A stretch of 64,000 nt of DNA, taken from positions 93,601 to 157,600 of the forward strand of contig CAXGWU010000001.1 of the NCBI GenBank assembly GCA_964013565.1, in the 5' to 3' direction. The notes beneath the pieces were generated by a model. The model made no database searches, was not told where the DNA came from, and was given only the letters and a program-made list of their open reading frames with translations. The translations under genes and the position numbers were made by a program. This DNA is from an uncultured Oligoflexia bacterium (lineage in GTDB: Bacteria; Bdellovibrionota; UBA1018; UBA6935). Shown piece by piece: positions 1 through 64,000 of this stretch; the first letter of the stretch is position 1, and each line of letters opens with the position of its first letter.

Positions 1-38
1 AACTCAAAAATCGAATAGAGCAGAAACGGAAGGAAAAA

Positions 39-416
39 ATGAAGCTTTTGTCTGAGGAAGAAATCTCTTCTAGATCTCATCTACAGTTTTCGGAATATCT
101 TTCCCAGCTTGGTGTTGCTCATCAAAATGAAATTTTATTAGAAAAGATATTTTTAGTTGATATTGTTTTTGATTCTTTTAAAGCGATTATTGAAGTCAAT
201 GGGATTCATCATTACTGGGAGGACCGTGATGGGGCTTTTTATTTGAAAGGACCTGATTTAGCTAAGTATAGAATGCTAAAAAAACAGGGATGGGTCATCA
301 TTGAGTTGAATCAATTTGATTATATTGAAAGGTATGGTCAACTCGGAGTCCAAGGTGGCGTTGATGTTTTTCGGATGTGGTTTGAAAACCAGTTGCGCTC
401 GCTCCCATCTCGTTAA
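39..416 (+). CDS. RAP/DUF559-like PD-(D/E)XK endonuclease-fold protein
   Basis: 125-aa ORF. Core LVDIVF..AIIEVNGIHHY..GPDLAKYRMLKKQGWVIIEL fits the D / E-x-(D/N)-G-x-H / K-x-R-x-L-x-x-G-W pattern of RAP and DUF559 (Vsr-like) domains. The frame stays open back to base 3, so the true start may lie upstream of the window. Confidence 0.5.
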   Translation: MKLLSEEEISSRSHLQFSEYLSQLGVAHQNEILLEKIFLVDIVFDSFKAIIEVNGIHHYWEDRDGAFYLKGPDLAKYRMLKKQGWVIIELNQFDYIERYGQLGVQGGVDVFRMWFENQLRSLPSR

Positions 417-495
417 AATTATAAGCTTTTTTAATCAACTCACGTAATTTGACCGAAAATATATTTTAACCTATGCCTTATGACAGAGGTGTCCG

Positions 496-1368
496 ATGAG
501 GTTTACTTTTTTTATTGGTTTATTATTGTTTTCAACGTCCCTTTTTGCAGAAACTCTGTCTCACCAAATGGATCGTTTTCGGGTTCAAATTTTGAAATCT
601 ACCGTAGAGCCTTATGAAGAATCGCTTGGTCCGATTGTCTTTATCAAAGCTCCAACAGTGTTAGAGCAGAGTGTTTGGTTTACTCAGCTTAAAAAAATGA
701 TGAATGAACTTCCTAAAGAAGTGAATGTTTCTGTCATTTTGTATGGACCTCAGACTAAACCTGAAGTGTTAGCATCTCCTCATCATTGGGTGAACACCTC
801 ACTAACCCCACCTTGGAGTATTCAAAAGAAATTTGAAGCAGTTTATCGGGAGAAGGTAGGAACCTCAGAAACTTCATTGAAGGAATTTTCTGAAGCGTTT
901 TTTAAGTTTCATTTCATGCATGGAAATTTAAATTATGTTCGAATAATCAGAAATGAAATTTCAACTCTTGTCGCAGGTTTTTATTTTTCAGAAGATCCAA
1001 AAGAAAGAAAAATTTATTTTGATCGAATGATTCAACTAGACGGTTTAGTTACAGGAAGTATTCATGAGCCTATCGTTCATTTTGTGACTGAACATATGAT
1101 TGAGGCATTGAAAACATCTATGAATAAAGCAATAGAAAGCTTCGTATTAGATTTATTGAAGAAATGGAAGCATACGTCTGCTTCAATGTATGTTGATTTA
1201 TTAGAGTCGTTTACGAAAGAACTCAAGACTCGTTTAAAAAATAAAGGTTTTGAATCTGATTTATCTTCAAAAAAAGTTCGAATGATTGTGAGTATGCATA
1301 AGGCTTTGATCATTATCCAAGCTAATCAACCTTGTCCGACTCATTTTAAAGCACTTAAAGATGATTAA
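496..1368 (+). CDS. hypothetical secreted protein with C-terminal CxxxF motif
   Basis: 290-aa ORF with signal peptide MRFTFFIGLLLFSTSLFA. Its single cysteine lies in the C-terminal QPCPTHFKALKDD. No family recognised. Confidence 0.6.
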   Translation: MRFTFFIGLLLFSTSLFAETLSHQMDRFRVQILKSTVEPYEESLGPIVFIKAPTVLEQSVWFTQLKKMMNELPKEVNVSVILYGPQTKPEVLASPHHWVNTSLTPPWSIQKKFEAVYREKVGTSETSLKEFSEAFFKFHFMHGNLNYVRIIRNEISTLVAGFYFSEDPKERKIYFDRMIQLDGLVTGSIHEPIVHFVTEHMIEALKTSMNKAIESFVLDLLKKWKHTSASMYVDLLESFTKELKTRLKNKGFESDLSSKKVRMIVSMHKALIIIQANQPCPTHFKALKDD

Positions 1369-1723
1369 GGAATGCTCCAGTTTTAAGTCCAAGGAGTCCC
1401 AGTAAAAGTCCGCCGATGACTGAAGCTCCAATATAGAAAATTGCAGGGCCGTTGAGTCCATTTTGAAGAAGACGAAGAGTGTCGATAGAGAAGGTTGAGA
1501 AAGTAGTAAAGCTTCCAAAAAAACCAACAGTGATTCCGATCACGAATGGAGATGGGGACTGAAAAAATGAAAGTGCTAATCCTAGGCCAAAAGCTCCAAT
1601 TAAATTAATGATTAAGGTTGTGAGTGGAAACTGAGAGGCGGGGAGGATAAACGATACTCCGTATCGACAGATTGCTCCCAAAGACCCAAACGTTCCGATA
1701 AAAAAAAGAGTTTTTACAGCCAT
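1355..1723 (-). CDS. crcB: fluoride ion channel CrcB/FluC
   Basis: 122 aa with four hydrophobic segments. Typical CrcB motifs GSLGAICRY and GFFGSFTTFSTF. Confidence 0.9.
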   Translation of the reverse strand: MAVKTLFFIGTFGSLGAICRYGVSFILPASQFPLTTLIINLIGAFGLGLALSFFQSPSPFVIGITVGFFGSFTTFSTFSIDTLRLLQNGLNGPAIFYIGASVIGGLLLGLLGLKTGAFLNHL

Positions 1724-2370
1724 TCAATTAACGTTTCGATCGATTTTTGAATTCCACTAAAAACATCTGAAAGTTTTGCATCATCATACATATATGCAGG
1801 ACTAGAAATGATTTTATGAGATTGATCGGTATGAATTTCGTTTGTAAGACAAACATGGTGTTTGTGTCCCATGGAGACGAGTGCGTCTGCAGCTTCTCCT
1901 TGGGGACCAAGTGTCATTTCAAAAGATTCGTTTTTGAAAATCATTCCAAGAAGAGCTGGGGCAATGCATAAGGCAACAATTGGTTTTTTGTTTTGATAGA
2001 AAGTTTCGATTTTAGATTTCACCAAAGGATGAACGGAGCCTTTTGGACCTTCAAAAGCAAATGTACAGAAGTTCTTTGCAACCCCAAATCCTCCAGGGAG
2101 TACAAGTGCATCATAAGATTTTGGATCACATTCTTCCAGTGACTTAATTTGACCTCGGGCAATCCTTGCGGATTCAATGAGTTGATTTCTTTGCTCAGAA
2201 ACAGCCTGCCCACTGAGGGTGTTGATAACTTCTTTCTGGTTTTCATTGAGGGCAAAAAGGTGGACATCGACTGGATGAGAGTCCAGTGCTAGTAGTGTAC
2301 AAATAGACTCTCTTATTTCGGCTCCATCTAAATAACCACACCCAGAAAGTAAGACTGCAATTTGTTTCAT
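1714..2370 (-). CDS. elbB: ElbB-type DJ-1/PfpI family protein (glyoxalase-like)
   Basis: From internal Met MKQIAVLLSGCGYLDGAEIRE..LVLPGGFGVAKN..CIAPALL the protein is collinear with E. coli ElbB. The 54-codon upstream extension of the ORF (to 2532) has no homology-like features. Confidence 0.85.
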   Translation of the reverse strand: MKQIAVLLSGCGYLDGAEIRESICTLLALDSHPVDVHLFALNENQKEVINTLSGQAVSEQRNQLIESARIARGQIKSLEECDPKSYDALVLPGGFGVAKNFCTFAFEGPKGSVHPLVKSKIETFYQNKKPIVALCIAPALLGMIFKNESFEMTLGPQGEAADALVSMGHKHHVCLTNEIHTDQSHKIISSPAYMYDDAKLSDVFSGIQKSIETLIEWL

Positions 2371-2448
2371 GAAGATCTCCCTCTTTAGAAACGATCCTGT
2401 CTCGAAAAGAGGTGCGAAGCAAGGAAAACTCTGGTAATTGTTGCGAAT

Positions 2449-3030
2449 ATGGAAAAAAATTCGCAACACGATCACGGGGGAGTGAATGATCCAGTCGGAT
2501 CTCATTCCGAATATTATCTTCACTTTCTTCAATCACAAAAGGATTCGGAAGGTCGACTGTTTTCTGATATTCAGACCGTTCTTGTTGTTCTCTCAGCGGC
2601 AGGAATGATTTTTGACCTTGAAGGCCTTCGGCAAAAAATTATCCATGCTTATCCTGGAGCGGCTGTTTTTTTTAAAAGTACCTCAGGAGATGATATGGGA
2701 ACTCCTGCTCCACAAAAGGTTGATCTTTTAATTGATTTAACTGGGCCACGACAACGTCAAGGATGGTTCTACGCAAAAAAATTAAGAAAACAGGCAAAGT
2801 ATGCTGTTGGTAGAAATGTGGGACTCTTTCGAAAAAAAATCTATGATCGCATTTACGATGAAAAGGCCCAGATCGGATTAACTAGAGATATTCTAAAAAG
2901 AGAAGAAATTGTTCAAAAAGAAGTTCTTTCCTTGGCTGGAATTTCTTTTGCTCCGGTGTCTTCTGCTACCCCTGATCGCTCAAAAGAGATTGCGAGGAAT
3001 TTACCTAAAACAGGTTACCTTCCTCGATAG
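2449..3030 (+). CDS. hypothetical protein resembling only the N-terminal half of a GT9 heptosyltransferase
   Basis: 193-aa ORF 24 nt upstream of resB. VLVVLSAAGM..AYPGAAVFF..VDLLIDLTGPRQRQ..AVGRN resembles the GT9 N-domain pattern (GD..YP..D-x-v-I-D-L-q-G). The C-terminal sugar-nucleotide domain is absent. Start uncertain. Confidence 0.35.
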   Translation: MEKNSQHDHGGVNDPVGSHSEYYLHFLQSQKDSEGRLFSDIQTVLVVLSAAGMIFDLEGLRQKIIHAYPGAAVFFKSTSGDDMGTPAPQKVDLLIDLTGPRQRQGWFYAKKLRKQAKYAVGRNVGLFRKKIYDRIYDEKAQIGLTRDILKREEIVQKEVLSLAGISFAPVSSATPDRSKEIARNLPKTGYLPR

Positions 3031-3054
3031 TAAGCCATTATTTCTGGAGTTTCT

Positions 3055-4455
3055 ATGAACGCATTGTTTCGTTTTTTAAGTTCTTTGAAGCTCGCGGTGA
3101 TCACCATCGTTGGGATTGCTATTGCACTGACAGTCGCTACTTTTCTGGAATCTTGGTATGACACTCGGACTGCGCGATTTTGGGTGTATCGGTCCTTTTG
3201 GTTTTATGGGATTTTGGCTTTATTAGGGGTAAATATTTTTGCGGTAATGGTTGATCGTTGGCCGTGGAAAAAACGACATCTTCCTTTCTTACTCGCACAT
3301 ATTGGAATTTTAATGTTGCTCTTTGGATCTTGGATGACCTATCAATCCGGACTCGATGGCTCTTTGATGTTGGAGGAGGGGCAGTCTTCTCCAAGAGTAG
3401 AACTCGAAGAAAACGTCCTCGTGCTTATTGATTCAATGAAAACCCAAATTCTACCCATTGAATGGAAGCCTGCTCATTATCCTTTTGAACCTTATTCTTT
3501 AGGTTCTTTCGATTTGGAAATGGATCAATGGATTTCTCATGCAGAACCTAAGATTCAATTTTCTAAAGCTCAGTCAGATGAACCTCCTGCAATTGAATTA
3601 GTAATTGAGGGAGGACCAATGAATTTTGAAAAGGCAATTTGGTTATTTGCTGGTGATCAAAATTGGAGCACTCTTTCTTTGGGACCGGCACAATTTACAC
3701 TGTTTCCAGTCAGTGTTGGTGTTGATGTGAAACAGTTATTTTCAGTACCGATTCGTAAAAATCATGCCTTTTTTTGGAGAGGAAAGAAAAACGAACTGCA
3801 TTATAGAATTTACTCAAAAGATGGAACTTATATGGGTGGAAGTCTATCTGAAAAATCTCAAGAAACTGTTTTGAGTACGGGCTGGATGAAGCAGATTAAA
3901 GAACTGAAACTACGCGTTCGTCAGTGGATGCCTCATGCATTAAACGAGACTTCCTATCATCCTGCAAGGGTTCAAAAAGGACCCGATGCTCCACCTTCAG
4001 CGATTCATTTAAGAGTGAAGGGAAAGTCCTCTGTGGGGGTATGGCTTGGTTTAGGAGATCGAGCAGTTTTAGATACGGGTGAAACAGAAATCCAAATTCA
4101 GTACCGTAGAAAACAAGTGATGCTTCCTTTTAGTTTGCACTTAGAAGAGTTTAAGATTCAAAATTATCAAGGAACTTATAATCCTGCGATGTACTCTTCA
4201 TTTGTAAGAGTCATTGACGAAAATGCACCTCAAGAAAAAATTGAAATTAAAATGAATGATCCATTAAAATGGAAGGGGTTCACTTTTTTTCAATCGAGTT
4301 ATGTTCCTGCACGACCTAGACCTACGATTTCGATTTTTACAGTGAATCAGGATCCAGGTCGATTCATGAAGTACTTGGGATCTATTTTGTTAGTTTTAGG
4401 TTCTGCACTTTTATTTATTCGAAAATACGTTGGAAAAAAGGGGAAAATATCATGA
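3055..4455 (+). CDS. resB: cytochrome c biogenesis protein ResB/Ccs1 (system II)
   Basis: N-terminus FRFLSSLKLAVITIVGIAIALTVATFLES, a large periplasmic domain and a C-terminal TM with the conserved FQSSY-like region. Overlaps ccsA by 4 nt. Confidence 0.85.
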   Translation: MNALFRFLSSLKLAVITIVGIAIALTVATFLESWYDTRTARFWVYRSFWFYGILALLGVNIFAVMVDRWPWKKRHLPFLLAHIGILMLLFGSWMTYQSGLDGSLMLEEGQSSPRVELEENVLVLIDSMKTQILPIEWKPAHYPFEPYSLGSFDLEMDQWISHAEPKIQFSKAQSDEPPAIELVIEGGPMNFEKAIWLFAGDQNWSTLSLGPAQFTLFPVSVGVDVKQLFSVPIRKNHAFFWRGKKNELHYRIYSKDGTYMGGSLSEKSQETVLSTGWMKQIKELKLRVRQWMPHALNETSYHPARVQKGPDAPPSAIHLRVKGKSSVGVWLGLGDRAVLDTGETEIQIQYRRKQVMLPFSLHLEEFKIQNYQGTYNPAMYSSFVRVIDENAPQEKIEIKMNDPLKWKGFTFFQSSYVPARPRPTISIFTVNQDPGRFMKYLGSILLVLGSALLFIRKYVGKKGKIS

Positions 4456-6119
4456 AAAGGTTAATTCTACTGGGGCTTTTAGTTTCTTCCTTTGTTTGGG
4501 CACAGCCCCAGCCTCATAATTTTAGTTTTTCACAAATAAAAAGAATTCCTATTCAAAATGGTGGGCGTTTAAAGCCTTTAGATTCATTTGCCAGAGAATG
4601 GGTTTTAGGAATTACAGGGTCTAGAACTTTTAAAGGTTTTGATTCGGTTGATTTAATTCTTTCATGGATTTCTTTTCCCAATGAATGGGAAAAAGAACCT
4701 TTTATCCGAATTAATCGTAAGGATGTAAAAAAACAACTTTTGTTGTCAGAAGACCGAAAATACTTCTCGCCACAAGAACTCACCCATAATGCGGCTTTTC
4801 TGCAGTATGCAGATCAGATTGCTAGTGAGATGGGAGGACAGGGAGTAAAAAAAGCTCAGGTGACAAAAACAGGAGTAAAAGAGGATGGTCGTCAGAGGGA
4901 ACTGAAGACGGTATTAGGAAGACTCACCTCTTTTCGTCGAGTGACTTCGGGGGAGGTGTGGACTCTCGTTCCAGATCCCCAAAAGTGGAAGTCAATTGCA
5001 GACTCCTCGTCCGCACCTGAAATTGAAAAAAGCTTTAAATCTCTTATTCGGGCCTACGTCGCTTCTGAGAAAGATGCTTTTAGTCAGGCAGCTGTTTTGT
5101 TGAAAGGGGCTGTCGAAGGAAAAATGAAAACTCAAGGTGCCGATATACAGACGGTTCAGTCTCGAGCAGGACTTGAAACGCTTAGCAATGAAATTCGCTT
5201 TTTTCAAAAAGCGTGGTCTTTGTATTTACTTGCAGGACTTTGTTTTTTGATGATGTGGGTAAGTCAAAGAAAGCGTTGGAAAGTTCTTGCGTGGGGCCTT
5301 GTTAGTTTAGGGTTTGTTTTTCATGTTTTAGGTTTTGGAATTCGAGTTTTTCTTACACAAAGAGCTCCTGTGACGAATATGTATGAGTCCATTGTTTGGG
5401 TAAGTTTCGGAGTGATGGTTTTTGCTTTTATTCTTTATCGACTTCAGAAGAAAAAGATTTTAATGACTACTGCTTGTTTTCTTTCTGCTTTAGCGTTGAT
5501 CGCTGCGGATGCCAATCCTACCATGTTAAATCCAGGACTGGATCCATTGGTTCCTGTTTTGAGAAGCAACTTTTGGCTTACCATTCATGTCCTGACCATT
5601 ACATTGGGGTACGCAGCATTTGCCCTGACTTATGGATTAGCAAATATTAATCTGTTTCATTTTTTAGCTGCAGCTTTGAAAGCTAAAAAAGAAAAGGTGA
5701 AACCTAAAGTTTCTCCTAAAATGGCTGATTTAAATCAACTGACCTATCGTGCGATGCAGTTTGGTGTGGTCTTACTCGCCGCAGGAACTATTTTGGGAGG
5801 AGTCTGGGCTGACTACTCCTGGGGAAGGTTTTGGGGATGGGACCCAAAAGAAGTGTGGGCTCTTATTGCTTTACTTTGCTACCTTGCTATTCTGCATGGT
5901 CGTTATGCGGGCTGGGTGAGACCTTTTGGCTTTGCTGCTTGGTCAGTGCTTGGGTTTACTTCAGTGGTAATGGCTTGGTATGGAGTGAACTTTGTGTTGG
6001 GAGTTGGACTTCACTCCTACGGGTTTGCGTCCGGTGGAATGGAGTGGGTGGCAACAGCTGTTTTGATACAAATTATTTTGGTTCTTCTTGTCTCTTTTTT
6101 TCATAAAAGAGCTTCTTAA
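4452..6119 (+). CDS. ccsA: cytochrome c biogenesis protein CcsA/ResC (system II heme handling)
   Basis: Trp-rich WWD motif WGRFWGWDPKEVWAL, multiple TM helices and conserved His residues. Carries a long N-terminal periplasmic extension. Confidence 0.9.
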   Translation: MKRLILLGLLVSSFVWAQPQPHNFSFSQIKRIPIQNGGRLKPLDSFAREWVLGITGSRTFKGFDSVDLILSWISFPNEWEKEPFIRINRKDVKKQLLLSEDRKYFSPQELTHNAAFLQYADQIASEMGGQGVKKAQVTKTGVKEDGRQRELKTVLGRLTSFRRVTSGEVWTLVPDPQKWKSIADSSSAPEIEKSFKSLIRAYVASEKDAFSQAAVLLKGAVEGKMKTQGADIQTVQSRAGLETLSNEIRFFQKAWSLYLLAGLCFLMMWVSQRKRWKVLAWGLVSLGFVFHVLGFGIRVFLTQRAPVTNMYESIVWVSFGVMVFAFILYRLQKKKILMTTACFLSALALIAADANPTMLNPGLDPLVPVLRSNFWLTIHVLTITLGYAAFALTYGLANINLFHFLAAALKAKKEKVKPKVSPKMADLNQLTYRAMQFGVVLLAAGTILGGVWADYSWGRFWGWDPKEVWALIALLCYLAILHGRYAGWVRPFGFAAWSVLGFTSVVMAWYGVNFVLGVGLHSYGFASGGMEWVATAVLIQIILVLLVSFFHKRAS

Positions 6120-8230
6120 GAGAGTTTAGATTTCATTTGTTCTAAAAAAGAAGACACCTTCTGTTCGTGTGCTTCTCGAAGAACTTGGCTTGAAAGATCA
6201 GGTGTAGATGAGACATCTTCTGTGAAAATTAAGTTTCCGGGTATTTCTGATAGGAATCGAGAAGGGTACCGAGGTACTGGTTTCCCGTATCGAATTCTAT
6301 TTTTTGCACGAGTCAGATAGAGTTTTTCTTTTGCACGAGTGATTCCAACGTAGCAAAGACGACGTTCTTCACTATAGTCTGTTGCTTCATCCATGACTCT
6401 TTGATGAGGAAGGTAACCATCCTCCATTCCCACTAAAAAGACAGTGGGGAATTCTAAGCCTTTTGAGCCATGTAAAGTCATGAGTGTCACTTCGTCTTTT
6501 TCCTTACTTTCCTCTTCTTCGCTTTCTTCTTCGGCATCAAGAGTCAATCGAGTGATGTATTCTCTTAAAAACATAAAGCTGTTTTCAGCAGGTTCTTCAA
6601 GTTTCATCTGTCCAAGGCCATGTGCGAGCTCTTGAACCATTTCCCATCGCTGAGATGCTTGTAGGGCATCATCAACGTCGTTTTCTATTCCAGTTCTCAT
6701 TCCTATCCATTCAAAAGTTTGCCTTGCCCAGTCCGCCATAGCCGTTGGTTCAGGCTCAATCTTTTCTAATGCGTTTCTCATCTTTTGGATAAGAGAAGCG
6801 AAGGTCATGACCGCTTGTTTGGGTTTAGTCTTTAAGTCTGCATCAGGAATTGACTCAAAAAAAGAACATTGGTTTTCTACTGAATGGCTATGAATGGTGT
6901 CGATGGTTTTTTTCCCGATTCCTCTTGCAGGCCAATTAATGATTCTTCGAAGTGCAGTTTCTTCATCTGGATTTAAAATCGTTTTCCAGTAACTGAGGGT
7001 ATCTTTGATTTCTTTTCGGTCTAGAAAAGAAAAAGATCCAACTAAACGATAAGGAATCCCTTTCATTCGGAGTGCTTCTTCGAAATGTCTACTTTGTGGA
7101 TTGGATCGAAATAGAATTGCAAAATCACTCCAGTTCATGAGTGTTTTGACTTCCCCTCCCTCGTGTTTTTTTGCGAGATCAAAAATTCGCTCGGCTACGG
7201 TAGTTGCTTCGTCATGATCATCTTCAGTTAAGATGAGTGTTATCGGAGGTCCATCTTCTTTTTGAGACCAAAGCGACTTAGGGTGCCTAACCGAATTATT
7301 TTGAATAACTTGATTTGCGGCATCTAAAATAGTTTGTGTGCTTCGATAATTTTGATCAAGAGTTACTGTTTTTGCTCCTGGGTAGTGTTTTCCAAAATTT
7401 AAAATGTGGGAAGGATCAGCCCCCCTCCAAGCATAAATAGATTGGTCATCGTCTCCCACCACGCAAATATTTTGTTGCTTTAGGGTAAGGAGTCGAATGA
7501 GTTCAAATTGGGCTTGATTGGTGTCTTGGTACTCATCAACAAGAATGTATTTAAATCGATCATTATAGGCGTCACAGACTTCAGGGTGTTTTTTTAATAA
7601 ATCAACAGCGTTGAATAATAAATCGTCAAAGTCCATCGCATTCATGGCCCGAAGTTGATCTTGATACTCCGGATAGGTGGTTGCCATTTCTAAAGCAATT
7701 GGAGAGGATGCCTCATTTCTAGCTGAATTCATAAAAAAAGCTTCAGATTGATGAGGGGGAATAAATCTGTTTTTTGCTTGTCCAATTCCAAACAAGATAA
7801 AAGAAGGATCGAACTTTTTATCATCCACACTATTTTTTCTTAGAATTTTTCTGATGATCTCAATTTGATCATTTTGATCTAAAATAGAAAATTGTGAAGT
7901 GTATCCTAAGCGACTCGCTTCTTGTCTTAAGATTTTAACGCAAAGACTATGAAAAGTAGAAACAGTTAGTCCTTGTGTTCTTTTTTGTGTGATTTTTCTC
8001 ACTTCTGAATAAACGCGGTCTCTGAGTTCTCCAGCAGCCTTATTTGTAAAGCTAAGTCCTAATATTTGGCGCGGAGAGACCTTCTTTTGAGTAATCAAAT
8101 GAATCATTCGATAGGTCATTGTGCTGGTCTTTCCACTCCCTGCTCCTGCTAGGACAAGAAGGGGACCTTCTTCGTGGAGAACGGCTTGGCGTTGATTTGG
8201 ATTGAGTTTTTTTAAGTACTTCGTTTGCAT
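6116..8230 (-). CDS. uvrD: UvrD/PcrA/Rep-family ATP-dependent DNA helicase
   Basis: Helicase SF1 motifs AGAGSGKT, DEYQDTN, QNYRS, LHGSKGLEF and VGITRAK. Confidence 0.9.
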   Translation of the reverse strand: MQTKYLKKLNPNQRQAVLHEEGPLLVLAGAGSGKTSTMTYRMIHLITQKKVSPRQILGLSFTNKAAGELRDRVYSEVRKITQKRTQGLTVSTFHSLCVKILRQEASRLGYTSQFSILDQNDQIEIIRKILRKNSVDDKKFDPSFILFGIGQAKNRFIPPHQSEAFFMNSARNEASSPIALEMATTYPEYQDQLRAMNAMDFDDLLFNAVDLLKKHPEVCDAYNDRFKYILVDEYQDTNQAQFELIRLLTLKQQNICVVGDDDQSIYAWRGADPSHILNFGKHYPGAKTVTLDQNYRSTQTILDAANQVIQNNSVRHPKSLWSQKEDGPPITLILTEDDHDEATTVAERIFDLAKKHEGGEVKTLMNWSDFAILFRSNPQSRHFEEALRMKGIPYRLVGSFSFLDRKEIKDTLSYWKTILNPDEETALRRIINWPARGIGKKTIDTIHSHSVENQCSFFESIPDADLKTKPKQAVMTFASLIQKMRNALEKIEPEPTAMADWARQTFEWIGMRTGIENDVDDALQASQRWEMVQELAHGLGQMKLEEPAENSFMFLREYITRLTLDAEEESEEEESKEKDEVTLMTLHGSKGLEFPTVFLVGMEDGYLPHQRVMDEATDYSEERRLCYVGITRAKEKLYLTRAKNRIRYGKPVPRYPSRFLSEIPGNLIFTEDVSSTPDLSSQVLREAHEQKVSSFLEQMKSKLS

Positions 8231-8310
8231 GGACGATCTTTACTTTAAGGATACGCGGTGCGCTAATCAATCAGAATTCCTTGATTTTATAAGAATCAAA
8301 AAGGAAAAGT

Positions 8311-9795
8311 TTATCGTTTACTGTTAAAAGACAAAAATACACGATTGCATTTTAAATTTTCCCAGCTTTTTTGGTGATCTTGATAAGATTTCACAAGGTT
8401 ATCCAGTATTCTGTTTTTGAAAGGAGCCTTTTCAGAGAAAATTCTTGTTACTTTTTTGCTTGTCATTGAAATTTTTTGAATCAATGTAAAAAGGGTTACC
8501 GAAGGCTGAACGTCTCTTAGAACAGTATTGAGAATGTTTTCAAATTCTTTAGAGGAGATTTTCTTGTTTTTTCGTGCTACGGCTGTTTGTTCAAGAACGA
8601 GAAGAGGGATCCAGCGGTTTTTATAGTTTTTTGAAATTCTATGATAGAATTCAAAAAATTTAGAAATATCTTGTTTTTTACTTTCTTTGTTGAATGGTTT
8701 GTAAAAATTAGCAATTTCAGAATTGATAGATTCAATGTTTATTTTTTCTTTTTCCATTTTTAAAAGTAAATCTTCTTCATAATTCTTTTTTGAGATTCTT
8801 TTTTTTGTCCTATTCTTGATTTTGAATTGGTAGCCTAGCGCTTGAGCTTTTTTTATGACTTCCGCTAAAAAAGAATCGCTTGTAACAAGTTCGTAAATCG
8901 CTTTTTGATATCTAAGGAGATTCATTCTTACATCCGAAGACTTGGGGCCGAGTGACTTGGCGTAGCTATGATTGTTTTTATCTGTTGTAATTTCTGCAAA
9001 GCTTTGATTCCACGCGCCTACATAATGTTCATATCCAACTTCAGCAAACTTTGTTGAGACTTGATCATAGTAGTGAAGAGGAACGATGTTTTTATGATAT
9101 TCTGTTTGATCTGCTTGTTCTAAATTTTTTAATGTAGTTTCTTGAATTTTTCTTTTTTCCTTTAGTTCATATATGGATTCTCGAAAGGTTGGGGCAACTA
9201 CGCCTATAAAATAAAGTCGAGAAATGATGTCTTTGAGGTTTCCCCCGGAGTTTTCGTAGAGTCGGTACATTGCAGCAAGACAAGCTCGTCCTTGTCGTCC
9301 ATTTCCTTTAGAAACGGTGTCTACGAGTATGAGAGGTCTACCATTCATTCCATTTTTTAAGTCAAACCCTTTGCTTTTAAAAAGGCTATAGATTTGTTCG
9401 TCTGTAGGGTTGAATTTTGGACTAAAATCAGGATCCATTCCAAAAGTTGCTTTACTCATCCCCACTCTAATTACTTTATTGGGTTCTCCGATGCTATTGA
9501 AAAACCCTTCAATAATATCTGAAAATATTAGACTATCTCGACCTAAGAAGCCAAAAACTGCGTCTGGATAGATAAAAGATAAATGAGCGATAAATCTTGG
9601 TGCCTCTTTTTCTATAAATTGAAACCAATCAGGAAAAGGATTGTTTCCAGGAATTTCTTTTAAAACAGATTCCACCTTCTTCATAGATGGTCTTACGTTT
9701 TGATTGATTAAATTATTAATATCTTGGTCTTTTTGAGTCCAAGATAACATAGGAGAAAATAAGATAAGTAAGGCAATATATATTTTTGTTTTCAT
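8311..9795 (-). CDS. exported hypothetical protein, GRD-family paralogue (PRTase-like motifs, tentative)
   Basis: Signal peptide MKTKIYIALLILFSPMLSW. FGFLGRDSLIFSDIIEGFF..GEPN..IRVG and GRPLILVDTVSKGNGRQG resemble the HGPRT-type VLKGGYKFFADLL and VLIVEDIIDTGKT loops. Full-length paralogue of 16931-18463. C-terminal KCNRVF motif. Confidence 0.45.
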   Translation of the reverse strand: MKTKIYIALLILFSPMLSWTQKDQDINNLINQNVRPSMKKVESVLKEIPGNNPFPDWFQFIEKEAPRFIAHLSFIYPDAVFGFLGRDSLIFSDIIEGFFNSIGEPNKVIRVGMSKATFGMDPDFSPKFNPTDEQIYSLFKSKGFDLKNGMNGRPLILVDTVSKGNGRQGRACLAAMYRLYENSGGNLKDIISRLYFIGVVAPTFRESIYELKEKRKIQETTLKNLEQADQTEYHKNIVPLHYYDQVSTKFAEVGYEHYVGAWNQSFAEITTDKNNHSYAKSLGPKSSDVRMNLLRYQKAIYELVTSDSFLAEVIKKAQALGYQFKIKNRTKKRISKKNYEEDLLLKMEKEKINIESINSEIANFYKPFNKESKKQDISKFFEFYHRISKNYKNRWIPLLVLEQTAVARKNKKISSKEFENILNTVLRDVQPSVTLFTLIQKISMTSKKVTRIFSEKAPFKNRILDNLVKSYQDHQKSWENLKCNRVFLSFNSKR

Positions 9796-9797
9796 TT

Positions 9798-11288
9798 CTA
9801 TTTTCCTCTCATGAGTGCAATTGCATCTTCTTCTGAATCAATAAGATGAATTCTTCTTTTTAACCATTCAGGGTAATGATCAGAGATTAAGTTTTTAAGT
9901 AACGGTTTATAGAATTCGCTATTTATAAAAGCTAATTGAGAGCGCTTATTTGGATTTCCAGAAAAATCAACAAAAGTTGTTGCTAGTTCTTTCATCGTTC
10001 CATTGCCTCCAGGTCCTACAAAAATAAGGTCTTTGTCGTGCAGTAAAAAAGGAATTCGTGTTTCATAATCCATTGATTCAATGACAAATCTTTTATTGCT
10101 AAAAGAATAAGATTTCCCAATGATAATATCGATGGCAGTTCCTCCATTATCAATGCTTGCATTTGCTGCGGCTTCCATGAGGCCACCCCCCCCACCGCTT
10201 GATAAGATATATTTATTTTTTGCAGAAACTTTAGCTACGAGTTGAACTAGTTGTCTCCAGCGATAGTCAAACGAACTAGACCCAAAAAAAACCGCTTTTT
10301 TATGATCTTTCAAACTTTCAGAAATATAATCTATATCTTCAATTCCAGCTAAGTAATTAGAGATGATTAATTTAAAACTATAATCAAATTGATGACTAAA
10401 CTTTTCTTCGTTGAAAGGAATAATGCTTTTATATCTATTGGGACCCGGAGTAATAAAACTTAAGTCATTTTTAATTTTTAAGTATGAAGACTTAAATTTT
10501 CCTAATGCTTTGAAATTTAAAAAGTCTGAATCCCATTCATTTTTATAGTTAATGAGGAAATCTAGTTTATCGATTAAATGAAGAGCTAAGGCTGTAACAG
10601 AACGAGTATCACCTACTGACTTTCCTATAGAAAAAGCTTTAAGTCTTAAGTAAGGATTTTCAATTGCAATGATGTTTTCATTTAAATTTTCTTTATTTGG
10701 GTCCGCAGTAATGCCTACTCCAAGTTTCCCTAATGTTTTTTGTATATCTTTCGCTGATATTGAATCTGCATCGTAGAAAAATATTTGAGAAAAATTAGAT
10801 AGTGTTTTTTTGAGTGAATTGAGATCGACTGTGGTTGGGTAATCGGTGGTTCCAAAAAGAAGAGTGTATGGATTCATATTGGAAAACGAATCTAACCACT
10901 TAAATCTCATAAGATCTGAAAGAAATGATTTTGATTGATCTTTTCTATCTAATTTAAAAATTTCCTCTATTGATAATTCTTGAGGTTTACTACTTTTTGA
11001 TGGAAGTTTTCTATTCTTGTTTTCGTAATGACTATTGGAATAACCTTTATAAGAATATGGGCTGTCTGTATCTAGACTTGTAACTGGAGATTGATAATCA
11101 AATTGGTATGTGTTGTTAACAGCAATCTCACTTATATCAGGAACTTCATCAATTTTAGGTGGTTTGATTCCGTGAATTCCAAAAACTAAAGCGCATTGAG
11201 AAGAAAATAAATGGTCCAAATTAGAAGTAGCGTTGGATGTTAATGTATAGATGATACCTACTATAGATATCAAAAAAAGATTTTTCAT
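9798..11288 (-). CDS. exported tandem LOG/TIGR00730-like protein (degenerate N-repeat plus intact C-repeat)
   Basis: Signal peptide MKNLFLISIVGIIYTLTS. The C-terminal domain carries both LOG signatures, SSGGGGGLMEAAANAS and VGPGGNGTMKELAT. Paralogue of 15189-16880 (YETRIPFLLHDK / YETRIPLLLHEK). The single Cys lies in an N-terminal CALVF. Confidence 0.65.
   Translation of the reverse strand: MKNLFLISIVGIIYTLTSNATSNLDHLFSSQCALVFGIHGIKPPKIDEVPDISEIAVNNTYQFDYQSPVTSLDTDSPYSYKGYSNSHYENKNRKLPSKSSKPQELSIEEIFKLDRKDQSKSFLSDLMRFKWLDSFSNMNPYTLLFGTTDYPTTVDLNSLKKTLSNFSQIFFYDADSISAKDIQKTLGKLGVGITADPNKENLNENIIAIENPYLRLKAFSIGKSVGDTRSVTALALHLIDKLDFLINYKNEWDSDFLNFKALGKFKSSYLKIKNDLSFITPGPNRYKSIIPFNEEKFSHQFDYSFKLIISNYLAGIEDIDYISESLKDHKKAVFFGSSSFDYRWRQLVQLVAKVSAKNKYILSSGGGGGLMEAAANASIDNGGTAIDIIIGKSYSFSNKRFVIESMDYETRIPFLLHDKDLIFVGPGGNGTMKELATTFVDFSGNPNKRSQLAFINSEFYKPLLKNLISDHYPEWLKRRIHLIDSEEDAIALMRGK
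10186..10193 (-). repeat. G8 homopolymer (C8 on the plus strand) inside the LOG GGGxG motif codons
   Basis: Direct read: ggccaccccccccaccgc. On the coding strand this is ggt ggg ggg ggt ggc, encoding GGGGG. Confidence 0.95.
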
Positions 11289-13237
11289 TTTATGTCCCCA
11301 ATAAAATTTTTCTCACATTTTTCCTCAATATCTCCATTAATTACTTCTTTTATAAATGTTTTTTTTATGTGAAGAGATTGAGCCCATTTATTTCCGAGTT
11401 CATCTAAATAGAGGAGTCTAGTTTCGGTATCTGTGGTTGTCGGAATGAGATGACCGTAGTACCAAAGGCTCCACGTTCCATTGTGAAAATATAAACTATC
11501 TGGAGTTAAACCGTGAATATATAGATTTAAATGAACTAGATGATCAAAAAAATCCGCAAGTGCTGTCCATGCAATTGTTTCATGAATTGGAACCGCTGCT
11601 TTATTTGAAAGCTCTCTTAAAGAAACTCCTTGTGGTTCATCTATCGCAACAAAATAAAGACTGTTTCTTATCTTAGAAACAATAATTCTATTCTCTTGTA
11701 GGTGCAATAGCTCATAGTATGAAGGTGTTCCTGGGTCAAACCTAAAGATCACTTGTTTTAAATTTTTTTCTTTTTGAATGATTTCATATTTTTTCAATTC
11801 TCCAATGTTCACTTTTTTTGGCGAAGAATTAATAAAAGGAGGCTCTTTTTTTATGTCATTATTTTCATAATTTAATTCATTACTTTTTTTTCGTCTTTTC
11901 TTTTTGGGACCTTTTGAATGATTTTGGAAGTTTTGTTTATCTAGTAATTCTTTCCAAAATAAATCAATTTCTTTTTTTTTGCTTTTAAGTTCTTCTCTTA
12001 ACCATTTTGTTTTTAGTTTGTTTGAGTATTCATTTAGAGTTCTATGTTTGCTGAAAAAAGTTCTAATTGGTCCGCTATCAACTATTTGCCATTCTTTTCC
12101 ATCAAAAATAAGATTGTCAGGGTTTAATCCGGAGACATAAATGTATTTTTCAGAAGCTTTAATGAAAAATTTTTCTAGTGCTAATTTTTTTGGGTTATTT
12201 TTTGTGTCTAAAATTTTTTCATCGAGAATCGCTTCTCTTAATCGAGTTCCTTCAATGAAATTCATAAGTAGAGACTTTTTATCTGTACTCCATTTCACAT
12301 TAACTGAAGACAGACCGTTTTTTCTCCATTCTTCTGATAGCTCTATCTGTTTTTTGAAACTTTTTTGAATATCCGCACTATCGTTTACTGGAACTTTCCA
12401 AGCCCATAGTTCTCCATTTGAGTCCTTTAACTGATGAACTCTACCTGTTTTTCCAACGCCTACGGCTTCTTTTTCTAATGAGTAACCTTCCGGAATATCG
12501 ACCTCTTTAACTGAGTTAATGAGAGCTAATAATTTTTCCCAGTTTTTTTCTTCAATCAAATCTTTGGCATTTTGTAAGAACTTTCTCCTTTGGCTAACTT
12601 CGGTAATGGTATTGGCTTTTTTTAGAACTTGAAAATGAATTGGTTCGAGATCAATTTTTGGGAAAACATACCGACTCAATCGCCTGAGAGTTTTTGTGTT
12701 TGCTCGGCTTGTGATAATCCAAATTAATTCAAAATCATCTCTATAAGAGGATAGAGGAAGGATATGTTTTGTAAAAGATTCTAATTCATCTAATGGTATG
12801 ATCGCTGCTGTATAACGAAGAGAAGGAAGTAAATTTTTTTCATTACTTTGAGTGAATAGTTTAAAGAGTGTAGAAAAGTTATAAATTTTTTTGTCGCTTA
12901 AAATGCCAATTAGAACATTGTTATTGTTTTTTCCTTTTTCTGAATGCAAATATTGATTAATAATGATGTCTCTTAGACAGAAACTTTCTGTCGCTAGTTT
13001 AATATAAAATTTATCAGGTGGGTTGTTTTGTGATTTAATGATTTCATCAATGATAGCTATATTCATCGCTTTATATTCATTGCTTTTCGCCAAAGATAGT
13101 TTTTTTATAACCTGAGAAATCGCCTCCCACTGTTGATTTTCGATTAGTTTTTTGAGTCGATGTGGAACCACGGTTTGAGCATGTGCTGGTATGATAAAAA
13201 ACAGACAAGCTAAATATAAGAAAATTTGTTTTTTCAT
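11285..13237 (-). CDS. exported protein with two atypical protein-kinase-like modules
   Basis: Signal peptide ending AHA-Q. Module 1: GVGKTGRV (G-loop), WAWKV, LLMNFIEG (hinge), GLNPDNLIF, IVDSG. Module 2: FVAIDEPQGVSL, IHGLTPDSLYF. Lys-rich linker KGPKKKRRKK. C-terminal KCEKNF. Confidence 0.45.
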   Translation of the reverse strand: MKKQIFLYLACLFFIIPAHAQTVVPHRLKKLIENQQWEAISQVIKKLSLAKSNEYKAMNIAIIDEIIKSQNNPPDKFYIKLATESFCLRDIIINQYLHSEKGKNNNNVLIGILSDKKIYNFSTLFKLFTQSNEKNLLPSLRYTAAIIPLDELESFTKHILPLSSYRDDFELIWIITSRANTKTLRRLSRYVFPKIDLEPIHFQVLKKANTITEVSQRRKFLQNAKDLIEEKNWEKLLALINSVKEVDIPEGYSLEKEAVGVGKTGRVHQLKDSNGELWAWKVPVNDSADIQKSFKKQIELSEEWRKNGLSSVNVKWSTDKKSLLMNFIEGTRLREAILDEKILDTKNNPKKLALEKFFIKASEKYIYVSGLNPDNLIFDGKEWQIVDSGPIRTFFSKHRTLNEYSNKLKTKWLREELKSKKKEIDLFWKELLDKQNFQNHSKGPKKKRRKKSNELNYENNDIKKEPPFINSSPKKVNIGELKKYEIIQKEKNLKQVIFRFDPGTPSYYELLHLQENRIIVSKIRNSLYFVAIDEPQGVSLRELSNKAAVPIHETIAWTALADFFDHLVHLNLYIHGLTPDSLYFHNGTWSLWYYGHLIPTTTDTETRLLYLDELGNKWAQSLHIKKTFIKEVINGDIEEKCEKNFIGDIK

Positions 13238-15192
13238 TTTTTAAGGTTTCCAGGTGTTCCAAATAGGATTTGACATGTCGAAGTACTGTTAGAACTAAAG
13301 CTCTTATTTTTACGACTGTCATGATAAAAGAACTCTTTTAAAAAATTCATATCTGAAAGCATTTCAGTTTGAGTTTTGTCTGTAAAAAAATAAGTATAAA
13401 ATCCTTTATTGAGACGTGGAGTGTAGTCTACATTAACAATTTGCTCAGCGTTATCGACCTGAAAATTTGCGGCTTTGAAGTCTAACCAAATGTTTTGTTC
13501 TGCTGCAATTTTTTTTGCGATAAGCCATTGTTCCAATACCTGGTTTTTTATTTTTTTCGGTATTTCTTCAATTGGATTTTGAGAATATTTTGCTTCTAAG
13601 TTTTTTCCGTCAAAGTAAGTTTGTTCTACAATTACCCCTGTTGGATGTGCATAAAGTATTTTTGCATGCCTAAAATTTGGATAATTTTTTAGAATTCTAT
13701 CTTGTGTCCATTTTTGCAAAAGAGATTTACGTGCATTTTTTGGGTTTTTTGTAATTTTAATAACTCTATTTTTATCACTTAAAAATACTTGTACATTTCT
13801 ACCTTCTCCTAGATATCCTTTTAACTTATAGAGGACTGCATTATTAGAGGTTAGAACCATTGGGTAATTTGGATCATCGCTTTTTTTGATTTCCAGAGAT
13901 GAAAAAAAGTCATTTGCTCCCTCTAATGGTTCCAGATATTGCCAATCTTTCATAGCACTGAAGCCTTTTTGATGGACTTCAGATATTTCCTGAAATAAGA
14001 GTTCGTTTTTGTTTAAGTCTTTTTTGTTTTTTCTTATTTTTTCTTGATTTTTAGTGGTCTTCTTTTTTACTGGAATAATTGTTTCAGCAAGTCGTAGATC
14101 AGATACTAGTCCAAGGAGTGATATAACTTTTTGAGATAGTTTTATAGGTTTGTCACTATAAATATGAAGTGACGGTTTTGTTTTAAATTTTAGTCCTGTT
14201 TGTATAAACTTATGACGATGCTCTAGTAGATTGTGAACATGATCAGCATCCCAGTGATTAATTGCTCCTGGAATAGCGATTTGAAATCGTTGAATAGAAA
14301 AAAAATAATCAGTTTCGGTGAGTTTTTTAATAGTCTCTGAAGAGAGTTCTTCGTTGTTCCTGGTGTAATTGTTGATAATATCTTTAAAAGAAGAGTTTCC
14401 ATCTACTCTTTTTGATCTCAAATATCTGAAATCTACAAGTTTCAGGAATTGAGTTGCTTCAGATTTATTTAGGTTTTCACAAATGGCTCTTAAAATTGCT
14501 CTGGGAATTTTTCCAGACATACTTGAATCCATAAATACTAAGCCATTTTTTAATAATCTCTCTTTTGTTAGTCCGATGGAATTTAATAAATGGTAAATTT
14601 CAGAAGTTTGATGGTTGAAGATTAAGTCTCTTATTTTCCTTGATACATTAAGGGTGTAAAGAAAATTTTTATCTATAGATTTTTTTAAAGAGATAAAAAG
14701 ATATGGAGCCGTAAAGTCTCTTCCTATAAAAAATAAATTTTTATTATTAAAATCTCTTTTGATTTCATTTTCTATTTGAGCGATTACAGGAATGATGACT
14801 TCTGTTTCGTATTCTTGAGTGTAACGAATAAGTTGATCTGTTATTTTTTTAGAATCAATTGAATCTAAAGAAACAACACCGATTTTTTTGTCTAATTCAA
14901 GAGCACTATTTTTAAGTTTTGAGCGTTTATTTGACCAATGAAAAAAGAGTTCATTGAAAAACTGAGTTTTTTCTTGAGTCGTTAGAGTTTTAACTTCTTC
15001 TAAAATTAAATAGATGTCATTACGAATTGACTCTAAAATATCGGTTTGAATCCATTTTTTAAGAAATTCATCGTAGCTATTAGAGTTTTGGGCTTGAAGA
15101 GCTGATTCATAGTGATTTTCTATTACATCGCTGGAAAATACATTAGTCTCAGTAAAGCAAAATAATAGAATAAATAAAATTAATTTATTCAT
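13234..15192 (-). CDS. exported fusion of a GRD-family (PRTase-like) N-domain and an ePK-like kinase C-domain
   Basis: Signal peptide MNKLILFILLFCF. N-half: LFFIGRDFTAPYLFISL and GLVFMDSSMSGKIPR. C-half: LGEGRNVQVF (GxGxxxxV), VIKITK (VAIK-like), VIVEQTYFDG (hinge), WLDFKAANFQV (DxKxxN), NVDY (DFG-like). C-terminal TCQILF. Confidence 0.55.
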   Translation of the reverse strand: MNKLILFILLFCFTETNVFSSDVIENHYESALQAQNSNSYDEFLKKWIQTDILESIRNDIYLILEEVKTLTTQEKTQFFNELFFHWSNKRSKLKNSALELDKKIGVVSLDSIDSKKITDQLIRYTQEYETEVIIPVIAQIENEIKRDFNNKNLFFIGRDFTAPYLFISLKKSIDKNFLYTLNVSRKIRDLIFNHQTSEIYHLLNSIGLTKERLLKNGLVFMDSSMSGKIPRAILRAICENLNKSEATQFLKLVDFRYLRSKRVDGNSSFKDIINNYTRNNEELSSETIKKLTETDYFFSIQRFQIAIPGAINHWDADHVHNLLEHRHKFIQTGLKFKTKPSLHIYSDKPIKLSQKVISLLGLVSDLRLAETIIPVKKKTTKNQEKIRKNKKDLNKNELLFQEISEVHQKGFSAMKDWQYLEPLEGANDFFSSLEIKKSDDPNYPMVLTSNNAVLYKLKGYLGEGRNVQVFLSDKNRVIKITKNPKNARKSLLQKWTQDRILKNYPNFRHAKILYAHPTGVIVEQTYFDGKNLEAKYSQNPIEEIPKKIKNQVLEQWLIAKKIAAEQNIWLDFKAANFQVDNAEQIVNVDYTPRLNKGFYTYFFTDKTQTEMLSDMNFLKEFFYHDSRKNKSFSSNSTSTCQILFGTPGNLKK

Positions 15193-16880
15193 CTTTTATT
15201 CCTCTTTTTATTAAAGAAATAAATTTCTTCATCTAAAAGGCCAAAGCTGAAGAGGGTCTCTATAGTGATTTTTAATTCAAAATCGTTTTTGACAAAATGA
15301 ATTCTATCTTTAATGAATTGCGGAATTGATGAGCTGTCGATTTGATTTTTTAAGCCACTGTAATAGTCATCACCCACAAAAATGATCTCTAATTTTTCTT
15401 TTGGGTTTTCTAGAAGTTTTAGAATCGTTATCCAAAATTCTTTCATGGTTCCAGAGCCTCCTGGAACAAAAACAACAAGTTGTTTTTCGTGAAGAAGGAG
15501 AGGGATTCGGGTTTCATATCCACTACTCGAAACGGTAAGAGAATGATGTTCTTTTTCTACTTTTTTTTCTGTTTTTAGAGTGTGTTTACCCGTGATAGGG
15601 ATCCCAACTGATGGAACATGAGATGATATTGCTGCAGTATTTGAAGTTTTCATGGCACCGCCAGCTCCGCCAGTCGTGATGCTAATATCAAGAGATCCTA
15701 AGGCGAGACCAGATTTGAAAATAAGGTTCTCAAAAGGATTCTCATCCCTTCCCGTTCCAAAAACTGCAGCTCCTCTTACTCCTGTTAAATCTTCTTGTCC
15801 GATTAGAAGTTCAGTAACTTCTTTGACGATATGATCAATTTGATAATCAGAAAGGTCTGAAAGAGTTATTTTTTTTGGTTTAAATTGTTTTGTAATTATT
15901 GGGAAAATTTCTGTCTCAACGTGAGGAGAGGTACGAATAGGCTCTCCTGCAAGGTCAAATTCTTGATTAAAGTAACTTTTACTGTAGATAGGAGATGAAG
16001 GGATTTTTTTAATCGCTGTAGTAACGGTTGTAGCTTGATCAAAAATAGGTATTTCTTTAGTTCGAACTCCCATGTTTATGTTCATAAGATCTAAGTCTTG
16101 TTTCCATTGATGAAGAGAAAAGTTCCATTCTTTTTTTGGATCAAAAATAATGTCTATTTCATTATTGAATAATCCCGCAAATCCAGTTGTGGAGTCAGGA
16201 GTTGTAATTATTTTTTCCGAGGTGTTAAATAAAGCCTGTGCTCTTAAGTAGGTGTTTTTAATGTAAACTTGGCCTCTTTGTTTTGTTGGTTGATTAGAGA
16301 TACCAAAAGATGATTTTTGAGCTAGAGATTGAATTAGTTTAGCGTAAGGACTATTTGATTCGTAGAGGATAAAATATCCACGAGAAATAAATTGAGAAAC
16401 TAATTCGGTCAATTCAGTTTGCATTTGAGGATCAGGCTGTGTTCCAGAAGTCCCTGCAAGAATCGTCACTGTTTGTTTTGAATTTAGTTTTTTTAATCTT
16501 TCTAGGTTGAGGTGATCTTGAATGTACTGACCTTCAGTAGTTAATAATACCAATTCAAGTGCTTTTAGGTTTTTTTCTCTGTTTGTTTTTTTTAGACGTT
16601 GAATCTCTGAAGTTATTTGAGCTATTTGCTTTTTTACCGATTGATTTTCTTTTTTTCCAGAATTACTAAAAATTTTTTTTAGTAATCCTCTTTGTTTTTT
16701 AGAAATTTTTTTAGTATTTAAAGACGTTAATTTTTTTTCTAATTCTTTAATCCGTTCTGACTCCTGATTTAGACTAGTTAGTCGTTCTAATGTGGATAGA
16801 CGACTTAAAAAATTTTCTTCACATCCGGCTAAAGAGAAGTGATGGGCAATTAAAGTTAAAATAATAATAAGTTTTTTCAC
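15189..16880 (-). CDS. exported (lipobox) coiled-coil plus tandem LOG/TIGR00730-like protein
   Basis: MKKLIIILTLIAHHFSLAGC (lipobox LAGC, then CEENF). Lys/Glu-rich coiled coil. Degenerate first repeat (TILAGTSG..ITTPDSTTGFAG). Intact second repeat with TTGGAGGAMK and VPGGSGTMKEF. Confidence 0.65.
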   Translation of the reverse strand: MKKLIIILTLIAHHFSLAGCEENFLSRLSTLERLTSLNQESERIKELEKKLTSLNTKKISKKQRGLLKKIFSNSGKKENQSVKKQIAQITSEIQRLKKTNREKNLKALELVLLTTEGQYIQDHLNLERLKKLNSKQTVTILAGTSGTQPDPQMQTELTELVSQFISRGYFILYESNSPYAKLIQSLAQKSSFGISNQPTKQRGQVYIKNTYLRAQALFNTSEKIITTPDSTTGFAGLFNNEIDIIFDPKKEWNFSLHQWKQDLDLMNINMGVRTKEIPIFDQATTVTTAIKKIPSSPIYSKSYFNQEFDLAGEPIRTSPHVETEIFPIITKQFKPKKITLSDLSDYQIDHIVKEVTELLIGQEDLTGVRGAAVFGTGRDENPFENLIFKSGLALGSLDISITTGGAGGAMKTSNTAAISSHVPSVGIPITGKHTLKTEKKVEKEHHSLTVSSSGYETRIPLLLHEKQLVVFVPGGSGTMKEFWITILKLLENPKEKLEIIFVGDDYYSGLKNQIDSSSIPQFIKDRIHFVKNDFELKITIETLFSFGLLDEEIYFFNKKRNKR

Positions 16881-16930
16881 CGTTTATTTAGTCCTTTTTT
16901 AAAAGTAAGATTTGCTTTTTTTAAAATGAT

Positions 16931-18463
16931 TTATTTTTTATCTATTTGTGTAAAAATTCGATTACATCCAGTTTTTGTAAGATAATCTGAGATGGTTTTA
17001 GTGTGTTCCGAAATTTTCCCTCCAAATTTGTCGGAGTTTTTAAATTCATCTTCTCTTTTTTCAAACATAGATCTGAATTTTTCATCGTTTTCATAAAGCT
17101 CCCGAATAGCTTTTAGTTGATCGTCAGAAAGAGAAGGAGTGTTGCCTAGGACATAACGATAAAGTCGTTTATAATCTCTTCCTTTAATTTTCTGAGAAGC
17201 TCTTGCTCTAGTGATAGCCTGCATAAATGGGACAATGATTTTGTCTTTAAAATCTGTATTTTGAAATTGCTTTAACCATTGAAGGTAGTGATTTCCGTTG
17301 TTTGAGAGTTTGTTTGTGATTTCTCCGGGTTCATTTAAAGATTGTTCTATTTCAAAAAGGTTTTTTAGATGTTCTTTAAGTTGTTCTTGTTTTTTCTCTT
17401 CTTGAAGAGCTAATTCTTTTTTTCTTTGTTTTTTTCTTTCATTGATTTGTTGTGACGTTAGTGATTGATAAAGTTTTGAATTTCCATCTAAATCAATTTT
17501 ATAGAGTTTTAGATATTCATCTAATTTGTCTTTAAATTCATTAGATTTAATGAGTTCGATAATTATATAAATTTCTTGTAAAACAGTTTTTTTTGAAATA
17601 TTCGAAAATTGCACGCCAGAAATTGGAATAAGTTTTTCGTTTATTTCTTTAAAACCTAGCCATGAATCATGCCACTCTGAAGTCCTATGATTTATCCTAA
17701 AAAAAGTTCCATAACTTGTGCTTAATCGTGGAACCGGTACGCCGTCTATATGAGATAGTGATGATACGTTTTCGAAAAAGTTTTCCTGATCAAAGTCTTC
17801 GTTGATAGTATGTTTTAGGTTGTTGTCGCTAATATTAACAAACGCAATTTTTCCAAGAAGATCTTTTGGGTCTTTTCCTAGATTTTTGTAGGTTTCATAG
17901 AGATATCTCATCGTTAGCCTGGATTGGCTTGCTTCTCCTCCTCCTCCTCCACTGGTATAAGTTGGGCTATAGCTACTAAAATCATAGAGAACCCAAGGGG
18001 CACTTTCTGTAATGGTATCGAAGTTAATGCCTAGAGACTGAGCATATCGAACAATGGTTTCTGAGGAAGAGTTTTTAAAACTTGGAGTACTTGCGTTGAA
18101 TCTTCCTGCGCGATTAGGCTCACCTCTCAGATAGTAAAACGCTTCCAGGGCTAGACTATTTTGGATGACATCTCTTCCAAGAGAAAAATATCTTCCTCCA
18201 GGAAAGGCTTTTTCAAAACTTACAATCATTCTGGCGATATTGTTTATAGCATTAGGGTAAGCATTAGCGATAAACTCTTGATTAAGCATTTTTTCATGAC
18301 TCGGCCATGGGTTGAGTACAGTGAGCATTTCTTCGATTGTGGGAACTGTTTTTTTTTGTACTAACTCATCAATTTGATTTTCTAATTGTGTTTGATCAGA
18401 AAAAGCAAAAGAAATGAAAAGAAAGTGGAGGCTAAAAAAAATAGATTTATTTATGAGTTTCAT
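16931..18463 (-). CDS. exported hypothetical protein, GRD-family paralogue (PRTase-like motifs, tentative)
   Basis: Start taken at internal Met MKLINKSIFFSLHFLFISFAF (signal peptide). This removes the overlap with the upstream gene. YFSLGRDVIQNSLALEAFYYLRGEPN and WVLYDFSSYSPTYTSGGGGGE. Single Cys in the C-terminal GCNRIF. Confidence 0.45.
   Translation of the reverse strand: MKLINKSIFFSLHFLFISFAFSDQTQLENQIDELVQKKTVPTIEEMLTVLNPWPSHEKMLNQEFIANAYPNAINNIARMIVSFEKAFPGGRYFSLGRDVIQNSLALEAFYYLRGEPNRAGRFNASTPSFKNSSSETIVRYAQSLGINFDTITESAPWVLYDFSSYSPTYTSGGGGGEASQSRLTMRYLYETYKNLGKDPKDLLGKIAFVNISDNNLKHTINEDFDQENFFENVSSLSHIDGVPVPRLSTSYGTFFRINHRTSEWHDSWLGFKEINEKLIPISGVQFSNISKKTVLQEIYIIIELIKSNEFKDKLDEYLKLYKIDLDGNSKLYQSLTSQQINERKKQRKKELALQEEKKQEQLKEHLKNLFEIEQSLNEPGEITNKLSNNGNHYLQWLKQFQNTDFKDKIIVPFMQAITRARASQKIKGRDYKRLYRYVLGNTPSLSDDQLKAIRELYENDEKFRSMFEKREDEFKNSDKFGGKISEHTKTISDYLTKTGCNRIFTQIDKK
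17936..17950 (-). repeat. (TCC)5 trinucleotide repeat, i.e. (GGA)5 on the coding strand, encoding GGGGG
   Basis: Direct read: tcctcctcctcctcc within gcttctcctcctcctcctccactgg. Confidence 0.95.
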
Positions 18464-18464
18464 T

Positions 18465-19850
18465 TTATTTAATCTTTCTGCGTATAAATAACGTTTTACA
18501 AAGTGGAGTCTTTTTTTCTCCTGAAAATACAGACTGTAAAGTTTCCGAAATTTCAAAACCTAAATTTAAAACTGATATATCTGGCTGAGTAATGTTAAAT
18601 GAATTCGTCACAACCATGAGATCAATGTCTGGCGAGTCAATTGCTTTTTGAGCGTTTCCTGCAAGATGGCTAACAACACCAAATATCTTATTTGCACCAT
18701 GCTTTTTAAGAAACTCTGCTGACTCGGCAAGTGTTCCTCCAGAGGCAGTTTCGTCATCAACAATCGCTACAGTATGCCCTTTTACAGAGTCTCCACTAAT
18801 CCCGAGAATACGAGTCTCTCCAGTGAGAGGATTTCTTTTCTTATTGATAATTGCGAGGGGTAGGTGAAGTTCTTCTGCATATAAAGTAGCATCTTTTTGA
18901 AAACCAGCGTCAGGAGAAACGATAATAGAAACTCCCAGTTTCTTGAGTTCTTTATTGATTGTTTCTCTTCCGTTGATTTCAAAAACAGGGATAGAAAAAA
19001 AACCTACACTCTGAGGTGCATGCGGTCTTACAATTGTTATTGTTTTTACTCCTAGTCCCTCAATGAGGTCAGCAGTGAGTCTTCCTGTTACAGTAATTCC
19101 AAATTGATCTATCTTATCTGATCGAGCATAAGGAAGGTAGGGAGAGATCAGGTGAACTTGTTGCCACTTTGATTGAGTGCTATATATTTTATGTAAAGTA
19201 TCAAAAAATGATTTGTTTATTGGAGACTCAAGAGAAGATACATAAAATATATTGTATCCAGAGAGCTTTTTATTGTTGGGGTTCCATTCAGATTCTTGAA
19301 TGACTGGGATATTGAGTTGTTTTGATAAGGTGTCTCTCAATGAAGGGTTTGTGTCTCCTACAATTGCAAACTTTTTTTTAAAATTTTTTGTTTTTGTTTG
19401 ATATTCTGGAAAGTCATAATCTTGGTTTGCAATACGGTAAGATTCCGCCCCCGAAATTTTGAAAAGTTTTAATACAAAAGTTGAAGGTAAGGATTCAGAT
19501 TCAAAATGAACGGATATTGATAAGGCACCCATTGTTTTAGCGGTGCGAACTTTAATGAGAGCTTCCATAAGAAGGTCATCATGATCTTCAATGTTGTTTG
19601 GAATATACAGAGTTAGTTTCTGATTGATAGGATTTTTTAAAAATCGAACAAAAGTATTTCCGTTGCTAAACTCCGTTGTTTTTGTCGGAAGAATTTTACT
19701 TTCAATAGTTTCAGAATACGATTGAGTCTTTGCCTCATATCCACGAATTCCAACAAGCCATGGCTTTTTAGAAGCGATACAAACATTTGAAAAGCTAAAG
19801 CTTAAAAGAAATAAAAGTCCAAATTGTATTTTTTTTTGTGCCCCACCCAT
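18465..19850 (-). CDS. ribose-phosphate pyrophosphokinase (PRPP synthetase) homologue with signal peptide and an extra degenerate N-half
   Basis: Prs motifs LISPYLPYARSDK, SPDAGF, the flexible loop KKRNPLTGETRILGISGDSVKGH, the PRPP loop VAIVDDETASGGTL, and VVTNS. The N-terminus MGGAQKKIQFGLLFLLSFSFSNVCIA looks like a signal peptide. Residues ~50-150 repeat the Prs N-half (FSNGNTFVRF..DDLLMEALIKV). C-terminal LCKTLF. Confidence 0.7.
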   Translation of the reverse strand: MGGAQKKIQFGLLFLLSFSFSNVCIASKKPWLVGIRGYEAKTQSYSETIESKILPTKTTEFSNGNTFVRFLKNPINQKLTLYIPNNIEDHDDLLMEALIKVRTAKTMGALSISVHFESESLPSTFVLKLFKISGAESYRIANQDYDFPEYQTKTKNFKKKFAIVGDTNPSLRDTLSKQLNIPVIQESEWNPNNKKLSGYNIFYVSSLESPINKSFFDTLHKIYSTQSKWQQVHLISPYLPYARSDKIDQFGITVTGRLTADLIEGLGVKTITIVRPHAPQSVGFFSIPVFEINGRETINKELKKLGVSIIVSPDAGFQKDATLYAEELHLPLAIINKKRNPLTGETRILGISGDSVKGHTVAIVDDETASGGTLAESAEFLKKHGANKIFGVVSHLAGNAQKAIDSPDIDLMVVTNSFNITQPDISVLNLGFEISETLQSVFSGEKKTPLCKTLFIRRKIK

Positions 19851-20214
19851 TAATACTTTTGATCCTTTCTTATGTGTTTCTAGGAGTCCTTAGAATTCGA
19901 ATTGCAATGTGTCAATCTGTATGGTTAAAAAAATTATAAGAAGAATTTGCTTTTTATAATTAAAACCAACTTAGATTGTTGTTTATGAATAGATTGATTT
20001 AATGAGATTTCTTTATAGATAACCGGTTATTTGATTTTAAAATCGGTTTGTTAATGCCTATTTTGTTGTTTAGAAGAATCCAATGATAAATTAATGCATA
20101 TTGCTAATCTAAATGGATGGAAGTTCTACAGTTTAATGAATAAAGACGAAGGATCTAAAGTTTATGAATGTGTCTGCCTTGTTCTAAATGAGGATCATGC
20201 TAGAGTACCATGCG

Positions 20215-21009
20215 ATGAAAAATTATCTCGAATTGATGGAAAAGGTTTTGGTAGAGGGGACTCATAAAGAAGATCGGACAGGAACTGGAACAATAAGCTT
20301 ATTTGGCCATCAGATGCGATTTGACCTCGAAGAAGGTTTTCCTTTGGTGACGACAAAAAAAGCTCATCTTAAGTCGATCATTTATGAACTTCTTTGGTTT
20401 TTAAGAGGTGAAGGGAATATTCAATATTTAAAAGATCACAAAGTCACCATCTGGGATGAGTGGGCGGATCAAAAAGGTGATTTAGGGCCAGTCTACGGTG
20501 TTCAGTGGCGTTCCTGGCCAAAGCCGGATGGTCAGGTTGTTGATCAAATTTCTACAGTGGTTAATCAAATAAAAACAAACCCGGATTCTCGGAGATTAAT
20601 TGTCAGTGCGTGGAATGTAGGAATGCTTGATAAAATGGCTCTTCCTCCATGTCATGCTTTTTTTCAATTTTATGTCGCAGAAGGAAAGCTTTCTTGCCAG
20701 CTTTATCAAAGAAGTGCGGACTTGTTTTTGGGGGTTCCTTTTAATATTGCCAGTTACAGCTTACTCGTGTTGATGATGGCTCAGGTTTGTGGATTAAAGC
20801 CAGGGAGTTTTGTACATACTTTTGGAGATGTACATCTTTATACGAATCATTTAGAGCAAGCAAAAACTCAGCTCTCTCGAATTCCAAGAAAAAAACCTCT
20901 GATGAAACTAAATCCTGAAGTCAAAAATATTTTTGACTTTAAGTATGAGGATTTTGAATTGGTTGATTATGATCCGTATCCTGCAATCAAAGCACCGGTA
21001 GCAGTATGA
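20215..21009 (+). CDS. thyA: thymidylate synthase ThyA
   Basis: From [26 protein letters not shown] the protein is collinear with E. coli ThyA (264 aa). Active-site PPCH. Confidence 0.95.
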
Positions 21010-21482
21010 TTTCATTAATTGCTGCAATGGCGGAAAACCGGGTGATCGGCAAAGATGGAACGCTTCCTTGGAATATCCCTAGTGAAATGAAGTATTTTAG
21101 GGAAACAACTTCTGGATGTCCGATCATCATGGGAAGAAAAACGTTGGAAGAGTTAGGTGGAAAGCCCCTACCTAAAAGACGTAATATTGTAATCACTAGA
21201 AATAGAGATCTAGTTGTAGACTCTCGGATTGAGGTTTTTCATTCTCTTAAGGAAGCGATTGAAAATATTTCCTCTCAGATAGAAGTTTTTGTCATTGGTG
21301 GTGCTCAAATGTATAAGGAAGCTCTTCCATACTGTGATCGAATTTATTTAACTTCTATTCATGAGACTTACGAGGGAGATACTTATTTTCCTGAATTTAA
21401 CGAAGAGAGTTATGAGATTATTCGTGAAACATTTGTTGAAGAAGATCCTTCTTATACGATTCGAGTCTACCAAAAAAAATAG
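21006..21482 (+). CDS. folA: dihydrofolate reductase
   Basis: [39 protein letters not shown] overlap with thyA. Confidence 0.92.
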
Positions 21483-21621
21483 TTCTCGTTTTATTCTGCA
21501 GACATTTGTAAACACATTTTTATGAATAGTCATTCATTTATGATGAATGGCTTGACGAAAAACGTATTTTTAGTTCTGATTTGGATGAATAAGTATAGAA
21601 TTAAAAGTGGGGGCATTGTTA

Positions 21622-22719
21622 ATGCGATTTCTTCTTATCGTATCTTTTTTATTTTTAAGTCAAAATAGTTTTGCTCATCCGATGATGATTCGTCATGGGT
21701 ATACGACCTGTGTGACTTGTCATCGATCTCCACTGGGTGGATCTTTGTTGACTGATTACGGAAAAGGAATTGCAGCATCTCTTTCGATCTCTCCTTCAGA
21801 ATATGATCCTGAAGAAAAGAGTTCATTTGAAAAAACGCTTACACTAAATGGTCGCATTCAGCATGGGCTCCAGTTTCGTGGTGTAGTTTTAGATAAGAAT
21901 GGTGAATGGTCGGCCTTTCCGATGCAACTTGATTATTTAAATTTTATTGATTTTGGAAAAGGACATGGTTTTCAGTTCGAAGTAGGGCGAACTCCAAATC
22001 GAAGTGATGGGACTCGTTCTTTTTTAAATACGCTTTTATTGAGACGAGCGGTTTACTCTTATCGTTGGAAAAAGAAGAAAAGAGGAGATCAAATTACTAT
22101 TGGTAGAGACTACCTTCCTTATGGAATTAGAATCGATGATCATCGTGCCTATATTCGATTTAGAAATCGACAGGATGTCAGTGATGTCGTTTCCACAATT
22201 AGATATGATTTTTGGAGAGAGAATGATCAATCTACCTTTTTTTTAGGGGCACCGAGTGGACAAGAAGTATCTCAAAATGGAGAGTGGTCTTTAGGGGGAA
22301 GATATGAGTATTATTTAGATTCTCACTTTTCTCTTGGGGGAATTGGTCTTTTTGCTCACTCAGAAGTATTAAATAGAACTCTGCTGGGTTTATTTTCTCG
22401 CTATGGAAATGAACAATATGGAGTTCTTTCCGAATATGATTTTAATTTTAGAAATATTTTAAATCGATCAGATGAATCTTTTTTTCAGCATTCGTTTTAT
22501 CTCAGGCCATTTTATTATCCAGTTGAATTTTTGGAAATCGCTTTTATTGGAGAACTTCTTTATGTTCAAAGTCCTTTTTTGGAGTTTAATAAGCGACTTG
22601 GTCTGGGGTTAGATTTGAAAATTTTAAGAAATCTAACTTTTAAAACAGACTTTAGGAAGGCGTGGAATCAATCTCTTTCTGAAGATTTATTGATGGCACA
22701 ATTGTTTTTGAATTTTTAG
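21622..22719 (+). CDS. predicted outer-membrane beta-barrel protein with an N-terminal CxxCH heme-binding motif
   Basis: Signal peptide MRFLLIVSFLFLSQNSFA, then HGYTTCVTCHRSPLGG. The rest shows alternating hydrophobic beta-strand patterns rich in G/Y/R/D. Ends in LFLNF, a terminal Phe typical of an OMP beta-signal. Confidence 0.45.
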   Translation: MRFLLIVSFLFLSQNSFAHPMMIRHGYTTCVTCHRSPLGGSLLTDYGKGIAASLSISPSEYDPEEKSSFEKTLTLNGRIQHGLQFRGVVLDKNGEWSAFPMQLDYLNFIDFGKGHGFQFEVGRTPNRSDGTRSFLNTLLLRRAVYSYRWKKKKRGDQITIGRDYLPYGIRIDDHRAYIRFRNRQDVSDVVSTIRYDFWRENDQSTFFLGAPSGQEVSQNGEWSLGGRYEYYLDSHFSLGGIGLFAHSEVLNRTLLGLFSRYGNEQYGVLSEYDFNFRNILNRSDESFFQHSFYLRPFYYPVEFLEIAFIGELLYVQSPFLEFNKRLGLGLDLKILRNLTFKTDFRKAWNQSLSEDLLMAQLFLNF

Positions 22720-22728
22720 GAGGAATTT

Positions 22729-23403
22729 ATGAAGAAGTTTTCTTTATTGCTTTTTTTATTCGTTGGAGCTTGTGCCAAAACGGGAACGGATGAAGCGTCT
22801 CAGTTTGGAGGACCTTCACAATCAGAATTATTGAATCGTCTGAAAGAAGTTTCCGCATATGAGAGAGTTCAAATGATTGTTCAGGAGAAATGTATTAATT
22901 GTCACACGGGATTTCATCGATCGTGGGCAAAGAATTTGCAAAAATCAATTTCAAAACGAATCAAGCCAGGAGATCCTATTCGATCCTCTCTTTATTGCAG
23001 AACAGACCCCAATTGTTCTCGGCGGTCGTTAATGCCTCTTAATTCAAGTCCTCTCAGTGATATTGAGAGGACTTATATTCGAGATTATATTTTGAGTTTA
23101 GAACAAACAGATCCAGATCCCGTTCCTCCTCCGGTTCTTAAGAAGGTGAGTTTTGTCGATTTGAAAAAAACGGTCTTAGATGTGAGTTGCGCTAAATGTC
23201 ACGGAGATCCAAGTCAAAATACAGAGGGTTTTGACCCTCCTCTTTATACTTATGATCAGGTAAAAGAGAAAATTGAGCTTGTGATCGACCGAGTTCAAAC
23301 GGCTAAAGACATGCCTCCAGAGTGGGATGATGAAGCTGTTTTCCCTTCGGAAAAACAGAGAAGTCTTTTCTTTCAATGGAAAGAGGGAGGATTTCTTCCT
23401 TAA
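22729..23403 (+). CDS. lipoprotein with two planctomycete-type cytochrome c (PSCyt1-like) heme domains
   Basis: Lipobox LFVGAC. Heme motifs CINCH and CAKCH, each followed by a PG/MP..W pattern (IKPGDPIRSSL..LMPL..DYI and DMPPEW..FFQW). Confidence 0.55.
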   Translation: MKKFSLLLFLFVGACAKTGTDEASQFGGPSQSELLNRLKEVSAYERVQMIVQEKCINCHTGFHRSWAKNLQKSISKRIKPGDPIRSSLYCRTDPNCSRRSLMPLNSSPLSDIERTYIRDYILSLEQTDPDPVPPPVLKKVSFVDLKKTVLDVSCAKCHGDPSQNTEGFDPPLYTYDQVKEKIELVIDRVQTAKDMPPEWDDEAVFPSEKQRSLFFQWKEGGFLP

Positions 23404-23479
23404 GTCATCTCTTTGACGTTATTGAGCTCGGCTTAATTTTCCTACTTTCTGTATGAAAAAACGTAGTTATAATTGAGGG

Positions 23480-24451
23480 ATGTCATTGCGAATTAAAATT
23501 TGGGGAGCGCGTGGCTCCCTCCCTACACCCCATCTTCCTTCTGAGTTAAATCAACGATTTACTCATTTGATGCATGACTTTTTCGAGTCCGGATACAAAA
23601 AGAAAAGTGATGTTCAAACTTTTTTAGAAGGACTTCCTCTTTATAAGTTAGGCGGCTATGGAGGAAACTCTCCTTGTATTGAAGTAAATAGTGATCGCGA
23701 TCAAATGATTATTGATGGTGGAAGTGGTATTCGGCTTTTAGGATATCAACTGATGAATGGACCCTGCGGTAAAGGAAAAGGAGAGGTTCATCTTTTCTTT
23801 ACTCACTTTCACTGGGATCATCTCATTGGCCTTCCTTTTTTTACCCCTCTTTTTATACCTGGGAATAAAATTCATGTTTATTCGGTTCAGAAAGATTTGC
23901 CTGAAGTTTTTCAAACCATTTTCAAAAAACCGTATTTTCCAGTTTCAATTGATAGTTTAGAAGCGGATATTATTTATCATCAGTTAGAGCCACGAAAACC
24001 TCTTAAGTTTGGGGATATGGTGATTACTCCTTATCAGCTAGATCACCCAGATCCATGTTGGGGGTACCGAGTTGAAAGTGGAGGAAAAGTCTATTCTCAT
24101 TGTGTTGATACTGAAGCGACTCGCATTTCAGAAAAAGAATTGGGTCTTGACCTCCCTCTTTATCAAAATGTTGATTTGATGTTGTTTGATGCTCAGTATA
24201 CGTTGATGGAGACGATCGAAAAAATCAATTGGGGTCATGCTACGGCTTCGATTGGACTTGATATTGCTATTCGAGAAAAAATCAAAAAAGTTCTTTTCAT
24301 GCATCATGATCCAGCTTCTTCAGATGAAAAAATAGCAGCTGCTGAAGCAGAAGCCAGAAGATATTATCAAATTCAGAAAAAAGCTGAAGAATCAGGTTTT
24401 TTTGAGGTGGATTGGTCTTTTGCATTTGAAGGCCAAGAGATTGAGTTGTAG
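23480..24451 (+). CDS. MBL-fold metallo-hydrolase
   Basis: FTHFHWDH (HxHxDH) motif, downstream DHPD and MHHD metal ligands. Confidence 0.8.
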   Translation: MSLRIKIWGARGSLPTPHLPSELNQRFTHLMHDFFESGYKKKSDVQTFLEGLPLYKLGGYGGNSPCIEVNSDRDQMIIDGGSGIRLLGYQLMNGPCGKGKGEVHLFFTHFHWDHLIGLPFFTPLFIPGNKIHVYSVQKDLPEVFQTIFKKPYFPVSIDSLEADIIYHQLEPRKPLKFGDMVITPYQLDHPDPCWGYRVESGGKVYSHCVDTEATRISEKELGLDLPLYQNVDLMLFDAQYTLMETIEKINWGHATASIGLDIAIREKIKKVLFMHHDPASSDEKIAAAEAEARRYYQIQKKAEESGFFEVDWSFAFEGQEIEL

Positions 24452-24462
24452 AAAGAAGGACA

Positions 24463-24771
24463 ATGAGTTCAGATGACTATTTTTTCTTAAGTCCAGAAGA
24501 CACAGATCCAGCTCGGATAAAAAAAGAACGAGAAAAAGCAAAAAAATTAAAGAAAACACAGTGGTGGCAGAATCAACTGAATCAAGGAGTTTGCCATTAT
24601 TGCGAAAAATCCTTTTCTGCTCAGCAGTTGACGATGGATCATGTCGTTCCACTCGCTCGAGGGGGGACGAGTTCAAAGGGGAATATCGTTCCTTGTTGTC
24701 GGGAGTGTAATCAAAAAAAGAAATTAGGAATTCCGGCCGAAGATTTGTTAAAAAATATACAAGATGAATAA
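24463..24771 (+). CDS. HNH endonuclease (small, McrA-like)
   Basis: CHYCEK..DHVVPLARGG..NIVPCCRECNQKK. Confidence 0.85.
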   Translation: MSSDDYFFLSPEDTDPARIKKEREKAKKLKKTQWWQNQLNQGVCHYCEKSFSAQQLTMDHVVPLARGGTSSKGNIVPCCRECNQKKKLGIPAEDLLKNIQDE

Positions 24772-25810
24772 GTTAATCCCTCTTTTTTTATTCTTAGGAA
24801 CGACTCTTTTATTTGCAGGGGGAGAGCAAATTGAGTTTTGTCCCGCATGTGGACCAGAGTCTGAATATATTGTTTATCCTGACGAAGGCCTTACCTTAAA
24901 CTTTTGTGCAAAATGGGATCCTGACTTTGCGTTTCGAGGAGGAAGATGTTGCGGAAAAATTCCTTGGAAATACCGAAGAAGAAGGATTCGGTGTAATCCT
25001 GCGAGGGCAAAAAGATCATTTTGTGATGAACAGACTCAAGAGCAAATGAATTACATTCGGTCTGTAAAAACAGGAAAAATTAAAGATATTTTAGCACATT
25101 TACTCATTGAGTCTGGAAAACGAGGTCCTCAGGCTTATTGTAAAGTGAATCAAGGGTTTTTGGCTTGGGGAAGGCCGATCGTCTCAACAGAAGAAAATCG
25201 ACTGATTGTTCGTAGAGAGCATCGTTGTGTACATTTTGGTACAGATCGCATGGTTGGAATGCTTGAATGGGTTGGAAGAGAAATTTCGAAAACTTACTTT
25301 TCAGTTTCAGAAAAAGGAATCAAGCTTTTAGTTGGTGATATTTCAGCGCCTCGCGGAGGCTGTCTTTTTGGCCGAGGAGGAAGGAGAGGTCATGCTTCTC
25401 ATATGACAGGGCAAGATGTGGACATCGGATTTTTACATGCAAACAAAGATCGAAAATCGCCTCTTTCCTTTTCAAGAAAATTTGATCCTGAGGCGAATTG
25501 GTGGTTAATAAAGAAATTTTTTCAAAACCCTTTTGCCTGTATTAAAGTAATTTTTATTGATCGAAGGTTGAAAAGAAGATTAAAACGAGTTGCTCAATCA
25601 GATCCGCTGTGGCCAAAAGTTTCTCGGTATTTGAGGCATGTGAGAAGTCATCGCAATCACATGCATGTGCGGATTGGGGATCGAGTGGGGGAGCCAGGGT
25701 GTGGGACTCCTGTTGATATTGAATATGAAGAAAGGTTCTTTGAGGATTTAAGAAAAGAGCTTTTAAAAGAGGGGAATGAGCTTGAAGAAGAAGAGTTTGA
25801 TCAAGACTGA
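24764..25810 (+). CDS. mepA: penicillin-insensitive murein endopeptidase (MepA/M74-like), secreted
   Basis: Signal peptide. HASHMTGQDVDI and HRNHMHVRI zinc-ligand blocks typical of MepA. Acidic tail. Confidence 0.75.
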   Translation: MNKLIPLFLFLGTTLLFAGGEQIEFCPACGPESEYIVYPDEGLTLNFCAKWDPDFAFRGGRCCGKIPWKYRRRRIRCNPARAKRSFCDEQTQEQMNYIRSVKTGKIKDILAHLLIESGKRGPQAYCKVNQGFLAWGRPIVSTEENRLIVRREHRCVHFGTDRMVGMLEWVGREISKTYFSVSEKGIKLLVGDISAPRGGCLFGRGGRRGHASHMTGQDVDIGFLHANKDRKSPLSFSRKFDPEANWWLIKKFFQNPFACIKVIFIDRRLKRRLKRVAQSDPLWPKVSRYLRHVRSHRNHMHVRIGDRVGEPGCGTPVDIEYEERFFEDLRKELLKEGNELEEEEFDQD

Positions 25811-26595
25811 GGAAGTTTTGGTTGAGATCGAGTTGCTCGTTGTCCTTGCATCACTGGAGCAATTGGATGAAGAGAAATAGGCTTCAATGCTTCCCGACGA
25901 TATCCTTTTGAAGTGCGAGTGATTCTTACGAGCTCCTGTGTTTTTCTCATCGGATCTTTTGCGACGGGCATAATCAGCCTTCCTCCCACTCGAAGTTGTT
26001 CTATGAGTGGACGAGGAATATGATCGGGAGCTGCGGATAAAATGATGACATCAAAAGGTGCATTACCTTTCCAACCCGCATATCCGTCTCCTGTTTTTGA
26101 TATAATATTCTGGTACCCTAGTTTTTGAAAAACTTTTTGAGCTGACTGGGCAAGTTGAGGAACAATTTCAATCGTAAAAACTTTTTGGGCTAATTTTCCA
26201 AGAACAGCAACGTGATATCCAGAACCAGTTCCCACATTGAGCACATGATCCGTTGGTTTAATTTTTGCTGAATCTGTTAAAAAAGCAACTAGATAAGGAT
26301 TTGCAACGGTTTGTCCAAAGCCAATAGGGATCGGAGTATCGTAATAAGCAAACTCCTGTCGAGCTTTTGGGACAAATTGTTCGCGGGGGACTTGTTTCAT
26401 TGCCCGAATGAGTTTTGGGTTGTGAATTCCTCGTCCGACTACTTGGGATCGAATCATGCGATTTCGAATGGTTTGCATGGGGTCAGAAGGAGCGGGGCGA
26501 GCCTCGCTGATTGATGTAAATCCCATGAATATTAAAAAAAAGAAAAGTCCCCGGTCCATTGATTTCTGGATAACTTTTTTCTTTGCATGTGGCAA
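25801..26595 (-). CDS. pcm: protein-L-isoaspartate O-methyltransferase, with a possible signal-peptide-like N-extension
   Basis: VPREQFVP, VLNVGTGSGYHVAVL (SAM motif I), GGRLIMPV. The alternative start at 26478 (MQTIRNRM) would give a canonical-length cytoplasmic Pcm. Confidence 0.85.
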   Translation of the reverse strand: MPHAKKKVIQKSMDRGLFFFLIFMGFTSISEARPAPSDPMQTIRNRMIRSQVVGRGIHNPKLIRAMKQVPREQFVPKARQEFAYYDTPIPIGFGQTVANPYLVAFLTDSAKIKPTDHVLNVGTGSGYHVAVLGKLAQKVFTIEIVPQLAQSAQKVFQKLGYQNIISKTGDGYAGWKGNAPFDVIILSAAPDHIPRPLIEQLRVGGRLIMPVAKDPMRKTQELVRITRTSKGYRREALKPISLHPIAPVMQGQRATRSQPKLPQS

Positions 26596-26709
26596 TTGTT
26601 AAAAGAAGGCTTGGTTTTTATTTGATTTTAAAAATATCTGATGAAATTTGTTTTTTTTAAAAATTAACTTCATTGTTTAAAAAAGACTCATTGTGTTACC
26701 TTTGTGCTC

Positions 26710-27030
26710 ATGAATTCAAAAAAGAAGATTTTCATTTTTCTCTTATTTTTTCTGGCTGCTTGTGAAGATCAAAAAACCGATGAAACCACTAAGAAACTAT
26801 GTGAAAAAAAGGTGGGACCGGAATTAAAAACGTCACTCATTGAGAGTTGTTTGCAGGGATTTGCTTTCAAAAAAGAGCTCGTTTCGGCAGAAAAAGCGAA
26901 AGAAGAGTGTAGAAAACGATATCGAGATGTTGCTTTTCAGCAAACGGTTGATGGAGAGAAGGATTTGACTTTGAGTGTATTAACGAGTGGAGAGCTTTAC
27001 CGAGCCTGTCTGAATGGGACAGATCTTTAA
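26710..27030 (+). CDS. small hypothetical lipoprotein
   Basis: MNSKKKIFIFLLFFLAAC lipobox. About 106 aa. No family recognised. Confidence 0.5.
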   Translation: MNSKKKIFIFLLFFLAACEDQKTDETTKKLCEKKVGPELKTSLIESCLQGFAFKKELVSAEKAKEECRKRYRDVAFQQTVDGEKDLTLSVLTSGELYRACLNGTDL

Positions 27031-27230
27031 GATGGCTTTTCTGTGTACTTCGGAAACATGACAATTCTGTAATCTTTTAAAAAAGATTTTTTCACAAAAG
27101 CGGGTAGAGTTTTTGTACAATGCAAGTTAATAAAATAGCAGGAATCATCAACCATTTATGAGGCTCGTTGTATTTCTTCTTTAATTTCAGAGAAGTTGCG
27201 ATGAGTTTCGGAAACTAGACGATTAACTTC

Positions 27231-27854
27231 GTGGAGATTGGTGCATCTATGTTGAGCATCCTTGGTAAGCTAACAAAATCCCAAATTCGTTTGGGTCTGT
27301 TTTTTGGTACATTGGTAGGACTTGCGATTGTGGTCGGAATTGTCTCGTTATTTCCGTCTGCGTCTGATCAGGGCTATTACCCTGAGCAACCTATTCCCTT
27401 TAGTCATAAGTTACATGCAGGAACAAATAAGATTGACTGTAAGTACTGTCACGTGGGTGTGACTCGTTCTCATCATGCAAGTATTCCTCCGATGAATGTT
27501 TGTATGAACTGTCATCGAGTTGTGAAGACGGATAGTCCTCATATTCAGAAACTTGCGCGGGCTTATCGAGATGGGAAACCAATTGAGTGGGTTCGAATCC
27601 ATCGTCTGCCCGATCATGTTTTTTTCAATCATAGACCTCATATCTCTGCTGGAGTTTCCTGTGAAACTTGTCATGGAGATATTAAGGAAATGGACCGAAT
27701 CTATCAATCAAAACCATTGACGATGGGGTGGTGTTTGAATTGTCACAGGGGTGAAACAACTCCTGAACAGGTCCTTGAAAATCTGGGTAAAAAGCGTGGA
27801 AAAGATGGTCGAGCGGATGTAGCTCCTGTGAACTGTTCCACTTGTCATTATTAA
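27231..27854 (+). CDS. actA: alternative complex III subunit ActA (pentaheme cytochrome c)
   Basis: N-terminal TM helix and five CxxCH motifs (CKYCH, CMNCH, CETCH, CLNCH, CSTCH). First gene of the act operon. Alternative ATG start at 27249. Confidence 0.88.
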   Translation: MEIGASMLSILGKLTKSQIRLGLFFGTLVGLAIVVGIVSLFPSASDQGYYPEQPIPFSHKLHAGTNKIDCKYCHVGVTRSHHASIPPMNVCMNCHRVVKTDSPHIQKLARAYRDGKPIEWVRIHRLPDHVFFNHRPHISAGVSCETCHGDIKEMDRIYQSKPLTMGWCLNCHRGETTPEQVLENLGKKRGKDGRADVAPVNCSTCHY

Positions 27855-27887
27855 AAACAACAAAGACGCGATTAGAGAGGCAAATTC

Positions 27888-30800
27888 ATGGCTCATCAGA
27901 AAAATTCAGATCAAAAAAAGTTTGAAAAACCACGTCACTGGGTAGCTCTAGAGGAACTTTCAGAGAGTTATTGGGGTGATGGAGGGTCACAGGAAAAGAG
28001 AGGGCAAGAGTTTCTTTTTAAACCTGTGGAAACGATAGCAAATATAGACAAAATTGATTCCAAAGGAATGGCCAGACGGGATTTTTTAACTGTGATGGGC
28101 GCTTCGATGGCCATGGCTTCTTTGTCTTGCGCAAGAAGACCGGTTTCAAAAATCATTCCCTACGTTAATAAACCAGAAGAAGTAACTCCTGGGGTACCTA
28201 ATTTTTATGCTTCAACTTTTGTTGATGGAACAGCTTCAACTGGAATTTTAGTGAAGACTAGAGAAGGTCGGCCCATTAAACTCGAAGGAAATCCTGATCA
28301 CCCTACAAGTTTAGGGGCGTTAAGCGCGAAGGCTCAAGGTTCGCTTCTTGGATTGTATGACCCAGATCGATTGAGAGCACCGCAGAAGGTTCAGTCTTTT
28401 CGAACCGCTCCGATGACGTGGTCTGAAATTGATCAGACCGTTGTTTCTCGATTAAAAAGTCTTGCTGTTGGAGATGGAGGGGTCCGTTTTTTAACTGCTC
28501 CACTGGTGTCGCCGAGTGCATCTCGACTGACTCAGGATTTTTTACAGGCGTTTAAAAATGCAAAACATGTGGAGTGGGATGTCGAGTGTTTCGATGATTT
28601 AAGGCTTTCACAAAAAGACAATTATGGAACCGACTCTATTCCAAACTATCACTTTGATCGAGCAGATGTGATTGTCTCTTTTGGTGCCAACTTTATTGAT
28701 GGATGGCTTTCTCCAACTGAGTATGCAAAAGCATGGTCAAAAAATAGAAAAGTAAAAAGTGAAGATTCGGCTCAGGCAAAAATGTCAGAGACTTATGTGT
28801 TTGAGTCAACCATGACTCCAACAGGAAGTAATGCAGATCATCGTTATGCGATTGCTCCGGGGGATGAGCTGAGTGTGGCTGCTGCAGTTGCATATGAAAT
28901 TGCTCGTAAAGCTGGAGTGAGCACTTCTGCTTTTTCAGAATATAGCCCTGAAGCGGTTGCTGCAGCGGTGGATGGTTTTTTAACGGCCAAGGATATTAAA
29001 AAAGTAGCGAAAACGTTGTGGGCTGCGAGAGGACGTTCTTTGGTTGTTGGTGGATCTTTGAATGCTTCAACTAAAAACGCTCATGCACTTCAGGCGACTA
29101 TTAATTTTCTGAATTCGACGTTGGAAAATGAAGGAAAGACAGTCGATGGAACAGGTGATGTTTTTACTGTCGGTGGAAGTTCTGAAGATTATTTAAAATT
29201 AAAGAAAGAGATGGCTTCAGGGAAAGTTGATCTTTTAGTTATTTCTGGACTGAATCCGGGGTACATGGATCCGACATGGGAAGCTGCTGTTGCAAAAGTT
29301 CCTATGGTTTTGGTAGTTACTGACCGCGTTGATGAAACAGCAAAGTTAGGTCATTATGTTCTTGCTTCTCACCATGCTCTTGAGGCTTGGGGAGATGTTC
29401 AAGTTCGAAAATCAATCATGAGTTTGGTACAACCAACCATTGCTCCTTTAGGTGACACTCGTTCCTATGAAGATCTTCTTTTAAATTGGGCTTCGAAAGC
29501 AGGTTTAAGAGTAGGAACATTAACTCAATCTTATCTTTCTCAAGAAAAAGAACCGACTACTCACACTTACTTAAAGTACTTTTGGAAAAAAGAAGTTTAC
29601 CCTGAGTGGGGACATTCTGAAGGATTCGAAATTTTTTGGGAGAACACTCTTCGGAAAGGTGTTGCGAATCGAACAACAAAACAAGGAGTTCGTAAGTTTA
29701 GTTGGGGTCGAACAAAAATTCCTTCATTGAAAAAAAATTCTGCAATGAAGCTTGCCCTTTATGAAATGGCACATTATGGGGATGGGGCTCATGCAAATAA
29801 TGCTTGGCTTCAAGAACTTCCGGATCCGGTGAGTTCTATTACTTGGGATAATTTTGCAAACATTGCTCCGTCTACGGCAAAAAAGATGGGAATTCGTCAA
29901 GATGATGTCATTGAAGTGACTTCAGGTTCGCTTCGAATGGAGCTTCCGGTGAATGTCCAACCGGGGATGCATCCTCGAACGATTTCAGTGGCGACTGGTT
30001 ATGGTCGATTTGCGGCTGGACGAGTTGGAAATGGAACAGGAGTGAATGTTTATCCATTTGCTTCTTGGGATGAGGAAGTTACTTTTTCTGGACGGGAGAT
30101 TGATATTCGTAAAACAGGACGTCGGTATCAATTGGCTGCGGTTCAAGGCCACCACCGTACAGAAGGAAGACCGATCATTAATGATATTACTTTAGAAGAA
30201 TTTCAAAATAATCCAAAAGCGGAAAATCATACAGACCCTCATTTGAGGTTAAAAACAGTCCCTACCATGTGGACTCAGCACAAATATCCTGGGTATCGAT
30301 GGGGAATGGCAATTGACTTAAATTCGTGTACGGGGTGTGGAGCATGTGTTGTTGCATGTCAGGCCGAAAATAATATTCCAGTTGTTGGGAGAGATCGGGT
30401 TCGGGTAGGACGAGAGATGCATTGGATTCGTGTGGATCGATACTACGCGGGATCTGAAGATCAACCTGATGTCGTTTATCAACCCTTGATGTGTCAGCAT
30501 TGTGAGAATGCTTCTTGCGAAACGGTGTGTCCGGTACTTGCCACTGTTCATGGCAGTGAAGGTTTGAATGAGCAAGCCTATAATCGATGTGTTGGAACTC
30601 GATACTGTTCGAATAACTGTCCTTATAAAGCACGTCGGTTTAACTTCTTTGATCATTGGAAGGATTATAAAGATTCAATGAATCTTGTGTGGAATCCCGA
30701 TGTGACGGTACGTTCTCGAGGAATTATGGAAAAGTGTACTTTCTGTGTACAAAGAATTAATTCTGCTAAAGATATTGCGAAAAAAGATGGGAGACGAAAG

Positions 30801-31016
30801 TTGCGAGACGGAGAATTAAAAACCGCTTGTCAACAGACTTGCCCGACAGACGCAATTACTTTTGGAAATACCAATGATGCAAACTCAATGGTTTCTCAAC
30901 AGAAAAAAGAGAAGCATGTTTTTCATTCTCTTGAAATTTTAAATAACTTACCGCAAGTGTCTTACCTTACTAAAGTAAGAAACAAAGAAGAAGGGGCTCA
31001 TCATGGAAAGCACTGA
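27888..31016 (+). CDS. actB: alternative complex III subunit ActB (fused molybdopterin-like and FeS domains)
   Basis: Tat motif [11 protein letters not shown]. MopB-like N-part. Ferredoxin cysteine clusters [38 protein letters not shown] and CTFCVQR. Confidence 0.92.
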
Positions 31017-32376
31017 GAGATTTCATCAGGACGTTCTTGTCACCGGTGGAAAACAGTACTCGGATTTAAATGACGATGTTGCAAAACCGTTGGAGAGTTT
31101 TCCTACGAAAAAATGGTGGGTCTGTTTTATTACAGCGGTACTTGTTTTTGCTTTTGGGGCGATGCTTGCAGCAAATATGTTTATGCAAGGACTAGGTGTT
31201 CTTGGATTAAACCAGCCTACCGGCTGGGGAACATTTATCGTAAACTTTGTTTTTTGGGTCGGTATTGGACATGCAGGAACATTGATTTCAGCAATTCTTT
31301 TTCTTTTTAGACAAAAGTGGAGAACGGCAATTAATCGTTCGGCTGAGGCAATGACAATCTTTGCGGTGATGACTGCATTGTTATTCCCTTTGATTCATAC
31401 GGGGCGACCGTGGTACGCGGCGTTTTGGTTATTGCCCTATCCCAATCAAAGAGAGTTGTGGGTGAATTTTAGGTCACCACTTTTATGGGACGTTTTTGCG
31501 GTATCCACCTATTTTACTATTTCAGCTATTTTTTGGTATGTGGGTTTGATTCCAGACTTGGCTTCCATTCGAGATCGAGCAAAGCATCCAATTCGAAAAT
31601 TAATTTATACTCTTTTGTCGATGGGATGGACGGGCTCCAATAAAAATTGGAGGCATTATGAAGTGGCTTATTTGTTATTTGCTGGACTTTCTACACCGTT
31701 GGTTCTTTCTGTGCATTCAGTCGTTTCGTTTGACTTTGCGGTTTCAAATCTTCCTGGTTGGCATACGACGATTTTTCCTCCCTACTTCGTAGCCGGAGCT
31801 ATTTTTTCTGGCTTTGCGATGGTGGTGACTTTGTTGACAATTGTTCGAGAAGTCTTTGAATTGAAAAACTATATTACTATTGACCATCTGGAGAAGATGA
31901 ACAAAATCATCATGGCGACAGGGATGTTGGTCGGTTACGCATATGCCTGTGAATTTTTCATTGCCTGGTACAGTGGTGCGGAATTTGAAAGATTTGCGTT
32001 TATTAATAGAGCTTTTGGCCCTTACTGGTGGGCTTATTGGACGATGGCGATTTGTAACGTGATTATTCCTCAGATTTTTTGGTGGAGACCTGCACGAAGA
32101 AATATTGCAATTATGTTTGTGATCTCCTTGTTTGTGAATATTGGGATGTGGTTTGAACGGTACGTCATTACCGTCACTTCACTTCATCGTGATTTTATTC
32201 CTGGAAATTGGAATATGTATATTCCAACTTGGTATGACTGGGGAATCACCCTTGGAAGTTTTGGTTGGTTCTTTATTTTCTTCTTACTTTTTTGTCGATT
32301 ATTACCAGCGTTGGCAATGTCTGAAATTAAAGGCGTGATGCCAAGTCCAAAGGGAGGAGCCGCTCATGTCGAGTAA
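31003..32376 (+). CDS. actC: alternative complex III subunit ActC (NrfD/PsrC-like quinol-interacting membrane subunit)
   Basis: About 10 TM helices with NrfD-like sequence ([22 protein letters not shown]). Operon position. Confidence 0.9.
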
Positions 32377-32929
32377 TGCTCAAATATTAGAGGGAGTTGT
32401 TGGATTTTTTGATGATCCTGAAACAACTCTAGAGGCGATGAAAAAAGTGACGGAGGCAAATTATGAATCTTATGATTCTTATACTCCGTATCCAATTCAT
32501 GGAATGGACGATGCGATGGGACTGAAAAGGTCTCCTCTTCCTTGGATTACTTTAGCGGCGGGTATTGCTGGAGTGTCCTTGGCTTTTGCGCTTCAGTATT
32601 GGACTTCTGTCGTTGATTGGCCTGTGAATGTAGGAGGAAAGCCTTTTAATTCTTGGCCGGCATTTGTTCCAGTGATGTTTGAGTTAACGATTTTGTTTTC
32701 TGGGATTTTTACGTTACTTGGACTTTTAGGGCTGTGTCGACTTCCAAATACTGGAAGGAAAGTCATTGATCCTTCGATTACTCGAGATCGATTTGCAATT
32801 ATGATCGATTTACCTAAAAAAGTAAGAAATTCTTCTTGTAAGCCATTTGAGGAGAGTGAAGTCACTCAATTCTTACAGTCTTTGGGAGCCAAGGATGTCC
32901 GAAAAGTTTATGAAGAAGGGTGGTTCTAA
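32366..32929 (+). CDS. actD: alternative complex III subunit ActD (DUF3341)
   Basis: [29 protein letters not shown] followed by two TM helices. Operon position. Confidence 0.85.
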
Positions 32930-33499
32930 GTGAAGGTTTTTTTCAAGAAATCACTTTTAGTGGCAGTCATGTTAGGAGGGTTGACCTCTTGTCGGCACGA
33001 TAAACCGAATATGACCTACATGCCAGATATGCATTACAGTCCTGCAGTCAAAGCTCAAGAGCAGACTCGGTGGAATTCAAAAACCCGGGTTCCTGTAGAA
33101 GGAACAATACCGAGAGGATATCATCCTTATCGGTACTCTGGTCAGCCAGAAAAAGCAGGTCAAATGTTAAAGAACCCACTTCGAAGGACAAAGACGGTCC
33201 TCAATCATGGGCGGGATTTATTTAATACCTACTGTATTGTCTGTCATGGGAAGTTTGGAGAGGGAGATGGTTACATTATTCCTAAGTATCCACGTCCACC
33301 AAGTTTACAGTCAGATAAAATTAGAAACTACCCTGATGGGAGAATTTATCACATCATTACAGAGGGTCAGAATTTAATGCCAAGTTATGCTTCTCAAATT
33401 TTACAAGAAGATCGATGGGCAATTATTCATTATATCCGAGTGCTACAACGAGCAAAAAAGCCAACCGCTTCGGATTTAAAGAAATTGGAGAATTGGTAA
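32930..33499 (+). CDS. actE: alternative complex III subunit ActE (monoheme cytochrome c lipoprotein)
   Basis: GTG start, lipobox LTSC, single CIVCH motif and an MP axial ligand region. Confidence 0.85.
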   Translation: MKVFFKKSLLVAVMLGGLTSCRHDKPNMTYMPDMHYSPAVKAQEQTRWNSKTRVPVEGTIPRGYHPYRYSGQPEKAGQMLKNPLRRTKTVLNHGRDLFNTYCIVCHGKFGEGDGYIIPKYPRPPSLQSDKIRNYPDGRIYHIITEGQNLMPSYASQILQEDRWAIIHYIRVLQRAKKPTASDLKKLENW

Positions 33500-33500
33500 G

Positions 33501-34709
33501 ATGAGTGCACATTCACACGTTGAAAAAGAGTTAGTGAATCCTGGAAGTTTTCATGCATCGGGACGGCTCAAAGGAGTTTTATTTTTGTGTGCCTTAGTTG
33601 GCTTAGCGGCAACTGCGGGAGCTTTTTTTACAGATACACACAGAGCCTGGCCAAGTTTTTTAATAAATCACTTTTATTTTCTTTGTTTAGGTTTAGGTGG
33701 GCTCTTCTTTGCAGCGATCCAGTGGTTGACAGGAGCGATGTGGAGTGCACCAGTGCGTAGAGTCAGTGAGTCTTTTACAGCTTATCTGCCTGTAGCCGTC
33801 TTAACGACAGTTGTTATTTTTATTGGAATGCACGACCTGTTTCATTGGACGCATCCTGAGGTGGTAAAAGGAGATATTGTTTTAGAAGGGAAAGCTCCTT
33901 ATCTCAATGAAGCTTTTTTTATCGTAAGAAACTGTGTCTTTCTTTTGGCCTGGTTGTTTTTTTCTCATAAAATGATTGGGAATAGTTTAGCTCAAGATCA
34001 AGATCCCGGGAATTATCGATTTAATTTAAAAAATAGAGTGTTAGCGCCTATTTTTCTTGTGGTATTTGGTTTTGGTTTCACTTTTACTTCGTTTGATCAG
34101 CTCATGTCTCTTGACCCTCATTGGTTTAGTACAATGTTTGGAGTTTATGCTTTTGCGGGGCTTTTTTATTCAAATCTTGCGATCACTTGTCTTTTAACTA
34201 TTTATTTGAGAAGAAAAGGACATCTTAAAGAATTTGTAAATGAAAACCATTTACATGACCTAGGGAAATTTATGTTCGCTTTTACAGTATTTTGGGCTTA
34301 CATCGGATTTTCTCAGTTTATGTTGATATGGTACGCAAACCTTCCTGAAGAAACAGGATACTTTTTAAGAAGAATGGATGATGCGTGGATGGGGTTCTCC
34401 CTGGTTTTGTTCTTCGGAAAATTTATTCTTCCATTCTTTTGGTTGCTTCCACGAGCAGCGAAGCGATCAGAATCAAGATTGATGATCGCTGGAATTTTTA
34501 TGTTGATTGCTCAGTGGGTTGATTTGGCTTGGCTTGTTCAGCCTGAGTTTTTTAAAGATGGCCCTCATATTGGATGGATTGAGATTGGTATGTTTGTTGG
34601 ATTCGCAGGTGTTTTTGGGCTGACTGTTTTACGGTTCTTGTCTAAAAATAACGTGGTAGCGATTGGTGATCCACGGTTACAGGAATCCGTTTTTCATCAT
34701 CATCAATAA
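33501..34709 (+). CDS. actF: alternative complex III subunit ActF (membrane subunit)
   Basis: Polytopic membrane protein following actE. Last gene before a strong terminator. Confidence 0.85.
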   Translation: MSAHSHVEKELVNPGSFHASGRLKGVLFLCALVGLAATAGAFFTDTHRAWPSFLINHFYFLCLGLGGLFFAAIQWLTGAMWSAPVRRVSESFTAYLPVAVLTTVVIFIGMHDLFHWTHPEVVKGDIVLEGKAPYLNEAFFIVRNCVFLLAWLFFSHKMIGNSLAQDQDPGNYRFNLKNRVLAPIFLVVFGFGFTFTSFDQLMSLDPHWFSTMFGVYAFAGLFYSNLAITCLLTIYLRRKGHLKEFVNENHLHDLGKFMFAFTVFWAYIGFSQFMLIWYANLPEETGYFLRRMDDAWMGFSLVLFFGKFILPFFWLLPRAAKRSESRLMIAGIFMLIAQWVDLAWLVQPEFFKDGPHIGWIEIGMFVGFAGVFGLTVLRFLSKNNVVAIGDPRLQESVFHHHQ

Positions 34710-34735
34710 GATAAAAGGGTAAAAGAATTAAAAAA

Positions 34736-34768
34736 AGCGAAGAAGATTTTCATCTCTTCGCTTTTTTT
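34736..34768. terminator. bidirectional rho-independent terminator between actF and the convergent gene
   Basis: A-run, then stem gcgaaga(a)ga / tctcttcgc (9 bp, one bulge) with loop ttttca, then a T7 run at 34762-34768. Reads as a hairpin plus U-tract on both strands. Confidence 0.8.
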
Positions 34769-35621
34769 ATAGAGTCCTGTTTCTTTTTTCTACTAATTTA
34801 AAATGCAAACTGTAGTTTTGAAGTGAGAGACCGTAAGATCCTGAATTTGCAATATATCCTTCTTTGTAGCGAATGCCACCTAAGTTTTTATGGACTTCTG
34901 GATTGAGTTTGTGTCTTAAAACACTGTGCCATTCTCCATTTTGATCTACAATTGCACCGGTCTGACTTTCTTCATTATAATAAGTTCCTTCAATTTTAGG
35001 CCCTCGATAAAAGAGAATGCTTGCTCGAGCACCAATACCGACGCGAGAATGAATTTCAATCAAGGGTCTAGCGTTAAAAGTTTCTTTCATTTTTTTGTAT
35101 TGTTCTTGAATTTGTTGAGAGAAGTTTTCGACGGCGGGTTGATTGGCGAGTACCTCACTAAGATTTTTTTCTAGTGCTTCATCGTATCCACTTGAGTAAA
35201 AAAAATGTTCTAAGAGAAGTTGAATTCTTGTAGAAGAAGTCTCAAAGGAGTGTTTGATCACTTCAAAAAGAACTGGTTTTTGAATGTCTTTTGGCCATTT
35301 TAATAGTTTGGATACAAAATCAGAGGTTGTAGTTCTGTTCTGAAACTCATAGAGATCAACAGAACGAATAACAAATGGAATTAATTCTTCACTTGGTAAG
35401 CTGAGTGAAGCTTCTCCAATTTTTTCTAAATAGTTTGAAAAATAAGAAAGATCATTAATTGAAGCGTCATGAGCTCTTGCTAAGTTCAGTCTTATGTCAC
35501 CGAGAAGTTTTTGTTTGATTCCTTTTAGGCCTGAGAATTGATAACGGCAAGTAATGGGTTTCGGTGGCTGAGCGTATGAATATAAAGAGAAAAGAGAAAT
35601 AAATAGAAGAAGCAGTTTCAT
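34767..35621 (-). CDS. hypothetical secreted protein (single Cys in N-terminal CRYQF)
   Basis: Signal peptide MKLLLLFISLFSLYSYA. 284 aa. ATGA overlap with the upstream gene. Confidence 0.55.
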   Translation of the reverse strand: MKLLLLFISLFSLYSYAQPPKPITCRYQFSGLKGIKQKLLGDIRLNLARAHDASINDLSYFSNYLEKIGEASLSLPSEELIPFVIRSVDLYEFQNRTTTSDFVSKLLKWPKDIQKPVLFEVIKHSFETSSTRIQLLLEHFFYSSGYDEALEKNLSEVLANQPAVENFSQQIQEQYKKMKETFNARPLIEIHSRVGIGARASILFYRGPKIEGTYYNEESQTGAIVDQNGEWHSVLRHKLNPEVHKNLGGIRYKEGYIANSGSYGLSLQNYSLHFKLVEKRNRTL

Positions 35622-36532
35622 CGTTTTTTACCCTTTTTGTCGTAAAATTCAGACTCACAGTGACCTAAAAGTCCACGGTGGAGTCGTTGAAATCCATTGA
35701 GTGAAGCACGGGTTGTTTTTCTAGGGAAAAAGAGGCGAACTCCTGTTTGATCAAGAGATGAAAAAATGGAAAGAACTTTGTTTTCTGTAGATGGTGAGAG
35801 ACTTGCTTGAAAAAGAACGCGTTCTCGTTGATTGATATAAATTTCAATAAGGTTTTCAGCAATGAATTGCTTTTTTTTCATTTGTTCTGAAGCTTTTTGT
35901 TCTGTCCTTATTTTTTCTAAAATAGAGACTTGTCTTCGAAGGATTTCAGCAATTTTCAAATGAAAATCTTCGACAGGACGGAGTTTGAATTCTGAAGTCA
36001 ACTCATATCCATGTTGAAGGAGTATAAGGGTATCATTAAAATAGCGAATAAAGCGACGACCATCATCTTTCAGAGCTTCTCGCTCAAGATGATTTAAGTA
36101 GGAGGGATCGCTAATGGGGAGGCGATTTCGTAAAGTGAGTCGACGGAGATAGTTTTTTCTTTGGATGACCTCTTCTTGAAGCGTTTCTTTTACCATTGAA
36201 GAAAAAGAGGGGGAGTAATCATGAATCGCATTAAGCGCAGTGATTGCTTGATTTTGTTTTCTGTGTTCAAATGCATTCATTATTTCATTTCCCATTTGAT
36301 AGAGAAGAAGAACTAATTTGTCTTTTCTTGTTTCACGGCGAATTTTTGGATCTAAAAAAAGCTCTGTAAATTCTTTAGATTTTAAGGACAATGCAATCGG
36401 ATGATTTGTGAGGACAGCGTAGACTTTTTCTTGCCATTGAATTTCGTATTCGATTTCAGGATGGGTTGAGTGTGCATGTAAGGGGAGGAGAGAGACGATG
36501 ATACCGGTAAAAAAGAGTGTTATCGTTTTCAT
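35618..36532 (-). CDS. hypothetical secreted protein (single Cys in C-terminal HCESEF)
   Basis: Signal peptide MKTITLFFTGIIVSLLPLHA. 304 aa, mostly helical-looking. C-terminal LLGHCESEFYDKKGKKR. Confidence 0.55.
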   Translation of the reverse strand: MKTITLFFTGIIVSLLPLHAHSTHPEIEYEIQWQEKVYAVLTNHPIALSLKSKEFTELFLDPKIRRETRKDKLVLLLYQMGNEIMNAFEHRKQNQAITALNAIHDYSPSFSSMVKETLQEEVIQRKNYLRRLTLRNRLPISDPSYLNHLEREALKDDGRRFIRYFNDTLILLQHGYELTSEFKLRPVEDFHLKIAEILRRQVSILEKIRTEQKASEQMKKKQFIAENLIEIYINQRERVLFQASLSPSTENKVLSIFSSLDQTGVRLFFPRKTTRASLNGFQRLHRGLLGHCESEFYDKKGKKR

Positions 36533-36710
36533 ACCCTAGTGGATAACACGTCTACTTCATTGATTCGAAGCAAAAAATGCTTAGCGTTATATTTTTCAGG
36601 TATTTTTGAATTCTGCAAGTAACTTATTGATTTTTAAGATTATTTGCAAAATATAACTCAATGAGTTAAAGAAAGGGCTGGGAATTTTAGGTGTGAATTG
36701 AGGAGTTTTT

Positions 36711-38612
36711 GTGAGATTTTACGCTTCGTTTTTGACCCTTCTTTTTCTGAACCTGAATTTAGCAAATGCTGCAAATTCTCAATCTTTCGATCTTTCTTGT
36801 GACGATTCAAATAAAGTTTTAGCTTATTCTTATGCAAAACATGTGAGAGATCGAGACGATCTTTGGGTTCTTCCAAGAGATTTAAAGAGAGCAGGGCTTC
36901 ATATCATTCAACGTGCTGATCCTCACCGAATTATTTGGTCACAAGCTGATGTTGATCACTTAATGAAAAGTCTTTCTTTTCAGGAATTTGAAAGTGAAGA
37001 GCATTGTCAATATAGGAATAAGTGGCTCTTCAACGTTCTTGAGATAAGGAAACTATGGGTAGTTACTCCGGAGTGGCTTGAAAATCATAAAGCAATTCTG
37101 ACATCAAATACGCCTTTTGAATTTATGGTCGATGAGGTTGAGGTTTCAAAAGAGCGTCCTTATGTTGCTTCAACTGACCTTTTAGAGAAGAGAAGACTTT
37201 GGATCCTGAGAAAAACTTATCGGGAACGATTAGCGAGCAAAAAGAATCCAAAAAAAGCGTGGGAGTCTCTGGTTCAATTAATTACTAATTATGCGGATCT
37301 GGATTTAGGAGATCCTGAGAAAGTCTGGTTAGATGCATTGCTCGCAGAGCTTGGTCCTCATACGAACTATTTTCCACCAGCTCAACAGAAAGCGTTTTCT
37401 GAGAGTACTTCAGCAACGATTGGAGGTGTTGGTGCCTTATTAACGCTGGATCACGGAAAAGTAAAAGTAAAAGAAACAACGGAAGGTTCATCATCAGCTG
37501 CTGAGGGAGGCTTGGTTTCCGGGGATCAAATTCTGGCTGTTGATCAAGTGAAAGTACAAAAGAAGTCATTAGTTGAAGTAGTCGCTATGATTAAAGGAGA
37601 GGTGGGAACGACCGTTGCTTTAAGTATTTTACGGCGTAGCAAAAAACTTGAAGTGAATTTGGTTCGTCAGAAAGTAGATACCTCCTCTTCAGAATACAGT
37701 GTTCGTTTTATTCAAGAGGAAGGGAAAAATTTAGCATGGATTTCTATTCATTCTTTTTTTGGAAATAGAATGAGAGGAGTGTCTAAATTGGTTCGAGAAG
37801 AGTTACAAAAAATTCAGGAGTCTCATAAGATTGATGGTGTGGTTTTTGATTTAAGGGGAAACCCTGGAGGCCTCTTACTTGAGGCAGATTTGTTGCTTGA
37901 TCAGTTTATTTCTACTGGAGTATTGACCGTTTTAAAGTCACGAAGTGTTGATCCTATTACTTTGAAAAAAAGTTGGCGATACGAACCTTATATCTCTGGA
38001 GATCAGGGTGCGATTTTATTTGATTTTCCAGTGGTAGTTTTGGTGAATCGATTAAGTGCAAGTGCTTCAGAAATTTTAGCCGGTGGACTTCAGGCGTATC
38101 GAAGAGCAATTGTAGTGAGTACTGATTCTCAAACTTTTGGAAAAGGAAGTGCCCAGGTCATTGAAAATGTGGGGAATGTTCCAGGTTCATTAAAGTTTAC
38201 TTCGTCGTATTATTATCTTCCAAATGGAATGAGCCCTCAAAATGTTGGAGTGGTTCCTGATGTTTTATTGGAAACTGATTCAGAAGTTCAAAAACGGAAA
38301 GAAAACTATGATGAGATGTTTTCTAAAAGAATATATAAAAAACTAAAAAGCCCAGAACGCATAAATGTATTTGTAAATGAAAACAACGAATATATGAATG
38401 GAGAGGATTGGGGGCTTTTAAAAAATCAATTGAAGCAACGAATGAGTCAACGACTCCAATTAGATGAATCTCAGTCTCATGACCATGGATTGAAGTTTTC
38501 TTCAGTGCCTGGAGTAGCTGAAGCAAGAGCGTTAGAGGTTTTATTAGACTGGGTTTCTGTTGATTCTCAAAAGAATGTCACTCGTGAATTAAAATCAGTT
38601 TGGTCTCCGTAA
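36711..38612 (+). CDS. ctp: C-terminal processing peptidase (S41, Ctp/Prc-like) with PDZ domain
   Basis: GTG start after GAGGAG. Signal peptide. PDZ segment GGLVSGDQILAVDQVKV. S41 blocks DLRGNPGGLL and SASASEILAGGLQ, then TFGKGS. Confidence 0.85.
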   Translation: MRFYASFLTLLFLNLNLANAANSQSFDLSCDDSNKVLAYSYAKHVRDRDDLWVLPRDLKRAGLHIIQRADPHRIIWSQADVDHLMKSLSFQEFESEEHCQYRNKWLFNVLEIRKLWVVTPEWLENHKAILTSNTPFEFMVDEVEVSKERPYVASTDLLEKRRLWILRKTYRERLASKKNPKKAWESLVQLITNYADLDLGDPEKVWLDALLAELGPHTNYFPPAQQKAFSESTSATIGGVGALLTLDHGKVKVKETTEGSSSAAEGGLVSGDQILAVDQVKVQKKSLVEVVAMIKGEVGTTVALSILRRSKKLEVNLVRQKVDTSSSEYSVRFIQEEGKNLAWISIHSFFGNRMRGVSKLVREELQKIQESHKIDGVVFDLRGNPGGLLLEADLLLDQFISTGVLTVLKSRSVDPITLKKSWRYEPYISGDQGAILFDFPVVVLVNRLSASASEILAGGLQAYRRAIVVSTDSQTFGKGSAQVIENVGNVPGSLKFTSSYYYLPNGMSPQNVGVVPDVLLETDSEVQKRKENYDEMFSKRIYKKLKSPERINVFVNENNEYMNGEDWGLLKNQLKQRMSQRLQLDESQSHDHGLKFSSVPGVAEARALEVLLDWVSVDSQKNVTRELKSVWSP

Positions 38613-38682
38613 GTTTATCATTCAACCGGGATCTATTTTGTTGTGAGAAAGAATATTCTCATAAAAAGCCGGAGTTTTTTAT

Positions 38683-39600
38683 TCACTGTGTGAGAGGGAT
38701 CCAAAGATAAATTCCCCAGTAATCGATTAGTGCTGCGGCAAGAATGAGAATAAGGCTGAAATTGACCCAGAGGAAAAATCTAAGCCATGACTTTTCTAGA
38801 TCTTTGGTTGAAAATCGTTTGAGTTCAAAAAGAATTTTTACTCCAATGAGAACGGAGGCTCCCATATAAAAAGCACCGACGTGTAAAAAAAGAGGACCAA
38901 TTAATAAGAGTGCAATATAGCCAAGGGACCATACGGCGATTTCTTGCACGGTGGTTTCCTCTCCTTGAGAAACAGGAAGAGTGGGAATGTTTCCGAGTTG
39001 ATAGTCTTTTTTAAATCGAATTGCTAGTGACCAAAAGTGAGGCATTTGCCAAAAAAATAAAATAAAGAAGAGGTACCAACCTGCAGGATCAAAAGGATGT
39101 CCTGAAGAAGAGAGGTGTCCCATCAGAATCGGAAGGGCTCCTGGAATAGCTCCTGGAATAGCGGCGTGAGCCCATCTGGGTTTCCACCAAAGGGTATAAA
39201 GAAAGTTGTAGGAGAGTACTGCAAATAGTCCAAAAATAAAAAGGGATCGGCTGAGAAAGAAAAGACATGATGCTCCAATGATTAAAAGTGTGGTGGCTAA
39301 GAGTTTCGCTTGCGTGGGAGTGATCCGTCCAGAGGGTAAGGGACGGTTCTGAGTTCGTGGCATTTTGGCGTCAATGATTGCTTCACTGATTTGGTTCCAT
39401 CCAGAAGATCCGGAAGCTAAAAAAAAGATCCCGATGAACGTTATTGAAAAACGAAACCAGTCAAGTTTTTTTTCAAGAGGATGACCTAGAAAATAGCCAC
39501 TAAGAACACTAATGAGAACAAGGGAGACGATTCCTCCTTTTGTAAATTCTCGAAAAGTTTTCAGTAGGTTTTGTTGAGGAATTGCTGTTTTCGTGGTCAT
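38683..39600 (-). CDS. ctaB: protoheme IX farnesyltransferase (heme O synthase)
   Basis: UbiA-family motifs DAKMPRTQNRPLPSGRI and WQMPHFWSLA. Start taken at the internal MTTKTA. Confidence 0.88.
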   Translation of the reverse strand: MTTKTAIPQQNLLKTFREFTKGGIVSLVLISVLSGYFLGHPLEKKLDWFRFSITFIGIFFLASGSSGWNQISEAIIDAKMPRTQNRPLPSGRITPTQAKLLATTLLIIGASCLFFLSRSLFIFGLFAVLSYNFLYTLWWKPRWAHAAIPGAIPGALPILMGHLSSSGHPFDPAGWYLFFILFFWQMPHFWSLAIRFKKDYQLGNIPTLPVSQGEETTVQEIAVWSLGYIALLLIGPLFLHVGAFYMGASVLIGVKILFELKRFSTKDLEKSWLRFFLWVNFSLILILAAALIDYWGIYLWIPLTQ

Positions 39601-39809
39601 TGGAAGGCGACTATATAACAGTTGACCACAATGAAAAGAGAATTTCTCATGCGCTTTTAAAGAATACAAAAAAGTCATCATTAAAAAAAACGACGTAAAA
39701 CGTTGACTTAGAGAGGTTTAAAAAATAGAAAATGAGTTCAACCTAAAAAAACTAAAGAAAGTTTTAGAAGATGGACGTCTTGCAGACAATAGAGCGCGGA
39801 GTAAAAGTG

Positions 39810-40646
39810 ATGGGGATACGAGCGCTCGTCGTCTTTTTCTTATTTAGCAGTTTATCTTCTTTTGCAGCTTCAGAAATTCCAGGTGAATTAAAGGGAGTTG
39901 GAATTGAGGAGAAATTAGGAAATCAAGTTCCAATTACCGAGTTAGAATTCAAAAACGAGGATTCTCAACCAGTTCGTTTAAGTCAATATTTTAAAAGTGG
40001 TAAACCAGTTGTTCTTGCTCTTGTTTATTATAACTGCCCTAATCTCTGTAATTTTCTTCTCAATGGCTTTTTGGATACGCTGAAAAAGTTTCAATGGTTA
40101 CCTGGACGCGAGTTTGAAATTGTAACGGTAAGTATTAATCCCAGAGAAGGTTCTTCTTTAGCTAAAGAAAAGAAGAAGCGATATATAGAGGCTCTTGGAA
40201 GAGATCCAGAGGTGGTTGCTCAGGGTTGGCATTTTTTGACCGGACAGGAAGATCAGATTAAGAAGCTGGCTGATTCTGTAGGGTTTGGTTTTCGGTTTGA
40301 TGAAAAAAGTGGCGAATTTGCTCATAGTTCGGCTCTTTTTGTATTAACTCCTTCTGGAAAGCTTTCTAGAAATCTTTATGGGATTGAATTTCCTCAAAAA
40401 GACTTTAAGCTCGCTTTATTAGAGGCATCTGACGGAAAAATTGGTACTATAGTAGACCGAGTCCTTTTATTTTGTTTCCATTATGATCCAGATTCACGGG
40501 GATATTCCCTCTATGTCTGGAGATTAATGCGTCTTGGCAGTGCGGGAACCCTCTTTGCTGTAGGTGGTTATCTCGCTGTTTTTTGGAGACGTCAGAGAAG
40601 GAAAGAAGAAGAGGACGAAGAGACTGTGAATGAAGGAGATGTGTAA
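39810..40646 (+). CDS. SCO1/SenC copper chaperone
   Basis: Signal/anchor. Thioredoxin-like CPNLC (CxxxC) plus a downstream His (FAHSS). Immediately precedes coxB. GGAG 9 nt before ATG 39810. Confidence 0.85.
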   Translation: MGIRALVVFFLFSSLSSFAASEIPGELKGVGIEEKLGNQVPITELEFKNEDSQPVRLSQYFKSGKPVVLALVYYNCPNLCNFLLNGFLDTLKKFQWLPGREFEIVTVSINPREGSSLAKEKKKRYIEALGRDPEVVAQGWHFLTGQEDQIKKLADSVGFGFRFDEKSGEFAHSSALFVLTPSGKLSRNLYGIEFPQKDFKLALLEASDGKIGTIVDRVLLFCFHYDPDSRGYSLYVWRLMRLGSAGTLFAVGGYLAVFWRRQRRKEEEDEETVNEGDV

Positions 40647-41669
40647 ATGATATCCATTGCGAATGCCGCAGATAAATTTGCTGGAACCCTACCGATCCAA
40701 GGGACAAATGTCGCTACAGGTTGGGACATGCTATATTGGTTCTTAATTGGCGTAAGTGTCTTTTTCTTTGTGGGAACCATGGCTGCAATGGTTTTTTTCG
40801 CTTGGAAATATCGAGCAAGTTCGGGCGCAAAACCAGTTGATTTTCGAGGAAATCACCTTATTGAGATTATTTGGACGGTTATTCCAACTGCACTGGTTCT
40901 TTTGATTTTTGCATGGGGATGGGTTGTTTACAAACAAATGGTACATGTTCCTGGTGACGCGATGGAAATTCGAGTCATTGGAAAACAGTGGCTTTGGCAG
41001 TTTATTTATGACGATGGTCGTAAGACAGTCGGTGAAGTTTATGTTCCTGTGAATCGTCCTGTTAAACTGATTCTGACTTCAGATGACGTGATTCACGGAT
41101 TTTTTATTCCAAACTTTCGAGTGAAAAAGGATGTTGTTCCTGGGATGTATACTTCTGTTTGGTTTCAGGCAAAGGTACCGGGGCGGCATCAGGTTTTTTG
41201 TACTGAATACTGTGGAGGCGCTCACTCAGGGATGTTAGCTAAAATTTATGCACTTCCAGAAGCGGATTTTCAGGCATGGAAGCGTGGCAAAAAAGTGGAA
41301 GTCAAAGGATTTGATGCCGAGCTTGCAAATAAAGAAATTTCTGGTGGGGCTTCTTCGGGAGGTCAATTAAAGAAAGTTTCTCTTGCCGACCAAGGAAAGA
41401 AACTCACTGAGACTAAAGGATGTATTGCTTGTCATAGCTCAGATGGTTCAAAATTAATTGGTCCTTCTTATAAAGGGCTTTTTGGTAGTAAAAGAGTCTT
41501 TACTGATGGGAGCTCTGTTGTCGCCGATGAGAATTATATTCGTGAGTCCATTGAGAATCCCGGTAAAAAGGTGGTTCAGGGATTTGCTCCGTCGATGCCA
41601 ACCTTTAAAGGTTTAGTTAACGAAGAAGAGTTAAATGCGATTATCTCTTATATTAAGAGTTTGAAATAA
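40647..41669 (+). CDS. ctaC: cytochrome c oxidase subunit II with fused C-terminal cytochrome c (caa3-type)
   Basis: Two N-terminal TM helices. CuA site HGFFIP..CTEYCGGAHSGM. C-terminal CIACH heme c domain. Confidence 0.92.
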   Translation: MISIANAADKFAGTLPIQGTNVATGWDMLYWFLIGVSVFFFVGTMAAMVFFAWKYRASSGAKPVDFRGNHLIEIIWTVIPTALVLLIFAWGWVVYKQMVHVPGDAMEIRVIGKQWLWQFIYDDGRKTVGEVYVPVNRPVKLILTSDDVIHGFFIPNFRVKKDVVPGMYTSVWFQAKVPGRHQVFCTEYCGGAHSGMLAKIYALPEADFQAWKRGKKVEVKGFDAELANKEISGGASSGGQLKKVSLADQGKKLTETKGCIACHSSDGSKLIGPSYKGLFGSKRVFTDGSSVVADENYIRESIENPGKKVVQGFAPSMPTFKGLVNEEELNAIISYIKSLK

Positions 41670-41680
41670 AGGAGACAGAT

Positions 41681-43282
41681 GTGAGTAGTGAACACCACGG
41701 AGATGTCAATTACCTGAATCATGAAAAAGGATTAAAATCCTGGTTGACGACTGTTGACCATAAACGGATTGGAATGATGTATCTTTTCACCGTTTTGTTC
41801 ATGTTTTTAATTGGGGGGATTTTTGCCCTTTTGGTTCGATTGGAGCTATTTTCAACAGGCCCAACGATTATTGATATGAATACTTATAATCAGTATTTCA
41901 CTTATCATGGGACGATTATGGTATTCATGGTGGTCATTCCATTGATCCCTGCCGCGATTGGGAACTTTGTTTTACCAATTATGTTGGGGGCAAAAGATGT
42001 TGCCTTTCCAAGATTGAATCTAGCTACTTATTATATCTATCTTGTAGGTGTTTTGGTTGCTTGTACAACGTTGTTTTTAAATGGAGTAGATACGGGCTGG
42101 ACTTTTTATACTCCTTATTCGATCCGAACGAGTACTTCTACAACATTGGTTATTTTAGGCGCCTTTATTCTTGGGTTTTCTGGAATTTTTACGGCACTTA
42201 ATTTTATTGTTAGTATTCACAAGTTAAGAGCACCCGGACTGACATGGGATCGACTCCCTCTTTTTGTTTGGGCATCTTATGCCACAAGTATTGTGCAGAT
42301 GTTGGCAACTCCGGTTCTTGCTATTACTCTTTTCTTATTAATTTTTGAGAGACTAACTGGGATTGGGATTTTTGATCCAAAGCTGGGTGGAGACCCTGTA
42401 ATGTTTCAACATTTCTTTTGGTTTTATTCTCATCCTGCGGTGTATATTATGGCACTTCCTGCCATGGGAATTGTTTCAGAGGTCATTCCCGTTCATTCTC
42501 AAAAGCCGATTTTTGGCTATAAAGCGATTGCGATGGCAACTTTTGGGATTGCTCTTGTTGCCTTCATTGTTTGGGGACATCATATGTTTGTTTCTGGACA
42601 GTCTGAGTTAGCAAACTTTGTATTCTCTTTGCTAACGATGTTTGTGGCGGTTCCTACAGGAGTGAAAGTTTTTAGTTGGATAGGGACAATGTATAAAGGT
42701 TCGATCCGATTTAATGCCCCCATGCTTTACGCAATGGCATTTTTGTTTATTTTTACGATCGGTGGTTTGACTGGAATCTTTTTAGCGACCGTTGCAACCA
42801 ATGTTCATTTAACGGATACGTACTTTGTTGTGGCTCACTTTCACTATGTAATGGTGGGTGGAACGTTGATGGGCTTTATGGCTGGATTCCATCATTGGTT
42901 TCCTAAAATGTTTGGAAGAATGTACAACGAGTCTGCCGCATTAGTTTCGGGTTTTTTAGTATTTGTTGGCTTTAATGTAACTTTCTTTCCTCAGTTTATT
43001 TTGGGGGCACAGGGAATGCCGAGAAGGTACTATGATTACCTTCCTGAGTTTGAAGCTCTTAACCGGGTTTCTACCGTTGGTTCAATGATGATTGGGTTAG
43101 GTTTTGTTTTTTCAGCAATTTACTTATTTAAAGCAATGAAATCAGGACCAAAAGCTTCGGCGAATCCGTGGAATGGAAAATCGTTGGAATGGGAAACGAC
43201 TTCCCCTCCACATCCTCATAACTTTCATGATCAGCCTGTTGTGACTCATGGACCTTACGACTTTATTGAGCAGGGAGAATAA
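41681..43282 (+). CDS. ctaD: cytochrome c oxidase subunit I
   Basis: GTG start after AAGGAG. Canonical WFYSHPAVY, GHHMF and HFHYV motifs. Confidence 0.95.
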   Translation: MSSEHHGDVNYLNHEKGLKSWLTTVDHKRIGMMYLFTVLFMFLIGGIFALLVRLELFSTGPTIIDMNTYNQYFTYHGTIMVFMVVIPLIPAAIGNFVLPIMLGAKDVAFPRLNLATYYIYLVGVLVACTTLFLNGVDTGWTFYTPYSIRTSTSTTLVILGAFILGFSGIFTALNFIVSIHKLRAPGLTWDRLPLFVWASYATSIVQMLATPVLAITLFLLIFERLTGIGIFDPKLGGDPVMFQHFFWFYSHPAVYIMALPAMGIVSEVIPVHSQKPIFGYKAIAMATFGIALVAFIVWGHHMFVSGQSELANFVFSLLTMFVAVPTGVKVFSWIGTMYKGSIRFNAPMLYAMAFLFIFTIGGLTGIFLATVATNVHLTDTYFVVAHFHYVMVGGTLMGFMAGFHHWFPKMFGRMYNESAALVSGFLVFVGFNVTFFPQFILGAQGMPRRYYDYLPEFEALNRVSTVGSMMIGLGFVFSAIYLFKAMKSGPKASANPWNGKSLEWETTSPPHPHNFHDQPVVTHGPYDFIEQGE

Positions 43283-43285
43283 TCA

Positions 43286-43930
43286 ATGGCAATAGTTGCA
43301 AGTGAAAGAAAACATTCAGAACACTTTAATAGTGCGGAACATGAATTTGTTTCGAGTAAGCAGGGAATGTGGTTATTTCTGCTTCAAGAGGTCTTGTTTT
43401 TTGCGGGTCTTTTTGTTGCTTATGGAATTTTTAGGGCTCTAAACCCGGAAATGTTTCATGCAGCATCACAAATGCTCGATGTAAAAATGGGTGCTTTGAA
43501 TACTGTGGTTTTGATTTGTAGTAGTTTGACGATGGCTTTTGCCGTTCGTTCTGCTCAAACAAATCAGACTAAAAAGACAACGATGTATTTGATTGTCACT
43601 TTTCTACTCGCATCCGTTTTCTTGGTGGTGAAGTATTTTGAATATAGCCACAAATTTCATGTCGGACTTCTTCCTGGTCAATATTTTACGAACACAGAAT
43701 TGACGGATCCAAAGTCAGGACTCTTTTTCTCATTGTACTTTATGATGACGGGGGTTCATGGATTGCACATTATTTTAGGAATGCTTGTGATTCTTTGGTT
43801 GGTTAGAAGATCATCCAGAAATGAGTTTGGCTCGAATTATTATACACCTGTTGAACTATTTGGTTTGTATTGGCACTTTGTCGATTTAATTTGGATTTAT
43901 TTATTCCCATTATTGTATCTTATTGATTAA
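43286..43930 (+). CDS. ctaE: cytochrome c oxidase subunit III
   Basis: FYFMMTGVHGLHI and YWHFVDLIW motifs. Confidence 0.92.
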   Translation: MAIVASERKHSEHFNSAEHEFVSSKQGMWLFLLQEVLFFAGLFVAYGIFRALNPEMFHAASQMLDVKMGALNTVVLICSSLTMAFAVRSAQTNQTKKTTMYLIVTFLLASVFLVVKYFEYSHKFHVGLLPGQYFTNTELTDPKSGLFFSLYFMMTGVHGLHIILGMLVILWLVRRSSRNEFGSNYYTPVELFGLYWHFVDLIWIYLFPLLYLID

Positions 43931-43943
43931 GGCGAGGAAAAGC

Positions 43944-44741
43944 ATGAGTAATCAACACGAACATCATGAACATTTTATTTTACCAGTGAAACTAGGAATT
44001 TTTGTTTGGTTCGCTTTGATCATTGGTACGATTATTACGGTATTAGTCGCTCAGGTTCACTTAGGTGAGTGGAATTTTGCTGTGGCAATGGCCATTGCAA
44101 CTGTAAAGGCGGCGCTTGTCGTTACTTACTTTATGGGAATGAAGTATGAAACAAACGATAATAGAGTAATTGCAGTCAGTGCGATTATTTTTAGTGTCAT
44201 CTTTTTCGTTCTTACAGCAACAGATCTGTTTTTTAGGAAAGATGGGGTCTATGTTCAAAAGGGTGATCTAGAAGCATGGGCCGCTTTGGGAGCAGACTCT
44301 CAAACTCTTAAATTTAAAAAACCTTGGGTATCTAGCGATGAGCTCGTTGCTCATGGGAAAAAGTTATTTGATATGCAATGTGCCACTTGCCACGGTTCTG
44401 CTGGGAAAGGTGATGGTCCTGCTTCAGGTGCACTTAATCCGAAACCAAGGAATTTCACACAGGCATCTGGATGGAAAAATGGACGAAAACCCGCACAGAT
44501 TTACGGAACTCTTCAAAAAGGGTTAGGAACAATGCCTTCGTTCGGATCTCTTCCTAAGGATGACCTTTGGGCATTGGCTCATTATGTCTCGCATTTTGGA
44601 CCAGATGTCTTAAAAGATAGCAATGCAGACTTGAAAAAAGTTGGAATTGACCCATCAAAAGAAGATGGTGGTCTTGGGGGAGCAGGGTCTAAGGTTCTTC
44701 CAATTGACTTCGCAATTGAATTGATGTCAGAAGATTCATAA
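43944..44741 (+). CDS. cytochrome c oxidase subunit IV-like membrane domain fused to a C-terminal cytochrome c domain
   Basis: N-part: three TM helices with AxxKAALVVxYFM, typical of bacterial subunit IV. C-part: CATCHGSAGKGDG..MPSF class I cytochrome c. GAGGAAA before ATG 43944. Confidence 0.75.
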   Translation: MSNQHEHHEHFILPVKLGIFVWFALIIGTIITVLVAQVHLGEWNFAVAMAIATVKAALVVTYFMGMKYETNDNRVIAVSAIIFSVIFFVLTATDLFFRKDGVYVQKGDLEAWAALGADSQTLKFKKPWVSSDELVAHGKKLFDMQCATCHGSAGKGDGPASGALNPKPRNFTQASGWKNGRKPAQIYGTLQKGLGTMPSFGSLPKDDLWALAHYVSHFGPDVLKDSNADLKKVGIDPSKEDGGLGGAGSKVLPIDFAIELMSEDS

Positions 44742-44756
44742 AAACTAGAAAAAATT

Positions 44757-44870
44757 AAAGAGGAGATTGATTACTTTTCATCTTCGGGTGAACAGTGTTC
44801 TTCAAAGCTTTTCATCATGATTTGTTCGGATGGGGATGAAGAGTAATCAATCTCCTCTTCTTTTTTCTTT
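44757..44870. terminator. long inverted repeat (about 25-bp arms, 52-nt loop) with flanking T/A runs; probable bidirectional terminator
   Basis: Arm 44758-44782 (aagaggagattgattacttttcatc) pairs with 44835-44859 (gatgaagagtaatcaatctcctctt), with a single T-G wobble position. T-run at 44861-44866. Lies between convergent genes. Confidence 0.6.
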
Positions 44871-45750
44871 AGAATAATTTTTTTATTTTTAACCATTCTC
44901 TAATCGCTTGATCTTTAGATCCTCGATTAAACATTTCTACTTGATGATCTTCCCCTCCATAACGAAAAGTGAGAACGTCTAAAGATGGATCGTTCTTTAA
45001 CGCTTTTGCTACTCCATCGCAGTGATGTCTATGGTCATCTATAAAGAGGATAGATTTAAGCTTTTTTTTCGCATGATTTAAAAAAAGCTTAAGCATTGCT
45101 CCTTTATGTTGTCCTTCTGAAAAAAAAATACCTTCTCGATAAAGAACTTTTCGTGGAGAGGTAAGTAGATGAAAATTTTTAATTTCTTTTAAAGAAAATC
45201 CTTCTTTTTGAAGAGTTGAATATTGATACGGTAAAAAAGTATTTTTTGGAAAAGATGAAGGTATTGCGTTTTGACTTAAGTCCACTTGAATTGAAGTCAG
45301 ATGCCTCATGGTGTACGGGTAAAAACGAGGCCCCCGACTGGTTAAAATGAGAATAGGGTATCCTTGATTTTGAAGGGAGCGGATGAGAGTCGATGTGTTT
45401 TTCTGAGTAGGTCGAGCTGCGGCGAGCGCATGCAGTTTCCCTTGTACTTCTAATAGCCCCATAAAAGACTGAGCGACAGCAAAAGGAAAGTGAGGCTGAT
45501 TTAGATGTTCATATTGCCAACGAAACCATTGATCACTTCCAATCGATTGTTGATAAGCAAGTAGAGTATTGTCGAGATCAAAAACGACAAGAGTTTGAAA
45601 AATACTGTGAGTGTTTGACTGTATTTTGGAATATTTGACGACTTCTTCGAGATGGTTGATTTCATAGTGATGAGATGAAGCATATGAGAGTTGAAAAATA
45701 ATCTGAAAAAATAAGATCAAGACAAATTCTCTTTCATTTGTGGCTCCCAT
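44869..45750 (-). CDS. HAD-superfamily phosphatase-like protein, probably exported
   Basis: VVFDLDNTLL (DxDxT motif I), LTSRG (motif II-like), FIDDHRHH (motif IV-like). Hydrophobic N-terminus. Confidence 0.55.
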   Translation of the reverse strand: MGATNEREFVLILFFQIIFQLSYASSHHYEINHLEEVVKYSKIQSNTHSIFQTLVVFDLDNTLLAYQQSIGSDQWFRWQYEHLNQPHFPFAVAQSFMGLLEVQGKLHALAAARPTQKNTSTLIRSLQNQGYPILILTSRGPRFYPYTMRHLTSIQVDLSQNAIPSSFPKNTFLPYQYSTLQKEGFSLKEIKNFHLLTSPRKVLYREGIFFSEGQHKGAMLKLFLNHAKKKLKSILFIDDHRHHCDGVAKALKNDPSLDVLTFRYGGEDHQVEMFNRGSKDQAIREWLKIKKLF

Positions 45751-46895
45751 TTTTTTTGTACTACTTTAGCTAATACGAATGCCAAAAGGAGAACCCCAGA
45801 AGCTGCTATAAAGGGAGTTCCTGCACCTAGATGATCAAAAAGGTATCCACTCATGGGAGGTCCTACAATTCTGGCTAGGCTTGACGATGAATGAAAAATT
45901 CCCATAGTGACCCCTCTTCTGGAAGGGGCTGCGCCTTGAGAGCAAAGACTTGAGAGGGTTGGGTGTAAAATTCCATGTCCGAATGCCATAAGAATCATTG
46001 CATAAATAAGGTGAGTATAATCAAATGTTTGACCAAACCAACTCATTCCGGCTGACATTAAAACAGTACCGATTAAGACTAATCGAATATCTCCAAATAA
46101 TTTTGAGAGTTTTCCAATCAGTCCTCCTTGAATAAAAGCCATGATCAGTCCCATGGTACCGAGCAGGTATCCTGCTTGTAGAGCTGTTTTAGAAAAACGA
46201 GTCTTTAAGTAAAGAGCAAATGACACTTCCATTTGAACAACCGCTAAGGTGAGAAGAAAAAATAAGAAAGTTGTACTTCCAGTGAGAGGATGGCTTAAAA
46301 CTTCTTTTAAGGTTGTTCGGTTGAATTTACGATCCCGATTTGCTTTTCTTTGCTCGTGAGTGAGGGGAGGCTCTTTTAAAATAAATATTGCTAAGATCAA
46401 GTTTAAAGCAGAGAGTCCAGCCGCAAAGAATAAAGGAGTGGAGTATCCATGTTGGGACAGAATCCCTCCAATGGCGGGTCCAAAGATAAATCCCAATCCA
46501 AACCCGGCACCAATCAGTCCCATTCCTTTTGAGCGGTTCTCTTGAGTAGTTACATCTGCTACGTAAGCATAGGCTGTGGAAATATTTGCCGTCATGATTC
46601 CTGCACAGAATCGAGCAATAAATAGCCAAACGAGAGAAGATGCAAATCCTAGACCGGTAAGACTAAGGACCGTTCCAAAAATACTGATTAAGAGAACTTT
46701 TCTTCTTCCGATTCTGTCGGAGAGTTGCCCCCAAAGGGGAGCAAAAAGAAATTGCATAAGTGAGTAAATAGTCATTAACCAACCGAGGTCCCAGGCGGTA
46801 GCTCCAAAGCTCTCCGCATAATAAGGGAGAATTGGGATGACGATTCCAAAACCGAGAAGGTCAATAAATAGGACCAAAAAAAGAGTAAGTAACAT
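45717..46895 (-). CDS. MFS transporter (drug:H+ antiporter-like)
   Basis: 12 TM helices with the MFS motif A, GQLSDRIGRRKVLL. Confidence 0.85.
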   Translation of the reverse strand: MLLTLFLVLFIDLLGFGIVIPILPYYAESFGATAWDLGWLMTIYSLMQFLFAPLWGQLSDRIGRRKVLLISIFGTVLSLTGLGFASSLVWLFIARFCAGIMTANISTAYAYVADVTTQENRSKGMGLIGAGFGLGFIFGPAIGGILSQHGYSTPLFFAAGLSALNLILAIFILKEPPLTHEQRKANRDRKFNRTTLKEVLSHPLTGSTTFLFFLLTLAVVQMEVSFALYLKTRFSKTALQAGYLLGTMGLIMAFIQGGLIGKLSKLFGDIRLVLIGTVLMSAGMSWFGQTFDYTHLIYAMILMAFGHGILHPTLSSLCSQGAAPSRRGVTMGIFHSSSSLARIVGPPMSGYLFDHLGAGTPFIAASGVLLLAFVLAKVVQKKWEPQMKENLS

Positions 46896-46906
46896 GGGAA
46901 TAAGGT

Positions 46907-47614
46907 TTATCTTGATTCAGGGGGGCCATGCAAGAACGCAATGAGTGATGCGAAAAAGAATCCAAAAAAACCGCCAAAAACTACATCAGTCGGATAATGT
47001 CGCCCCGCCCAGACTCGAAGAACTCCTGTTGAAATGGTGAGAAAGAGGCTGAGAAAGAAGATCATTTTTTGCGCTCTTGAGTTTAGATTCCGCCTTACAC
47101 CAAAATAAATGAGGGAAACACAGGAAGCCGCAGCAAAACTCGTATGTCCTGAGAAAAAGGAACTATAATCGTGAACGTTATTTGCTTGATGCCACGGTTT
47201 AAGAAATAAGTAAGGGCGAGGACGGTTGGTTACGATTTTTGTGATCTCTGTAAACATTCCTGTGATGAGAACAGATTGAGCAAAAATAGTGAAATCAAAT
47301 AAAAAGTCTTTTGAGGTACTCTTTTCAAAAGGAGGAAGTTTTTGGATTTTTCGGTAGAGGTGAATACTTAAAGGAATAAATACAGCACAAAGACCAGCAA
47401 GATCTTGAGTCCAAAATGATGCAATATCAGCGAGATCATGAATGGGATGAATTGCAAGTTGATCAATGAAATTAATTTCTGAAGCTGAGCATGCTCCTTC
47501 TTTTGCGCAGGGAGTGTTCATCCATTGATCTCTATTTTTGACTAGAAAAATCCAGAGCAAACCTGGAATCAGAATAAGCCATGCATCTACTTTAAAAAAT
47601 AAGCTTCGTTTCAT
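46907..47614 (-). CDS. PAP2-family (acid / lipid phosphate) phosphatase, membrane
   Basis: The three PAP2 motifs: KIVTNRPRPY, SFFSGHTS and VWAGRHYPTDV. Confidence 0.85.
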   Translation of the reverse strand: MKRSLFFKVDAWLILIPGLLWIFLVKNRDQWMNTPCAKEGACSASEINFIDQLAIHPIHDLADIASFWTQDLAGLCAVFIPLSIHLYRKIQKLPPFEKSTSKDFLFDFTIFAQSVLITGMFTEITKIVTNRPRPYLFLKPWHQANNVHDYSSFFSGHTSFAAASCVSLIYFGVRRNLNSRAQKMIFFLSLFLTISTGVLRVWAGRHYPTDVVFGGFFGFFFASLIAFLHGPPESR

Positions 47615-47659
47615 TTTAAGTCACTTTAACATAATTCGTTTTTGACTGGTAAATTTCAT

Positions 47660-48553
47660 TTATTCAAGCGCCCAATCAAAAATTCCATGGATTCTTAATC
47701 TTCTGACTTCTTCTTTGAGTCGATCTACTTCAATTTGAAGGTCTTCGATTCTGTTGATGAACGTTGAAGCCGTAAAAAACAGGGTTTCAACGTCAATGCT
47801 TATTTGAAGAAGTGCTTTTGAGTGATTTTGCAATAACACTCGATAGTAAATTCGGGCATTTTTGAGTTCATCAATACGGTAGTTATCAATACTTAAGGCG
47901 AGATCAAAAAGTTCTTTTTCAGTAGATTCAATAATGTCGAGTTGAGTGCTTTCTAAGAGTTCAAATGGGTTGAGATAGTTTCTTCTTAAATGTTCAATGA
48001 TGAATGCGTCAATTCCCCCAATGATTCCACCTGTAAGATAGACTTGAGTTCTACCAATGAGGGTTTTTGGAAGCTCATGAGAGACAACCTTCAGTCGTCG
48101 AGAGAATTGCTCTAGGTTTGTCTTTCCTGCAGAAACCCAAGCAGATTTTTTAAATAAACCACGAGTCCATTTAAATCCATAAAACAAAGTCCAGTATACA
48201 GCAATATCTTTAAAGATAATCATGACGGGATGACGTTTCTCTTGTTCATCCAGTTCTCTTTGAATCATTGATTGTATTTGAGAGAGAAGTAAAACGGTAT
48301 TTGCTCGGTCAATCGGATTCCAGCGATAATGACTTATTAAATTAAGAAGCGTTTCATTAAAATCTTCTTTTGAAAGAGATTTAATTCTTCTGGAGAGAGC
48401 ACGGGCATGTCTGAGTTGTAGATCTTCACTCGAGGGAGAGTCGTTTTCATTTGATGAATAAGTATTAAAATAATCTTGAATCATTTGATCTGACCAAGGA
48501 GCTGCATAAGAAAATCCATGAAATAAAAAAATTCCTAATAAAAATTGAATCAT
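47660..48553 (-). CDS. hypothetical secreted/membrane protein (third gene of a coupled trio)
   Basis: Start at MIQFLLGIFLFHGFSYA gives an ATGA overlap with the upstream stop. Hydrophobic segments VMIIFKDIAVYWTLFYGF and YLTGGIIGGIDAFII. Confidence 0.5.
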   Translation of the reverse strand: MIQFLLGIFLFHGFSYAAPWSDQMIQDYFNTYSSNENDSPSSEDLQLRHARALSRRIKSLSKEDFNETLLNLISHYRWNPIDRANTVLLLSQIQSMIQRELDEQEKRHPVMIIFKDIAVYWTLFYGFKWTRGLFKKSAWVSAGKTNLEQFSRRLKVVSHELPKTLIGRTQVYLTGGIIGGIDAFIIEHLRRNYLNPFELLESTQLDIIESTEKELFDLALSIDNYRIDELKNARIYYRVLLQNHSKALLQISIDVETLFFTASTFINRIEDLQIEVDRLKEEVRRLRIHGIFDWALE

Positions 48554-50019
48554 GGGGTCTCTTCTTTCCATTCATAAGTCATTTGAAGAAATTGATTAAG
48601 CATTTGATTGATTGAATGCATGTCTTGAGTCAAACGAGTAATGAGAGTTTGTTTACCTGGGAATGTATATTGGTGAAGATTTGCTATAGCATGAAGAAAA
48701 ACCGAGTTGGGATGGGAGAAGCTAGTTTGAGGTAATAAGCTATTTAAATAGCGTAGATTCATTTTTTCTACCCACTTCGAATAAAGATCTTCTTTTAGAG
48801 AAAGAAGCATGGATGATTGAATTTGTTCTTCTTGATGGGGTTTTATTTTTTGAAGGTAAAAATCTCTATAGAACCATGCAAGTTCCTTTAGGTGAGGTTC
48901 AAATGCGGCTAAAGAATACCAGTCTTTGTGAATGATGCGTTCTCGAGTTAAAAATCCAGAGTAGCCAAAATGTGAGAGCATTTTATGTTTATTAAATACA
49001 TGAAGGAGTTCTAGGAAAAGCTCATTTGATTCCTTTTTTGAAAGTTCAGTGGGGTTTTCAAATGCCTCACTGGTGAGCTCTATGGTTTCTTCATAAACAG
49101 GTTGAAATAAAAAATAAGCAAGTTTTTGAGCGTCTTTGGCGATTCTGTGTCCATAAATGGCTCTTTGATGTGGGGTAGTTGCTAATTTAAATTCATCAAT
49201 TGAACTAAGGTAATCTTTAGTGTGATTTGATTTTTTATGTTTTTGATAACGGGCATATGCTTGTTCTTCTACGAGTACGCCTGCAACAATGCTTCCAGCA
49301 AAAACAAGTGGATGAGCTTTTGCTGGTGTTGCAGCTCGATTGACTCCTCCGAACAGAAGAGCACCTCGTTGAATCATTTTTCCTATGAGTGCTTCTGCTA
49401 AGAAGCTACCGCTAACAAAACTTCCTAGTTTAAAAAATAAGTCTGTCGTTACAGGGCCATTAAGAAGAGGAAAGGGATCAGAGGGAAGAGCTTCTAATTG
49501 AATGAGATGAGAAGGGGGGGCTTTCTCTGTTGCAGATCGAGAAAGAAATTCTCCAGTAGATTTTCCAGCAACAAAGCCAACAACTGGGAGTGTGCCTCTT
49601 AAAAATTTAAAATAAGAACTTATTTTTTCTGGGTGTTTTTTTAGAATGAAGTAAAAAGCAAGGGCAAGTCCTATTCCACTTACAGTTCCAATTCCCGCTC
49701 CCGCATCGATTGTTAAATTTCGAATTCTTTGAGAGCCTTTGGCACAATGACTTTCCCAGTGTGTTTGTAGATCGATAGCAATGGATGGAAGTTTATTGGG
49801 ATCTATTTTTTCACTTAAAATGAGTAACGCATTTGAGTAGTTTTCATTGTCTAGTGAGAATACTTTTTGAATAAGTAAATCAGAAGAAATTAAGTTTTCT
49901 GTGGTTGTTTGAGCTGAGTTTACTCTAGTTATGATTTCTTCAAGTGAGTTATTAAGTGCTTTAGTTTTACAAATTCCGAAAGCGAGTTGTGGAATAAAAA
50001 AAAGAAAAAATAATTTCAT
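48550..50019 (-). CDS. hypothetical secreted/membrane protein with Gly-rich hydrophobic segments
   Basis: Start at MKLFFLFFIPQLAFG (ATGA overlap with the upstream stop). Segments AGAGIGTVSGIGLALAFYFIL, LPVVGFVAGKSTG and LVFAGSIVAGVLV. Confidence 0.5.
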   Translation of the reverse strand: MKLFFLFFIPQLAFGICKTKALNNSLEEIITRVNSAQTTTENLISSDLLIQKVFSLDNENYSNALLILSEKIDPNKLPSIAIDLQTHWESHCAKGSQRIRNLTIDAGAGIGTVSGIGLALAFYFILKKHPEKISSYFKFLRGTLPVVGFVAGKSTGEFLSRSATEKAPPSHLIQLEALPSDPFPLLNGPVTTDLFFKLGSFVSGSFLAEALIGKMIQRGALLFGGVNRAATPAKAHPLVFAGSIVAGVLVEEQAYARYQKHKKSNHTKDYLSSIDEFKLATTPHQRAIYGHRIAKDAQKLAYFLFQPVYEETIELTSEAFENPTELSKKESNELFLELLHVFNKHKMLSHFGYSGFLTRERIIHKDWYSLAAFEPHLKELAWFYRDFYLQKIKPHQEEQIQSSMLLSLKEDLYSKWVEKMNLRYLNSLLPQTSFSHPNSVFLHAIANLHQYTFPGKQTLITRLTQDMHSINQMLNQFLQMTYEWKEETP

Positions 50020-52649
50020 AAACTGGCCTCCAGAGTTTTTAGAGTGCCCGGTTGTTTTAAGATCCATCTTTCATTTAAAAGAGTTTTTTCACTGAGTCTA
50101 AAATAGGCCTTTTCAATAGATTTAAGTTCTTCTTGAGTTAGGTTCTGAGGTTTTTTTCTGAGGTGATCAAGTTGTTTTTTTAATTGTTCTAAATTCCAGC
50201 TTTTAGAATTTCCTGGTTTTATTTTTAAAGTTTTAAAAGCTTCAATATCTTTAATGATTTCTTTGAATCTTAACGCCGATCCAGATTCAAATTCAATAAA
50301 ATGAGCAATGGGTTTGTATCGAGATACTTTGATCCACTGTAAAAGTCTGCTAGCCCAAGATAAGCCAAAAAGTAATCCAATATCTACGATTAAAAATTTT
50401 ATTTTTTGGCTTTGGTATATTTTCTTTGCTGAATCGAGATTAATAAAGCTTATAAAGGCATCTTTTTTAACTTGAGAACGATATATTTTTTTGATCTTAT
50501 TTTTCTTTATTCGTGTGTCATAAAAAGTGTTTTTTGCTTGATAAGCGATTTCTCCAATGAGCATCCAAGCAATTACTTTTTTTAAACGTTCTGTAAATGG
50601 CATTTTTAAAATCAGTTTAGAGAAAGGACCTAGTTTTTTTGAAAAGAAACTCACACTTTCAAGGATGATGAGTCCTGTTGCTAAGTTGATCATTTCATCG
50701 GAAAGAGTTTCTCCTGCAATTTGATCTAAAAGGGTTTGTTCTTGAAGTCTTTTTTTCTCGTTTTGAATGATCTTGTTATAGTTTGGGTAATTTTCAATAA
50801 ATGATTCTGTGATTTGGGATTCTAAAAAAATGATTTTTAAATCATCTATTTTTTTTGCAGATTGAACTCGATTGATGAGTTGAAATAGGTTTTTTTTAGC
50901 GATTTCAATCGATGCTTCAATCGGAGCCCAAGGGGTATAGGCTGCGAGGTTTTCAGATAAATATTTTCCTTCAGAAGTGTTTGTGTTTAGAAGTGGATGT
51001 CTGAGTCGAGTATTTTCTCTTTTTTCTTCATAGTCTTCTGTAGAGAGGTTTTTAAAAAAATCGAGAGAAGGGCTTTGTTCTGGATGAAACGGTCTAAGAA
51101 ATCCCATCCATTTTCCGAAATGGTAAAGACTATAAAGGTCTCTTCTTATTTCTGATTTAATTTCATGAATCATTCGATGTGTTTTTAAAGACTCTTTTTG
51201 GGACTTTATTTTAGCAGGAAGTGAAATTTTTCCGTTCTCTAAAAAATGAATAAATCTGACTTTGTCAATTTTCCCTTCGTAAAAACACCATGGAGGAAGA
51301 AATAGTTCTAGAGATGACTGGTAGTTGTTGAAGGACTCAGAATAAGAGTTTGATTGAACGATTTTCTGAAAAATTTGTTTTGCAAATAGTGATGGGTTGT
51401 CTTTTAGAAAAAAAGGAAGATAGTGTTTTCCCAGAAGAAGGGGTTGGATAAAGGTTTGTCTTGCAAATGATTTTTTTATTTGGATTAATTCAGATTTAAA
51501 TTCTTCTCTTTTTATTTGTGTGTTGTCACTTTTTAAAGTTTTATTTGATTCATTAATCCAATTTTCAATTTGATCAGAAGGAATTTTTTTTAAAAAATTG
51601 TTACTGATTTCATGTATTTTTTCAGTAAGAGATTCTTCGATAGATTGATCTAAATCAAACGCGATGTGGGTAAATGATAGTCTTAAGGTTTCTTCTAATG
51701 CGAGGGCAATCCACCTTTTTAGTAATGGGATCCACGTTTCTTGCGGGCTTTTAGAAAATAAAAACGATGTATTGAAGATTTGAGTTTTTGTAGCTTTTAT
51801 TGCCACATCTTGGATGTATTTTATTTTTTCTTTTTTAAAGAGATTATTTACTCTTTTGTCTTGTGCAATGCGAATAAGGTCTGCTCTGTCTTCTTCATCT
51901 AAAAAAAGAGGTAAATTAAGTGTGTCAATGCTCTTTGACAGTGCATTACGTGTTTCGTTTTCTTTATTTGATTCGTTTATTTGTGTAAAATAAGCTAATC
52001 CATTTTGTTGTGGTGAAACGTTTATAGATTTTAAAGTGTCTTGAATGTCTCTTTTGTTTTTTTCAGAAACAATTTCATTCATAACAAATAGTTGCTCTAT
52101 TGCCTGTTCTATAACTTTTTGTTTAAAAATTTTGAAGAAGTTTTTTTTATTTGGATTTTGTTTGAGTTTATAATTTTTTGCTTCTTGAGAAAAGTCACTA
52201 AGGAGTTTAAGTCGATATTTGTTGTCTTCTTTTTGAATTTTTATTGGAAAGGGCCGGTCTTGGTTTGCTTGAAATTTTAACCAGGCAAACAAGCGTTCTT
52301 CAGAAAGAGGGATGCTCCAATCAATACTGGAAGGGGAGGAGTGGAGCTGAGAGGTGATCAAGAAGATTTCAATGATTTCTAGATATTTTTGTAACGGATC
52401 AGATTCATCGCTCAGTGGATCTTTAATGATTTGAGTTTTCCATTGGAGCAATTCCGATTCAATTTCTACAAGGGAATGAGAGGGAGTCATTGAAGTCCAG
52501 CGATCAGGGTGAATTACTTGCTTCATTTGAAGCACAATTTGTCGATGAAGCTCATTTGGAACTAATGCTGCCATTGAATTCAAAGGAAAAACAAAGAGTT
52601 TTGCCAGAATCACAATTGTGAAGCGTGTACCCCAAGGAAGTCTTTTCAT
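50016..52649 (-). CDS. large hypothetical Lys/Asn/Ile-rich protein with C-terminal TM segments
   Basis: The ORF is open to 52736. The more likely start is MKRLPWGTRFTIVILAKLFVFPLNSMA at 52649. C-terminal hydrophobic segments LATGLIILESVSFF, VIAWMLIGEIAY and FLIVDIGLLFGLSWA. Confidence 0.5.
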   Translation of the reverse strand: MKRLPWGTRFTIVILAKLFVFPLNSMAALVPNELHRQIVLQMKQVIHPDRWTSMTPSHSLVEIESELLQWKTQIIKDPLSDESDPLQKYLEIIEIFLITSQLHSSPSSIDWSIPLSEERLFAWLKFQANQDRPFPIKIQKEDNKYRLKLLSDFSQEAKNYKLKQNPNKKNFFKIFKQKVIEQAIEQLFVMNEIVSEKNKRDIQDTLKSINVSPQQNGLAYFTQINESNKENETRNALSKSIDTLNLPLFLDEEDRADLIRIAQDKRVNNLFKKEKIKYIQDVAIKATKTQIFNTSFLFSKSPQETWIPLLKRWIALALEETLRLSFTHIAFDLDQSIEESLTEKIHEISNNFLKKIPSDQIENWINESNKTLKSDNTQIKREEFKSELIQIKKSFARQTFIQPLLLGKHYLPFFLKDNPSLFAKQIFQKIVQSNSYSESFNNYQSSLELFLPPWCFYEGKIDKVRFIHFLENGKISLPAKIKSQKESLKTHRMIHEIKSEIRRDLYSLYHFGKWMGFLRPFHPEQSPSLDFFKNLSTEDYEEKRENTRLRHPLLNTNTSEGKYLSENLAAYTPWAPIEASIEIAKKNLFQLINRVQSAKKIDDLKIIFLESQITESFIENYPNYNKIIQNEKKRLQEQTLLDQIAGETLSDEMINLATGLIILESVSFFSKKLGPFSKLILKMPFTERLKKVIAWMLIGEIAYQAKNTFYDTRIKKNKIKKIYRSQVKKDAFISFINLDSAKKIYQSQKIKFLIVDIGLLFGLSWASRLLQWIKVSRYKPIAHFIEFESGSALRFKEIIKDIEAFKTLKIKPGNSKSWNLEQLKKQLDHLRKKPQNLTQEELKSIEKAYFRLSEKTLLNERWILKQPGTLKTLEASL

Positions 52650-52861
52650 GGAGTTTTTATAACGCAATAAGTCATTGTTTTCAATGAAGAAGGTTCGTAG
52701 GGCCTTTGATTCAAATTTCAGGTTCGACCCATGCATTTATTTGAAATTACTATTAAAATTGTAACGATTTAGTCTGGAACTTCGAATAAGTTCTATTACA
52801 GGCGAAAAATAGTACTTCTAAAAAGGAAAGTTTGTTTCGATTGACTCGATTATCAATCTTT

Positions 52862-54757
52862 TTAGACTTTCCCTTCTTTAAGCTCTTCCACAATCTGAGG
52901 GTCCAAGAGGGTACTGGTGTCACCGAGGTTTTCAGTTTCTCCAGAAGCAATTTTTCTTAAAATTCTTCTCATAATTTTTCCAGACCGTGTTTTTGGAAGT
53001 CCAGAGACGATTTGAATTTTGTCTGGTTTTGCTATGGGACCGATTTGTTGAGTGACCGTTTTTAAAATACTCTTTTTTATTTCTTCTTGATCTAAAAGAG
53101 TTTGATCACAAATTAAAAAAGCATAAATTCCTTGTCCTTTGATGTCGTGAGGATATCCTACCACCGCACTTTCAATGACGTGAGGGTTAAGGTCAATCGC
53201 ATCTTCAACTTCAGCGGTTCCAATTCGGTGACCAGAAACATTAATGACGTCATCCACTCTCCCTGTAATTCGATAGAGTCCATTTTCATCTTTTTTGCAT
53301 CCATCCCCTGTAAAGTAATAACCTTCGTAGGTGGAAAAATAAGTTTGTTTAAAGCGGTCGTGATCTCTAAAAACGGTTCGAGCAATTCCTGGCCAGGATC
53401 GTTTGATACATAAATTTCCTTCAATATTATTTCCAGTTAGGTCTGTGCCCTTGTCATTTTTAAGAACGATTTCGACTCCGGGAAGTGGAAGGGTTGCGTA
53501 ACTGGGTTTCATTGGCGTGACTCCCGCAAGATTAGAAATCATGATTCCACCGGTTTCTGTTTGCCACCACGTATCGACAACAGGGCACTTTTTTCTTCCT
53601 ACAATATCGTGGTACCAAATCCACGCTTCTTCGTTGATAGGTTCGCCTACAGTACCTAATACTTTTAAAGAACTGAGTTCGGCTCTTTCAACCCAGTGGT
53701 CTCCCTGTCCCATAAGGGCTCGAATTGCTGTTGGAGCAGTGTAGAAATGTGAGACTTTATGCTTTTCAATCACATTCCAAAACCTCCCTGGATGCGGATA
53801 GTTTGGAACTCCTTCAAACATGACTGTTGTGATTCCATTAATTAAAGGAGCATATGTAAGATAGGTATGACCAGTAACCCATCCGATATCTGCGCTACAC
53901 CAGTAAATGCTTTTGTCATTGATTTGAAAAACATTTCTAAAAGTATACGCACCCCAAACCATATATCCTGCGGTAGTGTGAACGACGCCCTTGGGTTTTC
54001 CTGTGGAACCAGAAGTATAAAGAATAAAAAGAGGGTCTTCGCTTTGCATGGGTTCAGCAGGACATTCGGAAGCAGCGGAGCTTTGAAGATCATGCCACCA
54101 AAAGTCCCTTCCATTTTGAAGTGAAATATCAGAATAGGTTCTTCGATGGATGATCACTTTAGAAATAGATGGGCAAGTTTTTAACGCCTCGTCAGCAATT
54201 TCCTTAAGAGGAATAGTCTTTTCACCTCGAAACCCACCATCATTAGTGATCAGTAGACTACATTCGCAGTCATTGATTCGATCACTGAGGGCTTTTGCTG
54301 AAAAACCACCAAAAACAACAGTATGGACTGCTCCAATACGAGCACATGCAAGGAGGCTGATTAATAGTTCAGGGACCATCGACATATAGAGACAGACGCG
54401 GTCTCCTTTTTTTACACCACTGCTTTTTAGCATATTTGCGGTCTTACAAACCTCAGTATAAAGCTCTTGAAAGGTATATTTTTTTGTTTCAGAGTTTTCT
54501 TCATTTGGTTCAAAAATAAGAGCAGTGTGATTTCCGCGTTTTTCTAAATGACGATCGAGTGCATTTTCTGTGATATTTAGAATTCCACCTTCAAACCATT
54601 TTACATCCACTTTTTTGAAGTCTCCACTTTGAACGGAATCAAATTCCTTTTTCCATTGAAAACTTTTGGCAATTTCTCCCCAAAATTCTTCCGGTTCGGA
54701 AAGACTTTTTTTGTAAGCGTTTTGATATTCTTCGTAGGATTTGATTTGCCAGAACAT
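52862..54757 (-). CDS. acs: acetyl-CoA synthetase
   Basis: YTSGSTGKPKG AMP-binding motif, WWQTETGG, and GDGCKKDENGLYRITGRVDDVINVSGHR. Collinear with Acs. Confidence 0.93.
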   Translation of the reverse strand: MFWQIKSYEEYQNAYKKSLSEPEEFWGEIAKSFQWKKEFDSVQSGDFKKVDVKWFEGGILNITENALDRHLEKRGNHTALIFEPNEENSETKKYTFQELYTEVCKTANMLKSSGVKKGDRVCLYMSMVPELLISLLACARIGAVHTVVFGGFSAKALSDRINDCECSLLITNDGGFRGEKTIPLKEIADEALKTCPSISKVIIHRRTYSDISLQNGRDFWWHDLQSSAASECPAEPMQSEDPLFILYTSGSTGKPKGVVHTTAGYMVWGAYTFRNVFQINDKSIYWCSADIGWVTGHTYLTYAPLINGITTVMFEGVPNYPHPGRFWNVIEKHKVSHFYTAPTAIRALMGQGDHWVERAELSSLKVLGTVGEPINEEAWIWYHDIVGRKKCPVVDTWWQTETGGIMISNLAGVTPMKPSYATLPLPGVEIVLKNDKGTDLTGNNIEGNLCIKRSWPGIARTVFRDHDRFKQTYFSTYEGYYFTGDGCKKDENGLYRITGRVDDVINVSGHRIGTAEVEDAIDLNPHVIESAVVGYPHDIKGQGIYAFLICDQTLLDQEEIKKSILKTVTQQIGPIAKPDKIQIVSGLPKTRSGKIMRRILRKIASGETENLGDTSTLLDPQIVEELKEGKV

Positions 54758-55010
54758 AAACGAGCCCCTTTAGCGTTTTGTTTGTGATTTCAATAGTTAA
54801 CCTATCAAAGCTTTAAGAAAAGCAAAAGGAGTGGGGGTGTTTTGAGGTATTTATTATAAAAAACAATAAGTTATATGAATACTGTTGAAAAATAACCTTA
54901 AAAGTCAGATATTAAGGTTAAGGATCACTTCTATTACTCCGATAGGAAGTTAAGGTTTTATGGGCTTTTTGGTGTCCATGAATCTAAAAGTAAAAAAAAG
55001 GTTTAAGATC

Positions 55011-58000
55011 ATGAAAATACAACATTTCATTTTACCGCTCTCAGTGGTCTTTTTTGGGTTGATGGGAATAAGTCAGGCTTCTGGTGGACCTGCAACCCAA
55101 GAGGAAAAAGAAGCTCTTGTTTTTTTCAAGAACAATGGCCTGGAGTTAACTCTAAAAGAACTACGAGAAAATGAAAAAGATGCACAAAAAATAGCAGATA
55201 TGTGCACGAGCATTAAGGAAGACTATCAGCAGATTCCAGAAAGAGTAAAACAACGCTGTATTCATAGTGGGTCTGCAGGAACTTATATGCGGAATAAGTA
55301 CATTGTTAAATACACTCAAAGATTATTTAAAAAAGCAAACTGTGAAGGTGCAGATACCAAAGAATCGGTGATCGACTGTTATCAAAACATCCAAAATAAA
55401 TTGATTGATAAAAAAAATAAGTCAAAAAAGTCAGGGATTACCGGATATGGAAGACATTTCTCTAAGGTAAGACCGACTTTTAAAGAAGTTGCAGTGGATA
55501 AGTACTGCCATTCGATTGCACGAAAAAGAAGTGAAAACGGGGCTGCATTGCCTCCAACGTTTGTTACGGATTGTGTCGCTCTTGAGTATGGGCATTTAGC
55601 GGTCCTCGTAGAGGGACTTGATGTTAGAGATGATGAAAGTCTTTCTGGGACAAATATGATGCAAAAAAATGTTTCTCGTTTTGTGAGTCATTTACAAAAT
55701 CCAAAAGCATTTGAAGAAATCTTTAAAAAAGCCAGAGAGAAAGCAATTCGCCTTTCTAAAACTCCAGGGCAAAGTTTTCAAAAAGCTAATCTTGAATATC
55801 GAAGATTGGCTCGAATAGGTGCAGTCTTAAAGGAACTTGATGCCGTATGTAAAGGACTCAAAGGACAAAAGGCAAGAGCATGCGTACGTGAACAGCTGGG
55901 AGATATGAAGTATGAGCTCAGTCGTGGAGTGATGGAAAATGGTCTTGGTAATGAATTAGATTACGCAACCGCATGGGATTGGGCGAGAAGAGATTGTGTC
56001 GCTGCTTTGATTCAGCTCGATGGAAGTGAAGTTTCAGATACTAAAATAAGACAAAAAGAACTGAGAGATCAGTGTACTTCTCCTAAAGTGATTCAAGACA
56101 GGCTTTGGGAAGTTCCGAGCTTAGCTTTTGTTCCTCTAAAAAAAGGAGGAGGAGCAGGAGGTTCTGATGAGGACGGTGAGGGCTCAGGAGGAAGTGGCTC
56201 AGATGGGGAAAAGGGCGGAAGTTTTGGTGGCGTTGCTGGCGGTGGAAATGCAGACGCAGCTTCTTCCTCTGGTAATGTCGTTTTAGCTGATGATAAAGAT
56301 CATTGGAGTATTACCAATGATATTGCTTCTTTAAGAAATTTAATCAGTGAAAAAGTTTTTGACTCTAGTTCAGTTTGCCAAAGAGTCGCTTCAAAAGATG
56401 CAAACTTAAAGTATAAGAAAGAAGCAGCGTCCAGTCTTGGTGTTCCTGATGATGGCGTTTGTGTCGAATGTAAAAAAAGTGGAACGGGATTTTTAGGTAC
56501 CACTGTAGGTGACTTAGCTGAACACCTTGCTCATGAAAAAGCCGATGTGACTGTGGGTGAATATGACCGAATGCTTCGAAGGAAGTTTTTAAAAGTACTT
56601 TCCGATTCCTATAAAGAAGATTTTTTAGAAGATCTTCCTATTGAGAAAGAGGGAGCTTTTCCTGCTTCGAGGAAGAAAACATTTGGATCCTTGGGGCTTG
56701 ATGGATCGATGTGTGAAATTAATCCAAGTCTTTTAGATGCGATGGGTTTTGAGAAAGACGAAAAAGGGAACATTCAACCTGTGGTTCCTTTCCGAAAAAA
56801 CCAACTTGAAAAAGAGGATAGAATCGATCCTAAAAGAATTCGTTCATGCGCAAAAAGAATTTCTGATGCAAGAAATGCAGTGAGGACACGACTGTTTGGA
56901 AAAGACCCAGACGCTCTTCTTGACATGGTTTCTCAAGAAGATAAAGAGTTTGTGATTCAAAAAACAAAGCTTTATGAAGAAGTTGCGCAAGAGTGTCCAG
57001 AAGTCAAATGGGGTGCTCCTGGTGCTTCTCAGTTTCTTGGAAACCCTGGAAGCGAAGAAAAAGCGATGAAGTGGTATGACATCGAATTTAAAGGTTGGGG
57101 ATTTACTAAAGATAAAATTTCAAGAGATGGTCTTCCTTTTGTTACTCAATTTGGAGATTCATCTCTGAGTGATGCAGAGATTTCTTCTCGATTAACAAAA
57201 ATTAGAAAAGAAAGAAAAGATGCATATTTGAAACTGATCCATTCCACATGTGATCCTGATTTAAAACAAGCTGGGAAAATCACTTCTTATTTAAATAATA
57301 TGGCAGCTTTAGTTTCCGTGGATGATCCTGGTCATTTAAAAGATGAAAGAAGAGTGGGTGCGGACGGAAAAATTACCGCTTATGGAAAAATGAGAGATGC
57401 TCACGAGTGTGTCAATTTGACCAATAATGCAGATTTTAAACATGACGCATTTCAGACGTTTACGATGGTGGCGTGTACACTTGGAGAAGTGGCAGTGGGA
57501 GCATCAGGTGTGGGATTACCGATCACTGTTGGAATAGGTGCTGCGTGTTTTGGTGGAGAAGCATTAGAGCTTCTTGATCATATGAACCACAAATCTCAGA
57601 AAGCATCCTTTTTGTCGGCATGTGAACTCCTAAATGCGGGAAGAAAAGGAGTATGTGACTATGATTCTGCTCAAAAGGCAGCCCAAGAAGTTGAAGCGAT
57701 TTACGATGAATTAGTTCTAAGTGCTGCAATGAATGGAGTTGGGGTTTTGGGTGGAGACGTCCTAGGAAAAGGGTATGCGAAGGCAAAGCAGCTGAAGGGG
57801 GCTGCTCGTCGAATTAAGGATTGGAATACCTTATCTAAAGTGACTGGAGAGCTTGCTACCGCAAAGGGGCTTCAAAAGAAAATGAGCCGCTTGAAAAGGA
57901 TTGAAGATCAAATCGTGTCTCATCGAGGGCGGATCAGTCGACGAAAAATGAAAGCTCTTGAAAATGAAGCAGCTCGATTGAATAAGGAAATTTCAAGAGA

Positions 58001-58487
58001 TCTTGATGATGTGACCAATGCGATGATTGCTCAGATTAAGGTTAACGATCCAGCTCTTTATAAAGAAATGATTGCGGATGCGGCAGTTAAAAATAAAACG
58101 AATAAAATTGAACTTTTTGAAGATCTTTCTAGAAGAATGGATCAGAATGAAGCTTTTGCTAATAAAATGAGAGCTCAAGCAAAAGAGGCTCGAGAACGCT
58201 TGGCGGATACTCATCCAAATGTGCGGATGTACGACCCGGATCGGCAGCCTGCTGAGATTTTAGCGATTCAATCTAGAGTTGATGAAATCAAAAGTGGTTT
58301 AAAAGCAGATGAGAATCGACATTATTTTGAATTAGTCGAAGCTCATAAAAAGAAGCATGGAAGGAAACCAAGATTGCTTCAGCGAAGAAAGTATAAAAAA
58401 CAGGCTCGAGAACGCGCTGAGCTTGATATGAAACGAAAAGACGTTGACTTGGACAAACGTATCGTGAGTTGTCACGGAAAACGCTAA
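55011..58487 (+). CDS. very large hypothetical secreted protein (Cys-rich N-part, G/S/D linker, Gly-zipper-like hydrophobic hairpin, basic coiled-coil tail)
   Basis: Signal peptide MKIQHFILPLSVVFFGLMGISQA. Linker GGGAGGSDEDGEGSGGSGSDGEKGGSFGGVAGGG. Hydrophobic segment ACTLGEVAVGASGVGLPITVGIGAACFGGEA. K/R/E-rich C-terminus. Confidence 0.55.
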   Translation: MKIQHFILPLSVVFFGLMGISQASGGPATQEEKEALVFFKNNGLELTLKELRENEKDAQKIADMCTSIKEDYQQIPERVKQRCIHSGSAGTYMRNKYIVKYTQRLFKKANCEGADTKESVIDCYQNIQNKLIDKKNKSKKSGITGYGRHFSKVRPTFKEVAVDKYCHSIARKRSENGAALPPTFVTDCVALEYGHLAVLVEGLDVRDDESLSGTNMMQKNVSRFVSHLQNPKAFEEIFKKAREKAIRLSKTPGQSFQKANLEYRRLARIGAVLKELDAVCKGLKGQKARACVREQLGDMKYELSRGVMENGLGNELDYATAWDWARRDCVAALIQLDGSEVSDTKIRQKELRDQCTSPKVIQDRLWEVPSLAFVPLKKGGGAGGSDEDGEGSGGSGSDGEKGGSFGGVAGGGNADAASSSGNVVLADDKDHWSITNDIASLRNLISEKVFDSSSVCQRVASKDANLKYKKEAASSLGVPDDGVCVECKKSGTGFLGTTVGDLAEHLAHEKADVTVGEYDRMLRRKFLKVLSDSYKEDFLEDLPIEKEGAFPASRKKTFGSLGLDGSMCEINPSLLDAMGFEKDEKGNIQPVVPFRKNQLEKEDRIDPKRIRSCAKRISDARNAVRTRLFGKDPDALLDMVSQEDKEFVIQKTKLYEEVAQECPEVKWGAPGASQFLGNPGSEEKAMKWYDIEFKGWGFTKDKISRDGLPFVTQFGDSSLSDAEISSRLTKIRKERKDAYLKLIHSTCDPDLKQAGKITSYLNNMAALVSVDDPGHLKDERRVGADGKITAYGKMRDAHECVNLTNNADFKHDAFQTFTMVACTLGEVAVGASGVGLPITVGIGAACFGGEALELLDHMNHKSQKASFLSACELLNAGRKGVCDYDSAQKAAQEVEAIYDELVLSAAMNGVGVLGGDVLGKGYAKAKQLKGAARRIKDWNTLSKVTGELATAKGLQKKMSRLKRIEDQIVSHRGRISRRKMKALENEAARLNKEISRDLDDVTNAMIAQIKVNDPALYKEMIADAAVKNKTNKIELFEDLSRRMDQNEAFANKMRAQAKEARERLADTHPNVRMYDPDRQPAEILAIQSRVDEIKSGLKADENRHYFELVEAHKKKHGRKPRLLQRRKYKKQARERAELDMKRKDVDLDKRIVSCHGKR

Positions 58488-59092
58488 AAAAGATCAATGA
58501 GAACAATCTGTTCGTTTTGTTTGAGATACTTTAAAACAATCTGAGTGAGCATTTCAGCATAATCTTTAGGAGAGATTTCCTGGGGGTCTGGGGGATTGTT
58601 TAAATTAAATTCTGACTCTATAGAATGAAAGTAGTGATCAAAAGATTGAGGGTGAATCCCCAGGTCGTTGTCTTTAATGCCAAGAAGTTTTCCTGTGAAA
58701 TAGTATGTAATTTCCATACTGAAAATATCATATTGAAACTCTGTAAGATGAAGCTTTGGGATCTCTCCATGAAGAAATTTTTTAATTTCATCTAAAGTCA
58801 GTTCTATTTTTTCTTCCTCTGCAAGGAGGAGGTCATTGTTTTGATGTTCAAAAATGACAGCAGAAAAATCAAAAGTCGACCCTGAGACTTTTGTAAATGC
58901 TTCTTGAATGAATCTAAGGTCCGCCTTTTTTCTTTCTTGATCAATCATTGATTGAGGTTTTTGATTGGCTGGAACTAATCTGCTGTTTGGATCTTCAATT
59001 TCAAAAAGCTCGTTACAGAAAAAATCATCAGCAAAAGAGGTTCCTGATAGCAGAAAAAAGACCGTAAGTATCGAAAACTTCATGAGTTGCAT
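58484..59092 (-). CDS. hypothetical secreted acidic protein (single Cys in N-terminal CNELF)
   Basis: Signal peptide MKFSILTVFFLLSGTSFA. 202 aa. Confidence 0.55.
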   Translation of the reverse strand: MQLMKFSILTVFFLLSGTSFADDFFCNELFEIEDPNSRLVPANQKPQSMIDQERKKADLRFIQEAFTKVSGSTFDFSAVIFEHQNNDLLLAEEEKIELTLDEIKKFLHGEIPKLHLTEFQYDIFSMEITYYFTGKLLGIKDNDLGIHPQSFDHYFHSIESEFNLNNPPDPQEISPKDYAEMLTQIVLKYLKQNEQIVLIDLF

Positions 59093-59139
59093 ATATCACA
59101 TCAGTTTTGTTTGAAAAGGACGTCTTTGAATAATGGCTC

Positions 59140-59395
59140 TTTTTGAAAGAATAAGTGGAGAAAGGATCATCTTTAAAATTCTTTTATCCTCCTCATCCAT
59201 TTAAAACAGGTGAACTCGTGTCAGAAGACCAGTCCCGTATGGGGACTGGTCTTCTGGGGAGGAGCGTACAACTTCTAGCTGTACATGCCTGGTCTAGGCA
59301 ACTCTTTGAAACTTTTCTTAAGGACATAGAAGGAGGAGCTGATCCTGGCAAGTGATCCTCAGGGATGAGGCGTAGATTCTTGATTACGGAATTTT
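59140..59395 (+). ncRNA. candidate structured RNA (unidentified); strand uncertain
   Basis: A locally GC-rich island in an AT-rich divergent intergenic region. Perfect 15-bp hairpin 59222-59236 / 59242-59256 (cagaagaccagtccc-gtatg-gggactggtcttctg). Repeated GGAGGAGC boxes with complementary CCTCCTC and CCTCATCC / GGATGAGG pairs. Possible TTGTTT-16-AATAAT promoter at 59106-59133. Weak hairpin plus T-rich tail near 59369-59395. Confidence 0.25.
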
Positions 59396-59523
59396 ATTTA
59401 TTAACTATTTATTTTTATTGATAAAATATTAGTCACTTAAGTTGATTTTTTTGGTTTATTATTGCGCGGCAGGTCTTTATTGCTGAGAAGAGAGAAAATT
59501 ACCAGAAGGATAGAAGAGAATGA

Positions 59524-59552
59524 TTGAAGCCAGAGCAGCTTTGTTCTATATA
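59524..59552 (+). promoter_or_regulatory. sigma70-like promoter for the small basic protein gene
   Basis: TTGAAG (59524-59529), a 17-nt spacer, then TATATA (59547-59552). AAGGAG at 59569-59574 and ATG at 59580. Confidence 0.45.
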
Positions 59553-59579
59553 AGGGGTTTGTTTTTATAAGGAGTTTTT

Positions 59580-59768
59580 ATGTCTGAAGCGGCAACTGTT
59601 GATAAAAGTAAATTTTCTAGAAAAACTTTAAAGAAGCTTTTCAGAAAAGCACTTTCAAAAAAAATTCACGAAGATCGTGATTTTGCAAAAACCTTTTTCG
59701 AAGAAAAGTCAAAGCGTTCTACTGAAAGAAAAGTGGCTTATCGAAGAAGACACGTAGCTAAGAAGTAA
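59580..59768 (+). CDS. small highly basic (Lys/Arg-rich) hypothetical protein
   Basis: 62 aa, strong RBS AAGGAG 5 nt upstream, with its own promoter-like element. Confidence 0.5.
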   Translation: MSEAATVDKSKFSRKTLKKLFRKALSKKIHEDRDFAKTFFEEKSKRSTERKVAYRRRHVAKK

Positions 59769-59799
59769 TTCTAAGCTTTTATTTATACGTTCGGGGGGA

Positions 59800-60336
59800 A
59801 TGATGGGTCTTTCTAAAGGCGGGCGTTCGTCTATTCAATCAAAAGTACAGAAGCTGTTATCTCCGCTTCCTGAGAACCTTAGGAATACGCTCTATTTAAG
59901 AGTGTTTTCTTTGATGCAAATCCCTGTTCTTTTTTTTATTAGGCCTAAGGTTCTCCGAGTTGATGAAAAAGGCTGTACGGTAGTTATTCCTTTAAATCGA
60001 CGAACGAAAAACCATTTAGGATGTATGTATTTTGGGGTTCTTGCCTGTGGTGCAGATATCGCAGGAGGACTCGTGGCTATGAAAGCCATTGATGAAAGCG
60101 GAGAAAAGATTTCTCTGATCTTTAAAGATTTTCAAGCTCAGTTTTTAAAAAGAGTCGAAGGAGATTGTCATTTTGTGAGTGATGATGCCGATCGAGTCAA
60201 AGCATTAGTCCAAGAAGCAATACAGACCGGAGATCGAGTGGAAACTTCTGTATCTGTAGTTGCTCATGTTCCAGGTGTTTTAGACGAACCTGCCGCAACT
60301 TTCCAATTGACTCTGTCCCTGAAAAAGAAAAGCTAA
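59800..60336 (+). CDS. DUF4442/PaaI-like hotdog-fold thioesterase family protein
   Basis: LRVDEKGCTVVIPLNRRTKNHLGCMYFGVLACGADIAGG is typical of YiiD_C/DUF4442 hotdog proteins. Confidence 0.6.
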   Translation: MMGLSKGGRSSIQSKVQKLLSPLPENLRNTLYLRVFSLMQIPVLFFIRPKVLRVDEKGCTVVIPLNRRTKNHLGCMYFGVLACGADIAGGLVAMKAIDESGEKISLIFKDFQAQFLKRVEGDCHFVSDDADRVKALVQEAIQTGDRVETSVSVVAHVPGVLDEPAATFQLTLSLKKKS

Positions 60337-61004
60337 GATTGAATGAGTTGATTTGCTCTGTGAAAAACTTCATCGAACATGGGTTCAGTCAGTCTCTTTG
60401 TAAAGGTGTTTTGTTGGCTTGGATGATAAGACATTAAAATCACCCTTCCATCTGGAAGGCGGTGTTCTCCGAGGTGTTTGAATTTTGGTTTTTTTTGATT
60501 TGGACTAAGTGTCTTCCAAAGTGAATTTAAAGCAATTTGTCCTAGAACTAAATAAACTTTTATTGGAATCCATTTGATTTCATTTTCTAAATAAGGAAGA
60601 CAGTTTTTAATTTCCTCTGGAGTAGGTTTGTTTTGGGGAGGAGCACAATGGGCTGTTGCAGTGATGTATGCATTTTTTAATTTTAAAGAATCTGTAGAAT
60701 GAACCGATTCCATCTGATTTGAAAACCCCGCTTTGTAAAGGGCTCGGTAAAGCCATTCTCCTGAGCGATCTCCTGTAAACATACGTCCGGTACGGTTTGC
60801 CCCATGGGCTGCAGGAGCTAATCCTAGAATAAAGAGTTTTGCTTTTGGATCGCCAAAGCTAGGGACTGGTTTGCCCCAATACTTTTCATTGATGAATGCT
60901 TTTCTTTTTTTTTCTGAAATATTTTTACAGTGTTCGATGAGCCTTGGGCAAAGAGTACATTGTGGAATTTTAATGTTTTGGTTTTTTATTTTTTGTAAAT
61001 TCAT
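60333..61004 (-). CDS. uracil-DNA glycosylase, family 5 (UdgB-like, FeS)
   Basis: CTLCPRLIEHC cysteines. GLAPAAHGANRTGRMFTGDRSG (GLAPA motif of family 5). HPSQQN. Confidence 0.8.
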   Translation of the reverse strand: MNLQKIKNQNIKIPQCTLCPRLIEHCKNISEKKRKAFINEKYWGKPVPSFGDPKAKLFILGLAPAAHGANRTGRMFTGDRSGEWLYRALYKAGFSNQMESVHSTDSLKLKNAYITATAHCAPPQNKPTPEEIKNCLPYLENEIKWIPIKVYLVLGQIALNSLWKTLSPNQKKPKFKHLGEHRLPDGRVILMSYHPSQQNTFTKRLTEPMFDEVFHRANQLIQS

Positions 61005-61723
61005 GACTTCTTTTTTGGAATCATTTGATCCAGATCGGTAACTTCTTTTTCTGAAAGAATTCTAAATTCTCCAGAAGCGAGGTGAGAAAGTTCTAGAGGT
61101 CCTTGTTCTATTCTTTTGAGTTTTAAAACCTCATATCCTTGATTTTGAAACATCCTTCGAACAAAGCGATTTCTTCCTTCGCTGACTTCTACCTCATAGA
61201 CTTTTTTTGAGAGTGTATGAAGTCCTTCAAAGTGTCCTGGACCATCTTCGAGAAGAATTTGAGAAAGAAGGTGGTGTCGATCGACTTCATCGAGTTCTTT
61301 GTCTAAATGAACTTCGTAAGTTTTTCTTACACCAAAGCTTGGATGCATGAGTCTATTTCCTAGGTCGCCATCGTTAGTGAGTAAAAGAAGTCCTTCAGAT
61401 TCATAATCAAGTCTTCCCACGGGATTGAGATGATGATATTTTTTTGGAATCCAATCATAAATAGTCTTTCTGCCGTGAGGATCGTGTTTAGTGGTTAAGC
61501 ATTGAATCGGTTTATGAAAAAGTAGAAATTCCTTTTTTTTATCAAGAATCACTTTTTGATGGTCAAGTTCAATCAAATCGGTTGTTGGATCTGCTTTGAC
61601 TCCTAATTCAGTAATCACGTTTCCATTTATTTTTACTCTGCCGGATTCAATTGCTTTTTCAGCCGCTCTTCGACTAAGAAGCCCTGCTTGGGATAGGATT
61701 TTTTGAATTCGCAATTTACTCAT
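61001..61723 (-). CDS. RsuA/RluB-family pseudouridine synthase
   Basis: S4 domain RIQKILSQAGLLSRRAAEKAIESGRVKING. Catalytic GRLDYESEGLLLLTNDG. Confidence 0.88.
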   Translation of the reverse strand: MSKLRIQKILSQAGLLSRRAAEKAIESGRVKINGNVITELGVKADPTTDLIELDHQKVILDKKKEFLLFHKPIQCLTTKHDPHGRKTIYDWIPKKYHHLNPVGRLDYESEGLLLLTNDGDLGNRLMHPSFGVRKTYEVHLDKELDEVDRHHLLSQILLEDGPGHFEGLHTLSKKVYEVEVSEGRNRFVRRMFQNQGYEVLKLKRIEQGPLELSHLASGEFRILSEKEVTDLDQMIPKKKS

Positions 61724-62493
61724 TTTTTTGTGATTTCACTTTCGTAGAAGGTAAATTGATCTTTAAAACCAATTTGATGATAAAGGTCGATTGCTTTTTT
61801 ATTTTTACTTAGAACATTGAGTCCAATCCATTGACACTCGTTCATGAGTTCTAAACAAAGAGCTGTAATTACCTCGTATCCATACCCTTGGTTTCGGTGG
61901 AGAGGATGAGTAGCAATGTTTCCTAGCGCTGCTGTTTTATAATCAGGAGAGTAAGTGTGAATTCCAGCAACAGAAAGAATTTGATCATCTTTGATGATTG
62001 CTTTGAATTTTCCGGTCTCAATCATAAATGAATCATACCAATGATCTGGATAGGAGAGGGTATAAAAATCAAGGAGTTGTTGAGAATGAGAATGATTTAA
62101 GCTTTGGATTAAAAGGGAAGGGTTTCTTCTTTTTAAAGAAGGATTTTGAAGTAACATGCGCTGATGAGGGTGAGAGAATCCAATCGTAAAATTTCTATCG
62201 GCTTTGGGGCGGGCTGGAGAGTCGAGGTAAAACCGTTCAGGTAGAACAAAAGAAAGTTCAGAAAGGATTTCTGATAGCGTGCTGGAATCTTGAATTTTTG
62301 GTGTAATTAGAATGGAGTGTTTTTCTGCTTGATAGAGTAAGAAAACACTTGGAAGTCCTTTAATGGTAAACCAACGGGTTTTCGGAAAATAAAAAGGATC
62401 AAGATCCCCGATAAGGTATAGGTACGCGCATGGATCCTTTTTCATGAGCTCCCAGAGTTTATTTTTTTCTTTGATTTCTCGTACTAAAGACAC
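61720..62493 (-). CDS. GNAT-family N-acetyltransferase
   Basis: C-terminal acetyl-CoA motif IATHPLHRNQGYGYEV. 4-nt overlaps with both neighbours. Confidence 0.7.
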   Translation of the reverse strand: MSLVREIKEKNKLWELMKKDPCAYLYLIGDLDPFYFPKTRWFTIKGLPSVFLLYQAEKHSILITPKIQDSSTLSEILSELSFVLPERFYLDSPARPKADRNFTIGFSHPHQRMLLQNPSLKRRNPSLLIQSLNHSHSQQLLDFYTLSYPDHWYDSFMIETGKFKAIIKDDQILSVAGIHTYSPDYKTAALGNIATHPLHRNQGYGYEVITALCLELMNECQWIGLNVLSKNKKAIDLYHQIGFKDQFTFYESEITKK

Positions 62494-62513
62494 TCCGTGT
62501 CTTTAGCATGACT

Positions 62514-63002
62514 TTATTTTTTTGCAAAGAAGTGATCAATGTGTTTTAGCGCCTTTTGGTAGGAAAGGGAGTAGGGGCATAGGCTTTGCTGTTGATTTGT
62601 ACAATCTGTTTGAATTTGTGCTGCCATCTTTTTAAAGACGGGAACATATTTCTTGAGTTGTACCTTTGCTTCTGTTGAACCTTGATGGACCTTTTCTATA
62701 AGAGCTTTGGTCGTGTTATAGAGGAGAATGCTGATGTCAGCTTTGTTTTTAAGGGGACTTCTTAGGTATGAACTTGTGACCACACGATTGCATTGGACGT
62801 ACTCTTCTATGTCTAGCTCCATGAGGTCTGCTTGCAAAAAAGCTCCTTGAGAAATAAGGTCGTTGACCACTTTTTGATCACAAGAAGCTCCTTTTTTTCC
62901 TTCAATACTTAGAGCATGAGAAAGTTCTTTGAGATCTTTGGCAAATGCAAAAGTTTTGAAATGAATAAGAATCAGAAAACTATAAAAAAAGAATCGCATC
63001 AA
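62514..63002 (-). CDS. hypothetical secreted protein
   Basis: Signal peptide MMRFFFYSFLILIHFKTFAFA. 162 aa. Confidence 0.5.
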   Translation of the reverse strand: MMRFFFYSFLILIHFKTFAFAKDLKELSHALSIEGKKGASCDQKVVNDLISQGAFLQADLMELDIEEYVQCNRVVTSSYLRSPLKNKADISILLYNTTKALIEKVHQGSTEAKVQLKKYVPVFKKMAAQIQTDCTNQQQSLCPYSLSYQKALKHIDHFFAKK

Positions 63003-63420
63003 GAGAATATCTCCCTGGTCCTATTACAAAAAAGACCATTAATATCACAGCAAGATTAATAGTATATTCGGCTCCTGGAGGATTATTGGTAATTAAGTAC
63101 CCTCCTCCTTTATGTCCAATCAGTCCAGCAACCACCATTGTAAAAAAAAGAACAATTGCGGCAGGTCTCATCAAAAGCCCAAGGGCAAGTGCAGCTCCTC
63201 CGACAAGCTCACTCAGCATCGCTAAATAAGCTTGCAGTTTTGGCATGGGAACTCCCAGGCTTTTTAGCCAGCCTGCAAATCCTTTCATGCTTCCTCCTGG
63301 ACCAACCCAGCCGAGCTTTCCAAACGCATGAATCATAAAACAGACACCGATAAAGATTCGTCCTATGAGTATTGCAATATGAATCCATTCACCATGACTT
63401 TTAAGGAGATAAATTGACAT
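62980..63420 (-). CDS. DoxX-family membrane protein
   Basis: Four TM helices with GRIFIGVCFMIHAFGKL, typical of DoxX. Confidence 0.75.
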   Translation of the reverse strand: MSIYLLKSHGEWIHIAILIGRIFIGVCFMIHAFGKLGWVGPGGSMKGFAGWLKSLGVPMPKLQAYLAMLSELVGGAALALGLLMRPAAIVLFFTMVVAGLIGHKGGGYLITNNPPGAEYTINLAVILMVFFVIGPGRYSLDAILFL

Positions 63421-63434
63421 TCTTCAAAAGTAAC

Positions 63435-64000
63435 TTAGTTCTGAAGGGCTGGCAAAAGGTATTTTTCACGGTCTTTTAAGTAACTTTCAATATTCTGGAT
63501 AACTACTCTTCTTTGCTTTGACTCTATATCGTTTTCTAGGCGCTCAGAGAGTTCTCCTTGAATACTTACGTATTCAAGCGTGAGAATATGAAAAAGAGAT
63601 TCAAGCAAGGGGTCAATTTCAAAGGAAATTTCTCTTTTCTTCTCTTTAAAAGAACGAGTATTGTCAAAGAGGAGTTCAAGTTCTCTTCGTTTTGAGGAAT
63701 AGAGAGATTCAATTACCCAAATCGCATTTCTGACAGACCAGGTATACATTTGAAGACCGGAGTTCGAAGCTTCTTGGGCTTTGTTTTGTAAAAGGTATAA
63801 AATCTCCCACTGGCGTTGAATATAAGATCTGAGCTCTTTTGAGTCGTAAGGGTCTTTTTGTTGAAATAAAGTTGAATTTTTTTGAATTCGATCCAGTACT
63901 GTTTTTCCATTTTTTTTCTTTTTTTGATAAAAACGAGCAAGTTTTTCAACTCTCTCAAATCCATAAGGCTTTTTTAGATCTTTATTTTTAGATTGAAGAT
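63435..64000 (-). CDS. hypothetical protein, 5-prime partial (continues beyond the window)
   Basis: My manual translation of the 63435-63749 frame stays open upstream of Met 63749 to the window edge (..ERVEKLARFYQKKKKNGKTVLDRIQ..QMYTWSVRN..). The gene is therefore longer than the Met-initiated ORF in the track. Confidence 0.5.
   Translation of the reverse strand, partial: LQSKNKDLKKPYGFERVEKLARFYQKKKKNGKTVLDRIQKNSTLFQQKDPYDSKELRSYIQRQWEILYLLQNKAQEASNSGLQMYTWSVRNAIWVIESLYSSKRRELELLFDNTRSFKEKKREISFEIDPLLESLFHILTLEYVSIQGELSERLENDIESKQRRVVIQNIESYLKDREKYLLPALQN

Follow-up and report, generated by a model that had tools for sequence, protein, structure and literature searches.

The pentapeptide C-x-x-φ-Φ, one cysteine followed by a hydrophobic residue at +3 and by Phe, Tyr, Leu or the like at +4, is a portable end peptide carried by Sec-exported enzymes in Bdellovibrio-like bacteria. 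The residue at +4 is uniform inside a genome and differs between lineages. The 64,000-nucleotide stretch analysed here (the window) encodes eleven tagged proteins, seven with the tag near the C-terminus (C-class: CPTHF, CNRVF, CNRIF, CQILF, CEKNF, CKTLF and CESEF) and four with it a few residues past the signal peptide (N-class: CALVF, CEENF, CRYQF and CNELF; Table 1). All-against-all BLAST finds two paralogue pairs, 8311/16931 and 9798/15189, so fewer than eleven independent events lie behind the eleven cases; it also shows that carriers are non-homologous, and the evidence supports a real and modular tag on unrelated exported proteins.

The tag in the window

Every C-x-x-x-F string listed by the initial annotation is present exactly where it was placed, with the C-class cysteine 10–13 residues from the C-terminus and the N-class cysteine just past the signal peptide, and our count agrees that each protein holds one to three cysteines and seven proteins exactly one. 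Across the last 15 residues of 55 ORFs, ten cysteines have a +4 residue, and seven of these have F there (binomial P = 3e-7 at an F frequency of 0.060; P = 3.5e-6 once paralogues 8311 and 16931 are collapsed). In the rest of the window, the eleven tagged proteins excluded, F stands at +4 for only 7 of 173 cysteines. The earlier claim that F at +4 exceeds chance is thus borne out for the C-class but not for the N-class, which, taken within the window by itself, shows no significant enrichment (4 of 29 cysteines at residues 16–45) and is validated only through its relatives. A twelfth tagged protein was found without motif selection: the window opens on the 3′ end of a gene for an 856-aa exported protein whose N-terminal CAQLF (Cys33) lies ~2.1 kb upstream, and the prediction of a tag there held.

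Table 1 Tagged genes of the window and position of the tag
Position	Strand	Product	Tag
1..416	+	3′ end of gene for 856-aa exported FAST/RAP-like protein (L016 7351-9921)	
496..1368	+	Orphan exported protein, 290 aa	C-terminal CPTHF, nt 1333-1347, sole Cys
8311..9795	-	Family X, PRTase-like	C-terminal CNRVF, nt 8335-8349
9798..11288	-	Second signal-peptide LOG/SLOG protein	N-terminal CALVF, nt 11181-11195, sole Cys
11285..13237	-	Family Z, kinase-like	C-terminal CEKNF, nt 11303-11317
13234..15192	-	Family Y, X-like alpha/beta N-domain and protein-kinase-like C-domain	C-terminal CQILF, nt 13261-13275
15189..16880	-	Signal peptide, N-domain, LOG/SLOG domain	N-terminal CEENF, nt 16809-16823, sole Cys
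16931..18463	-	Family X, PRTase-like N-domain	C-terminal CNRIF, nt 16952-16966, sole Cys
18465..19850	-	Signal peptide and PRPP synthetase (Prs) domain	C-terminal CKTLF, nt 18486-18500, Cys451 of 461
34767..35621	-	Orphan exported protein, 284 aa	N-terminal CRYQF, nt 35535-35549, sole Cys
35618..36532	-	Orphan exported protein, 304 aa	C-terminal CESEF, nt 35645-35659, sole Cys
58484..59092	-	Orphan exported protein, 202 aa	N-terminal CNELF, nt 59003-59017, sole Cys

Translational coupling, as proposed, is visible in ATGA start/stop overlaps at 35618-35621, 11285-11288, 13234-13237 and 15189-15192. The proposed adjacency of N- and C-class genes holds in part, for both C-class genes outside the main cluster (35618 beside 34767, and 496 beside the 856-aa gene). 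The gene at 36711-38612, previously called a peptidase, does encode a PDZ-containing S41 peptidase. Among the orphans, 496..1368 had no match in a family search, and among the matches listed for 35618..36532 the only homologue was the protein itself.

A +4 residue uniform within genomes and variable between lineages

The same families are tagged at the same end in eight related clusters of other Bdellovibrio-like metagenome lineages (L002, L005, L006, L010, L011, L012, L013 and L014), whose placement in Bdellovibrionaceae/Bdellovibrio comes from two MAG names only. For these families, as distinct from the four orphans of the window, conservation in orthologues, named beforehand as the point on which the motif could fail, was found. 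The tag is kept on PRPP synthetase, LOG, the PRTase-like family X and the kinase-like families Y and Z, and elsewhere it is also carried by RelA/SpoT and S41 proteins. On LOG it is always N-terminal, a position that it also takes in RelA/SpoT and small kinase-like proteins; C-terminal tags lie 4–12 residues from the end across lineages (Cys at residue 5–13 counted backwards). Prs orthologues carry it C-terminally in all of L002, L005, L006, L010, L012 and L013. The family Z protein 11285..13237 shares homology with L002 1002-3383 and with the Pkinase part of L010 6684-9983, and its L002 orthologue ends in a CNSLY tag. In family X the tag cysteine is invariant in a 15-sequence alignment, as is Cys640 of 13234..15192 among family Y orthologues, and in both families it is unchanged while the C-terminal regions range from 361 to 876 aa.

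At +4 the window has F in 11/11 tags (12/12 counting the upstream protein) and L010 in 5/6; Y occupies 8/9 in L002 and 7/7 in L012; L or M fills the position in L005 (8/8), L006 (7/7), L013 (8/8) and L014 (4/4), and L011 has I or L. A permutation test counted 170 same-residue pairs against 53.9 ± 5.8, a value that none of 200,000 shuffles attained; the window tags entering the test had already been chosen for F. The outcome is unchanged when each family contributes a single protein per genome. Base composition fails to explain the pattern, since L010 (F) and L012 (Y) are both 33% GC. Among 74 diverged signal-peptide LOG relatives having a cysteine shortly past the signal peptide, +4 is hydrophobic in 63 (85%, P = 8e-21) and +3 in 51%, with the remaining positions at background. 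Phe at +4 is the local form of a general hydrophobic position. From the original interpretation, a modular tag and its conservation in orthologues stand, whereas Phe as the defining residue gives way to a lineage-specific hydrophobic one (F, Y, L or I), the basic tail belongs to the window genome only and is not conserved in other lineages, and strict pairing and the CTERM analogy fail on the evidence given below.

Tagged enzymes and an unpaired cysteine

The carriers are Prs, LOG, PRTase-like, protein-kinase-like, RelA/SpoT, S41 and FAST/RAP proteins, a cytoplasm-type cargo, and most tagged enzymes depend on ATP, PRPP or nucleotide. The Prs domain of 18465..19850 scores 180 bits against TIGR01251 (cutoff 113), and 15189..16880 matches Pfam Lysine_decarbox and LDcluster4. 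In the latter protein, p15189, SLAGCEENF doubles as a canonical lipobox (SLAGC). Foldseek assigns 13234..15192 a kinase-like fold. The tagged S41 peptidase of L014 suggests cargo rather than a processor.

Family X has no match in Pfam or PDB at the sequence level. Its domain model, of moderate confidence (pLDDT 64) and bearing on the domain, not the tag, lies nearest to PRPP-dependent ribofuranosyltransferases (CriT of Bcs3, PDB 8a0c; a Thermobacillus composti enzyme, PDB 7shg) and type I PRTases, with which it shares an alpha/beta PRTase-like core. CriT is PRTase-like and uses PRPP (PMC10299916). The family X motif ILVDTVSxGxGRQGR seems to resemble a PRPP loop, and a PRPP synthetase is co-encoded; unlike CriT-type enzymes, family X proteins carry a signal peptide and a Cys tag and are exported.

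Tagged proteins are nearly free of other cysteines, with 26 non-tag cysteines in 29,110 mature residues where 330 are expected, ~12-fold rarer than in untagged ORFs. The tag cysteine is the only mature one in 40 of 56 proteins, and close pairs account for 11 of the 26 left over. The additional cysteines of 13234..15192 and 11285..13237 sit within the signal peptide, and that of 18465..19850 close to the cleavage site or at it. Enzymes that form disulfides are encoded in Bdellovibrionota (10.64898/2026.03.05.709764). Because the tag cysteine has no partner inside its own protein, it most naturally points to an intermolecular bond or to a modification, both of them suggested by the initial annotation. 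Models of p8311 and p13234, both C-class and of moderate quality (mean pLDDT 62–64), place the tag on a predicted flexible, low-confidence tail (pLDDT 26–42; 26–28 in p13234).

A proposed docking handle and its alternatives

As the identity of the tag, the lipobox, CTERM and CaaX signals were rejected on their definitions, and a search for T9SS-type domains gave no match. N-class cysteines resemble lipobox cysteines in coming right after the signal peptide, and p15189 fits L-A-G-C; however, most lie 5–15 residues beyond the type-I cleavage site, polar or charged residues precede most of them (NWSC, PITC, KKKC, KHRC), and the conserved information is downstream (+3/+4) rather than upstream. For the C-class, whose cysteines are C-terminal, a lipobox is ruled out. 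MYXO-CTERM, CGP-CTERM and other exosortase, archaeosortase or rhombosortase targets also show an invariant Cys close to the C-terminal end of exported proteins, and Cys-containing CTERM domains likewise have many unrelated carriers per genome. Unlike those domains, the tag leaves only 4–12 residues after its Cys, hence it lacks a TM helix and a conserved basic cluster, and it is found at mature N-termini too. NCBIfam CTERM models had no match among the tagged proteins, and no sortase-type gene is linked to the loci.

Since the +4 residue changes in step across a genome's tagged proteins, the tag has the look of a docking or delivery handle not described before. Our leading explanation, held tentatively and at somewhat under even confidence, is a portable thiol docking handle read by a co-evolving shared partner, probably via an intermolecular disulfide.

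It is possible, if rather unlikely, that N-class tags instead bond directly to C-class tags, a pairing suggested by the initial annotation, with oligomeric LOG proteins as hubs of a disulfide-linked multi-enzyme assembly and the Φ residues packed together. Both classes occur in every examined locus, each time with a LOG N-class gene; one motif in both classes and its genome-wide covariation suit Φ–Φ packing, and adjacent N/C pairs among the window's orphan genes and the lack of a conserved third-party gene at the loci suit direct bonding. However, N:C gene counts stray far from 1:1 (window cluster 2:5, L002 4:5, L005 1:7, L013 2:6, L014 3:1), which also defeats strict N-to-C pairing. In L014 two adjacent, overlapping N-class genes have no C-class gene beside them, the LOG-family position analysis lacks the +7 periodicity of a coiled-coil zipper, and a protease, an RNA-binding-like protein, kinases and PRPP enzymes are too heterogeneous for a single complex; such mixed cargo favours a common pathway.

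Another covalent modification, an S-acylation or a lipid or small-molecule adduct added by a dedicated periplasmic enzyme reading C-x-x-φ-Φ for membrane or vesicle anchoring, is improbable. It would suit a lone reactive Cys at a flexible end of a nearly Cys-free protein and a short, enzyme-style motif with two informative positions only, and non-lipobox lipidation has precedents in Aat/dispersin glycine acylation and in rhombosortase and archaeosortase products. Known systems of that kind, however, work at a single terminus, none of the loci has a linked gene for an acyltransferase or sortase-like protein, and strict F, Y or L uniformity per genome exceeds the need of a generic membrane-proximal hydrophobic residue. 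More doubtful still is a partnerless thiol, either a redox or metal 'cysteine switch' folding onto the enzyme that bears it or a site of metal-bridged oligomerisation. The lone Cys is conserved on enzymes that perhaps need restraint in the producer's periplasm, but one 5-residue motif on at least nine unrelated folds and at either terminus makes a common intramolecular docking site unlikely, the two modelled tails are disordered and unpacked against their domains, and lineage-wide covariation indicates one external site. Chance, low-GC composition (F is common, at 6%, in this AT-rich genome), paralogue ancestry or ordinary lipoprotein signals, for which the two paralogue pairs, the p15189 lipobox and the N-class result in the window alone might speak, are effectively refuted by the C-class census, the covariation, the LOG +4 position and the cysteine depletion, as well as by tags on non-homologous domains at both termini and N-class cysteines mostly without a lipobox.

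For the shared partner of the docking handle, nothing untagged is conserved across all loci examined; the candidates seen in some lineages, small proteins whose last residues are KDCV and proteins of 1081-1298 aa that contain hydrophobic segments, have no homologue in the window. Encapsulin cargo-loading peptides and bacterial microcompartment encapsulation peptides are likewise short, terminal and read by one shared receptor, sit at N- or C-termini on flexible linkers and serve functionally diverse enzymes, but they are cytoplasmic and without cysteine chemistry or signal peptides, and their shell gene adjoins, whereas no shell or receptor gene was seen at the tagged loci. AB-type toxins offer interchain disulfides, as in the periplasm-assembled typhoid toxin (CdtB-PltA) and the A-B links of diphtheria toxin and ricin. 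In common with the tag, they have a single unpaired cysteine in an exported enzyme which has to work in a reducing cytoplasm, assembly after Sec export, and a disulfide that would hold cargo on its carrier until reduction freed it. Here, in contrast, the cysteine lies within a 5-residue terminal tag common to many unrelated enzymes, the disulfide is one that we infer, and a B subunit or carrier was not found at the tagged loci.

In the docking-handle reading, the +3/+4 hydrophobic pair would dock the free end in a pocket belonging to a single partner, shared and co-evolving, which may be a carrier, translocator or sorting factor, and in the oxidising periplasm the tag thiol would form an intermolecular disulfide with it. 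Diverse cargo would in that way be loaded onto one common route and, as with the AB toxin interchain bond, be freed by reduction in the cytoplasm of the target (prey) cell, a site of release proposed because the cargo needs ATP or PRPP.

A terminal single-cysteine tag and its lineage-specific residue

The initial annotation described a C-x-x-x-F motif with one cysteine in eleven secreted proteins, near the C terminus in one class (C-class) and just after the signal peptide in another (N-class). Translation of the eleven ORFs reproduced every string and its distance to the terminus, together with the totals of one to three cysteines per protein and exactly one in seven. The extra cysteines of p11285 and p13234 (proteins are named by the first coordinate of their ORF) lie inside the signal peptide, and that of p18465 is Cys24, at or near the cleavage site. 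The gene pairs said to be translationally coupled do share true ATGA start/stop overlaps, and the putative peptidase gene encodes an S41 peptidase with a PDZ domain.

Phe at +4 had been judged too frequent for chance, which holds for the C-class but not for the N-class by itself within the window. We took a census of the 55 window ORFs, independent of the original choice of proteins, that counted cysteines with a +4 residue within the last 15 residues. Phe occupied +4 in 7 of 10 cases at a Phe frequency of 6.0% (P = 3e-7, or 3.5e-6 once the paralogues p8311 and p16931 are merged); of the remaining three cysteines, one is in a cytochrome c CxxCH site, one in a lipoprotein and one in a 23-cysteine protein. 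Outside the eleven proteins, just 7 of 173 window cysteines have Phe at this position, and the N-class count in the window alone (4 of 29) is not significant. The 15-nt tag codons vary from gene to gene, so a repeated DNA element is ruled out as the source of the tag.

A twelfth case came to light in the 9.5 kb of scaffold upstream of the window (L016). Window positions 1-416 are the 3′ end of an ORF for an 856-aa exported protein, most of which lies upstream and which has FAST_1 and RAP domain matches (FAST/RAP-like); these are RNA-binding modules of the eukaryote-organelle type. Its signal peptide is followed by AASCAQLF, a tag (CAQLF) with the predicted Phe at +4 in a protein not selected for the motif, and this N-class gene adjoins the C-class gene of p496. 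CLLGA, near the end of an adjacent M64 lipoprotein that has 10 cysteines, is not a tag.

Eight further lineages carry the same gene set (L002/L003/L004/L007, L005, L006, L009/L010, L011, L012, L013 and L014); the first is named 'uncultured Bdellovibrio sp.'. The window itself belongs to a 271-kb TARA Oceans scaffold, one protein of which has the NCBI label 'MAG: Bdellovibrionaceae bacterium', and the label Bdellovibrio-like rests on these two MAG names. The tag is kept in all eight, contrary to the initial annotation's refuting condition that orthologues would not conserve it. A lone Cys lies 4-12 residues from the C terminus in Prs (PRPP synthetase), in families X, Y and Z and in a 1099-aa kinase, and a few residues past the signal peptide in LOG, RelA/SpoT and a small HipA/PI3K-like protein. 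The terminus used is fixed per family, and both termini are in use across families. The tag Cys is invariant across the Y alignment and in a 15-member X alignment, although the C-terminal regions of the latter differ by hundreds of residues. A word-indexed homologue search returned three relatives for Y, three for X and none for p35618. Genome contigs gave no match to p13234 and one true locus with the Y alignment, in an 'uncultured Bdellovibrio sp.' MAG, while metagenome contigs searched with a 6-sequence X alignment gave one 3-kb locus.

Phe at +4 is a local variant only. It is found in 11/11 window tags and 5/6 in L010, Tyr in 8/9 in L002 and 7/7 in L012, and Leu in 8/8 in L005, 7/7 in L006 and 4/4 in L014; L013 has Leu or Met (8/8) and L011 Ile or Leu (3/3). 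As a defining residue, Phe therefore applies to the window and gives way to Phe, Tyr, Leu or Ile by lineage elsewhere. Orthologues differ at +4 between genomes, whereas unrelated proteins agree inside one genome. When the 56 tags were permuted, within-genome identical pairs numbered 170 versus 53.9 ± 5.8 (0 of 200,000 shuffles reached 170), and, when each family was represented by a single protein per genome, 54 versus 16.2 ± 3.3 (0 of 200,000), the window tags having entered pre-selected for Phe and those of the other eight lineages not. Base composition is not the cause of this pattern, because L010 (Phe) and L012 (Tyr) share a GC content of 33%.

A full HMMER scan with the LOG protein p15189 yielded 130 cluster representatives at E < 1e-10, of which 74 carry a signal peptide closely followed by a Cys. 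Of these 74, 85% have a hydrophobic residue at +4 (L 28, F 13, Y 10, I 7; P = 8e-21) and 51% have one at +3, and every other position between -6 and +10 stays at background level. Since the signal is confined to +3 and +4, and +4 varies by lineage, the motif is C-x-x-φ-Φ. Hydrophobic periodicity at +7 is absent from the LOG relatives, which makes a coiled-coil zipper unlikely, and the basic tail reported after the Cys is limited to the window's genome. Many signal-peptide LOG relatives (P0011-P0103) also end in an acidic and aromatic tail, a second terminal motif (...DEENYDWD, ...DDEYFDWGY, ...YEYDLDDWY) that both window LOG proteins lack.

The 56 tagged proteins contain 26 non-tag cysteines in 29,110 mature residues, versus 330 expected at the Cys frequency that untagged ORFs of the window show (Poisson 3e-105), and the tag Cys is the sole mature Cys in 40. 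Eleven of the leftover cysteines are closely grouped, as pairs or as a triplet (e.g. Prs 39/45, X 421/424 and S41 558/563). The two AlphaFold models, both of C-class proteins and of moderate confidence, place the tag on a low-confidence tail (pLDDT per 10-residue block 29-42 in p8311 and 26-28 in p13234), and in Prs the tag begins directly after the end of the catalytic-domain match. The tag is portable, terminal, single-thiol and, in these two models, flexible, and its two hydrophobic positions covary genome-wide.

Coordinates of tagged genes and of associated features
Sequence	Coordinates	Tag	Description
Window	496-1368	C-class	orphan
Window	8311-9795	C-class	family X (PRTase-like)
Window	9798-11288	N-class	LOG
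Window	11285-13237	C-class	family Z
Window	13234-15192	C-class	family Y
Window	15189-16880	N-class	LOG
Window	16931-18463	C-class	family X (PRTase-like)
Window	18465-19850	C-class	Prs
Window	34767-35621	N-class	orphan
Window	35618-36532	C-class	orphan
Window	58484-59092	N-class	orphan
L016	7351-9921	N-class	856-aa FAST/RAP-like protein
Window	36711-38612	untagged	S41/PDZ peptidase, divergent to 35618-36532
L014	8529-10655	C-class, CVQAL	S41/PDZ peptidase, abuts tagged LOG gene
L002	3677-5125		Prs with N-terminal Cys pair
L005	5645-7042		Prs with N-terminal Cys pair
L012	4185-5558		Prs with N-terminal Cys pair
L013	4692-6116		Prs with N-terminal Cys pair
Window	54960-58487	untagged	1175-aa protein, convergent with 58484-59092 (4-nt overlap)
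L002	20732-21382		small exported helical protein, K-D-C-V ending
L012	3204-3866		small exported helical protein, K-D-C-V ending
L002	14589-18485	untagged	large exported protein amid tagged genes
L012	11953-15198	untagged	large exported protein amid tagged genes
Window	3055-6119		System II cytochrome c biogenesis genes ResB, CcsA
Window	27231-34709		multihaem cytochrome c, molybdopterin-type oxidoreductase, membrane subunits
Window	39771-44741		cytochrome c oxidase subunits

Exported enzymes that carry the tag

The minus-strand operon 8311-19850 encodes seven proteins, every one with an N-terminal Sec-type signal peptide: one PRPP synthetase, two LOG/SLOG proteins and four without a Pfam match. 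The synthetase p18465 is a ribose-phosphate diphosphokinase (TIGR01251, 180.4 bits, cutoff 113) to which signal peptide and tag are additions. Both LOG proteins exceed Pfam gathering scores, p15189 for PF03641 (Lysine_decarbox; 33.1, cutoff 27) and PF18306 (LDcluster4; 29.4, cutoff 26.3) and p9798 for PF18306 (32.5, cutoff 26.3), and both fall under the TIGR00730 cutoff. BLAST pairs p8311 with p16931 and p9798 with p15189 as paralogues and finds the remaining operon proteins mutually unrelated. Structure prediction and fold search give family Y an X-like N-domain and a protein-kinase-like C-domain, and family Z aligns to weak Pkinase regions in relatives. PDB sequence searches with X, Y and the 1175-aa protein returned nothing significant, relaxed Pfam scans of X members no consistent match, and the four orphans are without any family match. 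From these family matches and predicted folds, the operon carriers are exported versions of enzymes that require ATP or PRPP.

LOG enzymes convert an NMP to its base and ribose-5-P, and Prs converts ribose-5-P and ATP to PRPP and AMP; together they are predicted to form an ATP-consuming cycle from ATP to adenine and PRPP. The exported PRPP-centred operon is conserved in L002, L005, L006, L010, L012 and L013, with a signal-peptide Prs, one to three signal-peptide LOG proteins, several X paralogues and kinase-like Y/Z, and with RelA/SpoT added in some lineages. Besides the tag Cys, exported Prs orthologues retain two cysteines close together near the N terminus (C-x4-5-C, e.g. Cys39/45), likely an internal disulfide; the window Prs lacks this pair. 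Association of S41 peptidases with the tag recurs, as seen in L014, where the peptidase itself is tagged, and in the window, where it is an untagged neighbour. The window also holds cytochrome c biogenesis genes and two regions that, by their Cys motifs and gene order, read as ordinary respiratory genes, one with a layout like that of alternative complex III.

Known signals and candidate partners

A lipoprotein lipobox ([LVI][ASTVI][GAS]-C ending the h-region) is present in p15189 (SLAGC) and a few relatives only. Polar or charged residues precede the Cys in most N-class tags (e.g. FSSQC, PITC, DFFC, NWSC and KKKC), and C-class tags sit at the other end of the protein. Chance, paralogy and the lipobox are effectively excluded as explanations. 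The suggested likeness to MYXO-CTERM was not borne out: CTERM domains end in a signature motif, then a TM helix, then basic residues at the very C terminus, whereas the 4-12 residues after the Cys in 40 C-class tags leave no TM helix, NCBIfam gave zero CTERM matches among window proteins, and the tag also occurs in N-terminal versions. A CaaX box has its Cys exactly four residues from the C terminus; the tag Cys is residue 5-13 from the end, or N-terminal. The T9SS CTD is a beta-sandwich of ~70-100 aa; C-terminal regions had no Pfam or NCBIfam match to it, an absence that is only suggestive, and the conserved element of the tagged proteins is 5 residues on a disordered tail.

In layout, the tag behaves most like encapsulin or microcompartment cargo peptides, which are likewise terminal, at either end, on diverse cargo and on a flexible linker; the tag's tails are disordered in the two C-class models. 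Those peptides need a same-operon shell gene and a cytoplasmic location, whereas no locus contains a shell-like gene and all carriers have Sec-type signal peptides. In presumed chemistry the tag resembles AB-toxin interchain disulfides, with a single unpaired Cys in the 40 proteins in which the tag Cys stands alone; no conserved untagged candidate for a partner subunit was found in the loci examined. The tag belongs to neither system, and our searches of the accessible literature turned up no account of this kind of tag, nor of Prs or LOG proteins that are exported.

No untagged partner gene is conserved over all loci. The window's 1175-aa protein, which has no Pfam or PDB match, combines a signal peptide and an odd number of cysteines (23) with hydrophobic segments rich in Gly and Ala and a long, charged C-terminal region; as a carrier or translocator it is a speculative candidate. 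The small K-D-C-V proteins (216-220 aa, 42% identical, single Cys) lie next to the tag clusters of both Tyr lineages, where they may be a partner. The large proteins of the same lineages (1081-1298 aa, 7 cysteines each) have a translocator-like look, with several long hydrophobic segments in the L002 member. As the general tag partner, the K-D-C-V proteins, the large proteins and a group of 5-Cys small proteins were each rejected, as the window has no homologue.

Proposed docking and delivery, and rival readings

That the Cys is conserved and isolated in exported proteins speaks for a bond between molecules or for a modification, and Bdellovibrionota encode disulfide-forming enzymes (10.64898/2026.03.05.709764). 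We tentatively prefer a model in which the tag docks its carriers to a shared partner for delivery. One recognition surface would read the tag across unrelated proteins, since Phe, Tyr or Leu is uniform across unrelated proteins of a genome. The cargo is heterogeneous (PRPP enzymes, several kinase types, alarmone-synthetase-like proteins, a protease and an RNA-binding-like protein), which favours a common pathway or carrier over one fixed complex. Because the tag thiol is isolated, the link would be covalent, most simply a mixed disulfide; because the cargo depends on ATP and PRPP, it would act in a target cytoplasm, where the disulfide would be reduced.

A more specific version is somewhat doubtful: that the tag is the cargo signal of a delivery route in Bdellovibrio-like predators, with Sec export, disulfide loading onto a co-evolving carrier or translocator and release by reduction in the prey cytoplasm. 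Its cargo would be the PRPP synthetase, LOG nucleosidases, PRTase-like transferases, kinases and (p)ppGpp/(p)ppApp-type synthetases.

Direct pairing of N-tags with C-tags, as first proposed, is unlikely. Both classes are present at every locus, the orphan genes of the window lie side by side as N/C pairs and a conserved third-party gene is lacking, but N:C counts of 2:5, 4:5, 1:7, 2:6 and 3:1 speak against strict pairing. Some other modification of the tag Cys, the second option that its isolation leaves, is less favoured and improbable, and a redox or metal switch acting without a partner is more improbable still.

On the docking model, a 5-residue tag usable at either protein end, and apparently tuned by one residue per lineage, could, if it is a covalent docking handle, serve for loading cargo. 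Redox-gated effector loading, if true, would have no counterpart among known secretion signals. The conserved exported set of Prs, LOG, PRTase-like and kinase-like genes is a second lead. For Bdellovibrio-like genomes, a signal peptide with a lone terminal Cys and Φ at +4 offers a sequence rule for candidate effectors. The tag picks out exported proteins that are biochemically sensible only where ATP and PRPP exist, and so makes testable the question of enzyme delivery into the prey cytoplasm by periplasm-invading predators.

Follow-up and report, generated by a model that had tools for sequence, protein, structure and literature searches.

A cysteine-tagged gene cluster encoding predicted exported Prs-like, LOG-type, PRTase-fold-like and kinase-like proteins in Oligoflexia

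The cluster described here lies at positions 8311-19850 of the window, that is, of the whole 64,000-nucleotide stretch of DNA from an uncultured Oligoflexia bacterium that was analysed. The ORF map places there seven tightly packed minus-strand genes, preceded by an intergenic region:

19851-20187, no strand: intergenic region of 337 bp separating P1 from the divergent thyA-folA genes (ORF map), presumed to be the promoter region of the cluster
18465-19850, minus strand: P1, 461 aa, predicted exported Prs-like ribose-phosphate diphosphokinase
16931-18463, minus strand: P2, 510 aa, predicted exported GRD-family protein, paralogue of P7
15189-16880, minus strand: P3, 563 aa, GTG start, predicted exported LOG-fusion protein
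13234-15192, minus strand: P4, 652 aa, predicted exported two-domain protein with a C-terminal protein-kinase-like domain
11285-13237, minus strand: P5, 650 aa, predicted exported atypical kinase-like protein
9798-11288, minus strand: P6, 496 aa, predicted exported LOG-fusion protein, paralogue of P3
8311-9795, minus strand: P7, 494 aa, predicted exported GRD-family protein

The map agrees with the co-directional arrangement originally predicted, with ATGA overlaps at 15189-15192, 13234-13237 and 11285-11288, gaps of 1 nt at 18464 and 2 nt at 9796-9797, and a single gap of 50 nt at 16881-16930. The seven-gene block has a GC content of about 31-34%, compared with 36-42% in the flanks. A consensus promoter scan of the 337-bp region was uninformative, the sites being fewer than in shuffled sequence.

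All seven proteins begin with a K/R-containing segment, which leads into a hydrophobic core and then into a cleavage-type site of small residues, the tripartite n-h-c organization expected of Sec (SPase I) signal peptides. Scoring used a heuristic that asks for a K/R start and a hydrophobic window of 10 residues; by this measure 94% of 68 homologues have signal-peptide-like N-termini, in line with the signal peptides that had been proposed for all seven products. The members are also depleted in cysteine (0.29 per 100 aa in the 68 members, 0.95 in neighbouring genes), which fits exported proteins.

P1 is a Prs homologue, as had been read from its YLPYARSDK and VDDETASGGT motifs. It scores 180.4 bits (3.9e-53) against TIGR01251, whose curated cut-off is 113, lies far below every equivalog cut-off, matches PF13793, PF14572 and PF00156, and has its best PDB match in Thermus Prs (7pn0/5t3o, 6.5e-29). 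The Prs core, residues 152-446, contains YARSDK, HAPQSVGFF, NKKR and DDETASGGT, so that P1 shares with class I Prs (PrsA) the ribose-5-phosphate loop, the K-x-R loop, the HAxQ segment and ARSDK. The patterns taken as diagnostic (DDxxxTGGT, K-x-R, HAxQ(I)QGFF, YAR(Q/S)D(R/K) and the flag FSDGE) all have counterparts in P1, and in the family alignment its catalytic and substrate motifs are conserved in five orthologues. P1 differs from class I enzymes in its signal peptide, in a C-terminal cysteine tag and in a partial duplication of the N-domain: residues 45-110 form an extra copy, aligning to Prs residues 17-81, and only this copy holds an intact flag motif (FSNGNTFV). Diphosphokinase activity is predicted from these motifs.

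The paralogues P3 and P6 (BLASTP 6e-23) end in LOG-type phosphoribohydrolase domains, whose activity is likewise predicted. P3 is built of signal peptide, tag, a coiled or low-complexity linker, a conserved N-domain (about 120-330) and the LOG domain (372-524), with TGGAGGAM, R458 and PGGSGTMKE; the LOG domain of P6 (about 333-490) carries GGGGGLMEAA and PGGNGTMKE. Thus both LOG signatures are present in both proteins, as anticipated. As single sequences, P3 matches PF03641 (7.4e-8; score 33.1, above the cut-off of 27) and PF18306 (7.2e-7), and P6 matches PF18306 (7.8e-8) and scores just below cut-off with PF03641 (25.3), PF18306 being above cut-off for both. TIGR00730 falls below cut-off for both proteins (1.6e-6 for P6), as does TIGR00725 for P6 (2.1e-10). 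Profiles of the family match LOG crystal structures at 3.2e-22 and 3.4e-21, and the residues invariant in 12 LOG-fusion members (G404, G405, G408, M410, R458, P473-G475, G477, T478 and E481) align to the LOG motifs. The GGxGxM loop, the arginine and PGGxGTxxE are thereby shared with LOG and type-II LOG enzymes (TIGR00730, PF03641; TT1465, PpnN-like), from which P3 and P6 differ in their predicted export and in having, ahead of the LOG domain, an N-terminal tag, a linker and a conserved region of about 200 aa, for which no recognisable relative was found.

P2 and P7 are full-length paralogues (BLASTP 1.7e-15) of a family, termed here GRD, that comprises about 350 sequence clusters and has no Pfam model; neither P2 nor any other GRD member gave a Pfam match. 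Each has a PRTase-fold-like N-domain (about 60-320 in P2, where an acidic D-loop accompanies the invariant G-R-D, and about 60-330 in P7) and a helical C-region. In P7, G85-R86-D87 follows the strand 80-84, and D159 follows the strand 155-160 and precedes a T/S/G-rich loop. The best structural matches to a model of P7, built from five sequences with moderate confidence (pLDDT 64), are the gPRTs 7SHG (the Thermobacillus composti ribofuranosyltransferase) and 8A0C (the Bcs3 CriT module), with HGPRT also among the matches. Foldseek on the same model returned no significant match, SIS-type isomerases coming closest at E 0.07, and a 13-member GRD profile found neither 7SHG nor 8A0C at E values up to 10. 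The resemblance would lie in a PRTase-like α/β core with added helical bundles, and in an R-D pair at the end of one strand, with an acidic residue and a phosphate-binding loop following a later one. Taking as reference the gPRT acidic pair, D680 (loop 1, after S-R-D) and E818 (loop 3), together with the 5-phosphate loop, the GRD invariants sit at apparently equivalent strand ends, a correspondence judged by position. The P4 N-domain (about 110-330) has a similar motif layout, IGRDF followed by FxDSSMSGKIP, and shows no significant sequence similarity to the GRD domains of P2 and P7. Of the three PRTase-like paralogues originally proposed, P2 and P7 are thus a genuine pair, whereas the P4 N-domain is joined to them by motif layout only.

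The comparison with gPRTs extends to the genomic context, since gPRTs depend on PRPP and in the present cluster the GRD genes share an operon with a Prs gene. It breaks down in other respects: gPRTs are cytoplasmic, belong to polysaccharide loci and are paired with the HAD phosphatase PRP/CrpP, whereas the GRD proteins have signal peptides, a cysteine tag and Prs, LOG and kinase neighbours, and a HAD domain was found neither in the cluster of the window nor in the majority of its relatives. In the wider GRD family, one protein (P0052) fuses a GRD domain to a weakly HAD-phosphatase-like region (E 0.0026), which by analogy may echo the gPRT-PRP pairing.

The C-terminal domain of P4 (about 430-600) belongs to the protein-kinase-like superfamily as judged from its modelled bilobal fold and from its Gly loop, Lys, DxKxxN and Asp. 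The clean kinase motif set recognised in the original prediction (G462xG464xxV, K479, D571-F-K-x-x-N576 and D589) is real; G462, G464, V467, K479, D571, N576 and D589 are invariant in four homologues. The AF2 model of P4 (pLDDT 62) gave Foldseek matches in the PDB to PRPF4B, CLK1, PknB and APH(2'') at about 2e-4, and Pfam gave no match to this domain at threshold. P5 is atypical. Its first kinase-like domain (about 250-400) has GxGKxGxV, AWK, N372/N375 and D387, the alignment reveals no canonical HRD-type catalytic Asp, and a degenerate second copy follows at about 500-620. P5 matches the PADLOC PD-T4-6 kinase at 9.3e-6, and its homologues give PF00069 matches (2e-5 to 4e-6) that fall short of the gathering score. 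Relatives contain fusions of kinase and GRD domains in both orders.

The most unusual feature of the cluster, absent from the original prediction, is a shared terminal cysteine tag. Nearly every cluster member has a single cysteine in its mature part, and this residue lies within a terminal C-x-x-Φ-Φ motif. In the window the tags are:

P1: C451-KTL-F, C-terminal
P2: C500-NRI-F, C-terminal
P3: C20-EEN-F, N-terminal, after the signal peptide and overlapping the apparent lipobox LAGC
P4: C640-QIL-F, C-terminal
P5: C641-EKN-F, C-terminal
P6: C32-ALV-F, N-terminal
P7: C483-NRV-F, C-terminal

The Prs, P2/P7, P4 and P5 families carry the tag near the C-terminus; the LOG fusions, like the RelA/SpoT proteins of relatives, carry it near the N-terminus. 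The tag was found in 64 of the 68 members, compared with 14 of the 105 non-members (Fisher 2e-28), and 83% of the 150 family representatives have it. The residue that ends it depends on the lineage and is the same across the components of one genome, being always F in this window. The presence of one such tag on every component, with a last residue common to each genome, would imply a common partner; a single partner would handle the whole set, and might be a sorting factor or a docking factor, or the tags might join to each other in a disulfide-based assembly.

The tag probably also accounts for the lipobox that had been attributed to P3. With a lipobox defined as a [LVI][ASTVI][GAS]C motif that closes the signal peptide and is kept in orthologues, LAGC occurs in P3 only and is not conserved; what the orthologues keep is the tag cysteine, which in other LOG fusions stands 3-60 residues past the signal peptide in non-lipobox contexts. 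P3 is accordingly unlikely to be a lipoprotein, and its LAGC is probably part of the C-x-x-Φ-Φ tag.

Genes for Prs, LOG-fusion and GRD proteins lie together in at least nine or ten other lineages, between which the flanking genes differ and are unrelated; the co-conservation in relatives on which the original prediction depended is thereby upheld. All clusters with an organism label, that of the window included, come from Bdellovibrionota/Oligoflexia MAGs, and Bdellovibrio bacteriovorus is absent from the Prs-like matches. In almost every lineage Prs and LOG are joined by one to six copies of GRD genes, and GRD and LOG remain clustered in a lineage that has no cysteine tag and also where Prs is not nearby. 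Related clusters hold in addition unrelated tagged enzymes (an α/β-hydrolase, extra kinases) and, in lineage L003, a RelA_SpoT protein with signal peptide and tag. No described system matching this set of predicted exported Prs, LOG, PRTase-fold and kinase proteins was found in the literature, as the original prediction had supposed.

To our knowledge, PRPP synthesis is regarded as strictly cytoplasmic housekeeping, and known extracytoplasmic pentose addition uses lipid-linked carriers because PRPP is unavailable outside the cell. Taking into account the composition of the cluster, we propose, tentatively and at somewhat less than an even chance, that it encodes a Sec-exported multi-enzyme module around PRPP, so far confined to Bdellovibrionota/Oligoflexia, in which the GRD proteins would be gPRT-type transferases. 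In the model, P3 and P6 would use their LOG-type domains to convert nucleoside 5'-monophosphates into base and ribose-5-phosphate, and P1 would convert ribose-5-phosphate and ATP into PRPP and AMP. Recycling of the AMP by LOG would give a net conversion of ATP into adenine and PRPP, with ribose-5-phosphate acting catalytically. P2 and P7, and possibly the P4 N-domain, would then transfer ribose-5-phosphate from PRPP to one or more acceptors, of which the genomic context of the cluster suggests none, and the kinase-like modules (P4 C-domain and P5) may act on the same acceptor or product. These steps need ATP or nucleotides, which the producer's own periplasm lacks, so the module would have to act beyond the cytoplasm of the producer, the likeliest place being the interior or surface of a permeabilised prey cell, predation being assumed from taxonomy. 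A more specific form, possible but rather doubtful, is that an exported "PRPP factory" runs on the ATP and nucleotides of the attacked cell, that phosphoribosyltransferases of a hitherto undescribed family, helped by kinases, attach ribose-5-phosphate to prey macromolecules or envelope, and that the tag sorts or assembles the set and marks other secreted proteins as well. If true, the combination of exported Prs, LOG, PRTase-fold and kinase proteins would represent new extracellular or intra-prey biochemistry, the GRD proteins (about 350 sequence clusters) a new protein family, and the module a possible new weapon, or processing route, of predatory bacteria.

The same enzymes could instead poison the nucleotide pool: a Prs-LOG futile cycle (ATP + H2O to adenine + PRPP), delivered into the prey and supplemented in some lineages by a RelA/SpoT-type pyrophosphokinase, would collapse the adenylate pool, as the (p)ppApp toxin Tas1 does, the GRD proteins and kinases being separate effectors or accessories. 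Prs and LOG are indeed the best-supported enzymes of the cluster, the tagged RelA_SpoT protein of L003 would suit such a role, and the unrelated tagged enzymes recall an effector arsenal. Tas1-type RelA/SpoT enzymes likewise perform ATP-consuming pyrophosphoryl transfer for use outside the producer, although Tas1 is a T6SS effector of different fold that acts alone. We consider this reading unlikely, because the near-constant company of GRD with Prs and LOG, and with LOG even where no Prs is nearby, speaks for a functional link and not for a loose arsenal, and because a futile cycle alone leaves PRPP without a role. BALOs use prey nucleotides, and the enzymology would be coherent with harvesting them, prey nucleotides being turned via ribose-5-phosphate into PRPP and, with phosphorylations, into importable forms by GRD proteins acting as salvage N-phosphoribosyltransferases on free bases. 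The structural matches to the P7 model include HGPRT; the GRD proteins, however, lack sequence similarity to salvage PRTases, and their closest folds are O-glycosyl transferases. Moreover, extracellular PRPP costs ATP and is labile and charged, no importer is encoded nearby, and the kinase fusions and shared cysteine tag would be superfluous, all of which makes harvesting very improbable.

The fold of the P7 model could also suggest that the cluster adds ribofuranose or ribose phosphate to an envelope glycan of the producer itself, capsule or LPS, in the manner of gPRT-PRP, with the N-termini serving as membrane anchors, since the folds closest to it are those of polysaccharide ribofuranosyltransferases. 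LPS assembly is moreover known to involve sugar kinases of protein-kinase fold, WbdD and WaaP among them. Nevertheless, glycosyltransferase, ABC transporter, Wzx/Wzy and polyprenyl-linked genes are absent from every cluster examined, the K/R-first N-termini would direct the catalytic domains to a periplasm without PRPP or ATP, and the strong cysteine depletion fits exported proteins. Furthermore, the known extracytoplasmic pentofuranose addition takes lipid-linked donors (PMC11127046), and we give own-envelope decoration little credence. Equally little can be said for synthesis of an extracellular signal nucleotide or nucleoside-like metabolite, parallel to cytoplasmic SLOG/PRTase conflict systems and Ter-associated PRTase clusters. 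SLOG-PRTase gene pairs recur in nucleotide-centric conflict systems (PMC6459960), and the co-occurrence of SLOG-superfamily and PRTase-fold proteins in YpsA-PRTase, Shosta (ShosTA) and PsyrTA resembles the present cluster; P1 and P6 give weak PADLOC matches to ShosT, PsyrT and PsyrA. These matches are limited to the generic PRPP loop or to a Rossmann segment, though, and the known pairs are two-gene, cytoplasmic systems that lack Prs, kinases, signal peptides and tag and whose SLOG protein is of DprA/YpsA and not of LOG type, while no sensor or effector module is present in the cluster.

Like the MYXO-CTERM/myxosortase system of Myxococcota, the cysteine tag is a short terminal motif with an invariant cysteine on many Sec-exported proteins per genome (PMC11980579, whose definition of the MYXO-CTERM signal was used here). 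Only 5-19 residues follow the tag cysteine, however, with no transmembrane or hydrophobic helix, and in two families the tag is N-terminal, so that a sorting signal of MYXO-CTERM type was rejected. A pathway that sorts or assembles a whole class of secreted proteins of the phylum may thus be defined by this new terminal cysteine tag. A tagged family member is also present in a cultured relative, Bacteriovorax sp. BSW11_IV.

The operon lies on the minus strand of the window as seven genes, placed by the ORF map as follows:

18465-19850, minus strand: P1, Prs-like
16931-18463, minus strand: P2, a member of the GRD family (PRTase-fold-like N-domain)
15189-16880, minus strand: P3, LOG fusion with a GTG start
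13234-15192, minus strand: P4, kinase-like
11285-13237, minus strand: P5, kinase-like
9798-11288, minus strand: P6, LOG fusion
8311-9795, minus strand: P7, a member of the GRD family

The tight packing described in the original prediction agrees exactly with this map: there are three ATGA overlaps, gaps of 1 nt and 2 nt and a single 50-nt gap. Gene spacing alone suggests that P1 to P7 are co-transcribed; scans for consensus promoters and terminators gave fewer sites than in shuffled sequence and were uninformative in this respect. The block has a GC content of 31-34%, compared with 36-42% in its surroundings. Upstream lies the divergent pair thyA-folA; downstream, after 80 nt, follows a co-directional gene for a UvrD/PcrA-type helicase. 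The Sec-type signal peptides predicted for all seven products were recovered by a heuristic, with a K/R n-region, a hydrophobic core and a small-residue cleavage-type site in 7/7.

Members of the operon and of the related clusters contain a median of one cysteine per mature protein, equivalent to 0.29 per 100 residues versus 0.95 in neighbouring genes. This cysteine belongs to a short terminal tag of consensus C-[polar]-[polar]-[LVIA]-[LFIYV], which is a new observation. In the Prs, GRD, P4 and P5 families the tag cysteine is located 5-19 residues before the C-terminus, and in the LOG fusions and a RelA_SpoT protein just downstream of the signal peptide. In all, 64 of the 68 members bear the tag, compared with 14 of the 105 non-member ORFs at these loci (Fisher 2e-28); among 150 GRD representatives its frequency is 83%. 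Its final residue is specific to the lineage, being F in the window (7/7) and at the relatives' loci L008 and L013, Y at L003, L at L006/L007, L016 and L017, and I/V at L012 and L014. The nearest described tag is MYXO-CTERM, which requires a TM helix and an Arg-rich tail (PMC11980579). Both are missing here, and membership was rejected because the tag contains no TM segment. Elsewhere in the window there are four further signal-peptide proteins with a single cysteine in a terminal C-x-x-x-F:

496-1368, plus strand: tagged protein outside the operon
34767-35621, minus strand: tagged protein outside the operon
35618-36532, minus strand: tagged protein outside the operon
58484-59092, minus strand: tagged protein outside the operon

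Their motifs are CPTHF and CESEF at the C-terminus and CRYQF and CNELF at the N-terminus, and all four are without Pfam domains and without relatives in the other clusters. The tag is thus not limited to the operon, and it may label a broader group of the genome's secreted proteins. A second low-GC patch of the window (about 31%; 50016-52736, minus strand) holds a 906-aa ORF with one cysteine, untagged and without Pfam match. At locus L040 (7620-15336, plus strand), where GRD and LOG-fusion genes are clustered with no Prs gene within 10 kb, GRD protein P0049 lacks the Cys tag, and its C-terminus is instead a basic amphipathic tail, e.g. KKKHPKQSWFSFFRKSS; several further family representatives without the tag have basic tails of a similar kind.

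Every catalytic domain can be assigned to a known superfamily, firmly for P1 as a Prs and for the LOG domains, for the P4 kinase at the level of fold and motifs, and putatively for P5 and the GRD proteins. The PRPP synthetase homologue of the original prediction is P1, which scores 180 bits against TIGR01251 (ribose-phosphate diphosphokinase; curated cut-off 113) and has the Thermus Prs as nearest structures (6.5e-29). The ribose-5-P loop DDETASGGT, the catalytic K-x-R loop, HAPQSVGFF and YARSDK are kept in five P1 orthologues. Residues 45-110 repeat part of the Prs N-domain, and this partial copy carries the sole intact 'flag' motif, FSNGNTFV. Two Prs-like genes further removed from P1 (35-39% identity), with hydrophobic N-termini and no C-terminal tag, are present at L018 (9845-11263, plus strand) and L019 (9848-11464, plus strand); no cluster members lie within 10 kb upstream of them, and both contigs stop just downstream.

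P3 and P6 are paralogues (6e-23) and correspond to the two proteins in which LOG signatures had been read: a 12-member profile of their C-domains matches LOG phosphoribohydrolase structures at 3e-22, with the nucleotide loop, the Arg and the Glu of PGGxGTxxE invariant throughout the set. Upstream of the LOG domain both carry a conserved domain of about 200 residues:

15891-16523, minus strand: N-domain of P3
10389-10931, minus strand: N-domain of P6

The motifs of this domain are YDADS, GIGIS, NxYLR, PDSxxG and one invariant W. Profile and Pfam searches gave no significant relative for it, the best being a weak L7Ae/YbxF-like stretch (E 0.12). An arrangement as tandem SLOG pseudo-dimers was discarded after hhalign detected nothing in common between the N-domain and the LOG domain. 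The LAGC lipobox attributed to P3 coincides with the Cys tag; since the other LOG fusions do not conserve it as a lipobox, the lipoprotein assignment was dropped. Many LOG fusions of L003, L006, L007, L008, L010, L012 and L017 end in an acidic and aromatic tail (DDDYWD, DYEYDLDDWY, DWDSEWERWGY; alignment A5, columns 780-839), absent from P3 and P6, which may be a second short interaction motif.

P2 and P7 are paralogues along their full length; this part of the proposed trio of PRTase-like paralogues stands, and the third candidate, the N-domain of P4, is not significantly similar. None of 13 GRD members has a Pfam match. The family is characterized by the invariant G-R-D and by an invariant Asp ahead of a T/S/G-rich loop. 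An exhaustive profile search over a set of 1.84 billion yielded 346 representatives, 326 of them below 1e-10, which gives the family a sharp boundary. Bcs3 contains a PRTase-like module, CriT, which transfers ribofuranose-5-phosphate in a PRPP-dependent manner and has S678-R679-D680, E818 and a 5-phosphate loop at its active site (PMC10299916); its family was named gPRT and usually has a phosphatase as partner (PMC11231755). The GRD invariants appear to be placed at strand ends equivalent to those of the CriT active-site residues; however, the GRD proteins do not fall in the gPRT family by sequence and the phosphatase partner is missing. No sequence bridge linked them to the solved gPRTs 7SHG or 8A0C, and Foldseek gave nothing significant with the P7 model, which like that of P4 is of moderate confidence (alignments of 4-5 sequences). 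A gPRT-like nature is probable, not established, and GRD probably works as a PRTase-fold transferase. In the metagenomic GRD protein P0052 (1296 aa), residues 613-815, behind the GRD domain, show a weak likeness to HAD phosphatases (Acid_phosphat_B, E 0.0026; NIF, E 0.006), reminiscent of the gPRT-PRP pairing in ribofuranosyltransferases.

P4 has only three homologues among 5.8 billion clusters. The kinase motif set noticed earlier holds: the Gly loop, Lys479, D571-x-K-x-x-N576 and D589 are invariant in the family, and the AF2 model (pLDDT 62) gives Foldseek matches to protein kinases, PknB and APH(2''). The P4 N-domain has the same motif order as GRD. It was rejected as a GRD paralogue by hhalign (E 0.019, probability 2.4%) and by a 154-sequence GRD HMM, with which no P4-family member was significant (best E 0.013, one member); the relation remains a motif-level resemblance. 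Fusions of kinase and GRD domains in either order exist in relatives. The P5 family was put together from neighbouring loci, since the homologue search gave just a P5 fragment, and kinase matches were sub-threshold both directly and via homologues. The Gly loop, the Lys, two Asn and the DFG-type Asp are retained in P5, an HRD Asp is absent, and the second half of the protein resembles a degenerate copy.

The same sequence as the window occurs in a TARA Oceans scaffold and in MAG GCA_002450715.1; one source gives it the label Bdellovibrionaceae. Relatives were sought in the gene neighbourhoods of P4 and P7 homologues, and with Prs-family-specific peptides over 185,579 species genomes. The expected co-conservation was found: Prs, LOG fusions and GRD recur together in at least ten other lineages. 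Those with organism labels are all Bdellovibrio, Bdellovibrionales, Pseudobdellovibrionaceae, Oligoflexia or 'delta proteobacterium' MAGs; most relatives are MAG or metagenome contigs, their lifestyle being deduced from taxonomy. The other matches of the genome scan were ordinary Prs genes alike in the canonical core only, from Chloroflexi except for two Myxococcota MAGs. Copy numbers are one for Prs, one to three for LOG fusions and one to six for GRD genes; P4-type and P5-type kinases often accompany them, and occasionally a RelA_SpoT protein, an α/β-hydrolase or a HipA-like protein. The flanks vary among lineages, which makes the cluster itself the conserved unit. The RelA_SpoT protein (PF04607, 1.6e-9; L003 12006-13013 and L011 11520-12527, both minus strand) has a signal peptide and an N-terminal C-SQV-Y tag, and is encoded next to an untagged 1298-aa protein without Pfam match and a third LOG fusion. 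At L006 (18928-21917, minus strand) ppk (polyphosphate kinase) and ppx (exopolyphosphatase) adjoin the cluster, in this single lineage, which may be coincidence.

LOG enzymes release ribose-5-P from NMP, Prs converts ribose-5-P and ATP to PRPP and AMP, and gPRT-type enzymes move ribose-5-P from PRPP onto hydroxyl acceptors. A module that makes PRPP and phosphoribosylates one or several acceptors, with the kinases acting on the same substrates, would be in keeping with the constant Prs-LOG-GRD triad, the multiple GRD paralogues and the kinase fusions; AMP would be recycled by LOG, the net conversion being ATP to adenine and PRPP. Since every member appears to be exported and depends on ATP or nucleotides, the set should act in an ATP-containing space outside the cytoplasm of the producer, most plausibly the attacked cell. 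The tag, common to all components and co-varying across them, points to one shared partner or to mutual pairing. We propose, from sequence and at somewhat under even chances, an exported module that makes PRPP and phosphoribosylates acceptors outside the producer, most plausibly in the attacked cell.

An ATP-destroying toxin cycle in which GRD has no PRPP role is unlikely, given that GRD genes are near-obligate in the clusters. Still less credence is due to three further readings, all of which the export signals argue against: nutrient salvage, with no importer genes; synthesis of a signal or nucleoside-like metabolite, with no sensor genes; and decoration of the producer's own glycans, with no glycan-assembly genes. 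A defence system was discarded, the PADLOC matches being weak and confined to generic loops. Literature searches found nothing resembling an exported, Cys-tagged set of Prs, LOG, PRTase-fold and kinase proteins confined to Bdellovibrionota, the nearest thematic precedent being the cytoplasmic SLOG-PRTase pairs (PMC6459960). A stand-alone GRD protein of 1864 aa (M899_1769, WP_021270006.1; L039 10001-15595, plus strand), with a signal peptide and the C-terminal tag C-MSY-L, is encoded by the cultured marine predator Bacteriovorax sp. BSW11_IV and offers a possible experimental entry point.

Follow-up and report, generated by a model that had tools for sequence, protein, structure and literature searches.

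Exported gPRT-like paralogues clustered with a PRPP synthetase homologue: a proposed, undescribed extracytoplasmic ribose-phosphate transfer system

PRPP-dependent glycan phosphoribosyltransferases (gPRTs) were recognised only in 2022-2023, and two structures are available. All gPRTs known to us are cytoplasmic, are paired with an HAD phosphatase and are encoded only in polysaccharide (capsule or O-antigen) loci. One of the structures shows the CriT domain from the capsule polymerase of H. influenzae type b, Bcs3 (PDB 8A0C/8A0M; Cifuente et al. 2023, PMC10299916). Its authors call the core PRTase-like, placed PRPP there on the basis of homology with HGPRT, APRT, OPRT and UPRT, and assigned S678, R679, D680, S707 and E818 to the PRPP site; the replacements D680A and E818A reduced activity (PMC10299916). 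The other belongs to the gPRT-PRP O-antigen ribofuranosyltransferases, represented by the T. composti enzyme (7SHG) and by ORF5-O4 and ORF7-O7 of K. pneumoniae (Kelly et al. 2022, as cited in PMC11231755). These enzymes have two domains, a gPRT and an HAD-type phosphoribosyl-phosphatase, and leave a dephosphorylated ribofuranose in the polymer.

The window, a 64,000-nt stretch of DNA from an uncultured Oligoflexia bacterium, carries a cluster of seven genes, and the products of all of them have predicted signal peptides (7/7). Three of the genes had been proposed to form a paralogous family marked by a G-R-D motif, with loops like those of type I phosphoribosyltransferases (PRTases). The observation proved real, and its interpretation was right in substance, but the assigned family was the wrong one. 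All motifs quoted in the original prediction were found in the ORFs it named, where we located their codons, and GEPN occurs in two of the three members (m1 and m3).

The first member, m1 (8311..9795, minus strand; 494 aa), has a signal peptide, a gPRT/CriT-like GRD domain at residues ~22-327 (8815-9732, minus strand), a K/E-rich helical C-terminal region and a C-terminal Cys tag (ends ..KCNRVFLSFNSKR). Its signature residues are G85-R86-D87 (9535-9543), S114-K115 (9451-9456), D159 (9319-9321), Q168 (9292-9294) and W262 (9010-9012). In m3 (16931..18463, minus strand; 510 aa), a signal peptide, a GRD domain at residues ~22-330 (17474-18400, minus strand), a helical C-terminal region and a Cys tag (ends ..GCNRIFTQIDKK) were recognised; GRD lies at 18170-18178, N-A-S at 18089-18097 and D161 at 17981-17983, the last followed by an enlarged Gly-rich loop (SSYSPTYTSGGGGGEASQS). 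We place the start of m3 at 18463 (510 aa) and not at that of a longer TTG ORF from 18556, since the former matches the deposited protein CL678_04820, which is identical to m3, and yields a signal peptide. The m2 ORF (13234-15192, minus strand; 652 aa) carries a divergent GRD domain in its N-half (14068..14895, minus strand), downstream of a signal peptide and a helical region, with GRD at 14716-14724, S184-R185 at 14638-14643 and D222 (FMDSSMSGKIP) at 14527-14529, and it also ends in a Cys tag (..STCQILFGTPGNLKK). Its C-half (13234..13905, minus strand; LGEGRNVQVF..VIKITK and WLDFKAANFQV..VNVDY) is possibly a protein-kinase-like domain, judged by eye from the sequence. This region is conserved in orthologues; neither m2 nor its orthologues P0006-8 had a Pfam match.

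Two of the three members, m1 and m3, are clear paralogues, with a BLASTP alignment that spans both in full (E=2e-16, 22% identity), and m3 scored 224.8 bits with the family HMM and E=1.7e-43 in hhalign against the family. BLASTP gave no signal between m2 and m1 or m3. Profile-profile comparison aligned the m2 core, exactly from GRD to the Asp loop, with the m1/m3 family (hhalign probability 86%, E=5e-6, 97 columns), and a second run of a 113-sequence family profile against m2 agreed with it (84%, E=7e-6, 118 columns); the four remaining cluster proteins, used as controls against the GRD profile, gave E=0.05-0.5. Separate AlphaFold models of m1 and m2 returned identical top two PDB matches, an independent fold tie for m2. 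A three-member family is upheld by BLASTP for m1 and m3, and only by profile and fold for m2. A degenerate fourth copy suspected in 11285..13237 could not be sustained (hhalign probability <1% against both GRD profiles). Exhaustive searching yielded 345 cluster representatives, counted at 50% identity, at E≤1e-3 and 193 at E≤1e-30. Across 113 domain sequences, G85, D87, D159 and Q168 are invariant (113/113 each), and R86 and S114 (112/113 each) and W262 (111/113) nearly so. An N-terminal signal peptide was found in 121 of 150 family members. In the few cases where a source is named, it is one of the predatory Bdellovibrionota. Pfam and NCBIfam models gave no match to m1, m2 or m3.

AF2 models were obtained for m1 (pLDDT 76.9, pTM 0.79) and for residues 21-375 of m2 (pLDDT 79.6, pTM 0.81), each from an alignment of only 4-5 sequences. 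For both models, the two known PRPP-dependent gPRTs were the nearest experimental structures and clear outliers at the top; with m2 they scored 9.2 and 9.0, followed by 6.6 for the third match. The models have the overall gPRT catalytic-domain fold including its helical additions, and the order of secondary structure agrees with CriT (strand-GRD-helix, strand-S-helix, strand-D-loop-helix, strand). Like CriT, the GRD domain appears to have a PRTase-like five-stranded alpha/beta core with flanking helical regions. Unlike CriT, it lacks the 80-residue HB-2 helical insertion and has another, variable insertion after strand 4 (residues ~200-255 of m1, at low pLDDT). These models support the proposal of a PRTase-like, probably PRPP-using domain beside a PRS homologue, and the GRD domain is probably a distant, formerly unrecognised branch of the gPRT (CriT) fold.

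Sequence identity to CriT is ~10%, and the family profile gave no significant match to CriT or to CriT plus 7SHG (hhalign E=0.07-0.4), although the non-significant alignments to CriT and 7SHG set GRD opposite SRD. An hmmsearch of PDB sequences with the profile found no chain, including both gPRT entries. The model and structure search that had been suggested ranked Bcs3 first for m1 (Foldseek, 8a0m_D, E=0.02, probability 0.82) at E-values that are not significant (0.02-0.09), with SIS-type phosphosugar isomerases and ATP-citrate lyase at similar E-values. The proximity of these enzymes and the lack of a significant sequence link to gPRTs would suit a gPRT-like fold that does not transfer from PRPP, but acts as another phospho-sugar or nucleotide enzyme or as a binding module (for instance as a phosphatase or isomerase, or in sensing a ligand derived from nucleotides) in a nucleotide-centred system with the SLOG and kinase-like proteins. 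We consider this unlikely, since the two gPRT structures are the top outliers for both models, the three PRPP-site loops are kept in order, spacing and invariance, and a dedicated PRPP synthetase is co-conserved.

At the level of sequence, the GRD, S-[K/R] and strand-D...Q motifs mirror the three loops of the gPRT PRPP site (S-R-D/E, S-R and E/D...Q). The loops read GFLGRDSLIF / IRVGMSKATF / LILVDTVSKGNGRQG in m1, IYFISRDGHF / YIYGSRKAW / FAFVEFWGRGYTQD in Bcs3 and VFFLSREGEY / YLLVSRKAT / HIVDVGWKGTIQD in 7SHG (PDB sequences for the latter two). The first block of the original prediction, GRD with its helix, is the counterpart of CriT loop 1 (S678-R679-D680, x-R-D in both): it follows the first core strand, with Gly in place of Ser678 and of the Ser of gPRT S-R-D/E generally. 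In loop 2, S114 is followed by K/R in m1 and m2 and by T in m3 (S707-R708 in CriT, S-[R/K] overall), and its distance from loop 1 is the same in m1 (G85-S114, 29 residues) and Bcs3 (S678-S707, 29 residues). The second block, a strand ending in Asp with a loop of small residues, matches CriT loop 3, in which E818 is followed by FWGRGYTQ, that is, a strand-end acid, a Gly-rich loop and Gln: VDTVSKGNGRQ of m1 parallels VDVGWKGTIQ of 7SHG and VEFWGRGYTQ of Bcs3. Comparison with 7SHG sets FFLSREG / LLVSRKA / IVDVGWKGTIQD beside FLGRD / VGMSK / LVDTVSKGNGRQ, including the loop-3 Asp and Gln. The loop-3 Gln is absent from m2. The strands end in a single Asp (LILVD-T, VLYD-F, VFMD-S) in 113/113 members, where the original prediction had noted one acidic residue instead of two. 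A split of the PRTase DD function explains this: it lies over D680 and E818 in CriT and, as proposed, over D87 and D159 here, so that the seemingly missing second acid is the Asp of GRD. For E874, the proposed catalytic base of CriT, the family has no securely aligned counterpart.

A strand-acid-small-residue loop, which binds the PRPP 5-phosphate, and a strand-x-R/G-x-helix element near the pyrophosphate are also found in type I PRTases (HGPRT, APRT, OPRT, UPRT). This similarity, seen by eye, together with free bases from LOG-type enzymes and PRPP from PRS, would agree with GRD domains being true type I nucleobase PRTases (PF00156) that work in base salvage with LOG and PRS. We regard membership of that family as highly improbable: PF00156 and all NCBIfam PRTase models missed m1-m3 at E≤1, while PF00156 detected the PRS-like neighbour in the same run (2.3e-9); the PRPP loop has a single acid and no adjacent DD-x-x-TG-T, the second acid coming from another loop as in CriT; gPRT structures score ~2x higher than type I PRTases against the GRD models; and a LOG enzyme followed by a PRTase would form a futile cycle. 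The GRD domain also differs from type I PRTases in having no recognisable hood or base-binding subdomain and in being ~2x larger, with helical additions.

The neighbouring genes supply a candidate source of PRPP. The PRS-like protein (18465..19850, minus strand; 461 aa) has a signal peptide, a ~150-aa N-terminal extension and a C-terminal Cys tag, and is a ribose-phosphate diphosphokinase homologue, proposed to be the donor-making enzyme. It matched TIGR01251 (E=3.9e-53, 180.4 bits, cutoff 113) and, above their cutoffs, PF13793, PF14572 and PF00156. It contains PYARSDK, RPHAPQSVGFF, NKKR and IVDDETASGGT, which we take to be equivalents of the E. coli and B. subtilis PRS motifs. Both the signal peptide and the Cys tag are kept in its orthologues at four other loci. 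LOG/SLOG-like protein 1 (15189..16880, minus strand; 563 aa) has a lipoprotein-type signal (..SLAGC) and a C-terminal LOG domain with GGAGGAM and PGGSGTMKE (PF03641, 33.1 bits, cutoff 27; PF18306, 29.4 bits, cutoff 26.3), and matched the PpnN nucleosidase model weakly. LOG/SLOG-like protein 2 (9798..11288, minus strand; 496 aa) has a signal peptide and a C-terminal SLOG domain with SGGGGGLM and PGGNGTMKE (PF18306, 32.5 bits, cutoff 26.3; TIGR00725 and TIGR00730 sub-threshold). The remaining gene (11285..13237, minus strand) encodes a 650-aa exported protein outside the GRD family, which has one or more kinase-like regions and ends in a Cys tag; it matched PADLOC PD-T4-6 (E=9.3e-6, residues 256-347), and its orthologue in L001 gave a sub-threshold Pkinase match (E=2.3e-5).

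PRTase-fold and SLOG/LOG-superfamily proteins also occur together in the two-gene anti-phage systems ShosTA and PsyrTA, and PADLOC weakly matched the PRS-like protein with ShosT and PsyrT, and LOG/SLOG-like protein 2 with PsyrA, which would favour a nucleotide-centred role over PRPP transfer. ShosTA and PsyrTA, however, are cytoplasmic toxin-antitoxin-like pairs, whereas all window proteins carry export signals; the PRTase-fold protein here is a bona fide PRPP synthetase homologue, and the cluster has GRD and kinase-like proteins that those systems lack.

The best explanation, to which we assign a probability of about 60%, is that the GRD proteins are a gPRT/CriT-fold branch with a PRPP site, transferring ribose-5-phosphate in an exported pathway. 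Fold, motifs, paralogy, export signals and synteny come from the analysis itself, whereas the use of PRPP, the chemistry, the acceptor and the place of action are inferred. By analogy with the CriT structure (Cifuente et al. 2023), the G-R-D Arg and the S-[K/R] Ser would hold the pyrophosphate. The Asp of G-R-D and the Asp at the end of the third strand, as the split DD pair, would position ribose and Mg2+, and the 5-phosphate would be bound by the Gly-rich loop together with the invariant Gln that follows the third-strand Asp. LOG-type enzymes release ribose-5-phosphate from nucleoside monophosphates, and PRS converts ribose-5-phosphate and ATP to PRPP. From such known activities of the component families we infer a pathway in which the LOG-type enzymes of the cluster would perform the first reaction and the PRS-like enzyme the second. 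Co-conservation of a dedicated PRPP synthetase suggests PRPP as the currency of the cluster; the three GRD enzymes would consume it for three acceptors or linkages, each paralogue moving ribose-5-phosphate from PRPP to an acceptor nucleophile, most likely a hydroxyl. Unlike CriT and the gPRT-PRP enzymes, the GRD proteins have no phosphatase partner: no HAD domain was detected in the seven cluster proteins or the syntenic loci, so any GRD product would retain its 5-phosphate. A distant family member, P0051, gave a sub-threshold HAD match (E=0.003).

PRPP and ATP are not normally available at export destinations such as the periplasm. Since every component bears a signal of the Sec or lipoprotein type and the system needs ATP, action in an ATP-containing compartment beyond the producer cytoplasm is most plausible, for example in killed or invaded prey of a Bdellovibrio-like organism. 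All characterised gPRTs build capsule or O-antigen, and the lipoprotein signal of LOG/SLOG-like protein 1 suggests retention in the envelope; the cluster might add ribofuranose to the producer's own envelope glycan and not be directed at prey. This we find very unlikely, given a periplasm without available PRPP and ATP, flanks of housekeeping genes (thyA, folA and a UvrD/PcrA-type helicase) and the absence of glycosyltransferase, polymerase, ABC transporter, flippase and HAD phosphatase genes from the cluster and its syntenic copies. The GRD genes also differ from CriT in lying outside a capsule locus, in encoding exported and not cytoplasmic proteins, and in being neither fused nor adjacent to an HAD phosphatase (CrpP), a ribitol-phosphate transferase or an SH3b domain.

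A more speculative and rather unlikely extension is that Bdellovibrio-like predators export a self-contained PRPP economy that operates inside prey as effector chemistry. Its parts would be a PRPP synthetase that is secreted, nucleotide N-glycosidases of the LOG type and multiple transferases resembling gPRTs, several of them fused to kinase-like domains; a signal peptide at the N-terminus and a common Cys tag at the C-terminus would mark the components. Prey nucleotides and ATP would be turned into PRPP, and PRPP into phosphoribosylated prey or bdelloplast macromolecules or a ribose-phosphate polymer. If so, effector chemistry that depends on PRPP and takes place outside the producer cytoplasm would form a new class.

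What appears new, on the strength of the models, is a large gPRT-fold family without a Pfam or NCBIfam model that keeps the same PRPP-site loops in a different setting, with export signals, no phosphatase partner, several paralogues in one locus, and LOG-type enzymes together with an exported PRPP synthetase dedicated to the cluster. Should the chemistry be as proposed, PRPP-based O-phosphoribosylation would reach beyond polysaccharide synthesis, a new predator-prey or envelope-modifying activity would be suggested, hundreds of 'hypothetical proteins' would gain a testable function and the puzzling secreted PRPP synthetase would gain a rationale.

The arrangement is conserved, which points to a putative, undescribed extracytoplasmic ribose-phosphate transfer system. 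At least five genomes have a set of PRPP synthetase, LOG-like and GRD paralogue genes. The window, L001/L007, L004, L006 and L011 share PRS-like, LOG-like and m1-like genes and an adjacent m2-like gene, and export signals are conserved in the orthologues of the cluster proteins. Family members at L008 and L010 stand without PRS and LOG neighbours, and L006 carries six GRD paralogues.

The GRD proteins of the window, named after the G-R-D motif of their first loop, are encoded in a group of seven closely packed ORFs at 8311-19850, all on the minus strand. We identified, in descending coordinates, a PRPP synthetase homologue (PRS-like; 18465-19850, 461 aa), the GRD protein m3 (16931-18463, 510 aa), the LOG/SLOG-like protein LOG1 (15189-16880, 563 aa), m2, whose N-half is a GRD domain (13234-15192, 652 aa), the kinase-like, non-GRD protein K650 (11285-13237, 650 aa), a second LOG/SLOG-like protein, LOG2 (9798-11288, 496 aa), and the GRD protein m1 (8311-9795, 494 aa). 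The G+C content of the cluster is ~31% vs 37-41% in the flanks, which fits either an acquired island or a strongly biased composition. Housekeeping genes flank the cluster, with thyA and folA at one end and a UvrD/PcrA-type helicase and cytochrome c biogenesis proteins at the other (ResB by Pfam; the second such protein and the helicase were recognized by reading the sequence). m1 and m3 are identical to CL678_04845 and CL678_04820, hypothetical proteins of a marine 'Bdellovibrionaceae bacterium' MAG. A literature search returned no description of the seven-gene cluster.

The original prediction was that the window holds three GRD paralogues and possibly a fourth copy, and all motifs quoted for them were found in place. 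Paralogy of m1 and m3 is unambiguous, as the two proteins align over their whole length (BLASTP E=2e-16). BLASTP gave no signal between m2 and either of them, and m2 scored 5.8 bits in the family HMM, yet ranked as the top non-member of 106 window ORFs. Profile-profile comparison over the predicted stretch joined m2 to the m1/m3 family (E=5e-6, 97 columns); a second run with a 113-sequence family profile gave E=7e-6 over 118 columns, and the other four cluster proteins, used as controls, gave E=0.05-0.5. The suspected fourth, degenerate copy in K650 was ruled out by profile-profile comparison (probability <1%), this protein being weakly kinase-like instead.

At E<=1e-3 an exhaustive HMM search recovered 345 family representatives, each standing for a cluster at 50% identity; 193 were recovered at E<=1e-30. 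Member length ranges from ~320 aa for single-domain proteins up to 1864 aa. Residues G85, R86, D87, S114, D159, Q168 and W262 (m1 numbering) are near-invariant in 113 full-length domain sequences. Scanning a genome collection with the family alignment yielded one locus only, in an uncultured Bdellovibrio MAG; the three sources with taxonomy are all Bdellovibrionota, one of them Bacteriovorax sp. BSW11_IV, the single organism name obtained for twenty representatives, so that sampling of the taxonomic range is poor.

m1, m2 and m3 had no meaningful match in Pfam, NCBIfam or PADLOC, and the Pfam and NCBIfam results led us to reject the proposed membership of the type I phosphoribosyltransferase (PRTase) family. 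Queries of m1, m2 and a profile of 32 family sequences against PDB sequences (phmmer, hmmsearch) yielded no match. AF2 models were built from shallow alignments for the m1 domain (5 sequences; pLDDT 76.9, pTM 0.79, with one variable insertion poorly modelled) and the m2 N-half (4 sequences; pLDDT 79.6, pTM 0.81). Both were compared with 7SHG_B, the T. composti ribofuranosyltransferase, and 8A0C_A, Bcs3 or the H. influenzae type b capsule multienzyme, and 187-202 residues were aligned. Foldseek also ranked Bcs3 at the top, with weak statistics (E=0.02). The modelled structures show the predicted fold of the PRPP-dependent glycan phosphoribosyltransferases (gPRT), represented by the CriT domain of Bcs3, with conserved PRPP-site loops. 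Using hhalign, the family and m2 profiles did not match true CriT or the CriT plus 7SHG pair significantly (E=0.07-0.4), which sets the GRD domains apart from the characterised gPRT/CriT group in sequence homology; the same alignments placed GRD on SRD and kept loops 1 and 2 in register. The proposed relationship is one of predicted structure and motifs, not of sequence profiles.

CriT of Bcs3 has a five-stranded PRTase-like core in which the position of PRPP follows from homology to HGPRT, APRT, OPRT and UPRT (PMC10299916). Its S678, R679, S707 and S884 hold the beta-phosphate, and the DD motif of PRTases is replaced jointly by D680 in loop 1 and E818 in loop 3, alanine mutants of which have lost or reduced activity (PMC10299916). 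We took the loop strings of Bcs3 and 7SHG from the PDB sequences, located via the supplement text of PMC10299916. Loop 1 reads IYFISRDGHF in Bcs3, VFFLSREGEY in 7SHG, GFLGRDSLIF in m1, FFIGRDFTAP in m2 and FSLGRDVIQN in m3. The corresponding loop 2 strings are YIYGSRKAW, YLLVSRKAT, IRVGMSKATF, TLNVSRKIR and RFNASTPSF, and those of loop 3 are FAFVEFWGRGYTQD, HIVDVGWKGTIQD, LILVDTVSKGNGRQG, LVFMDSSMSGKIP and WVLYDFSS...ASQS. The distance from loop 1 to loop 2 is 29 residues in m1 and Bcs3 alike, and the models have the element order of published CriT (three strand-loop-helix units, then a strand). Since loop motifs, spacing and element order agree, the two shared blocks that had been likened to PRTase loops correspond to PRPP-site loops, namely loops 1 and 3, of a gPRT-type rather than a type I site. 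The single acidic residue noted in the original prediction is accounted for by an acid pair split over two loops.

PRS-like scored 180 bits in TIGR01251 (curated threshold 113), with the match falling in two stretches, and PRS motifs are retained on reading its sequence. It also carries a signal peptide and an additional N-terminal region of ~150 residues whose sequence resembles a PRS N-domain duplicated and then degraded (FSNGNTFVRFLKN..LLMEALIKVRTAK). Export of a PRPP synthetase is unusual, and a secreted PRPP synthetase in Bdellovibrio was not described in the literature searched. LOG1 and LOG2 exceeded the Pfam thresholds for LOG/SLOG domains. K650 gave a weak kinase-type match (PADLOC PD-T4-6, E=9e-6), as did an orthologue (Pkinase, E=2e-5), and the C-half of m2 appears kinase-like by eye.

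A set of PRS-like, LOG-like, m1-like and adjoining m2-like genes, usually with an m3-like gene, occurs in the window and in loci L001/L002/L003/L007 (one organism), L004/L005, L006 and L011. The GRD family, with three local and 345 global members, shows conserved linkage to PRPP synthetase and LOG-type proteins. At L009 the neighbours are LOG-like only, and PRS and LOG neighbours are both missing at L008 (Bacteriovorax sp. BSW11_IV) and at L010. L006 contains six GRD paralogues. Relatives show both multiplication and fusion of GRD domains: L006:11926-17226 holds three further m1-like genes in tandem, and a 1099-aa protein at L004:4576-7875 (plus strand) combines a weak Pkinase match (E=3.6e-6, residues 267-402) with an m3-like GRD region, so that the kinase-GRD association is recurrent and not confined to m2. 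In L001, from another Bdellovibrio MAG, the gene adjoining the m2 orthologue (12006-13013, minus strand) encodes an exported RelA/SpoT-family nucleotide pyrophosphokinase (signal peptide; PF04607, E=1.6e-9), a putative second ATP-dependent pyrophosphoryl-transfer enzyme in the exported set.

All seven cluster ORFs start with a Sec-type signal peptide, and signal peptides are kept in orthologues of every component and in 121/150 GRD family members. LOG1 has a lipoprotein signal (lipobox SLAGC; MKKLIIILTLIAHHFSLAG-C), which the other six proteins lack; one or more components may thus be tethered to the membrane instead of being released.

The GRD domains may work like gPRT/CriT enzymes. LOG-type enzymes would convert NMPs to ribose-5-phosphate, from which the PRS-like enzyme would form PRPP with ATP. 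The GRD domains would bind PRPP-Mg2+ in the manner of CriT and move ribose-5-phosphate onto acceptor nucleophiles, with the acceptor or linkage differing between paralogues. Given the ATP requirement and the export of every part, the system would most plausibly act in the prey cell or bdelloplast, which is the weakest step of this scheme. The characterised gPRT/CriT group has a phosphatase partner and a cytoplasmic polysaccharide context, whereas the GRD domains of the window lack such a partner and GRD proteins carry export signals outside that context. No HAD phosphatase, glycosyltransferase or polysaccharide exporter is encoded in any of the loci listed above. Without a phosphatase partner, the products would retain the 5-phosphate. 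Eight long family members, scanned with Pfam for fusion partners, gave a single sub-threshold HAD match only. The metagenome member P0051 (1296 aa) has a full GRD domain at 42-327, a partial second one at 944-1051 and, between them at ~613-815, sub-threshold HAD-phosphatase matches (Acid_phosphat_B, E=0.003; NIF, E=0.006). P0051 may be a relic or a real case of the gPRT-plus-HAD phosphatase pairing of characterised ribofuranosyltransferases.

We also observed a C-terminal Cys tag on m1, K650, m2, m3 and PRS-like, on the exported products of two additional window ORFs (496-1368 and 35618-36532) and in loci L001, L004, L006 and L011. The Cys lies 6-15 residues from the stop, usually as C-x-x-[hydrophobic]-[F/L/Y] and often with basic residues after it (e.g. 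KCNRVFLSFNSKR, GCNRIFTQIDKK, TCQILFGTPGNLKK, LCKTLFIRRKIK and KCEKNFIGDIK). The tag spans unrelated families (GRD, PRS-like and kinase-like), and its carriers always have an N-terminal signal peptide as well. Within the last 20 residues, 124/150 GRD-family members have a Cys, 88 of them with the full motif, and all four PRS-like orthologues checked from other loci are tagged; the tag was not found on LOG-like or RelA/SpoT-like proteins. The tag resembles a signal for sorting, anchoring or secretion, and our literature search found no description of it. Acidic/aromatic tails, absent from LOG1 and LOG2, occur in many LOG-like orthologues of L001, L004, L006 and L011 (SDDDYWD, YDLDDWY, GDFDGGDF, RKYFGGW), and in these exported proteins they may represent a second kind of C-terminal motif.
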